A DNA stretch of 64,000 nt from Candidatus Kapaibacterium sp. (GCA_963665665.1 OY762428.1:2816001-2880000); one strand, 5' to 3'. Positions 1-64,000 are shown, counted from the stretch's first letter. Translations and numbers: made by a program. The notes: generated from the sequence alone by a model not told the origin.

Positions 1-241
1 TGATAGTTGCCGGTGTTTTCTTTTTAAGTGCCGGTTCAAGCATTGTTCTCCATCTCAGGGCACGCGTCCAGTGCGAGGCAACAATAACCGGAATTGGCAG
101 TAATGCAAATATATAATTGGCATTTATCAGTATTTCCCAAAGCCTCTGCAGGTTAATATCCCGGAGAGACAGATATACCGATACAACAACGATAATAATT
201 GTTATAAGATATTTAAGAATTTTCTTTAAGTTATTTTTCAT
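1..241 (-). CDS. Partial (N-terminus only) flippase-like / lysylphosphatidylglycerol synthase TM-domain membrane protein
   Basis: Manual translation from ATG at 241: MKNNLKKILKYLITIIIVVVSVYLSLRDINLQRLWEILINANY...SHWTRALRWRTMLEP. N-terminal TM helix plus the RAxRWxxLL motif of the YbhN/UPF0104 family. Runs off the window edge. Confidence 0.7.
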   Translation of the reverse strand, partial: MKNNLKKILKYLITIIIVVVSVYLSLRDINLQRLWEILINANYIFALLPIPVIVASHWTRALRWRTMLEPALKKKTPATI

Positions 242-499
242 AAACAGATAGTTTATATTGAACCCATTTTACAAAAATTGAAAGAACAAACTTAAAAAAT
301 AAATGCCTAAGAAAAAAAGCAAACTGATGCAAAGATGAAAATATATTAATTGCAAATTGTTGTTTATTGTGAATATTATACCTGTAAAGCAATTCAATAC
401 CTGTTTTGAATCTCAGACATTTCAAAAATATTTTATAAAGAAATACCCGATAAAGTGTATGTGTTAGATTCAGGAATGAATTTATTTATTGTAATCCTG

Positions 500-1954
500 C
501 TACTTTCTATCCCTGATAAGTGGCTTGCCGTCGTTGAAATCAAAAAGTGTCAGGCGGCGAAGATTGAAATAGGCAACCCAGTAATTTTGCAGTGTACGTA
601 TATATGACTGCAATGCACTGTCTTTTTCCCTTTGTGCAATAAAAAGGTCGTTCACATCAATCTTTGATATCAGGTAGCGGTTTCTAGCCACTTCGAAGCG
701 TCGGGCTGCAATATCCTTCGATCTGTAAGCTATTTCAACCTGCTTTTGAAGCTGTTCGAACCTTAAAGCAAGGTAGCGGACTTCTTTTTCGAAATTCTTC
801 CTGTCAATATCAAGCTGGTGCAAACTTATTTCGCGGTTTGCCATTGCTTCTTCCACCTCGGCTGTATTTCTTCCCCACTGAAATATGGGCATCTGGAATG
901 AAAGATTCACAGATTCCTGGTCCAGCAGGTCTTTATACGCAGCATCAACTTTACTTGCTGAATTGTTTAATCCGTAACCTGCTGTAATAGTCGCGTTGAA
1001 GTTATTATTGTTTTCAGCAACAGCAACCCGGCGGTCGGCATTCAGTTCCCTGATCTTAAAAGTAAGAATATCCGAGCGGTTGGCAAATGCCTGTTTCACG
1101 GCAGCCTCAGGTGTTACCTCAATTGATTTAACGGAATCCGGAGGTATAATAATAATTTCAGTATCCAGGCCCATTCCAATTAAATTCAGTAGTTCTTCAC
1201 GGGATCTTTCATAGTCAAGCTCGGAAGTTTCCAGTGAAACTTTCATATCCGATAGGGCCAGTTCATTCTGAAGCAGGTCGTTTTCGGCTATTTTACCTAC
1301 CTGGTAGCGCCCTTTGGATATCTGGTAAAGAGTGTCGTTAATAGAAACATTCAGCCTGGCATTTTCAACCTGCATTTTCGCAAAATATACTTCAAAGAAT
1401 TTTGAAGTGATCTCCATATTCAGGGCTTCAATTTCCTCGGCATAAAGGCGGTCGATATTCTCATAGTTCAGCGCTGCCTCTTCAAGTTCAAATTCCATAC
1501 TGTTGAACTGGAAAATCGGCTGCCTTAAATTGATTTGAAAAGGAGTTGTGTTCCAGTCTGTACGTTCATAATCGCCAAGCAGGTCAATTCGTCTCAGGCC
1601 TGAACCAACTGTAATTCTGCCGCCTGTCCATGGAATTGACTGGCTGATATCCAGGTTGGCCATACTATACATACGGCTGCTGCTGGTGAATATCTCCGTA
1701 CCGTCCGGCTGTGGTGTCCTGTCGATAGAACGTGTCAGCCCCGGTAATGATCCGCTAAGGCTCAGCTGTGGGTAATATGCAGTTACAACAGCATCATGAG
1801 CAGATGTCCGGCTTTTAAGGTTTTCTTGTGCAATTTTTGCTTTTGGGCTATTTTCCCTCGCAAAATCAAGGCATTTGAACAGTGTAAGATCAACAGCCCC
1901 GGCTGAACTGTAGCCGGTGAGTAAAACGATCAATAATAATAATTTATACTTCAT
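500..1954 (-). CDS. TolC-family outer membrane efflux protein
   Basis: Signal peptide, two OEP-like repeats (YYPQLSLSG; RYQVGKI; RYLISKIDVNDLF), downstream of adaptor and permease genes. Confidence 0.9.
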   Translation of the reverse strand: MKYKLLLLIVLLTGYSSAGAVDLTLFKCLDFARENSPKAKIAQENLKSRTSAHDAVVTAYYPQLSLSGSLPGLTRSIDRTPQPDGTEIFTSSSRMYSMANLDISQSIPWTGGRITVGSGLRRIDLLGDYERTDWNTTPFQINLRQPIFQFNSMEFELEEAALNYENIDRLYAEEIEALNMEITSKFFEVYFAKMQVENARLNVSINDTLYQISKGRYQVGKIAENDLLQNELALSDMKVSLETSELDYERSREELLNLIGMGLDTEIIIIPPDSVKSIEVTPEAAVKQAFANRSDILTFKIRELNADRRVAVAENNNNFNATITAGYGLNNSASKVDAAYKDLLDQESVNLSFQMPIFQWGRNTAEVEEAMANREISLHQLDIDRKNFEKEVRYLALRFEQLQKQVEIAYRSKDIAARRFEVARNRYLISKIDVNDLFIAQREKDSALQSYIRTLQNYWVAYFNLRRLTLFDFNDGKPLIRDRK

Positions 1955-2025
1955 TACAAACCTGTTTTTATTTCAACATATTAGATGGGTGTATGAAAAA
2001 CCTGATAATTTGTCAACACTCCAAT

Positions 2026-2108
2026 CCGACTCCTCCCCTTTCCTCCCCAAAAGGGATGGCTGGCTGCCCCTCCTTCGGATCCCGACAAGTCGTGGACAGG
2101 GAGGTCAA
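2026..2108. repeat. REP-like palindromic element fragment
   Basis: ccctccttcggatcccgacaagtcgtggacagg resembles the gatcccgacacgtcgggacagg copies at 25709 and 25786. Confidence 0.5.
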
Positions 2109-2166
2109 AGCCAGTAATAATTTATAATAGTTTCATATATCATTTTAAATCGGTGATTTTTAATAC

Positions 2167-3516
2167 TTATTCATATCTTAATGATTCAATCGGGTCCTGC
2201 ATAGCAGCCCTGCGGGCGGGCATTATCCCGAAAATTATCCCGACGCTTATCGATACAAAGAAAGAAAGCACAACAGATACCCATGATACTATCGTTCGGA
2301 TCTCCGTTACTTGTTCAATTATAAGCGAAAGCGCCACTCCGGTAATTATTCCGATAAAACCTCCGGTTAAACTTATAGCAACGGCTTCACTCATGAATTG
2401 CAGAAGAATATCTCTCTGCCGGGCGCCAAGCGCGCGCCTTACGCCAATTTCCCTTATTCGTTCAAGTACCGAGGCCAGCATAATATTCATAATCCCGATT
2501 CCGCCAACGATAAGCGAAATGGAAGCAATTGCACCAAGCACAATATTGAATATATTCTTTGTTCTTTGTTCCTGTTCAAGTAATACTTCCGGAACAATTA
2601 TCTCGTAATCAACTTCCTCGTTGTGTCGCCGGAACATCATTCTGCCAAGAAGTTCGGCAATGGTTCTCATATTATCGGTATTATCCACGCCTACAACAAT
2701 TTTATCAAGCTGGTCAGTATTCAGGCCTTCCCTGTCGGCCTGTCTCCTGGCCCACCTGGTCAGGTCTCTTTTTGTTATCATAGCCCTGTTTTCGTAGCGC
2801 ATCAGCATGGTTGTTACCGGAATATAAACATCCATATTGAAATCACGCAGTCCAAGATTTTTTATATTATCCTTGGAAAGGCTTTTTTCCTTAAGCACAC
2901 CTGCAACAGTCAGCCAGTTGCTGCCGCATTTTAATTTTCTGCCAACCGGATTATCGGTGGCAAAAAGTTTTTTGCTGATTGAACTGCCAATAATGCAAAC
3001 AGATTTAAAATTTTCATAACTGATATCCGAAAATTCCCCGCCATCTGAAATCTCGAAAGGATTGGTGAAAAAATAATCCCTGCCGATTCCTACAAGTTTT
3101 ATCTGCTGCTTACGGCCCTTGCGCATGGCAGTTGTTTCCAGCACGATCTCAGGGCTGACAAATTTTACACCCGGAATATATTCCCTGATAGATTCTGCAT
3201 CTTTCAGGGTCAGTCCCGGAGAGAATTTCTTCTTTTTCTTGGTTATATCATCTGATTCGCTGTCGCTGCCCGAATCTTCCTCTTTCTCTTCATCCTGAAT
3301 TTTATCCGGGTCGAGCGGCTTGATAATAATATTGTTCGTACCAAGAAGTTTCATCTTTTCGAGTATTTCTTCCTGCGCTCCCTGCCCGATGGCAAGCATG
3401 GCTATCACCGAGGCAACTCCGCAAATGATGCCAAGGGATGTAAGAACCGACCTGAGTTTATTCTGCATGATTGCTTCAAGGCCGATTCTGAAATTATGAA
3501 TTAATACACCTATCAT
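2167..3516 (-). CDS. MacB/FtsX-family ABC transporter permease (no fused NBD)
   Basis: NKLRSVLTSLGIICGVASVI, GGIGIMNIMLASVLERIREIGVRRALGA and PARRAAMQDPIESLRYE motifs. Confidence 0.92.
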   Translation of the reverse strand: MIGVLIHNFRIGLEAIMQNKLRSVLTSLGIICGVASVIAMLAIGQGAQEEILEKMKLLGTNNIIIKPLDPDKIQDEEKEEDSGSDSESDDITKKKKKFSPGLTLKDAESIREYIPGVKFVSPEIVLETTAMRKGRKQQIKLVGIGRDYFFTNPFEISDGGEFSDISYENFKSVCIIGSSISKKLFATDNPVGRKLKCGSNWLTVAGVLKEKSLSKDNIKNLGLRDFNMDVYIPVTTMLMRYENRAMITKRDLTRWARRQADREGLNTDQLDKIVVGVDNTDNMRTIAELLGRMMFRRHNEEVDYEIIVPEVLLEQEQRTKNIFNIVLGAIASISLIVGGIGIMNIMLASVLERIREIGVRRALGARQRDILLQFMSEAVAISLTGGFIGIITGVALSLIIEQVTEIRTIVSWVSVVLSFFVSISVGIIFGIMPARRAAMQDPIESLRYE

Positions 3517-4778
3517 TCTGATTTCTTCTTCAATGGTGTAACCGGCATTTTACCATCGTCTTCCGGCACCGAAAGATAAATTTCATCCTTTTCATTCAGG
3601 CCATTTTCAATTACAACTTCATTATCGTTCATAAGGCCGACGGCAACTTCCTGCTTGATATAACCGCCATTATCCTTTTTATAAACGAATGTTGTATCAT
3701 TCTGTGGGTGGAGGCAGTCCAGCGGGATATAAACAACGTTCTGAAGTTCATCGATAAGTATTTCATTGCCTGTAGTCATCGACGGGCGGAGTGTTGTATC
3801 TTTATCAATAACGTCAATTATCACTTCGAAAACCTTGGAATCCGAACTTCTTCTCTGTTCGCCGATATTTGCCACGCGGGTAACTTTACCCTTCAGGGAT
3901 TTATCCGGCTGGGCATCAAGGCCTATCGTAACTACCTGCCCTTTTTTTATTTTCTGAATATCAACTTCATTGATATATGTTAGTGATTCCATTTGGGTAA
4001 GGTCGGGAAGCTCGGCAACAACGGGATCCCAGGCGCTAATGGTTGTTCCCTCGGTTTTTCTTCTTCCGCTCCATTCCTTTGCATAAATAAGCATTCCGGG
4101 AGAAGGAGCATAAATTGTAAACTGATTAAAAATATCCATAAATTTTGCAAGCTTTTGTTTTTCTTTCTGAAGGTCAGCATTAACTATGGAAAGGTCGGTA
4201 ATAGCTTTTTTAACTTTTGTTTTATAATTTTTTTCCGCCTGCAGCAGGTTTCGTTGTGCACGTTCATAATTAATTTCAGCCTGTCGGATAACTGCCGGAG
4301 GCTCGTACTTAGACTGCTCCATTAGCAATTTTTTCTCTTCAAGGGCGAATTTCAGGTTTTCAAGTTCGTCCCTGGCAGCAGACAGGTTAAGCGTACTGTC
4401 CAGTTCGCTCTGCTTATACTGGGATTGATACTTTTGTATAGAAATTTCAATTTCCGTTATTTTTCTGGATATTTCAGATCTATCCAATTCTGCCACAAAA
4501 TCACCTTCCTTCACAACAGTTCCCTCGTCAATCAGTCGGGATATTTTCATTTGTGAAATACCAACAGACCTGGCTCCTGAAGGCCCTTCAATCTCGATAG
4601 AATTTTTTGCTTTAAGTTCCCCGGTAGTCTTCACCGTAACTCTGAAATCACCTTTTACGGGAGTTACGATAATTTCGGAGTTAACTTCTTCTTCAAATAG
4701 GAAGAGCGCTATAACAACCGCAATAATCACGACCAGTGGCAGTCCGATCAATAAAATTTTTTTCTTCATCACAACCAT
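3513..4778 (-). CDS. MacA-like periplasmic adaptor (membrane fusion protein)
   Basis: N-terminal anchor, lipoyl half (EGTVVKEGDFVAELD), coiled coil, IYAPSPG, LRPSMT. Confidence 0.9.
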   Translation of the reverse strand: MVVMKKKILLIGLPLVVIIAVVIALFLFEEEVNSEIIVTPVKGDFRVTVKTTGELKAKNSIEIEGPSGARSVGISQMKISRLIDEGTVVKEGDFVAELDRSEISRKITEIEISIQKYQSQYKQSELDSTLNLSAARDELENLKFALEEKKLLMEQSKYEPPAVIRQAEINYERAQRNLLQAEKNYKTKVKKAITDLSIVNADLQKEKQKLAKFMDIFNQFTIYAPSPGMLIYAKEWSGRRKTEGTTISAWDPVVAELPDLTQMESLTYINEVDIQKIKKGQVVTIGLDAQPDKSLKGKVTRVANIGEQRRSSDSKVFEVIIDVIDKDTTLRPSMTTGNEILIDELQNVVYIPLDCLHPQNDTTFVYKKDNGGYIKQEVAVGLMNDNEVVIENGLNEKDEIYLSVPEDDGKMPVTPLKKKSE

Positions 4779-5107
4779 TAAATAAATTCATTTAATAATA
4801 TCTTAAATAATACTGCTCAAAATAAAAATAGTTTCAACAAAAAGGGCAAATAAACAGCATTCTTTTATCAAAATAGTAAAAAAATTATGAAAATGGAAAT
4901 AGAAATAGTGATTTGAAGGAAAAGTATTGTTGAAGGTCAATATCAATTTCCGAACACTTTACTTCGAAACAAAATTTCCATAAGTTCAGAACTGCTGACC
5001 CGTGTACGAAAAATCAAAGAGTTATGAGAATAATGGCGTAAATTAATTTGTCGCATTTATTAATAATTGTTACCGCATCAATAAATCTGAATAATAAAAT
5101 TTTCTTA

Positions 5108-5303
5108 TGCCTGATATCCCCAAACCCAACAGAAGGAGGGGCTTACTGCAAAGACTTCACCTTCGGGGAGGCTCCGCCCAACACCTGTGTTCCACACCTC
5201 GTGTGTTTGGGAGGGGGCGGAAACTGAATTGGAATAACAGAAAACCGCGACTTTAAAAAATTACGTGGATTCCGGATGCGCTTTAAGTAAGAAAAGAGCA
5301 GGC
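5108..5303 (+). ncRNA. Candidate structured non-coding RNA (identity unknown; 6S-sized)
   Basis: GC-rich non-coding stretch in an AT-rich spacer. Contains a cUUCGg hairpin (cttcacc-ttcg-gggagg), a long stem ctccgccc...gggggcgg and terminal gcctg/caggc, followed by a terminator-like hairpin. Confidence 0.4.
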
Positions 5304-5321
5304 TGATCCCGGATAACAAAA

Positions 5322-5360
5322 AAATAACTCCCGTAACAAATACATCTGCGGGAGTTATTT
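5322..5360. terminator. Probably bidirectional intrinsic terminator
   Basis: aaataactcccg...cgggagttattt inverted repeat with flanking A/T tracts, downstream of gmhA. Confidence 0.7.
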
Positions 5361-5398
5361 AGTTTTAAAAAAATTATCCTGAATAATAGTACCGGAAG

Positions 5399-5992
5399 TC
5401 AGAAAAATTCGGGGAATAATTCTTCCTCGATCATTTCACACCAGATATGGCCAACCATAATATGCGATTCCTGTACCCTGGCGGTAATATCCGATGGAAC
5501 AACAACACTGTAATCACATCTTTCTCTGATCTTACCTCCGTTTTTGCCAAGCAGGCCGAATACTTTCATTCCCTTATCCTTTGCTTCGAGGCATGCGCGG
5601 TAAACATTTTCGGAATTTCCGCTTGTTGATATAGCAACAAGGGCATCTTTTTCCGTTCCGAATGCCTCGACACCACGGGCGAAAATATTATCAAACCCAA
5701 TGTCATTCCCACCGGCAGTAAGTACGGATGTATCAACAGTCAGGGCCAATCCCGGAACAGCCGGCCTGTTTATATGCCCCCTGAGCCTTACCACAAGTTC
5801 TGCTGCAAGGTGCTGGCTGTCGGCAGCACTGCCGCCGTTTCCGCAAAAAAGTATTTTCCCGCCGTCCTTTACTGTATCGGCAAGCAAAGTTCCGCATGTG
5901 TTAATAGATTCCAGGCATTGGTCCATAACCTTATTTTTTACCATAATACTTTCGGCAATGGCCTCAGAAATTTTTTTCTCTGATCTCGTCAT
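5399..5992 (-). CDS. gmhA: D-sedoheptulose-7-phosphate isomerase
   Basis: CGNGGSAADSQH, ISTSGNS and RVQESH motifs. Start moved to MTRSEKK, which overlaps the engB stop. Confidence 0.93.
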   Translation of the reverse strand: MTRSEKKISEAIAESIMVKNKVMDQCLESINTCGTLLADTVKDGGKILFCGNGGSAADSQHLAAELVVRLRGHINRPAVPGLALTVDTSVLTAGGNDIGFDNIFARGVEAFGTEKDALVAISTSGNSENVYRACLEAKDKGMKVFGLLGKNGGKIRERCDYSVVVPSDITARVQESHIMVGHIWCEMIEEELFPEFF

Positions 5993-6609
5993 CACATTTC
6001 TCCGGCATTTTCTGAACATACACGCCTGATTACACCAAGCAATTCTTTTCTACCCATACCGCTTACAGAAGAATAGGGCAAAACGTCAACGGCAAAACGG
6101 CAGTTTTGCAGCAGATGTCCTAATTGCTCTTTGCGTTCGTCAATTTTCTTAGCTGACAATTTATCGCACTTGGTAAGAACAATAATATAGCTTTTGGAAT
6201 TATTTTCAAGCCATTCAATAAGGGCAAGGTCATTATCCATCGGGTCGTGCCTTGAGTCGATCAGGGCGCAGACTAATCTCAGGTTATCCCTCTTTCCAAG
6301 ATAGTCATAGTTCAGTGCTGCCCATTTCTGCCTGTAACTTTTGCCAACCGCAGCATAACCAAAACCGGGTAAATCCGCAAAACTCCACTGATCCTCGACA
6401 AGGAAGAAATTGATCTCCTTTGTCTTTCCCGGAGTCGAGCTTGTATGAGCAAGGTTCTTTCTTTGTACAATACTATTCAAAAGCGATGATTTGCCCACAT
6501 TCGAACGGCCGGAAAAAGCAATTTCAGGATAATCATACTCGGGATATTGCCCTGGTCCGGCAGCCCCTTTCACAAATTCAGACTGAAAATTATTGATTTT
6601 TGTTTTCAT
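5992..6609 (-). CDS. engB: Ribosome biogenesis GTPase EngB/YihA/YsxC
   Basis: GRSNVGKSS, TSSTPGKT, DLPGFGYA and TKCDK G-motifs. Confidence 0.95.
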   Translation of the reverse strand: MKTKINNFQSEFVKGAAGPGQYPEYDYPEIAFSGRSNVGKSSLLNSIVQRKNLAHTSSTPGKTKEINFFLVEDQWSFADLPGFGYAAVGKSYRQKWAALNYDYLGKRDNLRLVCALIDSRHDPMDNDLALIEWLENNSKSYIIVLTKCDKLSAKKIDERKEQLGHLLQNCRFAVDVLPYSSVSGMGRKELLGVIRRVCSENAGEM

Positions 6610-6845
6610 TGTTATGTCTTGTTTTTCAGGAATTAATTGCTAATTAAATAAAATTAACTAATCGTAATATTATAACGAATTAGTAGCTGCAAAAATGCAA
6701 ACAAATTACTTAATTAAAAAGGGAATCCTTTGCCGGAAAATAAAATCTGCCATAAGGTATCAGTAATTTCCTGTTTGTATCATTGCTACAATTATTTTGA
6801 TTCTATTGAATCGCATTGAATTTTCTATGAGCTTCCAAGGGTTAC

Positions 6846-7691
6846 TTAATTCATACTAAGCAGAAGGATAGCAACAATTCCCGTAATTATGGCAAGCCTT
6901 CCGAAAGTATTTTGCTTTTCTTTCCATATAATAAATGCGCCAAGGGATGTAAAAATAATTATACTGATATTTGCTATGGGGAACACAATATATGCCGGTA
7001 ATTCCCTTAAAGCATTTATTAGAAAAAATGAGGAAAAAATATTAGGAACTCCAAGCATCAGTCCGCGTTTGATTGATCCGCTGTCTATTCTGGTTTTTGA
7101 TATAAAAACATATAAAGCAGAAAATATTAAGGCGAACCCAAATATACAAGTCAGGAAAAATTCCTTTTCACTTGGAGGACGCCATTGTTCGAATAATTTG
7201 AAAGCAAAATCATTAACGCCGATTCCGGTGAACAGCCCTATAAGCCATAAATAAGCTTTTTTATCAACTTTTTGGTTGCTTCCATTTCCGAAAGATCTGT
7301 AAAAAAGAAAAATGGTAAGAAATGCCAGCAAAATACCGATATATCCCCATAATCCGGGAAACTCAAAAAACACAATTATCGACAATCCTATCGGTATAAC
7401 AACAGATATACGGGAACTTACCTGTGCCAGGGCTGCCCCTGCAAATTCAACCGCTTTGGCAAAAGCAAAAAATGAAAGCAGGAACATAAGGCCGAGAATG
7501 GCCCCGAGGCCCAAAGTCTCTGCCGAATAAGATGCTGATTTATCAGTTACAAAAAAGAATGTACTGAAGGAAGTGGCAACAACATAATTTGCAAAAAGCA
7601 AAACAATAGCACTTCCGGACTTTGAATCATTATGTTTGAGAATCAGCGCTATCAGAGTCGAGCACAGAACCACCATAACAAGTGAGATCAT
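6846..7691 (-). CDS. DMT/EamA-family transporter
   Basis: About 10 TM helices in two repeats; FFEFP and WKEK half-repeat ends. Confidence 0.8.
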   Translation of the reverse strand: MISLVMVVLCSTLIALILKHNDSKSGSAIVLLFANYVVATSFSTFFFVTDKSASYSAETLGLGAILGLMFLLSFFAFAKAVEFAGAALAQVSSRISVVIPIGLSIIVFFEFPGLWGYIGILLAFLTIFLFYRSFGNGSNQKVDKKAYLWLIGLFTGIGVNDFAFKLFEQWRPPSEKEFFLTCIFGFALIFSALYVFISKTRIDSGSIKRGLMLGVPNIFSSFFLINALRELPAYIVFPIANISIIIFTSLGAFIIWKEKQNTFGRLAIITGIVAILLLSMN

Positions 7692-7733
7692 AACTTATCC
7701 GAATAATTCATAACTCATAAAAGATTATTGTAT

Positions 7734-7915
7734 CTACTCAGCATTGAAAATTTATAGCAATTTTTGGAGAAAAATCCGAAAGTGTCATTCTGAAGGAGCA
7801 CAGCGACTGAAGAATCCATATTGAAATAGCAGAAAATGCTGAAGAATGGATACTTCGCTTCGCTCAGTATGACATTTTAATTTTTTTTCAAAATTTCCAA
7901 AGTACTGCTAAGTAG
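7734..7915. mobile_element. MITE/REP-like element
   Basis: Terminal inverted repeat ctactcagca/tgctaagtag around a tgtcattctgaag...gaagaatcc...ggatacttc...tcagtatgaca hairpin. Confidence 0.6.
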
Positions 7916-7989
7916 TTACCATTATATTTACAAGTTAAGAAAAATTGATGATATTCATTCCTTCATGATTTTTTCTTTCATCAAAATTT

Positions 7990-8754
7990 TCAAAGCATCA
8001 GCCTGGTAGCACCTCCGTCAACAGATATGTTCTGGCCGGTAAGATAGGATGCAGCATCCATGCACAGGAATGCTGCCACACCGGATATTTCACTTGTATT
8101 TCCAATGCGTCCCATTGGTGTTTGGCTGATAATATTTGCTTTTTTTTCTTCATCATCCAAAACTGACCGTACAAGAGGAGTATCGATATACCAGGGTTCG
8201 ATAGAGTTTACACGAATATTTTCCGATGCCCATTCAACAGCAAGGTAGCGGGTCATGTGCATTATTGCTGCTTTGGCAGAAGCGTAGGGAACCCCGGTTC
8301 GTACAACCTGTACCCCGGCAGAAGATGCAATATTAACAACAGAAGCTGACGAAGACTTTTTAAGCAGAGGGTAGAAACTGCGGCACATATTTAAGGCTGC
8401 CCTGTAGTTTGTATTGATTAGAAAATCAATTTCATCGCTGCTGTATTCCATAGTTGCTTTCCTGATATTTGTTCCGGCGTTATTTATCAGGATATCAAGT
8501 TTTTTCGAATTTTCTTCGATCTTTAATGCACTATTCCTTATACTTTCAGCATCAGTTATATCAAGTTGCAAGCCACTGAGTTTCAATCCTTGTTGTCCTG
8601 CATTCTTAATGGCTTGTTCAACTCCGTTCCTATCTCTTGCAGCAATTATAACATCGGCACCAAGATTCGCCAGCTCAATTGCAATGGCATATCCTATACC
8701 TTTACTGCCCCCTGTAACAAGAGCAATTTTTCCCTGGAGAGTCCATTTATTCAT
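7990..8754 (-). CDS. Short-chain dehydrogenase (tropinone reductase-like)
   Basis: TGGSKGIG, NNAGTN and YASAK catalytic motifs. Confidence 0.9.
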   Translation of the reverse strand: MNKWTLQGKIALVTGGSKGIGYAIAIELANLGADVIIAARDRNGVEQAIKNAGQQGLKLSGLQLDITDAESIRNSALKIEENSKKLDILINNAGTNIRKATMEYSSDEIDFLINTNYRAALNMCRSFYPLLKKSSSASVVNIASSAGVQVVRTGVPYASAKAAIMHMTRYLAVEWASENIRVNSIEPWYIDTPLVRSVLDDEEKKANIISQTPMGRIGNTSEISGVAAFLCMDAASYLTGQNISVDGGATRLML

Positions 8755-9044
8755 TTTTTTCCTGTAAAAATATTTAATAAAACTTTTTGAACAAAAATGC
8801 TATTTTATTTAATATTATCAAAAAGTGTGGAAATTTCTACACAAATCGTAACTTTGTAAATAAAAATGTGACATTTCCAGATTTAAATGGTTATTGCCAT
8901 AATACAAGGTATTGTAATTTAAAATTTTCTTAGTTATATTTTCCTTGTTAAAGTGTTATTTCGAAACTGGATAATAATCTTTAGAAACTAAATATTAAAT
9001 TTTTATAATTATTCATTATTTTTAACAATTTTGGAGGCTACACA

Positions 9045-12000
9045 ATGCAAAACTTATCTCCTACTTTCCAAGCCAGAAAAAGTTTTGGCAGGAAATTACT
9101 TTTATCACTCGGCTTAGTGGCTGTTATGCTAATTGGCCTGGGCAGACAAACACAGGCTCAGGAATACTGCGAAATTTCAGCAGCAATTACAGATTACCAG
9201 ATGTGTACGAACTTTTTTGCTATAAACAATGTTGTTATCCAGGACATTAACGCTGACGAAGAAGGCAATGTCGATTATGGCCCGGGTGGCTATATGGATA
9301 TGAGCAATATCGTTATTAATCTCTTTCGTGGCACTTCTTATGACCTTACAATTGGTGCAGGATTTGCTGTATGGGTTACTTACCCTACTGATCTGTCTTT
9401 TTACGATCAGGATGTTATGGTTTATATTGACTGGGATAACGACGGAGAATTCGAAGATACTGAAAGAGTAATGAATTCTGACCATGAAGACGGAGGAGCA
9501 TCCTTCTGGCATAATGGTACTGTTATCATCCCGTCAAATGTTGACCTTTCTGAATCTGATACACGAAGGATGAGAATTGTAACTGATTACTGGGCAATGA
9601 ATAACCTTTCCCCTTGTGATGAAGACGGTGTTAGTGGCACAACATACGGAGAAGGCCGTGATTTTACCCTTCGCTTTGCTCCGGGTAATGATGCAGGTGT
9701 AACTGCCTTGGCAATGGTTAATCCTGTTTTCATTCCGGGTAACCAGGAAGTAAAAGCAACAATCAAAAACTACACTAACAAAACTCTTACAAGCTGTACT
9801 ATCAACTGGAGTGTTGACGGTGTAGAGCAGACTCCTTACTCATGGGAAGGTGAACTTGCTATGGATGAAGAAGAAGAAGTTGTAATTGGATATTATAATT
9901 TCGAGTATAAAAACCCGATTGAATCTTTTGAACTTACAGCATGGACTTCAAGCCCTAACGGCGCTACTGATGAAGACCAGACAAACGACGAACTTACAGA
10001 ATCTATTTTTGTTGCTCCGGCTCTTACACCGGCCAACTATACAATCGGTACTGACAAACAGTTCCCTGATTTTACTGAAATGACTGGCTATGCCCGTGAT
10101 TATGGTGTTATTGGCGAAGGCGAACTTCATTTCACCGTATCAAGGGATACCTATTACGAACAGATAGATTTTTCAGGTATTCAGCACGATAATAACATTT
10201 TCTCATTTGTATCAAATACCGAAAACAGAGACGACGTTATTGTTAGTGCTTGTGGAAATTCTGTTGTAACTATCAATAATCCCGGTGCATCATTTATTTT
10301 CGAGCACATGACATTTACCAGTACCTGCTCGACTGATGCAGCTGCGGCTCACGTGTTTGAAATTACAAATCATCCTGACGAAGTAATCCTTTACGAATGC
10401 GACGTTCTTGGTGTTGAAGGCCCGGACGCAGGCGATATGGGATTCTCAACCATTTTCATTAATGGTGAGCAGCCTGAACTGTTTGGCGTTGAGAAATGTG
10501 ATATCAAATATGGTTCACATGCTATTTATCTGAACGGAAGAGGCGAATACAGATCGGAAGCAGCAGTTATTCTTTCAAACCTGATGGCATATTCAGGCGT
10601 TGGATATTACACATGGGTAGATAATCCTGATTTCGGATGGGAAAATGCTGTAATCGAATGCGAATTTTCAGGTGGATGGGACAGAGAAAAAACAAACATG
10701 ATCTATCCAAGTGCCGGTGTGATTTCTAACGGCTCCTGGGTAGCAAAAAACACATTCTCTAACATATACGGATCAATTAACGCTGATGATGCTGTAATTG
10801 ATATTACTCATGAAGTAACTTCAGAAACACCAATTGAAGTTTATCAGAATGTTATGCGTAATTGCTTTGATGTAACAGGTATCCGTGTTCAGGGTAATAA
10901 CGCAGTTATATATGAAAATGATATTAACCTTGAAAACTTCGACCCGAAAGTCGGTATCCAGATAATCAATTCCGGTTTGGTTGACGATGTATATCTTGAA
11001 GACAATGAGGTAACGGTTCTTGAAGGTACAGCTCTTTATATTGAAAATTCAATGAACGTATATGCTTATCATAATTATCTTTATTCAATGGGTAATTTCT
11101 TTGGTGATACACCTGTATTATATGCAGAGATGGCTTCAGGTTATCTTGCAGTGAATATGATAGTCGGCGATTATGCCAATGGTATTCAGCTTTTTGATAA
11201 CTACGGTTTGAATTTATTCTACAACTCTGTTAATGTATTTAATGGTATGAGCAATGCTCCACTCGTATTTGATAATATGGGCGGATTTGTAATTGATCCT
11301 CCGGATGAAGAGGGTGATGAAGAGGGTGAATATGGCAAATTCAAAAACAGTAAGCTTGATGCTGATCCTGTTGTTTTAAGAAGAAATCTTCTTATCAACT
11401 CCGGAAGCGGCCCGGCTATTATTGATGCAAACAGAGTTTCAAACCTTATTTCAGATGAAAATGATATATACACAGCCGGAACAGTATTTGACCTTGCTGC
11501 ATGGCAGGCTCTCGGTTTTGATGAAAATTCCGTATCCATACCGGTTTATTATAAATCAATGGAAGACCTTCACCTTACTCAGTTTGATGACAGGATTACT
11601 GAAGACGAACCTTTGAACCTTGAAGGTACAACAATTGAAAAAGAATTTGAAATTGTTGACTGGGACGGCGAATATCGTGATGTTTATTATTTCGGTGTTG
11701 ACAATCTGAAACCGTCAATCGAAATAGTTGACCAGCCCGAGCCGGTTGTTGATTGTGAAGGCGTAGCAGACCACATGGTAACTTGTGTTGCTAATGTAAG
11801 TCTTGGCGGTACTGCTGATTATCAGTGGCAGAAAGACGGCGAAGATCTTATGGGTGAAAACAGCGCTATCCTATTCTTTGACGATCTTGACTTCACAATG
11901 TCAGGTATTTACAGGTGTGTTGTTTCCGGTTCAGGCGGTGCTTACTCTGTATCTTCCGACGAAATTCTTGTTTACGTAATGACTGAACCTGCAATTACAC

Positions 12001-13121
12001 GCCAGCCAAGAACAATGGCAGTTAAAGAAGGCGGCTCGGCATGGTTCGAAGTACAGGCTCATATTGCGGGTGATTATCCTCTGGATTACCTCCCGACAGC
12101 ACAGTGGCACAAAGACGGCGTAGACCTGATGGACGACGGACGTATTGCAGGTGCACAGTCAACAATTCTTTCAATAAGCGAAGTTATGGGCAGCGATTAT
12201 AATGATAATTATGCTGTTACAATGACGGGCCTTTGCGGTGAAGTAACATCTGAAAATGTTGCTCTTACTGACTTACCGGGTGTAAACATTCTTACACAGC
12301 CAATGGACATGACTGAATGCGAAGACGGCAGTGCAACATTCTATGTTGAAGCCGAAGCAGTTAACGGCGGCACCAGCCTTACATACCAGTGGATGAAAGA
12401 CGGCACGGACCTTGCTGATGACGCAAGAATAACAGGTTCTGCAAGCGGTACAATTACAATTAGCGACCTTGAAATGACAGATGCAGGAAGCTACGTTTGT
12501 AAAGTAACTGTTACCCCGGGTAATGTAACTGAAGAATCTAATGCAGCAGCTCTTACGGTTGATGCAAAACCGATGATTGTTACTCAGCCCATGGATGAAA
12601 CTGTTGATGCAGGCCGCGAAGTCAGCCTTATTGTTGATGCTCAGTATGTAACTGATTACCAGTGGATGAAAGACGGCAACCCGGTTGCCGGTGCTACAAG
12701 CGCCACACTTACGATTGCATCTGCTACAGTTAGCGACGCAGGTGTTTACAAATGTTCACTGAGTAATAATTGTGGCGTTGTTGAAACAAATGAAGCTACA
12801 ATAACAGTTAACAATGCCGGTATTGTTGCTACAGTTGAAAACAACAATACTGAAGGATATGCTCTTGAAGCGAACACACCGAACCCGTTCAACGAAACAA
12901 CAAATATTGAATTTGCTGTTCCGAATGAAACTTACGTAACGGTTAAACTTACTAACGAAGCAGGTGCCGAGGTTGCAGTACTTTATAATAGTAATGCTCC
13001 TGCAGGAACAACAACTGTACAGGTGGATTCAGCAGAACTGAAACTCACTTCAGGCGTTTACTTCTATACTATCGAAACAAATGGTTTCACACAGACAAGA
13101 AAAATGATCCTTGTTAAATAA
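9045..13121 (+). CDS. Large T9SS-secreted surface protein: GEVED domain, beta-helix region, tandem Ig domains, C-terminal sorting domain
   Basis: YIDWDNDGEFED...YGEGRDF (GEVED-like), repeated YQWxKDG...DAGxYxC Ig domains, ANTPNPFN...SGVYFY...TRKMILVK. Confidence 0.8.
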   Translation: MQNLSPTFQARKSFGRKLLLSLGLVAVMLIGLGRQTQAQEYCEISAAITDYQMCTNFFAINNVVIQDINADEEGNVDYGPGGYMDMSNIVINLFRGTSYDLTIGAGFAVWVTYPTDLSFYDQDVMVYIDWDNDGEFEDTERVMNSDHEDGGASFWHNGTVIIPSNVDLSESDTRRMRIVTDYWAMNNLSPCDEDGVSGTTYGEGRDFTLRFAPGNDAGVTALAMVNPVFIPGNQEVKATIKNYTNKTLTSCTINWSVDGVEQTPYSWEGELAMDEEEEVVIGYYNFEYKNPIESFELTAWTSSPNGATDEDQTNDELTESIFVAPALTPANYTIGTDKQFPDFTEMTGYARDYGVIGEGELHFTVSRDTYYEQIDFSGIQHDNNIFSFVSNTENRDDVIVSACGNSVVTINNPGASFIFEHMTFTSTCSTDAAAAHVFEITNHPDEVILYECDVLGVEGPDAGDMGFSTIFINGEQPELFGVEKCDIKYGSHAIYLNGRGEYRSEAAVILSNLMAYSGVGYYTWVDNPDFGWENAVIECEFSGGWDREKTNMIYPSAGVISNGSWVAKNTFSNIYGSINADDAVIDITHEVTSETPIEVYQNVMRNCFDVTGIRVQGNNAVIYENDINLENFDPKVGIQIINSGLVDDVYLEDNEVTVLEGTALYIENSMNVYAYHNYLYSMGNFFGDTPVLYAEMASGYLAVNMIVGDYANGIQLFDNYGLNLFYNSVNVFNGMSNAPLVFDNMGGFVIDPPDEEGDEEGEYGKFKNSKLDADPVVLRRNLLINSGSGPAIIDANRVSNLISDENDIYTAGTVFDLAAWQALGFDENSVSIPVYYKSMEDLHLTQFDDRITEDEPLNLEGTTIEKEFEIVDWDGEYRDVYYFGVDNLKPSIEIVDQPEPVVDCEGVADHMVTCVANVSLGGTADYQWQKDGEDLMGENSAILFFDDLDFTMSGIYRCVVSGSGGAYSVSSDEILVYVMTEPAITRQPRTMAVKEGGSAWFEVQAHIAGDYPLDYLPTAQWHKDGVDLMDDGRIAGAQSTILSISEVMGSDYNDNYAVTMTGLCGEVTSENVALTDLPGVNILTQPMDMTECEDGSATFYVEAEAVNGGTSLTYQWMKDGTDLADDARITGSASGTITISDLEMTDAGSYVCKVTVTPGNVTEESNAAALTVDAKPMIVTQPMDETVDAGREVSLIVDAQYVTDYQWMKDGNPVAGATSATLTIASATVSDAGVYKCSLSNNCGVVETNEATITVNNAGIVATVENNNTEGYALEANTPNPFNETTNIEFAVPNETYVTVKLTNEAGAEVAVLYNSNAPAGTTTVQVDSAELKLTSGVYFYTIETNGFTQTRKMILVK

Positions 13122-13138
13122 ACTGTTTTGATTAAATT

Positions 13139-13169
13139 AAAGCCCCGTGATTACGGGGCTTTTTTTTTT
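13139..13169 (+). terminator. Intrinsic terminator
   Basis: aaagccccgt-gatt-acggggc followed by a long T run. Confidence 0.9.
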
Positions 13170-13189
13170 AACTTTATTTGAATACTGAT

Positions 13190-13549
13190 ATGAAACAATT
13201 ATTTATAATTCTCTGCTTAGTTTTGATATTTTCATCATGTGATGATACGCCGGATATTGATGAGGAAAAATTTATCGAAACATATAAGGAAATTCTGATA
13301 ACCCGGGAGAGTACTATTGATTCAGTCGAGGCTAATAAAATAGTAAGTAAGATAATTAAAGACCATGGCTACAGCGAGGCATCATTCAGGAAGGAATTTT
13401 TTGAACTGGCATCCGAACGTGAGGTTTTACTGAGAGTAATTGATTCACTCAGGGAGAGTGTGAAACGTGATATGAAGATGATAGACAATAAGAAACATAT
13501 ATCCGAACAGGACAGTAATGAAACAGTAATGCCGGATAGCAGCAAATAG
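13190..13549 (+). CDS. Small lipoprotein (DUF4296-like)
   Basis: Lipobox-like IFSSC; helical IIKDHGYSEASF segment. Confidence 0.55.
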   Translation: MKQLFIILCLVLIFSSCDDTPDIDEEKFIETYKEILITRESTIDSVEANKIVSKIIKDHGYSEASFRKEFFELASEREVLLRVIDSLRESVKRDMKMIDNKKHISEQDSNETVMPDSSK

Positions 13550-13566
13550 CCACACATAAATTTTTT

Positions 13567-13902
13567 TTACATTATAAGGATTTCCGGATGTGTTTTTGTG
13601 AGTTCGTGCTTCAGTAACTTAATTTCTTCAAGTATAACTTCAATCTGGCAGGTATTATCCTGATTCCTGACTAAACCAAGATAATCATTGATAGAGATAA
13701 TCAGGGCATAAGCCTTGATAAGGTGGCGAATTTCCTCGCTCATACTGCAATTACTTATTTCAGATAAATGGGTAGTAAGCCTGCTTGCCGCATTTTCCAG
13801 TTTATAGTCTATCCGAAACATATCTATAGATGAAATGCTTCCACACAGAACCTTAGTTCTGGAATATAAATCTTTTGATATATCAACCAGATCAACATCC
13901 AT
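13567..13902 (-). CDS. Four-helix-bundle-like hypothetical protein
   Basis: Helical pattern KLENAASRLTTHLSE...RHLIKAY resembles a degenerate four-helix-bundle (IVP-like) protein. Start uncertain. Confidence 0.35.
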   Translation of the reverse strand: MDVDLVDISKDLYSRTKVLCGSISSIDMFRIDYKLENAASRLTTHLSEISNCSMSEEIRHLIKAYALIISINDYLGLVRNQDNTCQIEVILEEIKLLKHELTKTHPEILIM

Positions 13903-14059
13903 GTTTTTCAAATTCCTGTTTCTGAATAAACAAAAAACTTGCATCCTGCAAATTTTTATTATTGCTGTATAACTACCGAAACCTTTGACCAAATATAATA
14001 TCTTTTTGGCAAAGAAGAAATACCCTAAAATATATATTCCAACAATTTACCGGATAATC

Positions 14060-14180
14060 CTTAGCAAAAATGCTTAGTTTGGAAATTTAAGCTCAGTAAT
14101 TCTACTTAAAGATAATCAGTGTTTTTACTCATATTTCCAACTACGTATTTTCCCGTATTTTTCTACGTATTTTCCCGTAG
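14060..14180. promoter_or_regulatory. Array of NarL/LuxR-type imperfect palindromic boxes
   Basis: ttagca-aaaa-tgctta, tcagta-attc-tactta, tcagtg-tttt-tactca, and ctacgtattttcccgta twice (14141, 14163). Confidence 0.55.
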
Positions 14181-14504
14181 AAACGGATTAATTTCATCTT
14201 AATTAAAGAATTAAATATTTTTATTAATAATTACAACTTTATGAACTGATTATTACTATATTATTATCCGTATACCTAAAACTAATAGTATTCTGCAATA
14301 TAAAACCCGATAGCAAGTATTTATCCAAAATAAAGTTCATAAAACTTGTACTTTTTGATAAGAATTAACAACTGTTTGTAAAAATTCCTGTTTTTACCCG
14401 AAGAAAAAATAATTTGTATTATATACCAATAGAGTTATATTTGCTTAGTCATTCATTTGACTTTTATCAAAGGGAATTGTACAAATATTATTAATTATTA
14501 ATAC

Positions 14505-15182
14505 TTGGTGCTTATGTCTGCCCCTACAAATATACGAGTTTTGATTGCCGACGACCACAGTTTATTTGCCAAGCTTATTCAGCAAATGTTAAGAACATCT
14601 TCGGATATTGAAGTTGTCGGAATTGTTACAAACGGGAAAGAAGTTGTTGAATACGCAGAAAATCACGATATTGACCTTATCCTGCTTGATATCGACATGC
14701 CAATAATGGATGGTATGCAGACTCTTGGAAAAATTGTGAAAAACAAAAAAGATACCAGGATAATTATGCTGTCGAATCACACGGAGGCATGGCTTGTTCA
14801 GAAAGCCCTGAAAATCGGTGCAAGCGGATATATTTCCAAGTATGCCGACAGCAACGAAGTTGTTGAAGCGATAGTAACGGTACATAATGGCGGGAATTAT
14901 TTCTGCAAAACCAGTTTCAAGAACCTGATGGACAGGATAGCCAATAAAAAAACTGAATCATCCCACGATCATTCCTACCATGAACTGACGAAAAGAGAAA
15001 TGGAAGTTCTGAAATTAATTGCGAAAGAATTCAATTCCAAAGAAATTTCAGATCAGCTCTGTATTAGCCCGAGAACTGTGGAAACGCACAGGAAGAACAT
15101 CCTGCAGAAACTCGGTGCCAAAAACACCGTTGGATTAATTAAGGCAGCTATGGGAGCCAACCTGATTCCTGCCGATGTCTGA
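14505..15182 (+). CDS. NarL/FixJ-family response regulator (orphan)
   Basis: IADDH, LLDIDMP and GASGYISK receiver motifs; LTKREMEVL...SPRTVETHRKNI LuxR HTH. Confidence 0.93.
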   Translation: MVLMSAPTNIRVLIADDHSLFAKLIQQMLRTSSDIEVVGIVTNGKEVVEYAENHDIDLILLDIDMPIMDGMQTLGKIVKNKKDTRIIMLSNHTEAWLVQKALKIGASGYISKYADSNEVVEAIVTVHNGGNYFCKTSFKNLMDRIANKKTESSHDHSYHELTKREMEVLKLIAKEFNSKEISDQLCISPRTVETHRKNILQKLGAKNTVGLIKAAMGANLIPADV

Positions 15183-15213
15183 CAATTTTCTGTGAAATAT
15201 ATACTTAATAAGT

Positions 15214-15254
15214 AAAAAACCATCCGGATAAATATTGATTCGGGTGGTTTTTTT
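15214..15254 (+). terminator. Intrinsic terminator
   Basis: aaaaaaccatccg...cgggtggtttttt. Confidence 0.7.
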
Positions 15255-15444
15255 GCTAAATAATATATATCATAAGAAAAATAATATCGGTAAATTCTTT
15301 TTATTTGTTTTATTGCTGCTATTTCAGCTTGAATAGATGAAAATATTATATGCGGGTTTTGCACAATTGCAATAATAATCGTAATTTAACATAGAATTAC
15401 GGGATAACAAATTTTCAATATAAAATCAGATAAGAGGGTTAATT

Positions 15445-17691
15445 ATGACGTTTCCGATCATTAAAAATGGATTATTCAGAGTAATATCAATTACAGTATT
15501 ATTAGCTTTTACCTTCATCCCGGCACGCTCAATGAAGGATCCCCTATACGTATGCGGCAGTTCGTTATACTCCGGAAATAGTAATAAAAGCAATGTATGC
15601 GATATTAAGTTTGCCGGAGATGATAATAGCCTTGCTTTAATTGCCGGGTATTATAGTAAAATCGTCGTATCAGATTTAGATGACAATAAATTAGTTGACA
15701 TTGTTCATAAGCCATTTGAAGACGAGAGTTATGATTGGTATATGGGTAATATCATTGTTCTTGATGATAAGAAAACAATTATTAATTCTCAGCTTGATGT
15801 TTTTGATTTGTATGAAGGTTTTCTTTATAATATTGATACAATCGATTCAGAAACAAATTCAAAATTTGATATTTCACCTGATGGCAAATACCTTTGTGTT
15901 TCTTATGCCGATAAGGGTTCGTTCAATCAACTGCACAATCGGCTTGCGATTTACAATATTGAAACGAAAGAAAAAATATTTGAATTATTAGAATATGACA
16001 ACATTATCAATTATTCCTTTATTGGAAACGGGCAAATTATTATATGTGATAACTGGTCTAATTACCCGGAAATCATATTTTATGATTTTATAAATAACAA
16101 ACGGTTGAAAAGTATTGAAACACAGTATCCCGGACAGGTTTTAAAGTGTATAAGCAAAGACAGACGCTATATTTTGATGTTTAGATTTGATGATTATTGC
16201 GTATATGACCTGAAAAACGACGAAGTTGTCCTGACCATAGACCACTCGCTTGGATCCAACCTTCAATTCTCGGAAAATACAGATTACCTGATTTATACAC
16301 TCGATAGCAATATCAATATTATCGACTATCGAAAAGATCAGGTAATTGATATAATAAAAACTCCGTTCAATAAAATTGGAAAATTAAGAGTCAGAGATGA
16401 CTTCTCAATGCTGATGTCTGATAATACAAAAGTGTTATTTTATGATTATAGCATTAAAACATTTTCAGATCCCATAAAATTTTACAAAGAGTTTAGTAAT
16501 ATTGAAATTGATTCAGATGGGAATGCAATTCTTTCAAATTTGTTTAATGAAATTGTTTCCTTTAATCCTTTAACTAAGGAAATAAATTGGAGAAAGAATA
16601 CTTTTACTGAATATAATTTATCGACATATACCGAGCACAATCAATATAACATATTGAATATCAAAAATAATATTATTTTCCAAAGTGCATTAGATGAGGA
16701 ATTACAGAATTATTTCATGCTGATGATAAATCCGGAAAATGGCAATCTATTACATAAAATCGGACCCTTCAAAGATACTATAAGCGATATATCAGTTTAT
16801 AATAATGAGATAATCATTGGCTTTTTAAATGGTAGAATAATCAGATACAATCCAAATGATAATTCACATTCCGATATTTGTACTTTTAAAGGACAATTCT
16901 ATAAGTTTTCTGAAAATATAAAGAATAGCAAAATATTGACCGTTTTATTTGAGCCGGATTCTGAAGATAAGAAAACAAAAATATATGAATTAGCATTACC
17001 TAACGGAGAATATAATCTGGTAAATGATATTGCTTTTCGACCATCGCCTGTTTATAATAACAACGTCTTTTCAGAAAATGATAAATATTTCGGAAATATT
17101 TATTTAGAAACGACAATGATATGTAATATACCAGAAGGAATTGACGAACTGATTCTTTTTCAAGATGAAGCAAGGTCAATTTTTATAAATGAAGAAAGAA
17201 ATTCTGTTTTCCTCGGTGCTAATGGAAAAATAATTGAAGTAGATGCAACTACAGGTAATTGGACAGGAGGTAATATTATTGACGAATATGGCAACTATCC
17301 TTTTACATCTGACAGACATTGGTCTCAACCATATTTCCTTGATGTTGTGTGTTATGAGAATATGCTATATGGCGTTAGTTCTGACGGATGCTTTGTTGCT
17401 TACGAGCTGTCTCCGGTTTCCGTGGAGGCAAAATCTGCAACAACAGCCAATAAGTTGATTGTATATCCAAATCCTGCGCCAGGCAACGGAAGATTAACAA
17501 TTGAACTGCCTGATATGCCCGAAAATAATTCCGTAATCAAAATATTTGATATTAACGGTGAAAATGTTAAAACAATTAGTACAAACACCGGAACTATAAA
17601 TTTAAGCGCTGATGAATTGCTCCCCGGGGCATATTACGTCAGGTATTATTCAAATACAGGAATCTATAACAGCAGGCTAATTGTTTATTAG
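15445..17691 (+). CDS. Beta-propeller (WD40-like) T9SS-secreted protein
   Basis: DISPDGKYL and FSENTDYL blade motifs; VYPNPA...PGAYYV C-terminal domain. Confidence 0.7.
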   Translation: MTFPIIKNGLFRVISITVLLAFTFIPARSMKDPLYVCGSSLYSGNSNKSNVCDIKFAGDDNSLALIAGYYSKIVVSDLDDNKLVDIVHKPFEDESYDWYMGNIIVLDDKKTIINSQLDVFDLYEGFLYNIDTIDSETNSKFDISPDGKYLCVSYADKGSFNQLHNRLAIYNIETKEKIFELLEYDNIINYSFIGNGQIIICDNWSNYPEIIFYDFINNKRLKSIETQYPGQVLKCISKDRRYILMFRFDDYCVYDLKNDEVVLTIDHSLGSNLQFSENTDYLIYTLDSNINIIDYRKDQVIDIIKTPFNKIGKLRVRDDFSMLMSDNTKVLFYDYSIKTFSDPIKFYKEFSNIEIDSDGNAILSNLFNEIVSFNPLTKEINWRKNTFTEYNLSTYTEHNQYNILNIKNNIIFQSALDEELQNYFMLMINPENGNLLHKIGPFKDTISDISVYNNEIIIGFLNGRIIRYNPNDNSHSDICTFKGQFYKFSENIKNSKILTVLFEPDSEDKKTKIYELALPNGEYNLVNDIAFRPSPVYNNNVFSENDKYFGNIYLETTMICNIPEGIDELILFQDEARSIFINEERNSVFLGANGKIIEVDATTGNWTGGNIIDEYGNYPFTSDRHWSQPYFLDVVCYENMLYGVSSDGCFVAYELSPVSVEAKSATTANKLIVYPNPAPGNGRLTIELPDMPENNSVIKIFDINGENVKTISTNTGTINLSADELLPGAYYVRYYSNTGIYNSRLIVY

Positions 17692-17759
17692 TGGATATTA
17701 AATTAATGATATTAATTTACCACTTTCGACAAAATGGCATACTTTAAGTATGCTGTAAT

Positions 17760-17908
17760 AAGGTTGTCTTATAAGCTGACAATATTATTATTCTGAGCAC
17801 AGCGAATAGTCCATAAACTGCATGAATACTGGATTCTCCACTTTCTTTAGAATGATATTTTTTTGTATTTTTTAAACATCTAACATATTTTTTCTTCATG
17901 CTAAGTAG
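17760..17908. mobile_element. Degenerate MITE/REP element, inverted homologue of 21464-21562
   Basis: aaggttgtcttataagctgacaat...ctgcatgaatactggattct aligns to the reverse complement of 21464-21562 and ends in tgctaagtag like 7906-7915. Confidence 0.65.
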
Positions 17909-18084
17909 TAACAGTTACTGTATATGGTACACAATTTCCGGAACTGAGGAACAGCCCGAAAAACAACACAGTTTTTTACTAAATTAAAATTATATTATTT
18001 CCAAACAGCAATATTGGTACGTTGTTTGTAAGGTTTTTGTTAATTTTGTAACTTTATTACAATTAAGGCGATGAAGAAAGACCA

Positions 18085-19470
18085 ATGGCCGGGAAAAAAA
18101 ATAATAATATCAAATCGTGGGTAAAAGTCCTGATAGGATTCTTTTCTTTAATATTTATAATTAGTCTGGTAATTGTTTATTCAATTTATTCATTCCTATC
18201 CGGTAGAAGCGATTCGGATAAGCCGCAGGCTGGCAATATTGTAAGGAACAAGGATAGCCTGAAACTGAATAAGGATATTGATTTCCTGAAAGCTATCGTA
18301 CCGGAAACCGATACCGTTTGCAAGGTTATCAGAATGAGCAGCCGGGCTTCAATGGATGTCCCTTTCGAATTTGATACCGAGGCAGGAAAAACTTACAGAA
18401 GAACTTTCCAGGGCAGAAGAATAAATATTGCAATAACAGGCGTGGATTCCAGGCTGGGCAGCTCTTACAGACACGCCGATGCTAACCATGTCCTTTCGAT
18501 ACTTATCGACAGCGGTAAGATTGAAATGACTGCCGTTCCGAGGGACACCGAAGCAGATGCGGGATTCCCCGATTCTACCACATTCAATATACTTTCCAAT
18601 GTTCGTGCGGCAAAGGGCCGCGAAGCATACCTCGCCGAGATGGCAAAAATTGCCTGCCTTGACAGAATTCATTACCACGTGGAATTTGGTTTCTCGCAGG
18701 CTATGGGCATACTGGAATGGCTCGGCTATAGCGAGTCCGCTTCAACCCTTCAGGTGCTGCGCTCCAGGCGCGGGCTTGGCGGGGATGATTTCCAGAGGGT
18801 ATATAACCAGGCACAGTTTATCAGGCAGATGATGCTGTCGAAGTTTGATAAATTCGAGGGCTTTTTCGGAGAATTGTTTATCCGCGGAGGGTTGGGGCTT
18901 GTTGAAACAAACCTGTCAACATCCAAAGTGCAGGAGATATTCCGCAGCCTGAAAAAAGCAGGCTTCCCACGTTCCGAAGAGGATATCAGCATTAGGGTAA
19001 GGCCAACCCTGAAAATAAAATTTAAAAAATACGATTTTACTGACCAGGCAACAGTACAATCCCTCATGGCAAAAATTGAATCATTCAATACAAACCACGG
19101 CCTTTCGGATAGTATTAAGCACAAATCTGCCTATGATATTCTTACTCCGGTTCTGGATAAAGCCGCCGCAGACACAGCGGAAAGGCCCGCACGCTCGATT
19201 ACGAAGCTTAAAACATATTTCAGGCAAAGAGCATGGTTTCAGGTTCGTGACAAAGCACAAAGGGACAGTGTAAGGGAAAGGTTCCGGGCAATACTGACTA
19301 AGGCTTATATTAAAAGGAACAAACCTGAAAAAGCCGAGCAGGTAAACAGGATTATAAAAAATGAAATTGAAATGTTTAACCCGCCGCCAAAGCCAAGCCC
19401 GGCTATCGATACGGCGGCATTCCTGCTAAGGGACAGCACACTTATCACCAATAATGCGGAGACACTATGA
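18085..19470 (+). CDS. LytR-CpsA-Psr (LCP) family protein
   Basis: N-terminal TM; NIAITGVDSR, HAD, VPRDT and DDFQRVYNQ motifs. Confidence 0.8.
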   Translation: MAGKKNNNIKSWVKVLIGFFSLIFIISLVIVYSIYSFLSGRSDSDKPQAGNIVRNKDSLKLNKDIDFLKAIVPETDTVCKVIRMSSRASMDVPFEFDTEAGKTYRRTFQGRRINIAITGVDSRLGSSYRHADANHVLSILIDSGKIEMTAVPRDTEADAGFPDSTTFNILSNVRAAKGREAYLAEMAKIACLDRIHYHVEFGFSQAMGILEWLGYSESASTLQVLRSRRGLGGDDFQRVYNQAQFIRQMMLSKFDKFEGFFGELFIRGGLGLVETNLSTSKVQEIFRSLKKAGFPRSEEDISIRVRPTLKIKFKKYDFTDQATVQSLMAKIESFNTNHGLSDSIKHKSAYDILTPVLDKAAADTAERPARSITKLKTYFRQRAWFQVRDKAQRDSVRERFRAILTKAYIKRNKPEKAEQVNRIIKNEIEMFNPPPKPSPAIDTAAFLLRDSTLITNNAETL

Positions 19471-19979
19471 AAACACTGGTTTTTGTCCGCCATGCAAAAT
19501 CAAGCTGGGACAACCCCGGTTTAAGCGATTTTGAACGCCCACTGAATAAAAGAGGAAAAAACGACGCTCCTTTCATGGCAAAACTGATTGCCTCGAAAGG
19601 AATAAAACCGGATATTATATATTCTTCACCTGCAAAAAGGGCCTATACAACCTGTAAGCATTTTGCAAAAGAGCTGAATTATCCCAAAGATGATATTATC
19701 AGAAAACCGCTGATATACGAGTACGGGCCAAATGATATACTAAGAATGGTAGAAAAAAGCGACGATAGGAATAATGTGATCTTTGTTTTCGGGCACAACC
19801 CGGACACTACTCACATGGTAAACTTCCTGAGCGGGGAACATATTGGCAACGTGCCTACATGCGGTGTGGCATGTATTGATTTTGATACCGACAGATGGGA
19901 CAATATCCGGGAAGAAAAAGGGAAACTCCGATTTTTCGAATTTCCGAAGAAATACCCGGACAGGGATATTAATTTTTAG
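19467..19979 (+). CDS. sixA: SixA-type phosphohistidine phosphatase
   Basis: RHAKSSW, RPLNKRG, SSPAKRA and FGHNP motifs. Confidence 0.88.
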   Translation: MKTLVFVRHAKSSWDNPGLSDFERPLNKRGKNDAPFMAKLIASKGIKPDIIYSSPAKRAYTTCKHFAKELNYPKDDIIRKPLIYEYGPNDILRMVEKSDDRNNVIFVFGHNPDTTHMVNFLSGEHIGNVPTCGVACIDFDTDRWDNIREEKGKLRFFEFPKKYPDRDINF

Positions 19980-20277
19980 CCAGCTGCTTTTCCTCGTCGG
20001 TAACTTTATCCCGTAAAATAAAATAGTAAAAGAAAACTATTTCGGGAATAAACAGAAGTACCAGCGACAGGGTATCGCGGTTGAAGTACATTGTGTTCCA
20101 GGCATCGGGATAGATATAAGCCGAAACGGTGCCGGTAATAGCCCATCCGATGGCAAATACCAGGCACAGCACCATAACTGACAGGAATCCGTCCTTCAGC
20201 GATCGCTGCTGCCAGTTTTTTGTAAAGGCATATAAAAAGCCGACAACATGAAAGTGGAAAATTAGTAATTCGATCAT
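19969..20277 (-). CDS. Small membrane protein (3 TM)
   Basis: Three hydrophobic segments; divergent from cutA. Confidence 0.6.
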   Translation of the reverse strand: MIELLIFHFHVVGFLYAFTKNWQQRSLKDGFLSVMVLCLVFAIGWAITGTVSAYIYPDAWNTMYFNRDTLSLVLLFIPEIVFFYYFILRDKVTDEEKQLAKN

Positions 20278-20346
20278 CTTTTTTTAGAATTTTAAAAGTC
20301 TTTTACAAAATTGTAAATATCATTTTCTACAAATATTGGAAAAAAC

Positions 20347-20673
20347 ATGCAAAAAGCCTCGGAATTTCGAATTGTATTTGTAACATGCGACTCGCTTTTT
20401 TCTGCCAAGGCAATAGCAAAAGCCCTGGTGGAAAAGAAAATTGCAGCCTGCTGCACTATTATCCAGAATGTTATTTCCGTTTTTGAATGGGAAGACGAAA
20501 TTGAAGAAAGCAAAGAATACCTGGTAATGATAAAATGCCCTGCCTCGAAAACCGAAGAACTCGAGAAAGAGACGCTGAAAATGCACAACTACGAGATACC
20601 GGAAATTATCAGCGTAAGCATGGACGAGGGGCACGATAAATACCTGAAATGGATAGACAGCTGCTGCGCGTAG
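20347..20673 (+). CDS. cutA: Divalent-cation tolerance protein CutA
   Basis: LVEKKIAAC, SVFEWE and HNYEIPEI motifs. Confidence 0.92.
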   Translation: MQKASEFRIVFVTCDSLFSAKAIAKALVEKKIAACCTIIQNVISVFEWEDEIEESKEYLVMIKCPASKTEELEKETLKMHNYEIPEIISVSMDEGHDKYLKWIDSCCA

Positions 20674-20770
20674 GGGGGATTTCGGTTGAAAATTGAATAT
20701 GCATCGTTCACGGGTGGCTGCAAAGGATTAGATTCTTATGAAATTTTATCCAAATACGGATTCCATGAGC

Positions 20771-20878
20771 AAGAAAATAATTGTAAACAACACCGAATTT
20801 TAATCTCAATTTTTGTTACATTTATATTAATTGTAATAAGAAATCGCTGAAATCGTTTTTTTCGGTAGGTATATAAAT
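20771..20878 (+). repeat. Direct repeat copy 1 (about 107 bp, promoter/leader-like)
   Basis: Near-identical to 21606-21711; contains an internal palindrome. Confidence 0.85.
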
Positions 20879-20901
20879 GAAATTGATTTAAGGAGAGCCA
20901 G

Positions 20902-21123
20902 ATGAAAAATATTGCTTTGATTGAGGAGATAAACAGAAATATCAAATCACTGGATATATCTCGTCTGAATGATATCCTTGATTATGTAAGGTTTATAAAA
21001 TATCGCGAGGATATTGACCCGACTTTTGAGATTCTTGATAGTAAGAATTTTATTGAAAAGATAGAGCAGGGGCTTAAAGAAAAGGCGGCAGGAGATTTAG
21101 TTAGTTGGGATGAAGTCAGATGA
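20902..21123 (+). CDS. Putative type II antitoxin
   Basis: 73 aa, acidic, C-terminal GDLVSWDEV; overlaps the toxin start (ATGA). Confidence 0.65.
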   Translation: MKNIALIEEINRNIKSLDISRLNDILDYVRFIKYREDIDPTFEILDSKNFIEKIEQGLKEKAAGDLVSWDEVR

Positions 21124-21380
21124 ACTTTCTTGTTAATTTAACAGCATCCGCAGCGAAGGATTACAAGAAACTGCCTGAAAAAGATAAATTAATTGTAAAA
21201 AATAAAATAAATATTCTTGCAGAATTTGGACTAAAAACTCCAAATATAAAATCATTAAAAGGCAGATATTTCGGATTATTTCGTTTACGCGCCGGAAATT
21301 ACAGAATAATCTTTGACAGCGAAGGAAATATTATAACAATTATATCAATTCTAAACAGAAAAGAAGCATATAAATCATAA
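21120..21380 (+). CDS. RelE/ParE-family toxin
   Basis: AAKDYKKL, FRLRAGNYRIIF and RKEAYK motifs. Confidence 0.88.
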   Translation: MNFLVNLTASAAKDYKKLPEKDKLIVKNKINILAEFGLKTPNIKSLKGRYFGLFRLRAGNYRIIFDSEGNIITIISILNRKEAYKS

Positions 21381-21463
21381 TTAATTATATTCATATATCT
21401 ATTTAACAAGTATTTACAAACATGCTTCAGATGGCTGTTTTTCTTTATTCTGACTTTTTCGAA

Positions 21464-21562
21464 TTGTCATTCTTAACAAAGTGAAGAATCCAGTATTCAT
21501 GCAGGTTATGGGCTCTTCGCTGAGTTCAAAGTGACAACATTGCCAGCTTATGAGACAGCCTC
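21464..21562. mobile_element. MITE/REP element with IS1182-like end
   Basis: tgtcattctt...gaagaatcc hairpin, ending in tatgagacagcctc. Confidence 0.6.
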
Positions 21563-21605
21563 GTCTGTTCCTGACAATTGATTTATGAAATACATCTTCT
21601 TGATG

Positions 21606-21711
21606 AAGAAAAATAATTGTAAACAACACCGAATTTTAATCTCAATTTTTATTACATTTATATAAATTGTAATAAGAAAACACTGAAATCGTTTTTCCAG
21701 TAGGTATAAAT
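21606..21711 (+). repeat. Direct repeat copy 2
   Basis: Matches 20771-20878; ttattaca-tttatataaat-tgtaataa palindrome. Confidence 0.85.
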
Positions 21712-21728
21712 TTATAGGCAGTTGAATC

Positions 21729-22607
21729 ATGCGTTATCTCGATCCCAAAAATGACCTGACATTTAAAAAGGTTTTTGGCCAAAACCCTGATTTGCTGAAA
21801 AGTTTTCTTAATGCCCTGATGCCATTTGAAAAAGAGAGGTATATTGAAAGCCTGGAATATCTTCCCCCGGAACTTGTTCCTGTTATACCGGGTATTAAAA
21901 ACTCGATAGTGGATGTTCGATGCGTTGATAACCATGGCAGACAGTTCATTATCGAAATGCAGATGTTGTGGACTGACAGTTTTAAAACACGCGTGCTGTT
22001 CAATGCTTCTAAGGTTTATGTTAACCAGTTGGAAAGAGGAAAAGAGTTCAAATCATTATGCCCTGTTTATTCATTAAACCTGGTTAATGACAAATATTTG
22101 AAAGATGATCCTGAATTTTATCATCACTACCGTATTGTAAATATAGAAAACAGCGAAGACCGTATAGAAGGGCTGGAATTTATTTTCATAGAACTACCTA
22201 AATTCAAGCCTGAAACAATGGCTGAAAAACGAATGGCCGTGCTTTGGCTGCGCTATCTTACCGAATTCGACCACGATAATCCCGCTATTATTAATTATCC
22301 TGAAACGGAAGAGATCCGGAAAGCAATTGACATTCTCGAAGAATCGGCTTATACAAAAGAGGAACTTGAAGTATATGACAAATATTGGGACGCCGTAAGA
22401 GTGGAAAAGGCTTTGAAATCCGATTCAAGGGAACAGGGCAGGAAAGAAGGATTTGTTGAAGGAGAAGAAAAAGGCAGAATTAAAGGTATGCAGGAAAAAT
22501 TGGAAAATATTGTTAAAACGATGGACAAAAATGGTTTTAACAATGAAGACATTGCCTTGGCAACCGGCCTGTCAATTGATGATATAAAGAAAATATTATA
22601 CAAATAA
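21729..22607 (+). CDS. Rpn-family recombination-promoting nuclease / PD-(D/E)XK putative transposase
   Basis: LDPKNDLTFKKVFG, SIVDVRC, IEMQ, FIELPKF, EGEEKG repeats and ATGLS C-terminal HTH. Confidence 0.9.
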   Translation: MRYLDPKNDLTFKKVFGQNPDLLKSFLNALMPFEKERYIESLEYLPPELVPVIPGIKNSIVDVRCVDNHGRQFIIEMQMLWTDSFKTRVLFNASKVYVNQLERGKEFKSLCPVYSLNLVNDKYLKDDPEFYHHYRIVNIENSEDRIEGLEFIFIELPKFKPETMAEKRMAVLWLRYLTEFDHDNPAIINYPETEEIRKAIDILEESAYTKEELEVYDKYWDAVRVEKALKSDSREQGRKEGFVEGEEKGRIKGMQEKLENIVKTMDKNGFNNEDIALATGLSIDDIKKILYK

Positions 22608-22916
22608 TCGATTAATTCCTTTCATAATTGCATTTACTGTAATATTCCTTATTTGCTACTATTCAGTTTAACTTTGAAAATAAGGAAAATAGCGGAAATC
22701 CTATTAACGGTGATATTACATTGAATTTTTCTCTCTATGATTCAGAAACCGGATGGAATTTAATTTGGGGCACTGAAAGTCATAATGTTACAGTTGAAGG
22801 CGGCCTCCGTTAAGAAAAGTAAAAAACATAACATTATTATATTGATTTTTGTAATTATTTTCCGGTTAATTTGTTATTTTAAAACAGACATAATATATTT
22901 TGAGCCGGGAGACTTT

Positions 22917-25340
22917 ATGAGGAATTTTTTCTGCATTCTTTTCACAACATTTATTCTATTGCCATATCTTTCATTTGCCGGACAGAATGACGCTGGCAAG
23001 AAAGACAGCAAGCTTGTAAACGATAATTTCGGTACTGAATTCTGGTTTGGGCTGCCAACATTTTATCTTACCGGGGTTACGCCTGACTTCGTAACAATAA
23101 ACGTTATATCCCAGGGGGAAGTAAACGTTGAAGTAAGCATCGAATCTAAATCATTTCTGGAGCGGAAGACCACCACACCAAACGAAATTTGTACTTTCAG
23201 TATTCCTGCCTCGGTGGCGCTAAGCGGTGTTCGGGATTCTCCGACGCAGGTTATTACCAAAAGCCTATATCCTAAAGCCGGTATCCGGGTTAAATCCGAC
23301 GGGTTGATAAAAGTTTTTGTGGTTATGGAATTAGGCAGTGGTAATCAAAATAAACGCGGTGTATTTCTTTGCCATCCTGTTACCGGCTTAGGCATGGAAT
23401 ACGTTGCTATGGCATATGAGGAAGATCCTATGTTTAAAGCTGTATGGAATGCCACCTGGAGTTCTTCAATTTCAATAACGGCAGTTGAGGATTCAACCCT
23501 TGTAAATTTTACTATGGGCGGCAATAACTACAGCGAAACATCAACAGGATTGAAGCCGGGACAAAGCATCGATACAATTTTAAACAGAGGAGACGTTTGG
23601 GTTCAACAGACAAACAGCAATGGAACGAATATGGATATTTCGGGATCTAAAGTTGTTTCGTCAAAGCCTGTTTCAATTGTCAGCGCCAATGAAAATGCAA
23701 ACATTCCAATTGGCAACCAATATGGCGACCTGATAATTGAAATGGAAACGCCAACCTGTACATGGGGAAATCACTATCTTATGTTTCAGGATAAACGAAG
23801 AAAATTTCCTGCATTAATAAGGGTTGCAGCTAAAGAAAAATATACGGATATATTCCGAAATGGACATAAAATAAGCGAAGTAAGAACATGCGGGGGCGTT
23901 ATCGGGAAAGGCTACCAGGAAATGCGTATGGGGCCTTATATTCAAAATGCTAATCAAATTGCAACCTTTTCCGGTGATAAGCCAATAAAAGTTAGATATT
24001 ATAATAATGGTATCCAGGAGGACGGATCTCCGCTTTTCGAAAATTCGGGGCCATTTATGATAGACTGCCTGCCAATTGAGCAGTTCAGCAAAGAAATATA
24101 TTTCTGCAGGCCTAAACTGGCTGACGGCAGTAATTTCTATGAAAACAGACTCTGCCTGGTCTATCAATCCGACCATAATGGCTATGTTCCGGGCAGTATG
24201 ATGCTGACCCGATACACAAAAGACGGCCCGGTGGAAATGCCTTTCAGGGAAATGTTCGCCTGGCGCGATACTCTGTTCAGCTATAATCCCGGAGGCCATT
24301 ATTATGCTACTCAGATTGTCGATCTGCCAGACGCCGACGTATTTAAAATTACAGCCGACGATCCGTTTATGGTTTATATTTTTGGCGGAGACGGCTATAG
24401 CGGCTATGGTTTTTCCGCAGCAAACCCACTGCTGAACCTGTTTTCTGCTGATACGGTTCCGCCATTGCCCGTATGGACGATGAACGAGGACGGCGACGTG
24501 TTAAACGCATATACTATTGATTATCCGGAGGATGATTCAATCAGGAGTAATATGTCCTCCATACATCTCGTTACCGACAGTTCGTATAATTATGATCTGA
24601 TTTATGACGAATTTACTCCGGGTGTAAGCAGAAGAATTGACTGGGAGCTTGATGTTATTGATAAGAAAAAAAATGCCAGAGCTTACCTGATATTTACCGA
24701 TAAGGCCGGCAATTCCAGCTTCGTGGATGCCAGGTATATTTTTGATTCAGTAGAAGTCGAACCTGTGTTTATTGATTTCGGAAAAGTTTACCCCGACAGC
24801 CTGATTGAAGGAAAGGTAAAATTCATAAACCGTAACGACCAATCAATATTGCTTCATAGCTACTCACTGAAAAATAATGATCAGGGTTTTAACAAAGAGG
24901 ATATTTTCACGGAAATTGACCTTGCCTCAGATGAATCCTGTACAACAACAGTCGGGTTTGTATCCGGGGAATTCGGTGTGCATACGGATACGCTGGTAAT
25001 ACATTATAGGGAAGGCCTGGAAAAATATGTAGTTTTGAGGGCAGAAGTTATAGACCCGAGCGGAATTGGATATTCTCCTGTTTCCCGAATGGAGATATAT
25101 CCCAGCCCGGCAGGAACAAGCGGCGCAATGCTTGATTTTTCGATAGAATCATACGGGAAAGTAATAATAGAAATGTACGACAGCCGGGGCAACCTGATAG
25201 GGAAAATTCAGGATTCATACCTGAACTCGGGATCATACCAGGTAAAAATTCCAACTATTTCGCTAAGTTCCGGAGTATATTTTGTTCGGTTGAAAGCCGG
25301 CAGGGCAGATAAAACGATACCAATAATTATAAATAAATAA
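22917..25340 (+). CDS. IgGFc-binding-domain T9SS-secreted protein
   Basis: DNFGTEFW, GMEYVA, ISGSKVVSSKPVSI, GYGF; SSGVYFV C-terminal domain. Start moved to the signal-peptide Met. Confidence 0.75.
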   Translation: MRNFFCILFTTFILLPYLSFAGQNDAGKKDSKLVNDNFGTEFWFGLPTFYLTGVTPDFVTINVISQGEVNVEVSIESKSFLERKTTTPNEICTFSIPASVALSGVRDSPTQVITKSLYPKAGIRVKSDGLIKVFVVMELGSGNQNKRGVFLCHPVTGLGMEYVAMAYEEDPMFKAVWNATWSSSISITAVEDSTLVNFTMGGNNYSETSTGLKPGQSIDTILNRGDVWVQQTNSNGTNMDISGSKVVSSKPVSIVSANENANIPIGNQYGDLIIEMETPTCTWGNHYLMFQDKRRKFPALIRVAAKEKYTDIFRNGHKISEVRTCGGVIGKGYQEMRMGPYIQNANQIATFSGDKPIKVRYYNNGIQEDGSPLFENSGPFMIDCLPIEQFSKEIYFCRPKLADGSNFYENRLCLVYQSDHNGYVPGSMMLTRYTKDGPVEMPFREMFAWRDTLFSYNPGGHYYATQIVDLPDADVFKITADDPFMVYIFGGDGYSGYGFSAANPLLNLFSADTVPPLPVWTMNEDGDVLNAYTIDYPEDDSIRSNMSSIHLVTDSSYNYDLIYDEFTPGVSRRIDWELDVIDKKKNARAYLIFTDKAGNSSFVDARYIFDSVEVEPVFIDFGKVYPDSLIEGKVKFINRNDQSILLHSYSLKNNDQGFNKEDIFTEIDLASDESCTTTVGFVSGEFGVHTDTLVIHYREGLEKYVVLRAEVIDPSGIGYSPVSRMEIYPSPAGTSGAMLDFSIESYGKVIIEMYDSRGNLIGKIQDSYLNSGSYQVKIPTISLSSGVYFVRLKAGRADKTIPIIINK

Positions 25341-25698
25341 TGATTGGAAATGTAAGTATCAGCAATAAAGTGAGGGATCGTATGTTTGGACTCCGGGTTA
25401 ATGCTATGTTTAACATAATAAAAAGGCTATCATTTGAGCAGAATATTTCACCGGGATATGGTTAGTCTCAAATTGAGCATTCCTGCTTGTATTCAGTAAT
25501 TTGTATGATATTAACATTTATGGAGTATATTCGGAACATGGATTGACAATTGGCGATGGCAAACATTCCAATCCTCAATTATTTTTCCAAACTGGCTATG
25601 TGGGCTATGATTAATGATTAAAACAATTATAAAAAATGATACATTTTCATAAATATCAACCTGTTTTCATTTCTCCTGTCGCTTGCGTATATTGTGGG

Positions 25699-26143
25699 AT
25701 GCCCGAAGGATCCCGACACGTCGGGACAGGCGGGGGTGGACTTCCGGAAAAATTCCCCTCGTTGAGGGGTGGCGAGCGCAGCGAGTTCCCGACACGTCGG
25801 GACAGGCAGGGGTGGATTCTTTTTCTTATCCCCCCTTATCCACGAGCTAAAGTACGTGGCAATTGAATTTGACGATGATAATGCTGCATGTCATCCTGAG
25901 CGAAGCGAAGGATCCATTCTTAATGCATTCCCCCTCATTACGAAGTTGTACTTCGTAATGCAGTTTTCTTTTGAAGCTGAGCTTCATAATTCCAAAGTAG
26001 AACTTTGCAGGAAAAATTCATTCCCAAGTTCAACTTGGGAAGGAGGGAATCAGCTACTAAGAAAGATGGATTCTTCGGTCTCAAGCTCCGGAAGCCTGCC
26101 CCTGCCTGCACCGATTTATCGGTGACGTGTCGGGGAATGACAA
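25699..26143. repeat. Nested cluster of several REP-like palindrome families
   Basis: cccgacacgtcggga x2, ccacgagctaaagtacgtgg, tgtcatcctgagcgaagcgaaggatcc...ggattcttc...gaatgaca, gaagttgtacttc, ttcccaagttcaacttgggaa. Confidence 0.7.
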
Positions 26144-26371
26144 CATAACACCTCATTCTTTTGCTCAGTTTACCCGTTATTCCACCCAAATGAACAGGCC
26201 GTCGGCCTTAATTCCACATCCTGTAGTTTCAATGAACCGGATAATTTCCTTATTTCAACGCTGTTTTGAACCAGAATCCTGATGTTTGGGCTAATTGCTT
26301 GGATTGCAGGGCTTTATATTGCCCTGGCCGGTGGTATTGAACTACTGTTTGGCCTTATTGTAGTGAAATTT

Positions 26372-26775
26372 GGCCTTATTGACAGCTTGGTTGACCTTAT
26401 TGACAGCTTGGTTGACCTTACTGACAGCTTGGTTGACCTTACTGACAGCCTGGTTGACCTTACTGACAGCTTGGTTAGCCTTACTGACAGCTTGGTTGAC
26501 CTTACTGATTATAATCAATGACTCCGACCAAGGCGTCAATGACTTCGACCAAGGGGTCAATAACTTCGACCAAGGCAGCAATGACTCCGACCAAGGCGTC
26601 AATGCCTTCAAACAAGGCATCAATGACTCCGACCAAGGCAGCAATAAAGCAAAACATTGCTGCAATAGCTTCAACCAAGAGTTCATTATCTTCAACCAAG
26701 ACGTCAATAACTTCGAACAAGGCAGCAATAAAGCAAAACATTGCTGCAATAGTGTCGAACAAGACCTCAATACCT
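26372..26775. repeat. Two inverted 21-bp tandem arrays joined at a palindrome
   Basis: (ccttaytgacagcttggttga) x about 6, tgattataatca at 26506-26517, then degenerate (caatgactccgaccaaggcgt) x about 12. Confidence 0.9.
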
Positions 26776-26889
26776 CTGACCCCTCCCAAACCCTCCCCGA
26801 AGGAGAGGGCTTTGAAGAAGAATAAGGCGGCAATGAGTTAGAACATCAGTGCAATAACTTAGACCAAGGCAGCAATAGGTTAAACCATT

Positions 26890-27210
26890 GGTGCTTTGCT
26901 TTCGACACTTTCTACCTCCCCCCGCCCCCCTCCTTCGAAAGGAGGGGGAGTTAATTCTATGATATTTAACTTCTTATCCCCTCCTCAGGGAGGAGGGGAA
27001 TACAGGGGTGGTTTTCTTTCTTTGCTTTGGGCCTTTGTGCCATTATCTTCAAACATCGGTGCTTTGCTTTCGACACTTTCTACCTCCCCCCGCCCCCCTC
27101 CTTCAAAAGGAGGGGGAGTTAATTCTATGATATTTAACTTCTTATCCCCTCCTAAAGTAGGAGGGGAATACAGGGGTGGTTTTCTTTCTTTGCTTCGGGC
27201 CTTTGTGCAT
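26890..27210. repeat. 168-bp tandem duplication containing ccccctccttc-aaaggagggg REP hairpins
   Basis: Copies start at 26890 and 27058 (ggtgctttgctttcgacactttctacc...). Confidence 0.9.
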
Positions 27211-27433
27211 TTATCCACGAGAAAAAGCATCGGAATATACTAAGGGTATATCAATTGTCAAAGAACTATTGATATGATAAAATATGTTTTAAATGCCCGA
27301 AAGATTGCCGATTGTAATTCTTATTACTGCAAGAATTAATGAAATTATTCTTAATAATACAAATGAAAATCGGAAAAGAAACGATGGTTTCTAATCCGAT
27401 TGTAATTTTAATTCAAGCCACTATTTTGAGTTT

Positions 27434-30283
27434 CTAATTTATTATAAACTTACCGGATTTTACTTTTCCGTTGTGTTCTATCCTGAGCAGGTAAGCACCG
27501 GCAGAAAACCCGGTAATATCTACCCGGTTGATTTTCCCGCTGACATTTGCGGAGCTATATACAGGATTTCCCAAAATGTCATATATCAATATCTGATCAA
27601 TCACATTTTTATTATCATTCTTTATAATTAAATATCCGGAATTTGTGTAAAAGGAAAGTCCAGGTATCTCTTCATCAACACCAAGGGCATCCCCCGTGGT
27701 AAATTGCCAGGTTTCAGACCACTCGCCGCTGCCGATATCATTTATTCCACGAACCCGCCATTTGTAAGTAGTATATTCTTCGAGCATATTTGCACTGTCA
27801 CTGACAATCTCCCCCTCATTCTCAGAACTGTTTGAATTCAATATTATATTTGATTGGTAATCCATCAGTATCAATTCATAGCTATCGGCATCAGGAAGGT
27901 TTTCCCAAATAAATTCCAGGTTTCTCTCAACTCCCGTAGAGTTATCAGGCGGGTATCGAAGGACTACTTTATCCGGGACTGATTCAATTGTTGTAAATTT
28001 CCAGGTATCCGACCACTCGCCATCGCCCAGCTCATTTGAAGCTCTGGCTTTCCAGAAATAATCGGCTTCAATAACAAGATCAGAAATAGTATATTTCGGC
28101 TGTAAATGTTCTTCAGCAGGTATTATTTCATTAAGTATCTCATCCATTTCCGAATCATAAACGAGCAGGTTGTAGCTGTCAGCTTCCTGAAGTTTGTTCC
28201 ATTCAAGCAAAGCTTCCGATCCCTGAACTTCAGAATTATCAAGTGGTAATTCCAGATAAACTTTTCTGGGAACTGAATTTCCTGTTGTAAACTTCCAGGT
28301 TTCAGAAAGCGTGCCCTTACCTAATTCATTTTCTCCGATCACGTTCCAGTAATAAACTGAATTTGGGGTAAGATACTTTAAATCTTTTGTTGAGTAGATT
28401 CCAGTTTCTTCATCAATATAGGTTCTCATTATATTATTCATGTCGGCATCATAAAGATTTAGAGTATATTCTTCGGCATATTCATCATTTTCCCATTTCA
28501 AAGCCAGGTTAACAGGCATGTTTGTAGTATCGTCCGGTGGGTAGTTCAAAACAATTTTCCCCGGCAGCATTCCCCCGATAGTAAAGGAATATGATTCGCT
28601 GTATTTGCTTTCGTCGCTTCCGTTAATTGCTTTTACCTTCCAGTTATATTCTCCGGCCGGCAGTGTATCATTAAGCAGGTATTGAGTTTCCGCCGCCCTA
28701 AATATTTTATCTTCAATTTCGTTCCCGCTGATAACAAGCTCGTATTCAAGCGCCGAATTAACAGATGTCCATTCAAAATTTATTTCAGCAACAGGAAATT
28801 CGCTGCCATTTTCAGGCATCAAAAGCTGAGGGGAGATAAGTTCGTTCAATGAAATAAAACGTGCAATGAATATTTCCATATTACCCCGATATATTGATTG
28901 CTGCGCTCCATCAGTAACAAATACATCAGGTGAATTTGATTTCGTGGCGCCGGCTATTGTTAAAGTGTTGCCATCAGACAAAATTCCGAAAATATGTTCT
29001 GTCGATCCGGCACCGTAATATGATGCATATTCCAATTCAAGATCATTATTAAAAACAGCAAAGTAGCCGTCTGAATTATCGTTCTTATTTTGCTGCCATA
29101 CTCCTGATGTAGATATACCCGAAGAACTTTCCGTACTGCCGCAGATAAGAATATTATCATTTTCATCAATATCCAATCCAACAGCTGATTCAAAAGCGGC
29201 GCCGCCGAAATAGGTACATTCGATCAGATCAAGATTTGAATCAAATTTTGCAATAAATGAGTCGAAGTTGCCGGCTCTTTCCGGCTGATAGGTTCCGTTT
29301 GTACCAATATCTGTGCTCTGGGTTTCCCCTGCAAGAATAATTTCTCCTTTTGAATTTATGCCGAGCGCCTGGGGATGTTCATATTTATCACCGCCGAAAT
29401 AAGTAGCTTTAACTAATTCTCCTTCCGGGGTAAATTCAGCAAGGAAGCTGTTTCCATCGCCATTCAATTCGGATTGATAAGCACCGGGTGTTGCAATATT
29501 CTCTGATGATTCGGCAAGCCCCATCAGAATAATATTCCCGTTGTCTTTTAGAACGACATCCTTTCCGGTATCAAGTTTATCTCCCCCGAAGTAGGTGCTC
29601 CAAAGCAGATTCCCATTTGTATCCAGCATGGCAAGATATGCATCGCCCACGCCGGCAAAAGCTGACTGATGTGCCCCCTGGGTTAGGGGAAAATCTTCGC
29701 TTACTGTTCGTCCGCATGTAATAATTTTTCCGTTTCCGATATAATCAATTGCGTGAACATGTTCATTTACTGATCCGCCAAGATAGGTACTCCAGATTCT
29801 GTTGCCGTTCTTATCAAATTTTGCAATGAAGGCATCGTCACCGCCCCCAAGTGTCGGCTGGAAAGAATTATCGCTGCCGATAACTGTTGTTGATCCGGTA
29901 AATCCGGTAATATAAATATTATCTTCATCATCGGTACAGACATCACGGGCGAAATCCCATTGGTTACCGCCAAAGAATGTACTCCAAAGCCTTTCACCTT
30001 CCTGGTTATATTTAACTATAAATACATCCCTTGCCCCGTTCAAACCGGTTTGATAAGCCCCGGGGCTGGCAATAAAATCGTTATAATTCCCTGATTTTGT
30101 TCCACCCACAACAATGATATTATTCTCTGAATCTGAAGTAAAGGCTTTGCTTCTGCTTGTTTCTTCCCCTGCATTGCCGTAATAAGTTCCCCACAGCCGG
30201 GTGTAATCAAGATTGGCAGAATAAATTTGGCTGAATGTTGCTGTTAAAATTATTAAAATTAAAAAGAGTCTCCGCTGTTTCAT
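27434..30283 (-). CDS. SBBP-repeat beta-propeller plus Fn3-like repeats, T9SS-secreted protein
   Basis: Repeated WSTYxGG..D and DAFIAKF motifs; WxVxA...WSETWKFTT repeats; AGAYLL...KFIIN C-terminus. Confidence 0.8.
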   Translation of the reverse strand: MKQRRLFLILIILTATFSQIYSANLDYTRLWGTYYGNAGEETSRSKAFTSDSENNIIVVGGTKSGNYNDFIASPGAYQTGLNGARDVFIVKYNQEGERLWSTFFGGNQWDFARDVCTDDEDNIYITGFTGSTTVIGSDNSFQPTLGGGDDAFIAKFDKNGNRIWSTYLGGSVNEHVHAIDYIGNGKIITCGRTVSEDFPLTQGAHQSAFAGVGDAYLAMLDTNGNLLWSTYFGGDKLDTGKDVVLKDNGNIILMGLAESSENIATPGAYQSELNGDGNSFLAEFTPEGELVKATYFGGDKYEHPQALGINSKGEIILAGETQSTDIGTNGTYQPERAGNFDSFIAKFDSNLDLIECTYFGGAAFESAVGLDIDENDNILICGSTESSSGISTSGVWQQNKNDNSDGYFAVFNNDLELEYASYYGAGSTEHIFGILSDGNTLTIAGATKSNSPDVFVTDGAQQSIYRGNMEIFIARFISLNELISPQLLMPENGSEFPVAEINFEWTSVNSALEYELVISGNEIEDKIFRAAETQYLLNDTLPAGEYNWKVKAINGSDESKYSESYSFTIGGMLPGKIVLNYPPDDTTNMPVNLALKWENDEYAEEYTLNLYDADMNNIMRTYIDEETGIYSTKDLKYLTPNSVYYWNVIGENELGKGTLSETWKFTTGNSVPRKVYLELPLDNSEVQGSEALLEWNKLQEADSYNLLVYDSEMDEILNEIIPAEEHLQPKYTISDLVIEADYFWKARASNELGDGEWSDTWKFTTIESVPDKVVLRYPPDNSTGVERNLEFIWENLPDADSYELILMDYQSNIILNSNSSENEGEIVSDSANMLEEYTTYKWRVRGINDIGSGEWSETWQFTTGDALGVDEEIPGLSFYTNSGYLIIKNDNKNVIDQILIYDILGNPVYSSANVSGKINRVDITGFSAGAYLLRIEHNGKVKSGKFIIN

Positions 30284-30425
30284 AAATGCACCTGATATTT
30301 AACACCATTAATGATGCAATGTATAACAAAAAAGATTAATATTTGTTACGGGAGTATAAGATTATTTTTCAAAAAAAAAAAGGACAGGATAGCCTGCCCT
30401 TCAATAAAGATATATCAAATATATT

Positions 30426-31100
30426 TTATATGTCCATGTTTTTCTGGATTTCTGTCTGCATTTTGTCATAATCAGCAAGGAATTTTTTCAGTCCGATATC
30501 GGTTAAGGGGTGCTTTAATGATTGCATAAGTACATTGTAAGGTACAGTTGCTATATCAGCGCCGGCTTTTGCAGATTCAACAATATGTATGGGGTGGCGG
30601 ATTGAAGCTGAAATGATCTGTGCATCATAATCCTGAACATCCCAGATTTCACCGATTTCATAAAGAATTTCAGCTGAACTGTGAGCAATATCATCTAAGC
30701 GGCCCATGAATACGGAAACATAAGTTGCACCGGCATTAGCAGCGGCAATTGCCTGGGTTGTATTAAATACGAGCGTTACATTTGTAGGAATATTCTGGTC
30801 TGCAAGAGCTTTTGCAGCAGCAAGTCCGTTCGGGATGCAGGGGATTTTAATTGTTGCATCGGGGAACCATGAGATTATCTCTTCGGCTTCTTTCAGCATA
30901 CCTTTTGTCTCAGTAGAAATTACTTCAACGGAAAGATGCCCTCCCACGAGTTTATGAATATCAAGGATTCTGTCTTTTACATCAACTGTCGGGTCTTCTT
31001 TAGCAAGCAGGCTTGGGTTAGTTGTTACACCGGATATAATACCGAGCGATGCTGCGTGGCGGATATGATCGATATTAGCGGTATCGACGTATAATTCCAT
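30426..31100 (-). CDS. tal: Transaldolase / fructose-6-phosphate aldolase (small subfamily)
   Basis: VDTAN, GVTTNPSL, IKIP, TNVTLVF, ASIRHP and HPLTDIGL motifs. Confidence 0.88.
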   Translation of the reverse strand: MELYVDTANIDHIRHAASLGIISGVTTNPSLLAKEDPTVDVKDRILDIHKLVGGHLSVEVISTETKGMLKEAEEIISWFPDATIKIPCIPNGLAAAKALADQNIPTNVTLVFNTTQAIAAANAGATYVSVFMGRLDDIAHSSAEILYEIGEIWDVQDYDAQIISASIRHPIHIVESAKAGADIATVPYNVLMQSLKHPLTDIGLKKFLADYDKMQTEIQKNMDI

Positions 31101-31175
31101 GTTTCTTTCTCCGTAAGGTTCTAAAATTTATGTACAATAAACTGTTTCAAAACTAATGATTTTTTAGATTTCTGC

Positions 31176-31835
31176 CTAATTGTCATTTTCTTTTGTTAAA
31201 TCTCTTGGGGGCATTGCCGAAACAATGCTGACAATAAGCTGAGTACTGTTCTTTAAATCCTCCGGGTTGCCATTATTATCTATTACAAAATCAGCATGAT
31301 CTCTTTTGAACTGCGGGCTCAGCTGGCTTTCCATACGTTTTTTCACTTCATCAGAGCTGCTGCCGTTTCTATCTGCTACACGTTTAATACAGTTTTCCTC
31401 ATCGGCGTAAACGGAAATTATGTAGTCGAAACCATCTGCCAGGCCAGCTTCATATATCAGGGCGCTTTCTTTGAAAATGATCTTTTCACCTTCATTTTCG
31501 TATTTTTCGACCATTTCGATCATATCATCAATTACAGCCGGATGAACAATTTTATTCAGTTTATCAAGGTTTGATTTTTTTTCGGGATCATCGCCAAAAA
31601 CCAGGCCTGCAAGGAATGTTCTGTTCAAACTACCGTCAGACAGGTAAGTTTCATTACCGAATGTATCAATAATTTTGGCTTTTACTGCTTCATTTTCGGA
31701 CATTATTTTCTTTGCCTGGTCATCGGCAATAAGTACTTTATAGCCCATTTCGGCAATAATTTTTGCAACCGAAGTTTTTCCGCTGCCAATTCCTCCGGTA
31801 ATTCCTATAACAAGCGCTCTGTTTTTATTTTCCAT
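31176..31835 (-). CDS. coaE: Dephospho-CoA kinase
   Basis: GITGGIGSGKT, LNKIVHP, RMESQ and ADFVIDN motifs. Confidence 0.93.
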   Translation of the reverse strand: MENKNRALVIGITGGIGSGKTSVAKIIAEMGYKVLIADDQAKKIMSENEAVKAKIIDTFGNETYLSDGSLNRTFLAGLVFGDDPEKKSNLDKLNKIVHPAVIDDMIEMVEKYENEGEKIIFKESALIYEAGLADGFDYIISVYADEENCIKRVADRNGSSSDEVKKRMESQLSPQFKRDHADFVIDNNGNPEDLKNSTQLIVSIVSAMPPRDLTKENDN

Positions 31836-31925
31836 AATTCATAATTATTAAAGAAATTATAATATTTTAAAGGCAAGATATACAAAAGAAATTGAAAAAA
31901 AAATTAAATAATTGAAAAATATTTC

Positions 31926-31956
31926 TTGCGTAATTCAGAAATTACCCTTAACTTTG
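31926..31956 (+). promoter_or_regulatory. Housekeeping promoter of tRNA-Glu
   Basis: TTGCGT-17 nt-TAACTTTG about 21 nt upstream of the tRNA. Confidence 0.6.
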
Positions 31957-31977
31957 TACTCTGTTACGATGACAGTT

Positions 31978-32049
31978 GGCCCTGTCGACTAACGGTTAGG
32001 TCACCAGCCTTTCACGCTGGCAGTAGGGGTTCGAATCCCCTCAGGGTCA
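31978..32049 (+). tRNA. tRNA-Glu (TTC)
   Basis: Acceptor GGCCCTG/CAGGGTC, anticodon arm ccagc-ctTTCac-gctgg, T arm agggg-ttcgaat-cccct; CCA not encoded. Confidence 0.95.
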
Positions 32050-32064
32050 CACAAAAAACGAGAT

Positions 32065-32097
32065 AAGCCTTTGTAAAATAAATACTTGCAAAGGCTT
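32065..32097 (+). terminator. Hairpin downstream of tRNA (terminator / island left-border structure)
   Basis: aagcctttgtaa...ttgcaaaggctt followed by a T-rich tract. Confidence 0.6.
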
Positions 32098-32200
32098 TAC
32101 TTTTTGTCTTAAACATTCCGTAAACTTTTCTGGTACATTTGTATTTCATGATTTATCAAAATAAGGATGTACCGTTTTACATTATCCAACCCAAAAAACC

Positions 32201-33499
32201 CTACAACTCCAGCTTCTCTCCATCCCGAAGACTAATTACATTCTGGGTGAAAATCCTGCTGTACTTATTTTTCTGCAAAGTATGAATTGGAATAATATGT
32301 TTGGGATTGAAAGCATTAACAAAGCGAAGCAGGGATTCCTGGCCTGCATGTCCGCTGGTGTGGATATAGTGTTCGGTAAAGTTCCTTTTCCGGATCCACT
32401 CCAGCAATTTTATTGTGTCGGGCCTGTTTTTATAGCCTTCCCATAGTGAATAGATGAAATTACCAAGCTTCAGATTTGGTATTTTCTCCATATCAATTAT
32501 CTGTGACGGACGTGTGAGGATTACATAGTCAGACGGCTGCAAGTTAATTTCATCTTTGCTGATCTTGTATCCGGCAAACTCATAGAGTATATCCTTTCTT
32601 GCAAGTCTGGCCAGTCGGTCGCAAACGTACTTCGTAAACCAAACCCCGATATTATACGACTTATTCGGGAAAGGAAATTTGTTGTACTCAGAAAGCGTCT
32701 TCAGAATTTTTGCTATATAAACATCAACGACCAAAGTTTTTCCTGCTTTCTGGCAGGCTTTGAAAATGGAAACAACTCGGTCGATATTTTGGCCTGATAC
32801 GTAAACAAGGCCGGGTTTGTTTTCTGAGAATACAGTTGTCAGATTGTTTTCTATCGAATTTTCAGTAACAATAGGTTTTGCTGAATCGACAATATTTGTT
32901 CCTTCCAGTATAAGATAGTCAATATTTTCAGGTGGATTTGCAAGCAGTTTATCCATCATTTTGCTTTTCCTACCATGCATTCGAAAATCACCTGAATATA
33001 CTATTCTTTTTCCATCGGCTTCCACAAGGAGCATATATGAGTCATAAGCGGAATGGTCAACCCAGAACGGCGTAATTTTAATTTCACCGATACAGAATGG
33101 TACATTTGAGCGGAAATGACTGATCCGGGATATATTAATACCGTTATTTGAAAAAATGTTTGATAGTTCTATCAAATCATTTGTCGGTTTTCCCATATAT
33201 ACATCAATATTGCTGTCTATAAAATTGAGAAGACCATAATGATCCTGATGCGGATGAGATAATAATACTGCGTCAACTTTCGAACCAGGGTTGTCATACA
33301 AACCCTGTATATCAGGAAGAATTCTCTCGTTTATAAGTTCCTTCCTTGATAAATATTTATATTGGTCAAAATTGAACTCGTTCCTGTCTTGATCAAGCAG
33401 GGGCAAACCGAAATCAATAATAATTCTGGTTTGCCCGGCTTTAATCTCTACACAGGAACCGCCAATCTCATTCGTACCTCTATGGATGGTCAGTTGCAT
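32201..33499 (-). CDS. MBL-fold beta-CASP hydrolase (RNase J-like)
   Basis: GTNEIGGSC, SHPHQDHYG, DHSAYD, YSGDFRMHGR, LEGT, HTSGHA and IPIH motifs. Confidence 0.88.
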   Translation of the reverse strand: MQLTIHRGTNEIGGSCVEIKAGQTRIIIDFGLPLLDQDRNEFNFDQYKYLSRKELINERILPDIQGLYDNPGSKVDAVLLSHPHQDHYGLLNFIDSNIDVYMGKPTNDLIELSNIFSNNGINISRISHFRSNVPFCIGEIKITPFWVDHSAYDSYMLLVEADGKRIVYSGDFRMHGRKSKMMDKLLANPPENIDYLILEGTNIVDSAKPIVTENSIENNLTTVFSENKPGLVYVSGQNIDRVVSIFKACQKAGKTLVVDVYIAKILKTLSEYNKFPFPNKSYNIGVWFTKYVCDRLARLARKDILYEFAGYKISKDEINLQPSDYVILTRPSQIIDMEKIPNLKLGNFIYSLWEGYKNRPDTIKLLEWIRKRNFTEHYIHTSGHAGQESLLRFVNAFNPKHIIPIHTLQKNKYSRIFTQNVISLRDGEKLEL

Positions 33500-34266
33500 C
33501 AGATACCATCTTTACAACATTTGATTCTTTGTATTTCATCTGGTTCGGTAAAAATATTCTTTAAAATTACTTCCTGATCAATATTTGATTTGTTCTCGGA
33601 TTTCTTAAGATATATCGTTTTACTTAAAGTAAAGCATTCGCTGATTTTATTGTTTACTTCTTTATATCCCAAACAGCAGACAAAGAAAATTATTTTCTTT
33701 GAATCTTTAAATAGCTTATCGGAAATTATATATTCATTTCCGCAGATTTTATTTAAGGATGCAATATACTTATCAAAAATACCTTTTTTAGTGCCACTTT
33801 TATTTCGAAATGTTCCACTATCACTTGATTTAAGCAGATGGAAGAAAAGCCCGTCTCCGGGTTCAATTATTAATTTTAGCAGATCTTTTTCAATAGCTTT
33901 TATTTCAGGATTATGCGCTTTAAATTCAATATTTAAAATTGGATTTTTCTCTTCATTTGCCTTGTAAAGACTCATATCAATTTCAGCTGATCTTCCTCCT
34001 TGGTCATGTCTGGGGTTAGTACCGAATTTATATTTTTTTATTGTAGGAGTTTCTACTGAAACCTTATATTTACCCAATCTCTCAACTTCGCTGAAAAAAG
34101 CGAAACGCGCTTCCTGTTCGCTGATTCTATGTTCGCTGATTCTAACTTCTCCGTCTGAATATTTTGGGAAAATAATACCGGAACTGTTTTTCCGGTTTAT
34201 CATTTCGTGTAAGCGATATGATGTTTTATTACTTAAATCAATTACTTCATTGACGAAATTACTCAT
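33499..34266 (-). CDS. Putative PD-(D/E)XK-fold nuclease
   Basis: SEQE...VETP...IDMSLY...IEFK pattern; 1-bp overlap with the MBL gene. Confidence 0.5.
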   Translation of the reverse strand: MSNFVNEVIDLSNKTSYRLHEMINRKNSSGIIFPKYSDGEVRISEHRISEQEARFAFFSEVERLGKYKVSVETPTIKKYKFGTNPRHDQGGRSAEIDMSLYKANEEKNPILNIEFKAHNPEIKAIEKDLLKLIIEPGDGLFFHLLKSSDSGTFRNKSGTKKGIFDKYIASLNKICGNEYIISDKLFKDSKKIIFFVCCLGYKEVNNKISECFTLSKTIYLKKSENKSNIDQEVILKNIFTEPDEIQRIKCCKDGI

Positions 34267-34344
34267 AATTCACAACTCCTTTTATTCCGAAAATCAAATT
34301 GAATGATCAATAATTATTTGTTAAACATAAGCATTTCCCCCTTC

Positions 34345-36474
34345 CTAAGCAATCTTCAGCCTGCCGTTTTTAATGTCGGGATGCAAAGAAACGGGCTGCT
34401 CTTCTTCGTCGGACAAAATGGATTCCAGGTAGCGGCTTTTCAGTATCTGCCGGTGGTTATTGTAGTTTTCCGTATTTCCTGATTTGCTTACAAGGCCAAA
34501 ATTCTCTTTGGCATAGTCGTTAACCATTTCCATTATCTGCCATTCCTTTATTTCCGGATTGTCCGCCAGGTAATCGGCAAGGTGCAGGAGCAGGGGCATA
34601 TTTGATTTTATAATATTTTCGCATTTTCTATAGCATTGGGCTGTCAGTTCAATTATTTCATCGTCGGTGTCTTTCTGATGGAACACAGTATCAATCATGT
34701 GGGGATTTTCAACTCCGATTGTTGCTTTCAGTCTCCCAAGGCCATATCTTTTTATTGCCATGGCCGCCAATCCGGTAGCTTTTTCCAAATCCTGCGAACT
34801 ACCCGCGGTATATTCCTCCTCTCCGAAAATCAGCCTTTCAGCTGTGAATCCGCCGTAACTTGTTATAATTCTGTCCCTGATTGACCTGAATGTAGGTATG
34901 TCTTCGCCGTCTTTGGTTTCCAGCGCTCCGTGATTATTGTTATTGCTCGATGTTGATTTTATGGAAACAGGTAACAATCCGGTCTGCATAATGTATGCAA
35001 CGGCATGGCCGGCCTCATGCACGGCTACAACAGCCTGGAGATTATCTTTTTTTGCAGTTCTTTTGTTTTCTATCGTCAGTGTAACAGGATGTTCCAAAAC
35101 AATTTTTGCTCTATCCTTACTCCGGGCATTGATTATGAATGTCTGGCGTTCTTTGCTGAATGCCCAGTCTATCTCGTTAATGTTATCATGTTCGATTTGC
35201 AGGTTGCAGAGAATTTCCGAAAAATTGGATTCTATCAGGTTTACGAAAGTTGTTTTCAGTGGCCTGACACCCATTGCCGGAAAAACTCCTTCCCTGAAAA
35301 GAATATCGTTTACTGAGCTGTCGAAATGAATGGAAATGCCCATGTTGTTTTCGATACTCCGGCAGAACAGGTCAAGCTCGTTTTGAATTATTGACTGGAA
35401 AGCGCTGTTATTCAAAGCCGGATAAATCACATGGTTATTGCCGAGGCGGGCTATCTGTTCGTTCCTGAATCTGCGTTGGAGGGCTTGGTTTATGTCGGAA
35501 ATACCTATCTTTGAGCACATTTCAGCGAACATGTCGGGATTGTAGTCCGGTTCAAGTTCGTTATTCATGCCATAAGCTTCGTCAAGGTTGCCGAGTATGA
35601 ATATCAGCGACTTTGATAAATTTAATTCCAGCATTTTCAGTGACTTATAAATTGTTTTTTCCACCAGCTTAACTATCTGCCTGCCGTTCAGAGTATAAAC
35701 ATATTCCTGGAATTTTATAATATCCTCGAACTTATCTGCATGATAAGGGTAGATTGTTTCTACAGCATCGTGGGAAAGGAAATCGTTTTGTTCAAGCCCT
35801 TTTTCATCAAAGTTAAATGCCTTGAAATGTTTCTCGATACTACTTATGTCAATATCCATAACGTCTGTTCTGTTAAGGATCTCAGTATTTCTTCCAAGCC
35901 TGATAAAGGTATCGATTCCGGCAATAATTTTGCCGTTTTCAACTTCTACTCCGCGTTTCAGGCATTTATTTAGAAATTCATGATATATTCTGATATCGCT
36001 TGTTGATGAAGAATAACGATCGCGATAAAATAATTTGCCTGTATCAAGTAACTCCCAGAGTTCGGACAGATTAATCGACTTTTCCCTGCTGCCCTCATCC
36101 TTTGTTCTTACTTGCTGGAATTCATCAAGGCAGAGAATGCAGGGATTATCCTGGAATAATTCCAGGTCCTCGTCCAGATAATATTCGAATGAGTTACCGG
36201 CCATATCAAAATGCAGGTATCTGTCAGTAACGCCAAGAAGTTTCACCAGCCTGTTCACAAGCGAAGTCTTTCCTACGCCTGTCATGCCCCACAGATTTAT
36301 TGTAAGCGGCCTGCTCAGGCGTTCGGGGAAGAAATACCAGGGGCGTATCATCCGGCAGATATTATCTATCATGTCGTCAATGCCGAAAAACTCTTCTTTC
36401 AGATTCCGGTTTATCCTTTCAAGGCGTTCTTTCTTTTCTATCAGGCTTTGTCGATAATTTTTTTCTATGTCCAT
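34345..36474 (-). CDS. Soluble AAA+ ATPase fused to an M41 (FtsH-type) zinc peptidase
   Basis: Walker A GMTGVGKT, Walker B LCLDEFQ, HEAGH, GGFTAE, GSSQDLEKAT; no TM segment. Confidence 0.8.
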   Translation of the reverse strand: MDIEKNYRQSLIEKKERLERINRNLKEEFFGIDDMIDNICRMIRPWYFFPERLSRPLTINLWGMTGVGKTSLVNRLVKLLGVTDRYLHFDMAGNSFEYYLDEDLELFQDNPCILCLDEFQQVRTKDEGSREKSINLSELWELLDTGKLFYRDRYSSSTSDIRIYHEFLNKCLKRGVEVENGKIIAGIDTFIRLGRNTEILNRTDVMDIDISSIEKHFKAFNFDEKGLEQNDFLSHDAVETIYPYHADKFEDIIKFQEYVYTLNGRQIVKLVEKTIYKSLKMLELNLSKSLIFILGNLDEAYGMNNELEPDYNPDMFAEMCSKIGISDINQALQRRFRNEQIARLGNNHVIYPALNNSAFQSIIQNELDLFCRSIENNMGISIHFDSSVNDILFREGVFPAMGVRPLKTTFVNLIESNFSEILCNLQIEHDNINEIDWAFSKERQTFIINARSKDRAKIVLEHPVTLTIENKRTAKKDNLQAVVAVHEAGHAVAYIMQTGLLPVSIKSTSSNNNNHGALETKDGEDIPTFRSIRDRIITSYGGFTAERLIFGEEEYTAGSSQDLEKATGLAAMAIKRYGLGRLKATIGVENPHMIDTVFHQKDTDDEIIELTAQCYRKCENIIKSNMPLLLHLADYLADNPEIKEWQIMEMVNDYAKENFGLVSKSGNTENYNNHRQILKSRYLESILSDEEEQPVSLHPDIKNGRLKIA

Positions 36475-36526
36475 GATTACTCCTGTTTATTTAAAACATT
36501 TCATTATTTTGCGAAATCTTTATGAA

Positions 36527-36561
36527 CAAATATAGTATTGAATCGGACAGCAGTTGACCGA
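36527..36561 (-). promoter_or_regulatory. WYL-type operator plus -10 box driving the AAA-protease operon
   Basis: Minus strand tcggtca-actgc-tgtccg-N9-TATATTTG. Confidence 0.7.
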
Positions 36562-36585
36562 AACAAAAGCAGAGGAAAAAAATAT
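36544..36585 (+). repeat. About 42-bp direct repeat, copy 1 (operator plus RBS)
   Basis: cggacagcagttgaccgaaacaaaagcagaggaaaaaaatat matches 38131-38173. Confidence 0.9.
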
Positions 36586-36782
36586 TTTATAATATTATTA
36601 TGGTTGAAGATGTTTTTGAAGTAGCAGTCAATTATCTGAAATTGAGACTTGAACAATATTTAAAAAAAGAAAATTTTACCCAAACTTTTTCATAATTTTC
36701 TGTTGAGCATCTACGAATTCATAACAGCTTTACCTGTTTTATTACTCCATTTTGTTTCACCAATAATTTAAATAAAAGTTAA

Positions 36783-37838
36783 TTATTGTTCTATTATCTC
36801 TCCCAAAAACAAATCCGATTCAAGAATCCGATCAATCCCTATATCAAATATATAATTGGAATTGGAACCTAATCTGTATTGGCATTCTGTCTGATACTCA
36901 TCCTTCAGATAACCAAAGCCAACATCTTCAAGCAATTTTATTCCTTTTCCATAATTCATCGTTTTTATGTTGTATTCAAGAGCTACCCCCAAAACAAAAC
37001 AATCCAACAAGTTAGTGTAGTTTTTATCGATAAGAAAATGAATTCCGTTCATTATATCTTCGGTATAATGCGCAATTTCTGAGCTATATCGAAGAGCAAA
37101 ATCGGCATTTGATATTTTACTCTCACACTTCTTCAATAAATCAATACACCATTGTCTGTCGGAAAAATAGAAATCAACTAAATTGATAAAATCAAAATAT
37201 TGCCTGGCATTTTTTAGTAAAACTACAGCTTTTTCGAAAAATGGCCGTGCCCATCTATTCTCTTTTATATGCTCAGAAATACTATAAAGCAGCTTTTTGT
37301 AGTCATCGTAATGATAGCACCTGAAAGCAGCAATTTTCTCATAAATCTTCTTACTCCAATCAATATCGTCCAAATAAACAGCCACAGATTCTGCTATCCC
37401 AATACTCTCACCATCCCTATTTATGATGCTTTGGTATATCTGACTTGCCCACTGCTTATCACCCAACATATCTATCACAGATTTTGCAAGCAGGATATTA
37501 CCTGTTTCATTTAATCCTTTTTCATAAGCACACTTAAAATAATCCCTGCACTTTTCTTTGTTTTTTCCTATAAAGAAGCTGATTTCCCCCAATACTCTGT
37601 ATCCATCTCCAGTTTTAATAATTTTCTCAAGCTCTGATATATATTTAACAGTCCATTGTTTTTCTTCGAAATAATCATATACAAAAACAAAACACTGATT
37701 ATATTCCAAAATTGTCTTGCAGGACTCGAAACCCAAATTCATTAAATCAATATCAACGCTGTCGGATAATTTATGTTTTCCTGATTCCAGAAATTTCTTT
37801 TTCAGAAGACAAATATGTTCAATTGGGTCAATAATCAT
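36783..37838 (-). CDS. Helical-repeat (TPR-like) hypothetical protein
   Basis: About 35-aa repeats LGDKQWASQIY, LDDIDWSKKIY, IKENRWARPFF, FSDRQWCIDLL. Confidence 0.65.
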   Translation of the reverse strand: MIIDPIEHICLLKKKFLESGKHKLSDSVDIDLMNLGFESCKTILEYNQCFVFVYDYFEEKQWTVKYISELEKIIKTGDGYRVLGEISFFIGKNKEKCRDYFKCAYEKGLNETGNILLAKSVIDMLGDKQWASQIYQSIINRDGESIGIAESVAVYLDDIDWSKKIYEKIAAFRCYHYDDYKKLLYSISEHIKENRWARPFFEKAVVLLKNARQYFDFINLVDFYFSDRQWCIDLLKKCESKISNADFALRYSSEIAHYTEDIMNGIHFLIDKNYTNLLDCFVLGVALEYNIKTMNYGKGIKLLEDVGFGYLKDEYQTECQYRLGSNSNYIFDIGIDRILESDLFLGEIIEQ

Positions 37839-38113
37839 ATCTGTTAAAATGTTGATTTTTAAATTTCTTTGCCATTTTATTTTCTATAAGTCTTAATTTG
37901 TTTCTAAAGTATTGCCCATAATCCTCATTCAAAAACACCTGCTTTACAAAGGCATGTATTTAATGAAGGAGTTCTTTACTGGTTAATGGATAAATTATAC
38001 AACGGGGAATTTATTTTAAGAATATTTAAAAATTCAGTTACATCTAACATAACAAAACTCCTGAATTTTAATTATGAAATCTTCTTTTGTTGAATATTCT
38101 TTTTTTATACAAT

Positions 38114-38147
38114 ACAATATACTATATTAGCGGTCAGCAGTTGACCG
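38114..38147 (-). promoter_or_regulatory. WYL-type operator plus -10 box between the repeat-protein gene and WYL1
   Basis: Perfect palindrome cggtca-gcagt-tgaccg (38131-38147); minus strand TGACCG-N9-TATATTG. Confidence 0.75.
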
Positions 38148-38171
38148 AAACAATAGCAGAGGAAAAAAAAT

Positions 38172-39152
38172 ATGGAAGATCCCAAATATAGTCAGATTCA
38201 TTGCGCTTTATATATCTATGATAAATTGCGGTCGGGCGGCGAGTATTCTACGGTGGATTTTCAGGATATGCTGAGAAATGAGAAGAATCTTATTGTTTCT
38301 GACAGAACGCTGCGCAGGTATATCAACGAAATCAAGCTTTACATTGGTTCCCTGAAAAGAATCGGAAATAAGTACTGGAAGATGGAAAGGCAGTTAAGAA
38401 AGCAGGGCGCTAAGATCAGGCTGAATTCGGAGCAGTTGCTGTCGTTCCATATTTTAAAATCTCACCTCAGGCAGTACAAAAATACCGTGATCGAGGAGGG
38501 AATAATTGAACTGGAAAAACTGCTCGACAGGTTTGCGCCCGGCAATGTTTTCGAATCTGAAGGAATTTTCAGAGATAAGAATATAGGGCAGTATGATTAT
38601 ACCCGTGATGATATTGTTTTGCGCCGCCTGCTGAAATTTATTCCCGAAAAAAGCTGGGTTTTGGTGGAATACAAAATGGCGGGCAGGGATAAAATTTCGA
38701 AATTCAGATGCTACCCGCGTATGATGTTTGAATTCAAAGGTGGCGTTTATGTGGTTGTTTATGTAAGCGGCAAGTCGGCGGGGCACAGGGCGCTTGCTCT
38801 GCATAATATCGAATCGGTTGAAAAAATTGAGAAGCGGAAAGCCGATATTCCTGATTTCAATTTCGGCGAATGGTCGAAGGAAAGATTCGGCGTTTTCTGG
38901 GGCGATACCCGGAAGATTAAACTGCTGATAAAAAAGAAATATAAGCGCTATTTCGAAAACAGAACATGGCACGCTACCCAGCGCCTTACCACCGATGCCG
39001 GGGGGAATATGATCCTGACGATGAATGCCCCGGTTGTTCCCGACCTTGTATCCTGGATTCTTTCCTGGCATGAAGCAATTACTGTGATTGAACCGCAGGA
39101 ACTGAAAGACAATGTGATTGATGCCCTGAAGAAAAGCCTGGAGAATTATTAG
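38172..39152 (+). CDS. WYL-domain transcriptional regulator 1 (wHTH-WYL-WCX)
   Basis: VSDRTLRRYI HTH; GGVYVVVY...LHNIESV WYL; WHATQ...LVSWILSW...VIEPQELK WCX. Confidence 0.88.
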   Translation: MEDPKYSQIHCALYIYDKLRSGGEYSTVDFQDMLRNEKNLIVSDRTLRRYINEIKLYIGSLKRIGNKYWKMERQLRKQGAKIRLNSEQLLSFHILKSHLRQYKNTVIEEGIIELEKLLDRFAPGNVFESEGIFRDKNIGQYDYTRDDIVLRRLLKFIPEKSWVLVEYKMAGRDKISKFRCYPRMMFEFKGGVYVVVYVSGKSAGHRALALHNIESVEKIEKRKADIPDFNFGEWSKERFGVFWGDTRKIKLLIKKKYKRYFENRTWHATQRLTTDAGGNMILTMNAPVVPDLVSWILSWHEAITVIEPQELKDNVIDALKKSLENY

Positions 39153-39165
39153 ATTGAAAAATATA

Positions 39166-39199
39166 GCGACACCCTGTGATGCAACTATTGTTATATTGG
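39166..39199 (+). promoter_or_regulatory. WYL-type operator plus -10 box upstream of PD-(D/E)XK gene
   Basis: gcgaca-ccctg-tgatgc-N9-TATATTGG. Confidence 0.6.
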
Positions 39200-39250
39200 T
39201 AAGATTGAAAATATATAAATTTTGTTTTTTGAAAACTATTAGAGGTTAGT

Positions 39251-40537
39251 ATGAATAAAAAAATTGAAACAATTTTTAATGATATTTATTTTAAAGAATT
39301 GTTAAGTTATTATGAACAGGTAGATTATCTTTCAATTTTGAGTTGCGGTAGAAGAGAATTATCACACTCTTCATTTATTGCATGGTTAGCTGATCCATCA
39401 GGAAATCATGGATTGAATGACTTTTTTCTTCAGTCAATTTTTGAAATATTTATTGCCCGTTTTTACAGTAAATCAATAGATATATCAGGCAAAAATATCA
39501 ATATATTTACCGAGAAGACGATAAAATCAGGAAGACTTGATATTTATATTGAATCTGCTGATGAAAAGTGGCAAATTGTAATTGAAAATAAAGTGCATTC
39601 AAAAGAAGGAGATCACCAATTAAAAAAATATTTTGAAGAATTGAATAATAAATACGATGATACATTTTTTCTATATTTAAAACCTCATCTCTTGTCAGGC
39701 TCAGAATATCCACTATCTGCTGATTTTAAAGTAATTTATTATCAAGAAATTATTCCTTTATTAAATTCATCATTTGAGCTTGCAGTAAATAAAGGACATA
39801 TTGAAACTGCATTATTAATAAAATCTTATGTTAGAAGTTTATCAATAATATCATTAGATTCAGTAAATTTTGATGCAATGGCTTTAAGTTGTTTTGAACT
39901 TAAACAATTGAAAAGATTATATAGAAATCATAAATTGTTATTCGAGGATATAAAAAGTGAGATTTCTGAGAGCGAGTCAAATGATTACTTAGATTCGATT
40001 GAAAGTATCAAGAATAGTCTGATGTTCATTAACTTATTAAAATTAATGAGCTTTGGAGAAGTATTGAATTTAGATGATCAAGCTAAAGTAATTTTGTTTT
40101 CAAATGATAAAGATAATTCAAAATACGATGTATTGAATGATGCAGGGATAATTGCTAATTGTGTACCTAAAACTAATTTATTCTATATATTAGTTGAAAA
40201 TTATATTAATAATAATATTGGGATTAATCTAAAAAAATTTGAAGAGGATTTCCCTAATTCTTTTGGAATTGAAGATATTGAAATCGAATTATATAAAGTT
40301 TTTAAAAATAGTAAAGAAGCCCAAATTGAGAACAAAAAACATTACCCTAAACGTAAGAATCCTTTTTTTGATTATGAAAATATTTTTGAACTTGAAGACT
40401 GTGTAATTGTTTTGAAAAAAGCTTGGACAGCAAAACAAAAAAACAAATTGAATGGAAAATCATCAATTGAATTACTTTTACAATTTATTAAAAAAAATGA
40501 GTCAAAGTTTAACATAAGAGTTGAACAATGTAAATAA
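39251..40537 (+). CDS. PD-(D/E)XK nuclease family protein (PDDEXK_4-like)
   Basis: ELSHSSFIAWLADP, GRLDIYI, IENKV and HQLKKY motifs; very low GC. Confidence 0.8.
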   Translation: MNKKIETIFNDIYFKELLSYYEQVDYLSILSCGRRELSHSSFIAWLADPSGNHGLNDFFLQSIFEIFIARFYSKSIDISGKNINIFTEKTIKSGRLDIYIESADEKWQIVIENKVHSKEGDHQLKKYFEELNNKYDDTFFLYLKPHLLSGSEYPLSADFKVIYYQEIIPLLNSSFELAVNKGHIETALLIKSYVRSLSIISLDSVNFDAMALSCFELKQLKRLYRNHKLLFEDIKSEISESESNDYLDSIESIKNSLMFINLLKLMSFGEVLNLDDQAKVILFSNDKDNSKYDVLNDAGIIANCVPKTNLFYILVENYINNNIGINLKKFEEDFPNSFGIEDIEIELYKVFKNSKEAQIENKKHYPKRKNPFFDYENIFELEDCVIVLKKAWTAKQKNKLNGKSSIELLLQFIKKNESKFNIRVEQCK

Positions 40538-40551
40538 CATATTAATTTCTT

Positions 40552-40595
40552 TTCCCCTCCTTTTTGAAGGAGGGGAAAACAGGGGAGGTTGTTTC
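40552..40595. repeat. REP-like hairpin between convergent genes
   Basis: tcccctcctttttgaaggaggggaaaacaggggaggtt is homologous to 26977-27013. Confidence 0.7.
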
Positions 40596-40612
40596 AATTA
40601 TTTCTCCCCCCC

Positions 40613-41593
40613 TCACCCCTCCAGATTCTTCAGCGCTTCTTTATGCATGCTTATCAGTTCATCCCGCAATTTTTCGGGTTTAACGGAGCTAATGCAGGAA
40701 CTCCAGCTTATCAGCCATGATTTCAGTTCCGGGCTTAGCGGAACCAGCATTTCCAGAGACAGGCTGCCGTCCTCGTTATCTTTGAATTTCTGTGTCTGAT
40801 GCCAGAACCTGTTCTCGAAATATTTCCTGCTGTCGGCATTTATTATAATTTCCACTTTTTCGGGTTCGCCCCAGAAAACGCCGAACCTGATTGCCGAGAA
40901 TTTTTCCTGGTTGAAATCCGGAACTTCCACATCTTCATGCACTGCTTCCTGAATGTCCGTTATTCTGTGAATTGCCATAGCTATATAATACTGATATTCC
41001 GGGATATAAACCGCCGCGTAAAGATACCCCGCGTTCGAGAACATCCTTGCTATCCTGCCGATATAACTTTTCTGATACCCACTGCCCGATACATCGTAAT
41101 CAATTGTTACCCATTGCTTTTGCGTGATCGCTTCTATCACTTTCTTAATAATCCTGTCATGCCCGGAGTAATCATAGCTGCCGATATTTTTATCCCAGAA
41201 GAATGGCTCCCCGTCGAACACGTCGCCAACGGCGTGGCTGTCTATCTTATTAAGCAGAGCATTTATCTCTTCCTCGAAGTATGTACCCTTAAAATTTTTC
41301 AGGTTGGCCTTCAGCATATAAAGCGAAAGCAGGTCGTTTTCACGGAAAATTATACCCGAACGTAAATTTTCATCAATATGCCAGATGGTTGTTCTTCCTT
41401 CTTCGGTAAATGTTATTTCCGGGGCAATCGCCAGGAGTGTTTGCATGTCCCGCTGTATTGTTCTCGGGGAATAATCTCCTCCATGATCATTAAGCAAACG
41501 CTCTCGTATTTCACTTGTTTTCAGTTTTTTACCGCTAAGCAGCATTCTGTAAATTGCGAAAATTCTTTCTACCTGGGAATTGATTTCATTCAT
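40613..41593 (-). CDS. WYL-domain transcriptional regulator 2
   Basis: SPRTIQRDM HTH; DKNIGSYDY; RFWHQTQ...LKSWLISW; paralogue of 38172. Confidence 0.88.
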   Translation of the reverse strand: MNEINSQVERIFAIYRMLLSGKKLKTSEIRERLLNDHGGDYSPRTIQRDMQTLLAIAPEITFTEEGRTTIWHIDENLRSGIIFRENDLLSLYMLKANLKNFKGTYFEEEINALLNKIDSHAVGDVFDGEPFFWDKNIGSYDYSGHDRIIKKVIEAITQKQWVTIDYDVSGSGYQKSYIGRIARMFSNAGYLYAAVYIPEYQYYIAMAIHRITDIQEAVHEDVEVPDFNQEKFSAIRFGVFWGEPEKVEIIINADSRKYFENRFWHQTQKFKDNEDGSLSLEMLVPLSPELKSWLISWSSCISSVKPEKLRDELISMHKEALKNLEG

Positions 41594-41612
41594 TTTTCTA
41601 TTCCATTACAAA

Positions 41613-41646
41613 ACGACATTATATGACGCATGGACGCTTATATTTG
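41613..41646 (+). promoter_or_regulatory. WYL-type operator plus -10 box between WYL2 and its divergent gene
   Basis: acgaca-ttata-tgacgc-N9-TATATTTG. Confidence 0.7.
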
Positions 41647-41684
41647 CAAATATTGTGTTTGATAAGCAAGAAAGTACAGAATAC

Positions 41685-42662
41685 ATGACAAAGTTCCTGG
41701 AAAAAATGCTTGACGATAAGCGGGACAGATTTTATACAATCAATGGAATATTTTTTCATAATATCAGGTTCAGGATCCAATGTGCGCGCAAAGTTGAATC
41801 TGCTGACGATATTAACAGGCTGACCGTAGTAGTGGAGGAAATTGCCCGCAATCTGAATGATATTTCCTGGATAAAAAGAATTCTGCTGAATTATTCACCC
41901 AATGCCAGGGCGGAAGAACTTGACAAACTTGCCTCTCTTGCTTTCAAAATAACCGGAGACAGAAATTTTGTTGTTGCTTTGCTGAGCAGGGCTGCAAAAG
42001 ATATTTCCAGAGTCTCCGGGTTTATCAGGAATGCTATGCTTATAGATATTTACCTGAGCAGCAGCAGAAAGCTTACCGGATATTTGAAAAAAAACGACAG
42101 CCCTGATGTTCCGGCGCGGGACTGGCTGAAATTTGCTTCCTTCATTGAAATATTTCACGACATGAACCTTGAGCCGCAGTATAACAATATAATCGGCCTT
42201 TGTTTCGATAATGCTCGTAAATCGATTGTTGATGATAATAATTTCGATGATCTATGTTTCTTCCTTGAGTCTGCCATAGCCTGCAAGGCGCCATGCAGGG
42301 ATATTATTATCAGCAGATACGTGGACTATATAATTTCAATAACCAACAGCGCTGTCAGGAATAACGATGACAGGCTGCGGCTTCTCAGGATTTTTTCGGA
42401 TATTTTCGATAAAAAGTTTTCAGCCAGCGACAGTGAAGTTTTCCATTACATGGCTAAATATTTATCTACACCAAAGGGCAAATGGGCAAAGCAATACTAC
42501 TTTTATATGTACGATATCCGCTGGTGCGAAGTACTTTTCCGCCGCGCGTTCGGCAGGAAGAATTTCGGCCCTGAGGACGATGGAAATTACAGGATACTTG
42601 CCATGCTCATCCGCGAAATTTTCGGCCCGGAGCAGCCCTGCATTATCGAATATATCCAATAA
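41685..42662 (+). CDS. Helical-repeat hypothetical protein, distant paralogue of 36783-37838
   Basis: LNDISWIKRIL, TGDRNFVVALL and MYDIRWCEVLF repeats. Start moved to MTKFLEK, downstream of the promoter. Confidence 0.6.
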   Translation: MTKFLEKMLDDKRDRFYTINGIFFHNIRFRIQCARKVESADDINRLTVVVEEIARNLNDISWIKRILLNYSPNARAEELDKLASLAFKITGDRNFVVALLSRAAKDISRVSGFIRNAMLIDIYLSSSRKLTGYLKKNDSPDVPARDWLKFASFIEIFHDMNLEPQYNNIIGLCFDNARKSIVDDNNFDDLCFFLESAIACKAPCRDIIISRYVDYIISITNSAVRNNDDRLRLLRIFSDIFDKKFSASDSEVFHYMAKYLSTPKGKWAKQYYFYMYDIRWCEVLFRRAFGRKNFGPEDDGNYRILAMLIREIFGPEQPCIIEYIQ

Positions 42663-42814
42663 TTGAATGTTTACGATAAAAAAATCACAAGTGCTTTAAT
42701 TTTGAATTAAGAAACGTTAATGTATAGGAATTAATAAATATATTTTGTAATATTAGGAGGGAATTAAATTCAAAGGAAAAAGAAATATATTATAAATTTG
42801 AAAGGAAATTTATT

Positions 42815-44977
42815 GTGAATTACAGTATTATTCAAGAATTAGTATCTGATTTTCAGAAAAAGTATAAGAAAGAGCCAAACGCTTTATTTAAAGATGACGA
42901 CATATTTTTAGAACAACTCAATGAAATTTTTGAAGAAATACTTGATGAACCATTTGAGAGTATTGAAGATGCTGAAGATTTGTTTTTAATTACAAAAAAT
43001 TATTTTGGAAAAGGAAAAATTAGGGTTATTGTCATTCATACAGATTATTTATTAATCAGATCATTTAAAGAAAAATTTTTAGGTGGTTGGAAGATGCTTG
43101 ATGAAGAAGAATTTGAACCACTTCAAATTGACTGGTTGGATATTAAAGGTATCAAGTATCGTAAGAAGTTAAATGAATTTTGTATCAAATTTAAAAATGA
43201 GAATAATACTTTATGTTTCAATTTAGAATTAATTCTCAATGATAATTTTGATTTAAATTTTACATCGGACCTCTTTTTCTTAATTAAAGATATTGCTAAC
43301 AGAGTAAATGAAAATGATGAGACTTTCGATCAATTAATTGAAAAATACAAGAAAAAAATATCAGAAGAAAAGTATGATGTGGCTTTAAAAATTGTAAATA
43401 ATTTGATTGAAATGAAGCCTGATGATCCACTATTTTACCAATGGAAAGGAGATTGTTTATTAAAAATAACAAAGCTATCAGAATCAATTGATATGTCATT
43501 ACTGGCTTTAAAACTTTTACAAGAAATTAATGGTACTGAATTATCTGATTATAACGAAGATTATCTAAATATATATAATAATTCTAATTATAATATCGGA
43601 CTGGCCTATGATCAACTAGGAGATAAATATAATGGTCTTTGGTATATGAATAAATCGTATCATGCTTGTTTGGACAATAATACCAAAATTTTATGGAAAA
43701 AAGATTTGGATAAAGTATATTCCGATTTTATCCAAAAACTACCGGAAATTGATTATTCAGAAAGAAAATTGATTTTTATCGAAAATGGACTACCTGAATT
43801 TAAGGTCGATACTATACTGCCTTTAGATATATCTAATATGGGATCAATAAAATTTCCTCCATCACATCCCAAAAAAGGTGAACTATATATCGGGCATCCT
43901 TTTAAAAATGATACATATTATCCTGTTGAAGATTATGAAAATCAGTTATTTCAAAGTCAGGTAATGGAACTGAATCATTTGCTTCAATGTCTTGGTGCAA
44001 CAGCTATAAAATCTGAAAATGCAAAAATTGTTACTGACAATGGGGCTGTGTCAATGAGCAGCAATAGTAAATCGAATGGGGAATCAGAACATAGTATGGA
44101 TGGTAAGGCAAAAATTCATGATGTTGACGCATCTACTCAGAATAAATCGAATGTTGAAATCCAAGATGATAAAAAATATTGTAGTTCTTCTGATCAACAA
44201 AAATCTATGACAACAGAGCAGCATTTTAATCCAAAGATTAAGCCATATATACCAGATGATTTAGTTTGGTATCACCACAACGATACATGGCAAAGTTTGG
44301 CAAAACAGAGACTACAGGGAGGCTTATTGATGCATGAAATGACAATTTCCACAAAGAACCTCAGCATAATTAATGAAAATGAAAGAAATAAAATCAATGA
44401 AGATTTCAAAAAGTTAGTAAGTGCAGGGTATTCAAATTTGTTGGTTTCAGGGAAACTTTCGGCTAGTACAAACACACAAACTGAAAGGACAAGTGATGTT
44501 TCATATGCAATTTCTAAAAGTGAACATTTTGAACAAAAAATACAAATTGAATTTGCTCCAATTGATGATTTAACTGAAGAACCGTCAATTTATAAAAAAA
44601 ATGAAATTCAACATGAAAATATACTACAACAAGATTTAACCGAGAATGAAAAAGAATATCAGGAATTAATTGAAGATGCTATCGAAGATGGAGAAATTGA
44701 TGACTCTACAAGAAAATTCTTAGATAAAAGATTAAAACGATTAAATATTACACCGGAAAGAGCAACAGAGATAGAAAATTTAATTTTAAATGCTAATAAT
44801 TATACAGAGGATGAACTTGATTATATCGATATGCTTGAAGATGCGATAGATGATGGAATTATCGATGAAGCAGAAAGAAAATTCTTAGATAAAAGAATGC
44901 AAAGATTAAATATTACTAAAGATAGAGCTTCGGAGATAGAAAGAAAGTTTATACAAAATTTGAACAAAAATTCTTAG
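42815..44977 (+). CDS. TPR protein with putative pore-forming-like central domain and duplicated TerB-like C-terminal helical repeats
   Basis: TPR-like helices (KPDDPLFYQWKG, YNIGLAYDQLG); LLQCLGATAI followed by Ser/Thr/Asn-rich segments; two EDAIxDGxID...RxxRLNIT repeats. Confidence 0.55.
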   Translation: MNYSIIQELVSDFQKKYKKEPNALFKDDDIFLEQLNEIFEEILDEPFESIEDAEDLFLITKNYFGKGKIRVIVIHTDYLLIRSFKEKFLGGWKMLDEEEFEPLQIDWLDIKGIKYRKKLNEFCIKFKNENNTLCFNLELILNDNFDLNFTSDLFFLIKDIANRVNENDETFDQLIEKYKKKISEEKYDVALKIVNNLIEMKPDDPLFYQWKGDCLLKITKLSESIDMSLLALKLLQEINGTELSDYNEDYLNIYNNSNYNIGLAYDQLGDKYNGLWYMNKSYHACLDNNTKILWKKDLDKVYSDFIQKLPEIDYSERKLIFIENGLPEFKVDTILPLDISNMGSIKFPPSHPKKGELYIGHPFKNDTYYPVEDYENQLFQSQVMELNHLLQCLGATAIKSENAKIVTDNGAVSMSSNSKSNGESEHSMDGKAKIHDVDASTQNKSNVEIQDDKKYCSSSDQQKSMTTEQHFNPKIKPYIPDDLVWYHHNDTWQSLAKQRLQGGLLMHEMTISTKNLSIINENERNKINEDFKKLVSAGYSNLLVSGKLSASTNTQTERTSDVSYAISKSEHFEQKIQIEFAPIDDLTEEPSIYKKNEIQHENILQQDLTENEKEYQELIEDAIEDGEIDDSTRKFLDKRLKRLNITPERATEIENLILNANNYTEDELDYIDMLEDAIDDGIIDEAERKFLDKRMQRLNITKDRASEIERKFIQNLNKNS

Positions 44978-45069
44978 TAAGTATGATTTTTGTTCGCAAA
45001 TTGATTTTTAATTAAGTACTATCCAAAAATTTATACTATCGATTTTAATCGATAGAAAAATTTGTTAAA

Positions 45070-45094
45070 AACTACCCCGCTTGCAGCGGGGTAG
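45070..45094. other. GC-rich hairpin at a module junction
   Basis: ctaccccgc-ttgca-gcggggtag; preceded by palindrome ctatcgattttaatcgatag (45037-45056). Confidence 0.5.
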
Positions 45095-45140
45095 CCTTAA
45101 ATTTTTCACCCCACCCCACCACAAAAAGGATCTCAAAACC

Positions 45141-47798
45141 ATGCAACAAATAAACACAGAAAAACAGGAAATATTAAATATTGACGGAAACGTGCTCGTG
45201 GCGGCTAATCCCGGTACTGGGAAAACGCTGCTGCTTGCCCATAAATATCTGTCACTTCTGCAAAAGGGTGTTGCCCCGGAAGATATCCTTTGCCTGACTT
45301 TTACCCAAAAGGCTAAGGACGAGATGGAGGAAAGGATCGTCAATTTAGTTAATGATAATGCTATCCCGGCTGATGTTAATAAAATTTGTGTGCATACTTT
45401 CCATTCCTATGCCGTGGAAAATATCGAGGTGCAGAATCTTGTTCCCCCAACTTTGCTGCGCTACACTATTATCAGGTATCTGAAGCGGAATAAATCGTTC
45501 AACTATGGCGATGATTATATTGCCAATCATATTGTCCCCCTTATTGAAAGGCATATAACTTACCTGAAAACTTTCGGAATACTCCCCGACATGATAGATA
45601 TTGCCAAAGTGCAGTCCCTGATTGAAAGTTACGGCAATTATTCGAAAGAGGTTCTCGACAGCTATGCTGAAATTTTTGTGGATGTATTCCGGGAATACGA
45701 AAAGTTCAAATTTAACAAGGGAATTGATTACGCCGATATGCTTATCATGTTCCATGAACTGAAACACAAGCCCCTGTTCGAGTATGTTCTGATAGATGAG
45801 TTGCAGGACGTAAACCCGCTTGAAGCAAAAATGGCAAGGGATTCCGGCAATGTTTATTTTGCCGTGGGAGATCCCAAGCAGTCCATTATGGGTTTTCAGG
45901 GCGGAACAATTGCCAACTTCGAATATTTTCAGGATTCGCAGCAAAGGGTACTTTCCGAGAATTTCAGGTCCGGCAATGAAATAATAGATTATGCCAGGAC
46001 ATTTTATTCAACATACACACAAAACCATGAGCATACAGAGCAGCTGGAATCCCTGGCTAATAATAATATCGATCCGCTGCCGCTGCCGAAACTTTACAGG
46101 GTGGAAAAAGATAAAGCTTTTTCCCGGGCCTGCGACCTGGCCGGGGAATTATACGCCGACGGAAAGAAAGTAGCCCTTATCGCCCGCACGAATAATCATG
46201 TTTCCCAAATATCCGGTGAATTGGAAAAACGCGGCATCAGTCATTCATCCACATTCTTTGCCGCTTCGGATAAAACCAAAAACATGATCATCGAATTTCT
46301 GAAAACATTCTTCACCAAAGAGCCCGAACAGGTGATAAGTTCATTTTTCACTCCCTTTTCTCCTGTCAGCCTGGAGAAAGCCTCGATAATTTCTGATCAG
46401 TCCGGCCTGACCCTGAATGATATTTTCGAACAGGCCCCCGAGATAGAAAAGCTGATAGAACCGGTAAAAACAATCGAGGATCTGAACGATGTATTTAAAA
46501 AGATTATCCTGCCGGTGTCGATAACTTACGGACGGCAATATTTTGATACTGCTATGGCTATTTACAACACTTTCGAGGAAGCCGTTAAAAATATTAAGTT
46601 CAAAAGCTATGAAAGATTTATCGATTACCTGAATGCCGCTGTAACTGACAATAGCAGCAATGCGCCGGAAAAGCAGATAGTTGTAACCACCATACACAAG
46701 GCAAAGGGCAAGGAATGGGATCACGTGATTTATCTTGGGTCGGAAATTAAAAGCAGGCCTACCTTCCAGGATAAAGTATTCGGGAAAATAATTGAAGCCC
46801 TTGATATTTCAATTGAAGAGGAATTGGAGGAAGAGGAATTGCGCCTTGATTTTGTTGCTTTTACAAGGGCAAAGGAAAGCCTGCATCTTGTTCCCGCAGG
46901 TGCCCGGAATTACAATGTCGGCGATATTGAAAAAGAAAGCAAAGAGGCAGAAACCGCCGAATACGAAACAGTATTCTGCGAGAACATGAAAAGGGCCTAC
47001 ACATTGTTTCTGAACAGGGAATATGATCTTGCTAAGGAAGTATTGAATGATGATTCGAAATGGCTGATACAGCATATCGAAAATCATTTCAAAAATCTGA
47101 AACACCTTTCATTTTCCGCCATAAGCGATAATGCCTTTGAATACCTGAAAGAAAGAATACTGAAGCTGAAATTTTTCTCGAAGGCTCTTTCTCTCGGTTC
47201 CGAGGTGCATGACATAGCCGAGAAAATACTGAACGGCGAAAGCCCTGATTATGATCCGAAGCTACAGCCGTATATCGATAATATCAGAGAAGTGATTGGC
47301 AAAATTTCAGTCCGCTACCCGGAAGTATCCGGCGCTGAGATGAAACTGGATATTAAGCTCAGCGATATTTTCGACATCGATGATGATATTAAGTTTATCG
47401 GTTATATCGATGCTGTTTTCAGAAATGGAGATCAATACCTTTTGCTGGACTGGAAAACAAATATTGCTAAAAGCCAAGAGCACAACAAATATCGCAAGCA
47501 GCTGGAAACCTACAGGCAGGGCTTTGCTTTCCAGATGAATATACCGCTTGAAAATATCCGAACAGCCATAGCCTATATCGGCCTGCGCGAAAGGGTGAAT
47601 ACCGGCCTGGTAAACTATGAACTGGCCTATGACACCAAACCCGGAGCAGTATTCAGCAATTTCACTTCGGTAGTCCGAACACTAACGGAATGGAGAAAAG
47701 ACGTAAACATCTTCTGCCGTGAATTCATCGATCAGAATATCGAAGGCGAATACCTCTGGCGCGCAATAGCAGAGCAATTGCAGAAGGAGATGGGGTAG
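45141..47798 (+). CDS. UvrD/Rep SF1A helicase fused to C-terminal PD-(D/E)XK nuclease (AddA/AdnA-like)
   Basis: ANPGTGKT, LTFT, IDELQD, VGDPKQSI, ENFRS, TIHKAKGKEW, VAFTRAK; GSEVH...GYIDAV...LDWKT. Confidence 0.88.
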   Translation: MQQINTEKQEILNIDGNVLVAANPGTGKTLLLAHKYLSLLQKGVAPEDILCLTFTQKAKDEMEERIVNLVNDNAIPADVNKICVHTFHSYAVENIEVQNLVPPTLLRYTIIRYLKRNKSFNYGDDYIANHIVPLIERHITYLKTFGILPDMIDIAKVQSLIESYGNYSKEVLDSYAEIFVDVFREYEKFKFNKGIDYADMLIMFHELKHKPLFEYVLIDELQDVNPLEAKMARDSGNVYFAVGDPKQSIMGFQGGTIANFEYFQDSQQRVLSENFRSGNEIIDYARTFYSTYTQNHEHTEQLESLANNNIDPLPLPKLYRVEKDKAFSRACDLAGELYADGKKVALIARTNNHVSQISGELEKRGISHSSTFFAASDKTKNMIIEFLKTFFTKEPEQVISSFFTPFSPVSLEKASIISDQSGLTLNDIFEQAPEIEKLIEPVKTIEDLNDVFKKIILPVSITYGRQYFDTAMAIYNTFEEAVKNIKFKSYERFIDYLNAAVTDNSSNAPEKQIVVTTIHKAKGKEWDHVIYLGSEIKSRPTFQDKVFGKIIEALDISIEEELEEEELRLDFVAFTRAKESLHLVPAGARNYNVGDIEKESKEAETAEYETVFCENMKRAYTLFLNREYDLAKEVLNDDSKWLIQHIENHFKNLKHLSFSAISDNAFEYLKERILKLKFFSKALSLGSEVHDIAEKILNGESPDYDPKLQPYIDNIREVIGKISVRYPEVSGAEMKLDIKLSDIFDIDDDIKFIGYIDAVFRNGDQYLLLDWKTNIAKSQEHNKYRKQLETYRQGFAFQMNIPLENIRTAIAYIGLRERVNTGLVNYELAYDTKPGAVFSNFTSVVRTLTEWRKDVNIFCREFIDQNIEGEYLWRAIAEQLQKEMG

Positions 47799-48004
47799 AA
47801 ATTACTGTATATGTGCTAGTACAATTAAAGCGAAACTTGGAAGTATAAGAATTTATAGTGATTAAAATAATGAAAAAGTTATACAAATTAAACCATTAAA
47901 TAATTATTGTATTTTTACTATAAAATGAGTAATTTTTAGAATTGTTTGAACGCTTACAATATTTATTGATTTTTTAGTTTTCTACACTTATTATTAATAT
48001 TATT

Positions 48005-49141
48005 ATGAATAATATATCAGATTTAATTGCAAAAGAAACAAGTAGTAAAAACTACAAATCATATAAGTATTGTATCGAAAATATTGAGGTTCCAAAAGTA
48101 CAATATGATGATAAACAAGATATCATTATTAAAAAAATTGGTGAGACAGACAAGGGATTAAAAAAAACAAAATCATTGAGAGAATATGCAAAAAAAATTA
48201 ATGGTAATCCATTATTTAAATACTTCCTTGATGGTTCAAGAAGAACTTATAAAGTTGATGATGTAGCCTTTAACAACAAAATTTATCCTATTATTGCTGG
48301 TCAAATAGGAGTTGGAGTTTGTTATCGTGAGAATAGTGATTTATTTAAAGCTTATAAATTTCTTAATCCATTAGCTATTAGTTTGCCAAGTGTTTTGAAT
48401 TCTGTAAGTAAAAATGATAAATTGTATTTCAACCAATTGTTGGAAAAAATAAATCAATTAAATATTTTAAAAAATCAAAATTTAAAATTTAATAGCATCT
48501 TGCCATATAGGTATAATGCTTCAAAAGAAGATGATAAATATGAAGACAGAGGCGTTGCGAAAATTCAAGATGAAATGATACGATTGGAAAAAATAACAGT
48601 AAAAGAGTTAGTTAGAGAAAAAAAACTTAATAAAAATGCATTTCTAATAAAGGATGGCTCTTTAGAATATGAATGGGATAAAAGCGATTTTAAAAATATT
48701 TCTTCGATTAAATCAAACTACGCAAATGTTGTTGGTGTTTCCAAAGCATTTAATCCAGAATCATTATCATCATATAATAAAAAAATTTCCCAAATAATTG
48801 CTGATCTATCAGAATTCCATAGAACGCCTGCATTTATGTATGAAACAACTCGAATTCCAGATGTAAAATTTGCAGTTTGGTATTTGAGGATAAGAAAAAC
48901 CGTAAATCCATTTGATGGGATTGTAAAAATTGAAAAAATTCTTGTTTGGGATAAAGAAGAAGAAGATGGATTAGATTCAGATGAAATTGATTTAATTAGT
49001 GCAAATATTATCAATGAAAGAAATCCTGTATGCTATGGGAAAGATAATAGATGGGCTAAACACTTATACCCCATATTTTTAACAGAGAATTATATTAAAA
49101 GTAAATATCTAAATGATTTTCATTTTATTAGTTTATTTTAG
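48005..49141 (+). CDS. NurA-like (RNase H/PIWI fold) nuclease
   Basis: FLDGSRR, LIKDGSL, VGVSK, WYLRIR and LYPIFLTE motifs; immediately upstream of HerA. Confidence 0.7.
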   Translation: MNNISDLIAKETSSKNYKSYKYCIENIEVPKVQYDDKQDIIIKKIGETDKGLKKTKSLREYAKKINGNPLFKYFLDGSRRTYKVDDVAFNNKIYPIIAGQIGVGVCYRENSDLFKAYKFLNPLAISLPSVLNSVSKNDKLYFNQLLEKINQLNILKNQNLKFNSILPYRYNASKEDDKYEDRGVAKIQDEMIRLEKITVKELVREKKLNKNAFLIKDGSLEYEWDKSDFKNISSIKSNYANVVGVSKAFNPESLSSYNKKISQIIADLSEFHRTPAFMYETTRIPDVKFAVWYLRIRKTVNPFDGIVKIEKILVWDKEEEDGLDSDEIDLISANIINERNPVCYGKDNRWAKHLYPIFLTENYIKSKYLNDFHFISLF

Positions 49142-49152
49142 AGGGTATTAAT

Positions 49153-50826
49153 ATGAGCAAAATAATCGGGAAAGTGGCGGCGACAGAAAAAGCTCCAACA
49201 ACAATTGATTTTTTTTATTTTTGGACTGATAAAAATAGAATATTGAATCCTTTTGATGTTGTAAAAGTTAAACATATTAATAATTCGACAACTTTTGGAG
49301 TTATTGAAGAAATATCTCATATTACTGACTCTGCTAGCTATTTAAGTTGTTATATATCAAATGATTTTGGTAATGTTGATTTGCAACCAAATTCAAATCG
49401 TATAGGACTAAATTATGTTAAAGCAAAGGTTGTTGGAAATAATGATAATATTTATACACCAGTGTTAAATGGGAGTGATGTAAGTATCGCAGATTCAAAT
49501 GAAATTTTGCAAGCTTTAGGGTTAGATAAAATTAAGAATCCGATGCCTTGTGGATATATTGAAATGTATAGGGGAGAGGATAAAAAAATATTACCTGTAA
49601 ATTTCAACGCACAATTTTTAATTGGGCCTGAAGGTGCACATTTGAATATTTCGGGGATATCAGGTCTTGCAGCAAAAACTTCATATTCTATGTTTTTACT
49701 AAAGGCTATTCAAGAAAAATATGGAAATCAATCTGATGATGATGATATTGATTCCGTTGCATTTGTTGTATTTAATGTAAAGGGAAGGGATCTTTTAGCG
49801 ATTGACGAACCCAATACTAATTTAAGTGAAAAGGATAAAGCAATTTATAAAGATATGATGCAACTTAAAACTAACCCATTTGAAAATGTTACATACTTTT
49901 ACCCATATGCAGAACATTCTACTTCAAAAACATTAAGTTATGGAGAAAAAAATGATATTGAAGCACAAATTGACAACAACAAAGCTTTTAAGTATAAATA
50001 TATATACGAAGAAGATAAGGAAAATTTAGAACTACTTTTTGCAAATGTTGAAGATTCCTCAGGGACAATGGGAGATATTATTAATTTTATTGTTAATGGG
50101 AATGGGAAATTTGGTGATGTTGATAGTTGGAATACATTAATGCAGACTGTTTCTGATTATAAACAATCAGGAAGAAAAGATGGAGATAAAGATATTTCAG
50201 TTCTTAGTTGGAGAAAATTCAGTAGAATAATTAGCAAGTCTTTATCACATTCGATATTTCAAAAAAGTATTGTTTCTGGAAAAAATGAACAAAGACTAAA
50301 AGATGCTGTTTCAAATATTAAGAAAAATGAAGTTCAAGTCATTGATATTGCAAAATTAGATGAGGATACTCAAGCTTTTGTTTTTGGTGATGTTGTAAGA
50401 TCTATTTATGACTTAAAGTTAGGGCAAGACAACAGAGATGAAAATGATATACCTTCGAGAATTATTATTTTTATAGATGAATTGAATAAATATGCATCGA
50501 AAGATGTTCCAAAAAATTCACCTATTTTGAGACAAATTTTGGATATTGCAGAAAGAGGCCGTTCTTTAGGGATTATCTTGTTTTCAGTTGAGCAATTTAA
50601 AAGTGCTATTCACGATAGAGTTAAAGGTAACTGTGCTACTAATGCTTTTGGTAGAACAAATGCAATTGAAATTTCAAAAAGTGATTATCATTTTGTTCCT
50701 CAGGTTTATAAAAATATGATGACAAGATTATCTCCCGGTGAATATATTTTAGAGCATCCGGTATTTCGCTCATTATTGAATATAAAATTTCCACTTCCTT
50801 TATATAAACAATTTCCAAATGGTTAA
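49153..50826 (+). CDS. herA: HerA-family ATPase/translocase
   Basis: N-terminal barrel; HLNISGISGLAAKTS variant Walker A; FNVKG; IFIDELNKYA; IAERGRSLGIILFSVEQ. Confidence 0.82.
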   Translation: MSKIIGKVAATEKAPTTIDFFYFWTDKNRILNPFDVVKVKHINNSTTFGVIEEISHITDSASYLSCYISNDFGNVDLQPNSNRIGLNYVKAKVVGNNDNIYTPVLNGSDVSIADSNEILQALGLDKIKNPMPCGYIEMYRGEDKKILPVNFNAQFLIGPEGAHLNISGISGLAAKTSYSMFLLKAIQEKYGNQSDDDDIDSVAFVVFNVKGRDLLAIDEPNTNLSEKDKAIYKDMMQLKTNPFENVTYFYPYAEHSTSKTLSYGEKNDIEAQIDNNKAFKYKYIYEEDKENLELLFANVEDSSGTMGDIINFIVNGNGKFGDVDSWNTLMQTVSDYKQSGRKDGDKDISVLSWRKFSRIISKSLSHSIFQKSIVSGKNEQRLKDAVSNIKKNEVQVIDIAKLDEDTQAFVFGDVVRSIYDLKLGQDNRDENDIPSRIIIFIDELNKYASKDVPKNSPILRQILDIAERGRSLGIILFSVEQFKSAIHDRVKGNCATNAFGRTNAIEISKSDYHFVPQVYKNMMTRLSPGEYILEHPVFRSLLNIKFPLPLYKQFPNG

Positions 50827-50832
50827 TAGAAT

Positions 50833-52392
50833 ATGATTGAAGAAACAAACAAAACTAGAATTGGTAAAGATGTAATTGAGTCTTTAACATTAGCTATGTA
50901 TGATGATCCGATGTTCATTTACAGAGAGTATATTCAAAATGCCGCTGATCAAATAGATATAGCTTTGGAAGAAGGGATGATTTCATCAAAGGAAGAATGC
51001 AGGATTGAAATAAAAATTGATAAACCTGGTAAAATAATTACAATTTCTGACAATGCTACAGGTGTTCAAAAAGAAAATGTGTTATCAGTATTAAAAAGTA
51101 TCGCACAAGGTGTTAAAGATAGAACAAAGCATAAAGGGTTCAGAGGAATTGGTCGTCTTGGGGGATTGGCATACTGTGATAAATTGATTTTTGAGACAAG
51201 TTTTAAAGGTGAAAATGTTAAATCTATTCTTATATGGAATGCAAAAGAATTAAAGCAAATAATTAATGATAGGACTAAAATTGAGGATGCGACAGAAGTT
51301 ATTGATTTAATTACTGATCATGATTTTAAAGAAGAAAATGAGGATAAAAGATATTTTAAGGTAATATTAAAAAACGTAACAAACGATATACTTTTAAATC
51401 ACGAAGAAGTATACAATTACTTATCAATGGTTGCGCCTGTTCCTTATAATAAGGGATTTTTCTTTCAGGAAAAAATTTATGCCAGAGCTAAAGAATATCA
51501 TTTTCCTATAGATGAATATAATTTGTATATCAATAATAATCAAGTATTTAAAGAATATACGACTACGATTTATGAAGGAGAAAAGCATAATAAAAAGAGA
51601 AGTGATGATGAAATTTTTGACATAGATTTTTTTGATATAAAAAATAAATTCGAAGAAATTTTGTGTTGGGGATGGTATAGTGTTTCCACTTTAAAAAAGC
51701 AGATGCCTCCAGTTAATATTGCTAGAGGAATTCGATTAAGAAAAGGTAATATCCAAATAGGTAATGAGAAACAACTAGTAAAACTATTTAAAGAACCTAG
51801 GGGTTCATTCTATTTTTTTGGAGAAGTTCATGCTACTAGTTCTGATTTAATTCCTAATGCAAGAAGAGATTATTTTACTGAAAATAAAATTTTTAAAATT
51901 TTTGAAAAAGGACTCGAATCAAAATTTAGGGAATTACATGAATTATATCATTTCTCGTCAAGTACAAGAAGTGAGAAGAAAAAAATTGATAACCTAATTA
52001 CCTTTACAGAAGAATTTAACAAAAAAGTAGAAAAGGGGTTTACAAGGCCACAGGAGAAGGAAGAATATGAAGATAAATTAAAAAAATACAAAGAGGATGC
52101 AGAAAAAGCAAGTATCAAAATTGAAAAAATCAAGAATAATGTCGCTAGTGATAAAACTAAAAAAAAGATTGTTGAAAAAATTGCAGCTGATATTAAAGTT
52201 CGTACACCAGAAACAAACAAGATAACAAATAAAAAACCAAAATTATTAACAGATAATCTCCAAAAACTCAATAGGCACGATAGAAAATTAGTTGGTAAAA
52301 TATTGTCAATTATCGATAATATTTTAAAAAAGGATTTGTCTGATAATGTTAAACAAAAAATTATTGAAGAACTTAATAAATCGAAAAATTGA
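50833..52392 (+). CDS. GHKL (Hsp90/MORC-like) ATPase with C-terminal coiled coil
   Basis: YREYIQNAAD, ISDNATG, GFRGIGRLGG; S5-like GIRLRKGNIQIG...PNARRDYF. Confidence 0.82.
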   Translation: MIEETNKTRIGKDVIESLTLAMYDDPMFIYREYIQNAADQIDIALEEGMISSKEECRIEIKIDKPGKIITISDNATGVQKENVLSVLKSIAQGVKDRTKHKGFRGIGRLGGLAYCDKLIFETSFKGENVKSILIWNAKELKQIINDRTKIEDATEVIDLITDHDFKEENEDKRYFKVILKNVTNDILLNHEEVYNYLSMVAPVPYNKGFFFQEKIYARAKEYHFPIDEYNLYINNNQVFKEYTTTIYEGEKHNKKRSDDEIFDIDFFDIKNKFEEILCWGWYSVSTLKKQMPPVNIARGIRLRKGNIQIGNEKQLVKLFKEPRGSFYFFGEVHATSSDLIPNARRDYFTENKIFKIFEKGLESKFRELHELYHFSSSTRSEKKKIDNLITFTEEFNKKVEKGFTRPQEKEEYEDKLKKYKEDAEKASIKIEKIKNNVASDKTKKKIVEKIAADIKVRTPETNKITNKKPKLLTDNLQKLNRHDRKLVGKILSIIDNILKKDLSDNVKQKIIEELNKSKN

Positions 52393-54299
52393 TGAAAAAT
52401 GTTGGCAAAAGACGAGTTATATTAATTGAACCAAATTATAAGAACAAATATCCTCCAATTGGATTAATGAAACTTGCGACATATCACCGAAAAATTGGAT
52501 ATGAAGTAGTCTTCTATAAAGGAGATTTAAAGAATTATATTCACCTTGATATTTATACAGACTTACTTTTCAAACTCAAAAAAATTGACAATGGGGTTTT
52601 ATGGCAAGAATATAAATCATTATTAATCAATTATATTAAAACTGGTAAAAACGAATATTTTGAAGAATTGGTAATACTTTCAAAATATGGTATTCTTGTA
52701 AAGGAGTGTTTAAAATATTATAGAAACTACTATTACTCAAAAGAATATTTAAATTTCCCAAAATGGGATAGAGTTTGTGTTACTACACTGTTTACATTTA
52801 ATTGGAATATTACGATTGAGACAATTAATTTTGCTAAAACAATTGTCAAGGATATCAAACAAATTTTTGTCGGTGGTGTATTAGCTACTGTTTTAGCAGA
52901 AGAGCTTGAGAAAGAAACAGGTATTAAGCCTCACAAAGGTCTTTTAAATAAACCTAAGATTATTGATAAAGATAATGAAATTATTATTGACGAACTACCT
53001 CTTGATTATTCGATTCTAGATGAGATTGATTATAAATATCCTGAAAATGATGCTTATTATAGTTATGTAACTAGAGGATGTATAAGAAAATGTAAGTTTT
53101 GTGCTGTATGGAAGATCGAACCAAAATTCGAACAATATATCTCAATTAAAAATAACATCGATAAAGCAAAATTAATATATGGAGAAAAAAGGAACTTACT
53201 TTTATTAGACAATAACGTACTTGCTTCAAATCAATTTCCAAAAATTATCAAAGAAATTAAAGCATGTGGTTTTTTTAAGGGTGCAAAATATATTGAACCA
53301 AATTATTTAGATATTGCAGTGGAAAATCTCAAAAATTGTATAAATGATAAAGCATATATAAATAAAAGTTTTGAATTGTATCACTATCTATTAAATAAAT
53401 TAAAGGGAGATAAACAACAAGAACTTTATAACCTTCTCAATGAATATAATTTATTAAACATTGATACGGCAACAAAAGAAAATATATTATTAGTTTATTT
53501 AGAAGTAAAGGACTTATTTGAGAAACATAGAAATAAAACAAAGAAATTGAGGTACGTTGATTTTAATCAAGGTGTTGACGCCAGATTAATTAATGAGGAT
53601 AATATGCGGCTATTAAGTGAAATCCCAATTAAACCGTTAAGGATTGCATTTGATAATATTGCATACAAAGATATATATATTAAGGCTATTCAATTGGCAA
53701 AAAAGTATGGAATAAATGATCTCTCCAACTATTTATTATATAATGAAAATGATAAGCCATCGGAATTATATGAGAGGTTAGAAATAAATGTTCTTCTATC
53801 TGAGGAGTTAAACATTAGTATATATTCATTTCCTATGAAATATCATCCGATATCTGGAGAAAAATTTTTAACTCGTGATTATCTCGGATTACATTGGAAT
53901 AGAAAATATATTAGAGCCATTCAAACGATTTTAAATTCAACTAAAGGAAAAATTGGAAAAGGTGTAAGCTTCTTTTATGAAGCTTTTGGCAATAATCTAA
54001 ATGAATATCATAAAATTTTAATAATGCCGGAAACCTATATATTATATCGTTTTTTCTTTAGAGATATCGGATTTACTTCTAAATGGTGGCAAGACTATAA
54101 TAATTTATCTATTAATCAAAAAAATAATGCGTTGGATATAATAAAAACTAACGAGTTTAATAATATTGAGAAATATACAAATAGTTATGTTATTAAATCA
54201 TTTATCAAAGAACATTATTTAATTAGTCGAAATGATATTGTAAATCCAAAATCAAAAATTTATAAATTAAAGGAAAAATACAATAGAAATAAAAAATAA
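52392..54299 (+). CDS. Radical SAM enzyme with cobalamin-binding-like N-terminal domain
   Basis: EPNYKNKYPPIGLMKLA, FVGGVLAT, TRGCIRKCKFC, LLDNN, DFNQGVDARL, LRIAFD; TGATG coupling to the GHKL gene. Confidence 0.85.
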   Translation: MKNVGKRRVILIEPNYKNKYPPIGLMKLATYHRKIGYEVVFYKGDLKNYIHLDIYTDLLFKLKKIDNGVLWQEYKSLLINYIKTGKNEYFEELVILSKYGILVKECLKYYRNYYYSKEYLNFPKWDRVCVTTLFTFNWNITIETINFAKTIVKDIKQIFVGGVLATVLAEELEKETGIKPHKGLLNKPKIIDKDNEIIIDELPLDYSILDEIDYKYPENDAYYSYVTRGCIRKCKFCAVWKIEPKFEQYISIKNNIDKAKLIYGEKRNLLLLDNNVLASNQFPKIIKEIKACGFFKGAKYIEPNYLDIAVENLKNCINDKAYINKSFELYHYLLNKLKGDKQQELYNLLNEYNLLNIDTATKENILLVYLEVKDLFEKHRNKTKKLRYVDFNQGVDARLINEDNMRLLSEIPIKPLRIAFDNIAYKDIYIKAIQLAKKYGINDLSNYLLYNENDKPSELYERLEINVLLSEELNISIYSFPMKYHPISGEKFLTRDYLGLHWNRKYIRAIQTILNSTKGKIGKGVSFFYEAFGNNLNEYHKILIMPETYILYRFFFRDIGFTSKWWQDYNNLSINQKNNALDIIKTNEFNNIEKYTNSYVIKSFIKEHYLISRNDIVNPKSKIYKLKEKYNRNKK

Positions 54300-54625
54300 A
54301 AAATATTTTTATTCCTAAAATATCAATAATTTTTTTGGTTTAGATTATGCAACAAATATATACAATTAATAAGCCTCTACCATATTTATCAGGATCCCTC
54401 CTTCAAATTTTTTTATCCTGTCTCACCCAATATTCGAGGCCGGCAGCAAACTCCTCAGTTGCTATCAGCCCCCGTATGTAATTTTATTTCGGCTTTGTGG
54501 GCCATCACCCTATAGGAATTCTGCTAAACAGGCTTTTGTTGATGTAAATGTATGATAATATTGACTTTAATGCCGTTGGTATGTTCTTTGGAAACAATTT
54601 TTTGTGCCGGAAACCCGCTGTTTTA

Positions 54626-55258
54626 TGCTTCCCGAGCGTTCCCCCGAGCTTCCCGAGCATTACCCCGTGCCTGCCGAGCGTTCCCTCATGCTTTCCGAGC
54701 ATTCCCTCGTACTTCCCGAGCGTTCCCTCGTGCTTTCCGAGCTTTCTCCAGAGCTTCCCGAGCGTTCCCCCGAGCTTTCCGAGCATTCCCCCGTGCTTTC
54801 CGAGCATTCCCCCGAGCCTGCCGAGCATTCCCCCGAGCTTCCCGAGCGTTCCCCCGAGCTTCCCGAGCGTTCCCCCGAGCTTCCCGAGCGTTCCCCCGAG
54901 CTTCCCGAGCGTTCCCCCGAGCTTTCCGAGCGTTCCCCCGAGCTTTCCGAGCCTTCCCTCGTGCTTCCCGAGCCTTCCCCCAAGCTTTCCGAGCTTTCTC
55001 CAGAGCCTGATTATCGCTGATATATGTCATCTTAGCGTTGGGATGTGCCGTCTTAACGTTGGTTCGTGTCATCTTAGCCTTGGTTTGTGTTATCTTAGCC
55101 TTGGTATGTGTCATCTTAGCCTTGGTTCGTGTCGTCTTAGCCTTGGTATGTGTCGTCTTAGTCTTGGTATGTTACGTCTTAGCCTTGGTATGTGTCGTCT
55201 TAGCCTTGGTTCGTGTCGTCTTAGCCTTGGTTTGTGTCATTTTAGCGTTGGTTTGTGC
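54626..55258. repeat. Bipartite 21-bp tandem repeat array
   Basis: (ttcccgagcgttcccccgagc) x about 18, junction cctgattatc, then (tcttagccttggtatgtgtcg) x about 11. Confidence 0.92.
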
Positions 55259-55626
55259 TTCCAAAAACATTTTTTCAGGTAAAATTTTACTCAGAAAAGA
55301 CAGAAATTTACTTTTTTGATATAGATTTTCGTTCTATTGGTCCGTTCGATCCATTTTATCAATTGCTGCTTCTATCCGAAAGTGCCGGTAATCGCTTTTG
55401 CCGGGTGAATATTTGGTTTTTAAATATTGGGGTTTGCTATGCCCGGCATGGTTGAGAATCCAAAGGCACATAATTTCCATCGGACGGGGGCGGAAGTGCC
55501 CCGGGCGCTTTGCCGTGACAGTATTATTGTTTCGGATTATCATATTTTTGCTTGCTCCATTATATTTCTGCCATTAATAAAAGTATTCTATTCTATCCTG
55601 ATCGATAGCATGGGAAAGAGTTAAGT

Positions 55627-56637
55627 TCAATCCCTTGGTTCAGGTGTTGGAATATTATACTCCTTCATCCCTTCCTTTAGATTCTTCTTTATCCTGTCGG
55701 CCAGTTCGAGTGGTTCCAGGACTTTTATTACGCCGGTCCAGCTCATTATCCATGATTCGAAGTCCTTTACGAGGGGGACGGTCATTTCCAGTATCATGTT
55801 GCCGTTTTTATCTTTGCTGATCTTCTGTGAGTTGTGCCAGAAACGCTTTTCGAAATACTGTGTGAATTCCTTTTTTATAAGCAGTTTTACGTTTGCCGGT
55901 TTGCCGTGATAAACGCCGAATCTTTCTTTGCTCCACTCGTTGAAGTCGAAAGGAAGGATTTTATCGCTTACTTTTTCGCAGGGGGATATTTGGCTTATGT
56001 TTTGTATCAGCAGAACCCTGTGCTCGTCCACTTTGCCGCAGGTGAACACGACAGCGTAGAGGTTGCCTTTGTTCTCGAACATTGTTCTTGGCAGGCATTT
56101 GAACCTGCTTTTCTTTTTTCCGTCTGATGACAGGTATTCAACTTCCACCCATTGCTTTTCGGCGATATGCCTTATCAGGGGCCTGATTACCAGGTCTTCC
56201 TGTGTGTAGTCGTAGTAGCCGATGTTTTTATTCCATAGCATGCTGTCCATGCGGAATACCTCGCCGGGGAAAAGTTTGTCCAGCTTTTTGTCCAGCTCTT
56301 CAATGCCTTCGGCAATCACCGTTTTTTTGAAATGCTTGATATAGGCTTTCAGCATGTAGTATGAAAGCATTTCGTTCTGCTGGATTCTCACCGTTTTCGT
56401 CGTATTTCCGGTGATCCCCATATATTCCCAGATTCTTTCCTTATGGCTGTAGTCGCGAAAATCCACCAGATTATGCTCAAACATCAGGGCAAGGTCTCTT
56501 TGTATTGATTTTTTCTCTGCTGACAGGCCTTCGCCGTTCAGGTAATTTATTATATCGCTTACCGTTCCGATATGTTCCTTATTGAAAAATTTCAACAGCC
56601 ATAATATTCTGTCGGCTTTTCCCGGTTTCTTTAGCAT
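55627..56637 (-). CDS. WYL-domain transcriptional regulator 3
   Basis: KKSIQRDL HTH; NKNIGYYDY; RFWHNSQ...FESWIMSW...VLEPLEL. Start moved to MLKK (ggag RBS). Confidence 0.88.
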   Translation of the reverse strand: MLKKPGKADRILWLLKFFNKEHIGTVSDIINYLNGEGLSAEKKSIQRDLALMFEHNLVDFRDYSHKERIWEYMGITGNTTKTVRIQQNEMLSYYMLKAYIKHFKKTVIAEGIEELDKKLDKLFPGEVFRMDSMLWNKNIGYYDYTQEDLVIRPLIRHIAEKQWVEVEYLSSDGKKKSRFKCLPRTMFENKGNLYAVVFTCGKVDEHRVLLIQNISQISPCEKVSDKILPFDFNEWSKERFGVYHGKPANVKLLIKKEFTQYFEKRFWHNSQKISKDKNGNMILEMTVPLVKDFESWIMSWTGVIKVLEPLELADRIKKNLKEGMKEYNIPTPEPRD

Positions 56638-56688
56638 TGCTGACTCCAAATAAAAAAAATATAATATTTCAACGGCTGCAAATGTCAT

Positions 56689-56721
56689 TCGACAAATAAT
56701 GTCCCTCAAAATTTACATTCG
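56689..56721 (+). promoter_or_regulatory. WYL-type operator plus -10 box between WYL3 and the lipoprotein gene
   Basis: tcgaca-aataa-tgtccc-N8-TACATTCG. Confidence 0.6.
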
Positions 56722-56781
56722 AAAGTAAGATTTATTGACAAAATAAAAAAATGATTTTCTTTTACTAATGGAGTTATTATA

Positions 56782-57747
56782 ATGAAACACTTTTTTATGA
56801 CACTTGCAACAGCTATCCTTCTTTTTTCATGTTCGAACACTCATGAAACCGGACGCAAAGCGGCTGAAGACGTTATTAACCTGGTAAAGAGCAACAGGGA
56901 CAATGTGGAAGCTATCGTTAAAGGCCTGGATTCGCTTGAAAAGATTTACCACGAGGATAAGCTGGAAAGGGATTTCGAGATTGGTTTCGAGAATGCGATT
57001 AAGCCTATTGTAAATGCCGGATTCAAACACGAGGTGCATTATAACAGGTACGATACCAAGCTGACAGGCAATCTGCCGATTATTTACAGTCCGGAAGATA
57101 GTCACGTATTCACAATCGTCGACGGCATTAACGATCCGGAAATTGCCGTAAATGTGAAATTATATAATGAGGAAGATTATGGCTGGGAGCCTTATGATGA
57201 ATTTACCGGCGAGATGGACCTGGTATTGACTTCGGGCGGAAGCAGGAATTATGAATTTTCTTATAGCGAGGTTCAGGATATCGGGAATCTGGGAGATCAG
57301 GAAGACATCAGGTTGGCTTTCAGATATCGCAATCTTATCGGGGTTATATCCGATACGCCCCTGGATGATGTGATTGCAACATTCAATGAGATAAACAATA
57401 TAACAACCGTAAACATGCGTTTCGAGGGTAAATTCAATGAAGAAGAGAAGAAAAACCATTCATCCGATAATACAATCCGAAGCCGTTCGGAAGAACAAAT
57501 GGACGACGACGAATTGGACGATGCATTAGAGGAATACGACGATTTCGTTATGAGCTATATTGAACTGATAAAAAAGGTGAATAACAACGATATGACAGCC
57601 TTGGCTGAATACCCGGCGATGATGCAGAAGGCTCAGTCCGCCCAGGAGAAAATGAATAAATTGCAGGGACAGATGACCCCTGCCCAGCTCGGCAAATTTA
57701 TGAAACTACAGGCGAAATACCTCGAGGCAATGCAGGATATGGAGTGA
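56782..57747 (+). CDS. Lipoprotein with C-terminal helical domain
   Basis: Lipobox LLFSC; C-terminal LDDALEEYDDFVMSYIELIKK...DMTALAEY helical domain. Confidence 0.65.
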   Translation: MKHFFMTLATAILLFSCSNTHETGRKAAEDVINLVKSNRDNVEAIVKGLDSLEKIYHEDKLERDFEIGFENAIKPIVNAGFKHEVHYNRYDTKLTGNLPIIYSPEDSHVFTIVDGINDPEIAVNVKLYNEEDYGWEPYDEFTGEMDLVLTSGGSRNYEFSYSEVQDIGNLGDQEDIRLAFRYRNLIGVISDTPLDDVIATFNEINNITTVNMRFEGKFNEEEKKNHSSDNTIRSRSEEQMDDDELDDALEEYDDFVMSYIELIKKVNNNDMTALAEYPAMMQKAQSAQEKMNKLQGQMTPAQLGKFMKLQAKYLEAMQDME

Positions 57748-57831
57748 AAAGGAATTCTTTGTTAGAAATATCAGAAAATTTTCGTATTTTATACCAAATC
57801 ATTGAAAAATTAATTCGGAAAATCATCTGAT

Positions 57832-58902
57832 ATGATTGTTAAGGAGAAGACCTTTCAGAAGGTTTTGGTATTGAATCCGATGCTGATCGCAAAAACGATC
57901 GGATGTGACGAGAAAAAATTAAGAGTGCTAAGCGTTGAATATGCTTATGCTCATCATATTGAAAATATTAGTTCGAGGTTTGATATCGTCATTCGTATCG
58001 ATAATAAAGATGATTTCCGGGATATTTATCTTGAGCTGAAAACCCTTGACAGCAGTAGTTCGATTGGACAAATCGAAAAATATTACGAGATAGTGACTTT
58101 TGATAAATACCATCAACTGTCTGATAATAAAAGGGAACTGCATTTCATGGTTCTGGAAAGCGAGTATGGTTATCCTTCTTTAGCGGGATACCTGGAAAAA
58201 TTCAACAGGACTATCAGTGAAAATATCAATCTTTATGTTGTTCGAAAGGATGACTTTATCAAATACCTCGGAAACGATTCGAAGGGATTTGAAATGAAAA
58301 ACAGAATACAAGATTACAAGCTAAGCGATATAAATGTTGAAACTGTAAACAGGTTTATTGAAGGGGAATATAACGAGGAATACCTGCTGAACTTTATTAA
58401 TTATCTCAGCCCGAGGTACGGCGCTGAAAACAGCGGGAAGCGTTATAACAATGCCGCTGATTTCTTTTACCGGGTTTTTGAAACAGTTTGTTCCGGATTC
58501 GAATATTACGATGATATTAAGATTGGAGAAAATAAAATCCTGAAAAACGGAAATTCCCGGACGATAAATTTCAGGTATAAGAACAGGACTGTTCTGTCCT
58601 TGTTTGCCAATAATTATCCCTTACAGTTCAAACTATTCTTACGTGATGGTTTTGATAAGGGCCTGCAATTAATGATTGAGTACCTTGAAAGCAACTCTGA
58701 TATAATTCTTAAAGACGTTAGGAACAACCATGAAGGCTGGAGCAGGGACAACAGAATGATTTTCAAAGCATTTCCGGCAAAAGGAAAAAAGCAGCTTTTC
58801 CTGCCGCTTGATAAATGGTATGAGGAAAAACAAAGCAATATAGATTCTTTAGTTGTTACTTTAAATTACATTTTTAAAACAATATTGGATGGAGGAGAAT
58901 AA
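57832..58902 (+). CDS. PD-(D/E)XK/NucS-like endonuclease-domain protein
   Basis: EKTFQ...VEY...RFDIVI...YLELK...GQIEKY. Confidence 0.6.
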   Translation: MIVKEKTFQKVLVLNPMLIAKTIGCDEKKLRVLSVEYAYAHHIENISSRFDIVIRIDNKDDFRDIYLELKTLDSSSSIGQIEKYYEIVTFDKYHQLSDNKRELHFMVLESEYGYPSLAGYLEKFNRTISENINLYVVRKDDFIKYLGNDSKGFEMKNRIQDYKLSDINVETVNRFIEGEYNEEYLLNFINYLSPRYGAENSGKRYNNAADFFYRVFETVCSGFEYYDDIKIGENKILKNGNSRTINFRYKNRTVLSLFANNYPLQFKLFLRDGFDKGLQLMIEYLESNSDIILKDVRNNHEGWSRDNRMIFKAFPAKGKKQLFLPLDKWYEEKQSNIDSLVVTLNYIFKTILDGGE

Positions 58903-59954
58903 TGAAGGATGTTAGTTCACAAGCAAACAAAGTAGCTGAAATACTCGACAAGTTTTATGAAAAATCTGTAAACGGATATTCTAAAATGAAATCGGCAAAG
59001 GATTTAGCTTCTTCCTATTCCGATAAGAAACTAACTCAAAATGCTGCTATTGATTCATTAATCAAATGGCAGGTATCAAAAACTGCAACATCAGGTTTTG
59101 TAACAAGTTTGGGCGGGTTTGCAACTATGCCGATAACCCTGCCAAGTAATATTGCTATTCTGCTTTTTCAGCAAATGCGTATGACGGCGGCTATCGCGCA
59201 TATCAGGGGATATGATATTAATGATCCGGGAACAAAAAGCCTTGTGTATTTAACTCTTACCGGAAATAAAATGAGCGGTATTGTAAATGACTTAGGCTTG
59301 GATATAGAGATAATAAAAAAATCAGCAATAAAAGCTACTAAAGATGTTGCTAAGAAAGTATTAACAGACGAAGTAATTGAGAAAATCACCAAATTGATAG
59401 CACGTAAAGTATCCGAAAGGATTGCCGTAAAAAGCTCGAAATACATTGTTAAACTGGTACCTGTAGCAGGTGGTATAGTCGGGGGTACTTTCGATAGTGT
59501 TCAAACTTTAGCAGTAGCAAAAAAAGCCAAAGAAGTATTCAGCCAGCCGGAAATTGATAACAGCGATAATACAGCTACTCGGGAATCATCCAAAGTTGAT
59601 GATGCTATTGATCTTGAAACAAATAAACTGAATATATATATTAATTTGATCAAAGCAGACGGAAGAATTGACAGAAAAGAGATGGAACTGTTTGATGATG
59701 CTATTCAAAACTCTTTACTGGATGATTCCTCGAAAGATTTACTTTATAAAAATATTATGAATGATTCCTTTATTCCTGTCAATTATGAATTTATTAAGAA
59801 GCATCCCGCTTCAATACCAGGTATATTATATGATCTTCTTGATTTGGCAAAAGTTGACGGAACTATTCACGACAAAGAAATAGAATACATCCGCGAAGTA
59901 GCCCATAAATTAGATGTTGGCGATGCTTTCATTAATGATTTGTTGGATATTTAA
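58902..59954 (+). CDS. EcsC-family protein with C-terminal TerB-like domain
   Basis: SGFVTSLGGFATMPITLP, IAHIRGYD, KLVPVAGGIVGG; ADGRIDRKE and VDGTIHDKEIEYIREVA. Confidence 0.8.
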   Translation: MKDVSSQANKVAEILDKFYEKSVNGYSKMKSAKDLASSYSDKKLTQNAAIDSLIKWQVSKTATSGFVTSLGGFATMPITLPSNIAILLFQQMRMTAAIAHIRGYDINDPGTKSLVYLTLTGNKMSGIVNDLGLDIEIIKKSAIKATKDVAKKVLTDEVIEKITKLIARKVSERIAVKSSKYIVKLVPVAGGIVGGTFDSVQTLAVAKKAKEVFSQPEIDNSDNTATRESSKVDDAIDLETNKLNIYINLIKADGRIDRKEMELFDDAIQNSLLDDSSKDLLYKNIMNDSFIPVNYEFIKKHPASIPGILYDLLDLAKVDGTIHDKEIEYIREVAHKLDVGDAFINDLLDI

Positions 59955-59968
59955 ATTGTAAATTAACC

Positions 59969-60000
59969 TGCCCCTGCCGGAACAAATCTCCGGCAGGGGT
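59969..60000 (+). terminator. Terminator-like hairpin
   Basis: cccctgccgga-acaaatc-tccggcagggg downstream of EcsC-TerB; weak U-tract. Confidence 0.6.
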
Positions 60001-60281
60001 AAATTATGGAATAGGTTATTAATTATTAGATTTCGACGCAATCTAAAATGTTTTTGAAAATTTGCTGCCAAAAAAAATCAAATTCTAAATTGTAATTGCC
60101 TGAGCTTTGAAAATCGAGTTTAAGGATATTACAAATAAAAAAAAATTGGGCTGCAAGAGAATTTTTAATTAGATTGAATTTTAGCTGCCGGGGCTGAGAG
60201 CTTTTACACGAAACTACCAGTGAATATGAGCGAATTTAACAAACCGGATAATAAAATTCCAACATTAATTTTGGATTGTAA

Positions 60282-60812
60282 ATGAGTAAAGATATTGAAA
60301 AACTATCAAATGATTTTGTAAGTGAAGTTAGAAATATTATCGGGAATGCACGTATTTCTGCTGTTCGGAGTGTTGAATTTCACCGGGTTGAAATGTACTG
60401 GAAACTTGGTGAACGTATTTTTAATGAAGAACAGAAAGGTAAAGAAAGAGCTGATTATGGCTCTTATTTAATAAAAAATCTTTCTAAAGAACTTGTTCCT
60501 GAATTCGGAAGTGGTTTTTCAATCCGACAATTACACTGGTGTCGTCAATTGTACAGAGAATATCCAAAAGTGTACGCACTGCGTACACAATTAAATTGGA
60601 CTCAGTACCGTATTCTTATATCCATTAATGACAAGGATAAAAGAGAATATTACGAGTTAGAAGCTGTTAAGAACGCATGGACAGCAAGAGAATTAGAAAG
60701 GCAGGTAAACTCCGGATTATACGAGCGATTGCTATTAAGTAATGATAAAAAATCCGTACTTGATGTTGCACGAAATATTAGAATTCCAGAATCTGCTCTT
60801 GAGATTGTATAG
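60282..60812 (+). pseudogene. Truncated YhcG/DUF1016 (N-terminal domain only)
   Basis: YWKLGERI, RADYG, GSGFS, LNWTQY, WTARELERQVNSGLYERLLLS; stops before the usual IKDP/nuclease half. Confidence 0.75.
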
Positions 60813-61219
60813 CCTCAGATGAATATAAACAAAACGGCATAAATATCTTATTTTAGTAAAAATTATTTTTCCCTATTCAAGTCATTCAATGGCAAATGTT
60901 GGCTTCAGGTGTATTGGGTTAGCTATTCATACAAGTTGTTTCTGATGAAGGCGTATAATTTTATTTCTCCCTCACTCGTCCCTTACGCGTCTAACAGCAT
61001 CAAATGCCCGTTTTCGGGCTGCGCCAATACATTTCTGGAGCTGGTGCGGTGTAATCTTCATTACTTCCTCGGGCAGGAGTCCTTTTTTCGGGGAACTGAT
61101 GATGAAAGTCCTCCTGCCTGTGTGGGAACTGATGTTTTTGTTAAGGATGATAAAACTATCAACGAGCGCTTACTGAAAAATTTGCTTCTCATATATGGCC
61201 TGTCAGTATCATTAACACA

Positions 61220-62140
61220 TTAAGCGACTTTTTCAAAAACAATTCTGTAATGCTCGAATATCTCCTTCTCAAAGAGCATTTTATTCCCGTCGATTTTCGT
61301 GAGTTGGTACCATTCCCTGAATGCGCTGTTAGTAAATAATCTCGGCAACAAGGAGATATATAGAAGAAGCTTTCTTGCCGACAATTTCCCAAATGCAGCG
61401 GTCCACCTGTTAATTGTTTCGATATAGTCCAACCTGCCACTCTCTACCGAGATCAGCTTGAAATGTTTCCCGGCCGGATCTATGAGACCTTCTTTTCCGT
61501 ATGGCAACCACGACCCCGGGAATTTACGGCAAATGATGTCCATGAGTTCCTCGTCACTGAACTCCGTTTTAGTCAGGTCAGTTTTCCCAAATGGGATGTT
61601 CTCGAATTCGACCATATTGGGGCCGAACACCATCGACTGACAGTAGAATCGACCGCCCACGGGCAGTAGACTTGCAACCTGATCAAAATATTTTCTGTAG
61701 ATATCTTCCTGTTGTCCGGCCTTGTACTGCTCCACTGAGCATAAGTGTTCCGGGCTTCCCATGGCGGTTACAGCGTCGAAGGTGCCAAAAGTGTCCGGAC
61801 GGATATCTTTTGAATCCATGTGTTTCACATTCAAACCATTTTTAATACAAGCGTCTGCCTGGCCCTTTGCCAATACAACACCGTATGGCTTGGCGCCAAT
61901 GCTGTTCAAGTAGTTCAAAAAGGCACCCCAACCGCAGCCCATGTCTAAAACCTTGCTCCCTTTGTTGATTTTGCAGCTTTCAACAATATAGCGGTGCTTT
62001 CTATCCTGAGCTTCTTCAATTGTCATCGAAAAATCGCCATCGAACTTCGCTCCGCTGTAAGCTCCCTTTTCACCAAGGCTTAAGCGAAAAATCTTGTCCA
62101 TTATTGTGTAGTGGGCATCTAAATCTTTTTGGTTTGCCAT
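61220..62140 (-). CDS. Cyclopropane-fatty-acid-synthase-like class I SAM methyltransferase
   Basis: YSGAKF, EEAQDRKH, VLDMGCGWG, GSPEH, FPGSWLP and DYIET motifs. Confidence 0.8.
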   Translation of the reverse strand: MANQKDLDAHYTIMDKIFRLSLGEKGAYSGAKFDGDFSMTIEEAQDRKHRYIVESCKINKGSKVLDMGCGWGAFLNYLNSIGAKPYGVVLAKGQADACIKNGLNVKHMDSKDIRPDTFGTFDAVTAMGSPEHLCSVEQYKAGQQEDIYRKYFDQVASLLPVGGRFYCQSMVFGPNMVEFENIPFGKTDLTKTEFSDEELMDIICRKFPGSWLPYGKEGLIDPAGKHFKLISVESGRLDYIETINRWTAAFGKLSARKLLLYISLLPRLFTNSAFREWYQLTKIDGNKMLFEKEIFEHYRIVFEKVA

Positions 62141-62452
62141 GATATTCTCTCCCTAAAAAAATATGAGCATTATCGTAATTCTATAATTTTTTAAATTTAT
62201 ATTTTGCTGAGAACAATTCCCTGAATAGTATATCTATTTATAAAGATAGATGGTTTTTATAAAATATGCAACAATTTTTTTTGTAAATATTTACACTTCT
62301 CTACTATTTAGATATCACTAAAAACTGATCAATATGCAACATACAATAGTGCAACGTGACGGCGAAAGCCTCAATTACCATTGTTGTTTAATGGTTTATC
62401 AGCCGTTGAGACTTTAAATATTTTGTTTTCTGAATCTGTGTAAGTCTGGTTT

Positions 62453-63034
62453 TTAATCAAACTTTCTTCGAAGTTCAATTGCTTCGGATAGCATTCCCAG
62501 ATATAATCCCTTGGGAATTTCCACTGCTCCAAGGTTTTCTGTGTGGCGGTTCAGGTATTGGGAATCTAGGAGAACAAAACGTCTTGATTTTAGCCTTTCG
62601 ATAAGAAAATAGAAAGCTGCTTTTGATGAATCCGTTGTTTTCATGAACATAGACTCTCCGAAAAATGCTCCTCCGATTGCCACACCGTATAATCCGCCAA
62701 CAAGCTTTCCGTTACTTCTGGTTTCAACCGAATGGGCGTAACCCTGTTTATGAAGATCGCGGTAAAGTTCAATAACGTTCTCTGAAATCCAGGTATCCTC
62801 ACGGTCGGAGCAGGCTTCGATAACTTTAGTAAAATCATTGTTCACTGTAAAGGTGAAATTATTCTTCCGGATAGATTGACGTAAGGAACGAGGTATTTTT
62901 AGGGCAGTGAACGGGAATATAGCTCTCGGGTCGGGGCTATGCCAATATATGTCCCCATCCTTTGATTCTGCCATTGGAAAGAATCCGATTTTGTATGCGT
63001 ATATCAGTTCGTCAATTGTTATTGTGTCGTTCAA
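62453..63034 (-). CDS. aat: Leucyl/phenylalanyl-tRNA--protein transferase
   Basis: AYKIGFFPM, WHSPDPRA, AHSVE and LVGGLYGVAIGGAFFGESMF motifs. Confidence 0.93.
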   Translation of the reverse strand: MNDTITIDELIYAYKIGFFPMAESKDGDIYWHSPDPRAIFPFTALKIPRSLRQSIRKNNFTFTVNNDFTKVIEACSDREDTWISENVIELYRDLHKQGYAHSVETRSNGKLVGGLYGVAIGGAFFGESMFMKTTDSSKAAFYFLIERLKSRRFVLLDSQYLNRHTENLGAVEIPKGLYLGMLSEAIELRRKFD

Positions 63035-63139
63035 TTTGCCTGTCTATATTGTTTATTCACCTATGAAAGATAACAATCTTTTTAATTATTAAAATTTTTT
63101 TTTTCATATTTTTCAATACCAGCTTTTCAACTTCATCTG

Positions 63140-63760
63140 CTATTCCATATTTTTCAGGGCTTCAGGGTATTCTTTAAATAAATCCTGCATCTCTTCCTGC
63201 GATTTGAAATAAAACTCAGGGCTCCCGAGCTTCAAATCTGTTATATCGATACTGGCAGATTTAATTTTACGATTTTGGCGGGCCAGCATCATTACATTAT
63301 GTGCAATGGCGTCTTCTTTATTAATGTAAAATGATTCATTAGCAGCAACAAGGCTTATATCAAAATCCCCGGCCAGTTTGATTATCGATTCTTTTAGCTG
63401 TTTGTTAAAAGACAGCTTATGATCCTGAATAGAAAGATAAAAATCTTCTCCGAACAGTAGTTTATAGTAGCGGGCTTCCTCGCCGGCCTGGCTGAAATTA
63501 TCATTTAGCAGGTGATAATTGATAACGCTGTCATATCCTCCGGAAAAAGCAATGATGCCATCGTGATATTTTAACAGATCATCCTTTGTAACTGTTGACT
63601 TGTAATTGTTTCCCCCTCCTTTGCCCACAGAAGCAATTTTGATAAGATTTTTATAACCTGTCTTGTCTTTTGCCAGGAGTACAAGTTTTAACGCTTCGCA
63701 CTCTTTGTTTTCATTCTCCTGAGTATAAACATAAGTCTCGATGCCGATTATTGGTTTAAG
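63140..63760 (-). pseudogene. 5'-truncated, degenerate DnaE-type PHP domain
   Basis: KPIIGIETY, LVLLAKDKTGYKNL, FGEDFYL, FYFKSQEEM. N-terminal HxH absent; ends at EALKNME with no polymerase core. Confidence 0.65.
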
Positions 63761-64000
63761 TGGCAATAAATTAGGTATAATACCGGAATGGATTCGTGAA
63801 ATGACTTTCTTATATGGACTTGATCTGTCTGATAATCATATTGAGATAATCCCCGATTGCCTGAGTTATTGTGAAAATTTGGAATCGTTGTTTTTATCCA
63901 ATAATAAAATTGTTACGATACCGGACTGGATTGGTGACTTCGAAAATTTGGAATCGTTATGGTTGTCGAACAACAAAATTGAGAAACTGCCTCCTTCATT
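63741..64000 (+). CDS. Leucine-rich-repeat protein fragment (runs off the window)
   Basis: Manual translation LSGNKLGIIPEWIREMTFLYGLDLSDNHIEIIPDCLSYCENLESLFLSNNKIVTIPDWIGDFENLESLWLSNNKIEKLPPS gives 23-aa LRRs. Confidence 0.8.
   Translation, partial: MPIIGLSGNKLGIIPEWIREMTFLYGLDLSDNHIEIIPDCLSYCENLESLFLSNNKIVTIPDWIGDFENLESLWLSNNKIEKLPPS

Follow-up and report, generated by a model that had tools for sequence, protein, structure and literature searches.

DriD, a WYL activator of Caulobacter crescentus, controls an SOS-independent DNA-damage response. Its consensus operator is described as ATACGAC-N7-GTCGTAT, with the guanines read by Arg37 and Arg41 (PMC10853764). DriD sites reportedly cover the -35 position and all keep the same distance to the -10 element, in promoters described as lacking a -35 element, and the driD promoter is bidirectional, the divergent operon being activated by DriD (PMC13004042). 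The DriD box lies 10 nt from its own start codon, hence negative autoregulation has been proposed (PMC9186387, PMC13004042). DdaA of the Moraxellaceae is a single global regulator with the motif CGWCA-N5-TGWCG, and is reported to activate DNA-damage and defence genes, including RM and CRISPR-Cas (PMC12392091).

Two further WYL activators, the actinobacterial PafBC and SiwR, work through a -26 element. PafBC, either a heterodimer or a tandem fusion, uses a single HTH to read DNA; its -26 site is not palindromic, and it does not bind DNA without RNA polymerase. In PafB, R46 and R50 are the residues that read the GTC triplet at -23 to -28 (PMC8635444). SiwR is described as a homodimeric activator whose palindrome, located in a divergent spacer, falls between -35 and -10 (PMC10693628). 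BrxR and CapW, on the other hand, are WYL repressors of BREX, CBASS and defence islands. In this study, we analysed a defence island of an Ignavibacteria/Kapaibacterium-related lineage of Bacteroidota, which holds three WYL regulator genes (W1-W3) and five candidate operators (S1-S5). All coordinates refer to the window, that is, the whole 64,000-nt stretch of DNA analysed, and the strand is given for each element (Table 1).

Table 1. Regulators, boxes, predicted promoter elements and cargo genes of the island.
Feature	Position (nt)	Strand	Remarks
AAA+ ATPase fused to M41 peptidase, 709 aa	34345-36474	-	S1 cargo; Peptidase_M41 1.1e-17, ClpB_D2-small, AAA; DolB-like
S1 -7 box TATATTTG	36527-36534	-	9 nt past S1 box, toward gene 34345-36474; score 6/6
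S1 box CGGTCAACTGCTGTCCG (minus-strand reading)	36544-36560	-	orphan, W1-type; 5' of AAA+/M41 protease gene
Presumed S2 cargo ("repeat protein 1"), 351 aa	36783-37838	-	no known family in family searches, weak leads only
S2 -7 box TATATTGT	38114-38121	-	at N9, directed away from W1
Candidate W1-strand -7 box TATATTAG	38123-38130	W1 strand	back to back with S2 -7 box, abutting
S2 box, CGGTCA-N5-TGACCG	38131-38147	-	perfect palindrome; 24 nt before W1 start codon
W1, HTH-WYL-WCX regulator, 326 aa	38172-39152	+	recognition helix SDRTLRRY
S3 box GCGACACCCTGTGATGC	39166-39182	+	orphan, between W1 stop codon and nuclease gene; second half-site degenerate
S3 -7 box TATATTGG	39192-39199	+	at N9
PD-(D/E)XK nuclease, 428 aa	39251-40537	+	S3 cargo; PDDEXK_4 7e-24; PADLOC candidate system PDC-S26 1e-30
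W2, HTH-WYL-WCX regulator, 326 aa	40613-41593	-	recognition helix SPRTIQRD; model folds like DriD
S4 box ACGACATTATATGACGC	41613-41629	+	19 nt before W2 start codon; exact match to published DdaA motif
S4 -7 box TATATTTG	41639-41646	+	at N9
Candidate W2 -7 box CAAATATT			directly after S4 -7 box and its reverse complement; face to face
S4 cargo ("repeat protein 2"), 325 aa	41685-42662	+	no known family in family searches
W3, HTH-WYL-WCX regulator, 336 aa	55627-56637	-	likely start ATG 56637
S5 box TCGACAAATAATGTCCC	56689-56705	+	
S5 -7 box TACATTCG	56714-56721	+	at N8
S5 cargo, first gene of lipoprotein-like operon, 321 aa	56782-57747	+	signal peptide with lipobox
PDC-S29	58902-59954		downstream of S5 cargo

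WYL regulators of the island

The WCX domain (PF25583) was found in all three proteins, and the WYL domain (PF13280) passed the threshold in W3 only (22.2 vs 21.8 bits), while the WYL models of PADLOC match W1, W2 and W3. The predicted structure is built of a winged helix-turn-helix, a helical linker and a beta barrel, with an alpha/beta domain at the C-terminus; the AlphaFold model of W2 (pLDDT 84.7) gave full-length fold matches to DriD, PafBC, BrxR and CapW. Judged from profiles and models, W1-W3 are wHTH-WYL-WCX transcription factors with all domains present. For the start of W3, TTG 56709 was disfavoured by the alignment with W1 and W2 and by a TATATTTT box 24 nt before ATG 56637.

A profile search with 33 family members hit DriD chains at E 1e-16 to 4e-16, against 0.0067 for PafBC, 0.029 for BrxR and 0.78 for CapW, and Foldseek likewise ranked DriD first (E 2e-15), followed by PafBC, BrxR (7e-8) and CapW (6e-7). 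By sequence profile and modelled fold, DriD is the nearest to W1-W3; it also shares their domain order and a single-gene size fitting a homodimer. In the recognition helix of the 33 sequences, R48 never varies, and conservation reaches at least 90% at R44 and Q47. R44, Q47 and R48 correspond to DriD Arg37, Glu40 and Arg41, respectively, so that the two base-reading arginines of DriD are kept in this family; W3 has Lys at the first of these two Arg positions. At the Glu40 position Gln is found in 86 of 109 loci, W2 and W3 among them, and Arg in W1. The outer bases of the box are G...C for W1 (RTLRR) and C...G in 22 of the 23 Q-type loci bearing a box, a link that comes from a single R-type locus. 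The alignment to DriD covers the distal WYL part and the WCX domain only and is poor in the ligand pocket; among the aligned ssDNA-contact residues, our reading finds the Arg204 equivalent alone to be kept, in W1 and W3 only.

Five boxes and their predicted promoter elements

The original prediction described five promoters with a palindrome at a fixed distance from a TATATT-type box, three of them in the divergent spacers of WYL genes, and all five (S1-S5) were confirmed letter for letter. Each of the three paralogous regulator genes has one of S2, S4 and S5 in its divergent spacer, and each time the -7 box faces away from the WYL gene. The general form of the box is CGWC-N7-GWCG: S4 matches CGWCA-N5-TGWCG exactly, S1, S2 and S5 fit with S at the outer positions, and S3 has one core mismatch (GAT instead of GWC). 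The predicted spacing to the -7 box in the five sites is N9 (range N8-N10), and about 275 nt separate the S2 -7 box from the presumed cargo's start codon. S1 and S2 fall in the two copies (36529-36582 and 38116-38169, 87% identical) of a 54-nt direct repeat, thus they are not independent sites. The ordinary TTG layout claimed for a tRNA promoter was also found: at tRNA-Glu a TTG element lies upstream, and the TAACTTTG is perfect.

TAnnTTTG occurs upstream of 2525 long ORFs 573 times in sense versus 296 times in antisense orientation, and TATATTTG 96 versus 27 times upstream of the same ORFs; this strand bias identifies TAnnTTTG, as far as sequence can tell, as a promoter box of this genome, of the Bacteroidetes -7 type. 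The relaxed form of the palindrome, SGWC-N7-GWCS, is not enriched by itself in the window (5 matches versus 2.62 +/- 1.84 in shuffles, with 5 or more in 14 of 100 shuffles). Box plus TAYATT at N9 or N10 occurs six times in the 5.46 Mb genome, five of them in this 20 kb; since this pattern was fitted to the sites, its enrichment is partly circular. CGWCA-N5-TGWCG has only four matches genome-wide, S4 being one. Independent support for the sites is their conservation in orthologous loci.

The genome holds only three genes of this WYL family, all in this island. A genome-wide search for further sites (recA and others) had been suggested as well, and an island-wide response envisaged. In the genome-wide scan, candidate sites outside the island were no more frequent than positional controls and no wider or DNA-repair regulon was seen, and within the island no box was found at the units starting at 42815, 45081 and 48005, so the claim of an island-wide response was overstated. 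The regulon is local, confined to one defence island.

Conservation in orthologous loci

Among 109 distinct upstream-150 regions of WYL orthologues, 29 contain SGWC-N7-GWCS, compared with 5/109, 2/109, 0/108 and 6/107 in controls and 0-4 matches for gap lengths other than 7; the perfect box is absent from the other 80. The DriD motif as defined in the literature, CGAC-N7-GTCG, was found in 19 of 106 non-window loci and in none of two coding controls. Gap-specific retention of the box extends to orthologues with 30-40% protein identity and holds in both AT-rich and GC-rich genomes. The spacing was analysed in 53 loci having a box with at most one mismatch, on the strand directed away from the WYL gene: TAnnTT lies at N9 in 12 loci, at N10 in 4 and at N8 in 1, and every other distance was seen at most twice. 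Agreement with TAnnTTTG averages 3.50/6 at offset 9 in the 26 non-window loci whose box is perfect, versus about 1.2-2.4 elsewhere. Of 31 protein clusters formed at 50% identity, 10 bear a box, and the layout is present in 7 of these; the sequences between box and -7 box differ wholly from locus to locus. Common descent of the whole promoter-operator module could partly be behind the conserved spacing. The original prediction had staked itself on the motif recurring beside orthologous WYL genes, and box and spacing are indeed conserved there. S1-S5 are thus very probably WYL operators, as predicted from sequence.

The arrangement of the second promoter varies. In the face-to-face layout (W2, L031, L033, L037, L051), the spacer between box and cargo -7 box holds no WYL-strand box, and N9 is still kept. 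In the back-to-back layout a candidate WYL-strand -7 box occupies N9. On the WYL strand of S2, S5, L022, L023 and L029 a TATATT-type box precedes the palindrome by 0-3 nt, so that the operator would lie immediately downstream of this predicted box. One orthologue cluster (L121, L018, L113, L109, L100) has -7 boxes at N9-10 on either side, so that a single bound dimer must act on both promoters. An orthologous WYL locus, L036, has an AAA cargo related to that of S1 behind the same promoter architecture.

Discussion

The idea of a PafBC-like activator is upheld in its fixed spacing and WYL-activator geometry; the nearest model, though, is the homodimeric DriD/DdaA type with the operator CGAC-N7-GTCG or CGWCA-N5-TGWCG. 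As in PafBC and SiwR promoters, an upstream element is absent here, and 11 nt separate the promoter-proximal GWC from the TA of the -7 box. Assuming this TA at -12/-11, the triplet would occupy about -24 to -26, a PafB-like position. PafBC-type paired chains were rejected as W1-W3 are single units of 326-336 aa with separate promoters, none adjacent in one operon, and an asymmetric -26 element was rejected as the boxes have two-fold symmetry and conservation extends to both half-sites.

With DriD the island shares the operator core CGAC-N7-GTCG with an AT-rich gap, the two base-reading arginines, a bidirectional promoter with the target gene facing away from the regulator gene, and, for the elements predicted here, a box that covers the -35 position and keeps a constant spacing to a -10-type box. 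From the last G of the 15-mer to the -10 element we counted 10-11 nt in the didA probe depicted for DriD (PMC13004042) and 10-11 nt here. The differences are the phylum, and therefore the primary sigma factor and the -7/-33 promoter type, Gln (Arg in W1) in place of Glu40, a poorly aligning ligand pocket, and a local regulon of three paralogues and five sites in one defence island instead of a genome-wide DNA-repair regulon. DdaA shares the motif and would share the proposed role of an activator linking DNA damage to defence genes; however, it acts globally, and its box is placed about 50 bp upstream of the TSS by authors who contest sigma adaptation (PMC12392091), whereas the box here abuts the -7 box.

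On balance, we favour the reading that W1-W3 are homodimeric DriD-like activators whose box stands in for an upstream promoter element. The five boxes would be the operators of three paralogous wHTH-WYL-WCX regulators of the DriD/DdaA type, and two conserved recognition-helix arginines (R-T-I-Q-R) would read the GWC half-site. The 17-bp palindrome would take the place of the upstream (-33) element, its end 9-10 nt from the TAnnTTTG -7 box, and the regulator, when bound to a ligand (ssDNA or something else produced by DNA damage or phage attack), would hold RNA polymerase on a promoter without upstream element, turning on the gene directed away from the WYL gene. It is the palindrome/promoter-box layout known from DriD that makes such switching on of the defence genes by W1-W3 probable. 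The same bound dimer probably damps the promoter of the WYL gene, given that only 19-51 nt separate the box from the WYL start codon in each case. W1, with Arg at the DriD Glu40 position, which meets the outermost half-site base, probably serves the G...C boxes S1 and S2, and W2 and W3, with Gln there, the C...G boxes S3-S5. Several cargo -7 boxes are a perfect consensus (TATATTTG), and an activator may not be required at these. The missing -33 element is weak evidence, because Flavobacterium johnsoniae promoters are likewise described as having no findable -33 element (PMC7366714).

The most serious competitor, which we nevertheless consider unlikely, is repression of the BrxR/CapW kind: the unliganded dimer would cover the -33 region of the cargo promoter together with its own gene's start site or leader, blocking RNA polymerase both ways until a phage-attack or DNA-damage signal on the WYL domain released it. 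BrxR and CapW, the WYL regulators so far characterised in defence islands, are both described as repressors, CapW acting bidirectionally (PMC9122601, bioRxiv 2022.01.04.474952; see also PMC11662680, bioRxiv 2025.11.13.688357), and they resemble W1-W3 in domain architecture, in the defence-island setting with varied cargo and in a palindromic operator close to the regulator's own start codon. The BrxR repeat, likewise spaced by 5 bp, closely follows a -10 box, much as the palindrome follows a TATATT-type box on the WYL strand of S2, S5, L022, L023 and L029. Moreover, the cargo consists of typical, potentially costly defence genes (nuclease and AAA protease here, GmrSD and ARPP among those of orthologous loci), and strong consensus -7 boxes would suit promoters that need silencing. 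However, the family is much nearer to DriD than to BrxR or CapW in both profile and fold, and the operator is the DriD/DdaA box as reported (PMC12392091). Simple occlusion needs no fixed 9-10 nt across a variable spacer in seven protein clusters, and N9 is kept even in the face-to-face loci. CapW binds over the -10 and BrxR downstream of it, while the box here stands upstream of the cargo -7 box; relative to this predicted box, the geometry would be that of WYL activators rather than of BrxR/CapW.

Improbable, in our view, is a dual switch, in which a dimer always on the box would repress without ligand, activate with ligand and autorepress throughout. The proposal that DriD autoregulates negatively and yet activates the divergent operon (PMC9186387, PMC13004042), the proximity of the boxes to the WYL starts and the cluster with -7 boxes on both sides are consistent with it. 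On the other hand, no sequence feature distinguishes such a switch from pure activation with basal leakiness, and high-affinity operator binding by DriD is reported to need ssDNA (PMC10853764), contrary to a resident unliganded repressor. That the palindromes are regulator-free leftovers of duplicated promoter DNA, as the repeat holding S1 and S2, the bare palindrome not exceeding shuffles and the degenerate S3 might suggest, is scarcely credible in view of the gap-specific conservation upstream of distant orthologues, the conserved spacing and the identity of the box with an operator demonstrated by experiment for the closest relatives so far characterised.

This kind of operator and regulator is already known from DriD and DdaA; the phylum and the promoter type are new. 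Returning to activation by W1-W3, we put forward, tentatively and with some doubt, that the DriD mode is portable to the primary sigma factor of Bacteroidota, the 17-bp box 9-10 nt before TAnnTTTG replacing the -33 element by a protein bridge and perhaps driving either or both directions, and the three paralogues, with Arg or Gln at the Glu40 position, forming separate channels in one island. If true, defence modules would here be turned on by an inducible activator, unlike the derepression by which BrxR and CapW work.

Results

The five candidate sites S1-S5, each a 17-nt palindromic box with a predicted -7 box 8 to 10 nt away (N8-N10), are a real and conserved feature, and all five sequences are exactly as read in the original prediction. 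ORF calling together with domain and defence-system profile searches identified the region holding them as a defence island. Its three HTH-WYL-WCX regulators, W1-W3, are paralogues (W2 33% and W3 40% identical to W1) and the sole members of their WYL family in the 5.46 Mb genome. The divergent spacers of W1, W2 and W3 contain S2, S4 and S5, respectively, and there the -7 box points at the cargo gene and not at the regulator gene. S1 and S3 are orphan sites without a dedicated WYL gene, and the S3 box has one core mismatch.

Features of the defence island and sequences discussed with it
Feature	Positions	Strand	Remarks
Perfect palindrome	9532-9546		Outside the island
AAA+/M41 protease gene	34345-36474	minus	First in island order
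54-nt direct repeat, S1 copy	36529-36582
31-aa ORF	36600-36695		After the S1 copy
351-aa gene	36783-37838	minus	No known family
Stretch between S2 and the 351-aa gene	37839-38113		No substantial ORF
54-nt direct repeat, S2 copy	38116-38169
W1	38172-39152	plus	WYL gene
PD-(D/E)XK nuclease gene	39251-40537	plus	PADLOC candidate type PDC-S26
W2	40613-41593	minus	WYL gene
Palindrome of two face-to-face -7 boxes	41639-41654		At S4
325-aa gene	41685-42662	plus	No known family
720-aa gene, then 905-aa UvrD helicase fused to PD-(D/E)XK nuclease	42815-47798		PDC-S48-like C-terminus in the first; GajB-like hits for the second
Four-gene low-GC block	48005-54299		26-29% GC
Two adjoining tandem arrays	54564-55299		In-register 21-nt units (18 and 11 copies); after the low-GC operon and before W3
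W3	55627-56637	minus	WYL gene
Lipoprotein-like operon	from 56782		Last gene PDC-S29

The 351-aa and 325-aa cargo proteins, previously paired as two repeat proteins, turned out to be hardly similar to each other (BLASTP E 0.005), and neither belongs to a Pfam, NCBIfam or PADLOC family, the Atlas giving weak leads only. The 720-aa and helicase-nuclease genes, which have no WYL box, are another candidate pair for defence. A possible defence system is the low-GC block, which codes for a HerA/mad8-like ATPase, a HATPase_c_3 protein, a radical-SAM/B12-binding protein and a 378-aa product without a family. The 21-nt arrays are GC-richer than their flanks and contain overlapping ORFs on both strands, which would encode heptad repeats.

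S1 and S2 lie inside a 54-nt direct repeat (87% identical) that spans the box with its two candidate -7 boxes and the purine-rich W1 leader, and thus represent a single invention and one copying. A remnant WYL gene beyond S1 was considered, and only the 31-aa ORF was found after that copy. The S2 -7 box stands about 275 nt from the start codon at which it points, and the stretch between may contain a long leader or encode a small RNA, or the start may have been mis-called.

Within the window the bare box SGWC-N7-GWCS is not enriched (5 occurrences against 2.62 +/- 1.84, with 14 of 100 shuffles reaching 5), and looser box scans gave no credible additions. A fifth perfect palindrome, CGTCAAATGTTGACC, has no -7 box at N8-10 and is probably due to chance. 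The box followed by TAYATT at N9-10 occurs six times in the genome, five of them within these 20 kb, but this pattern was fitted to S1-S5 and the real test therefore lies elsewhere. A genome-wide regulon did not emerge: perfect boxes with a -7-like box at N8-10 numbered 28, against 36, 29, 30 and 21 at control offsets, and the island sites alone stand out. Nor is the response island-wide as first proposed, no box being present before the units that start at 42815, 45081 and 48005. A sigma-70-type promoter scan of 36300-42900 was uninformative (29 sites, 27.4 +/- 5.8 in shuffles).

The WYL family is common, with a match at E <= 1e-20 in 137 of 254 genomes of the order. We collected 118 non-window loci from three collections (9, 29 and 80, the nine of the first duplicating nine others), which together with the three window genes gave 121 loci oriented by tblastn; at least 150 nt of upstream sequence was available in 118 of them, giving 109 distinct upstream regions of 150 nt. 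SGWC-N7-GWCS was found in 29 of the 109, against 5/109 and 2/109 coding windows and 0/108 and 6/107 more distant upstream windows, while every other gap length from 3 to 11 was found in 0-4 regions, so that the motif anticipated near orthologous WYL genes is indeed there. The narrower GWCA-N5-TGWC was present in 17/109 regions against 0/109 in the control, again with a single gap length, and a literature-derived motif owing nothing to the window, CGAC-N7-GTCG, in 19 of the 106 loci outside the window, with none in either control. Both AT-rich loci and a GC-rich cluster have the box. The perfect box is absent from 80 of the 109 regions; allowing one mismatch raises the count to 53/109, a gain that is partly noise given that 60 of 218 control windows qualify as well. 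Upstream of four WYL start codons (L093, L097, L098 and L111), runs of a 9-nt TTAGCACA-like unit stand instead of a palindromic box.

The Bacteroidetes promoter consensus is described as TAnnTTTG at -7 and TTTG at -33 (PMC7366714). Upstream of 2525 long ORFs of this genome, TAnnTTTG was found 573 times in sense and 296 times in antisense orientation, and TATATTTG 96 and 27 times, respectively; given this strand bias, TAnnTTTG is taken to play the part of the Bacteroidetes -7 box in this genome. The fixed spacing claimed for the window was borne out among the 53 loci with a box of at most one mismatch, where a TAnnTT directed away from the regulator gene stands at N9 in 12 loci, at N10 in four and at N8 in one, and at any other distance in at most two. 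Among the 26 non-window loci with a perfect box, the mean match to TAnnTTTG was 3.50/6 at offset 9 and 1.2-2.4 elsewhere, scores of at least 5/6 being reached at N9 in seven loci and at N10 in three, and the nine spacer bases were entirely different from locus to locus. Since box-bearing loci are related, we also counted per protein cluster at 50% identity: the perfect box was present in 10 of 31 clusters, and of these 10 a cargo-side -7 box was present in seven and a WYL-side one in five. Many loci of the GC-rich cluster are symmetric (-7 box, N9, box, N9-10, -7 box). This bidirectional layout was seen at L121, L018, L113, L109, L100 and L079, where one dimer site would serve both directions. 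The spacing counts across orthologues thus give the rule of a box, 9-10 nt and a -7 box, in one or both directions.

Two layouts were found on the strand of the WYL gene. In the back-to-back layout (S2, S5, L022, L023 and L029), the N9 spacer is occupied by a candidate -7 box of the WYL gene. In the face-to-face layout, TATATTTG is followed by its own reverse complement (S4, L037 and L051, near-perfect in L031 and L033), and N9 is still kept with no promoter box in the spacer. At S4 the two -7 boxes form one palindrome, TATATTTGCAAATAT(A/T), which is shared with L037 and L051, three unrelated WYL loci in all, and suggests that the divergent promoters would be mutually exclusive.

No homology was detected at E 1e-3 between window cargo and the cargo proteins of orthologous loci, where divergent cargo includes an AAA ATPase like that of the window, vWA, GmrSD, PDC-S13 and a response regulator. 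Conservation thus concerns the regulator and its promoter rather than a regulator-cargo pair. The exception is ARPP-1 (PF20208, E 1e-57 to 1e-90 in the four loci scanned), common to eight loci with the same promoter architecture (L018, L022, L023, L029, L031, L033, L037 and L051). Varied cargo has likewise been described for BrxR-family regulators, and is here seen with an activator-type relative.

Discussion

A profile of 33 family members matched strongly only the chains of DriD (E 1e-16 to 4e-16; entries 7U02, 7TZV, 8TP8 and 9PFQ/9PFV/9PGA, assigned according to the papers' data statements), with PafBC at 0.0067, BrxR at 0.029 and CapW at 0.78. The predicted model of W2 (pLDDT 84.7) likewise found its best fold match in DriD (E 2e-15), followed by PafBC and then BrxR and CapW. 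DriD is described as binding ATACGAC-N7-GTCGTAT, its Arg37 and Arg41 reading both guanines per half-site (PMC10853764), and the counterparts R44 and R48 are kept in the recognition helix here. DdaA of Moraxellaceae is reported to bind CGWCA-N5-TGWCG and to activate DNA-damage and anti-phage genes, its authors remarking that the two motifs are related (PMC12392091). The inference of the original prediction was on the right track, including its placement in an FCB lineage, but we reject membership of W1-W3 in PafBC, as they are single genes at separate promoters and their boxes are two-fold symmetric.

In a 2026 cryo-EM account, DriD sites overlap the -35 position at a distance from the -10 that is identical in all regulated promoters, the promoters described there are without a -35, and at the bidirectional driD promoter the divergent operon is activated by DriD (PMC13004042). 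By our own count, not the authors', 10-11 nt separate the last G of the 15-mer from the -10 hexamer in that paper's didA probe and its variant with an engineered -35; the corresponding distance here comes to 10 or 11 nt, the former being N9 and one flanking base, a comparison good to a nucleotide or two. In contrast to DriD sites and to the box here, BrxR is described as bound to an inverted repeat just downstream of the -10 (PMC9122601), and CapW to one overlapping it (bioRxiv 2022.01.04.474952).

On this homology and geometry, DriD-like activation is the best-supported reading for W1-W3. Bound to the palindrome as a homodimer, the regulator would stand in for the missing upstream promoter element and bring RNA polymerase to the -7 box at a distance of 9-10 nt. 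Sensing of ssDNA or of a signal akin to it would probably be the trigger, and the dimer in place would probably also damp its own WYL gene. Repression by W1-W3 is a competing reading to be taken seriously, since every WYL regulator so far studied in a defence island is a repressor and since S2 and S5, read on the WYL strand, are laid out like the BrxR site. The paralogues, moreover, may not share all sites. DriD Glu40 contacts the outermost C of the half-site; W1 has Arg at this position and its boxes, S1 and S2, have G...C at the outer positions, while Q-type proteins go with C...G boxes in 22 of 23 loci. This pattern, with a single R-type locus as its basis, suggests two putative channels, one in which W1 acts through S1 and S2 and one in which the other two paralogues act through S3-S5.

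For DriD and DdaA, motif, protein family and positional rule have all been published before; the finding is of moderate interest because the phylum is new, the sigma factor and promoter type are different, and the use is local and split among paralogues in a defence island. To our knowledge, the WYL control described for defence islands to date is repression (BrxR, CapW), and we know of no case in Bacteroidota in which WYL regulators or activator-dependent promoters have been worked out. The sites described here point to a putative local use of the activator branch (DriD/DdaA) for defence cargo. They offer a compact test case of a DriD-type assembly with a sigma factor of different upstream-element logic, and the rule of box, N9 and -7 box gives a simple prediction of WYL-controlled promoters, and hence of candidate defence genes, in Bacteroidota genomes.
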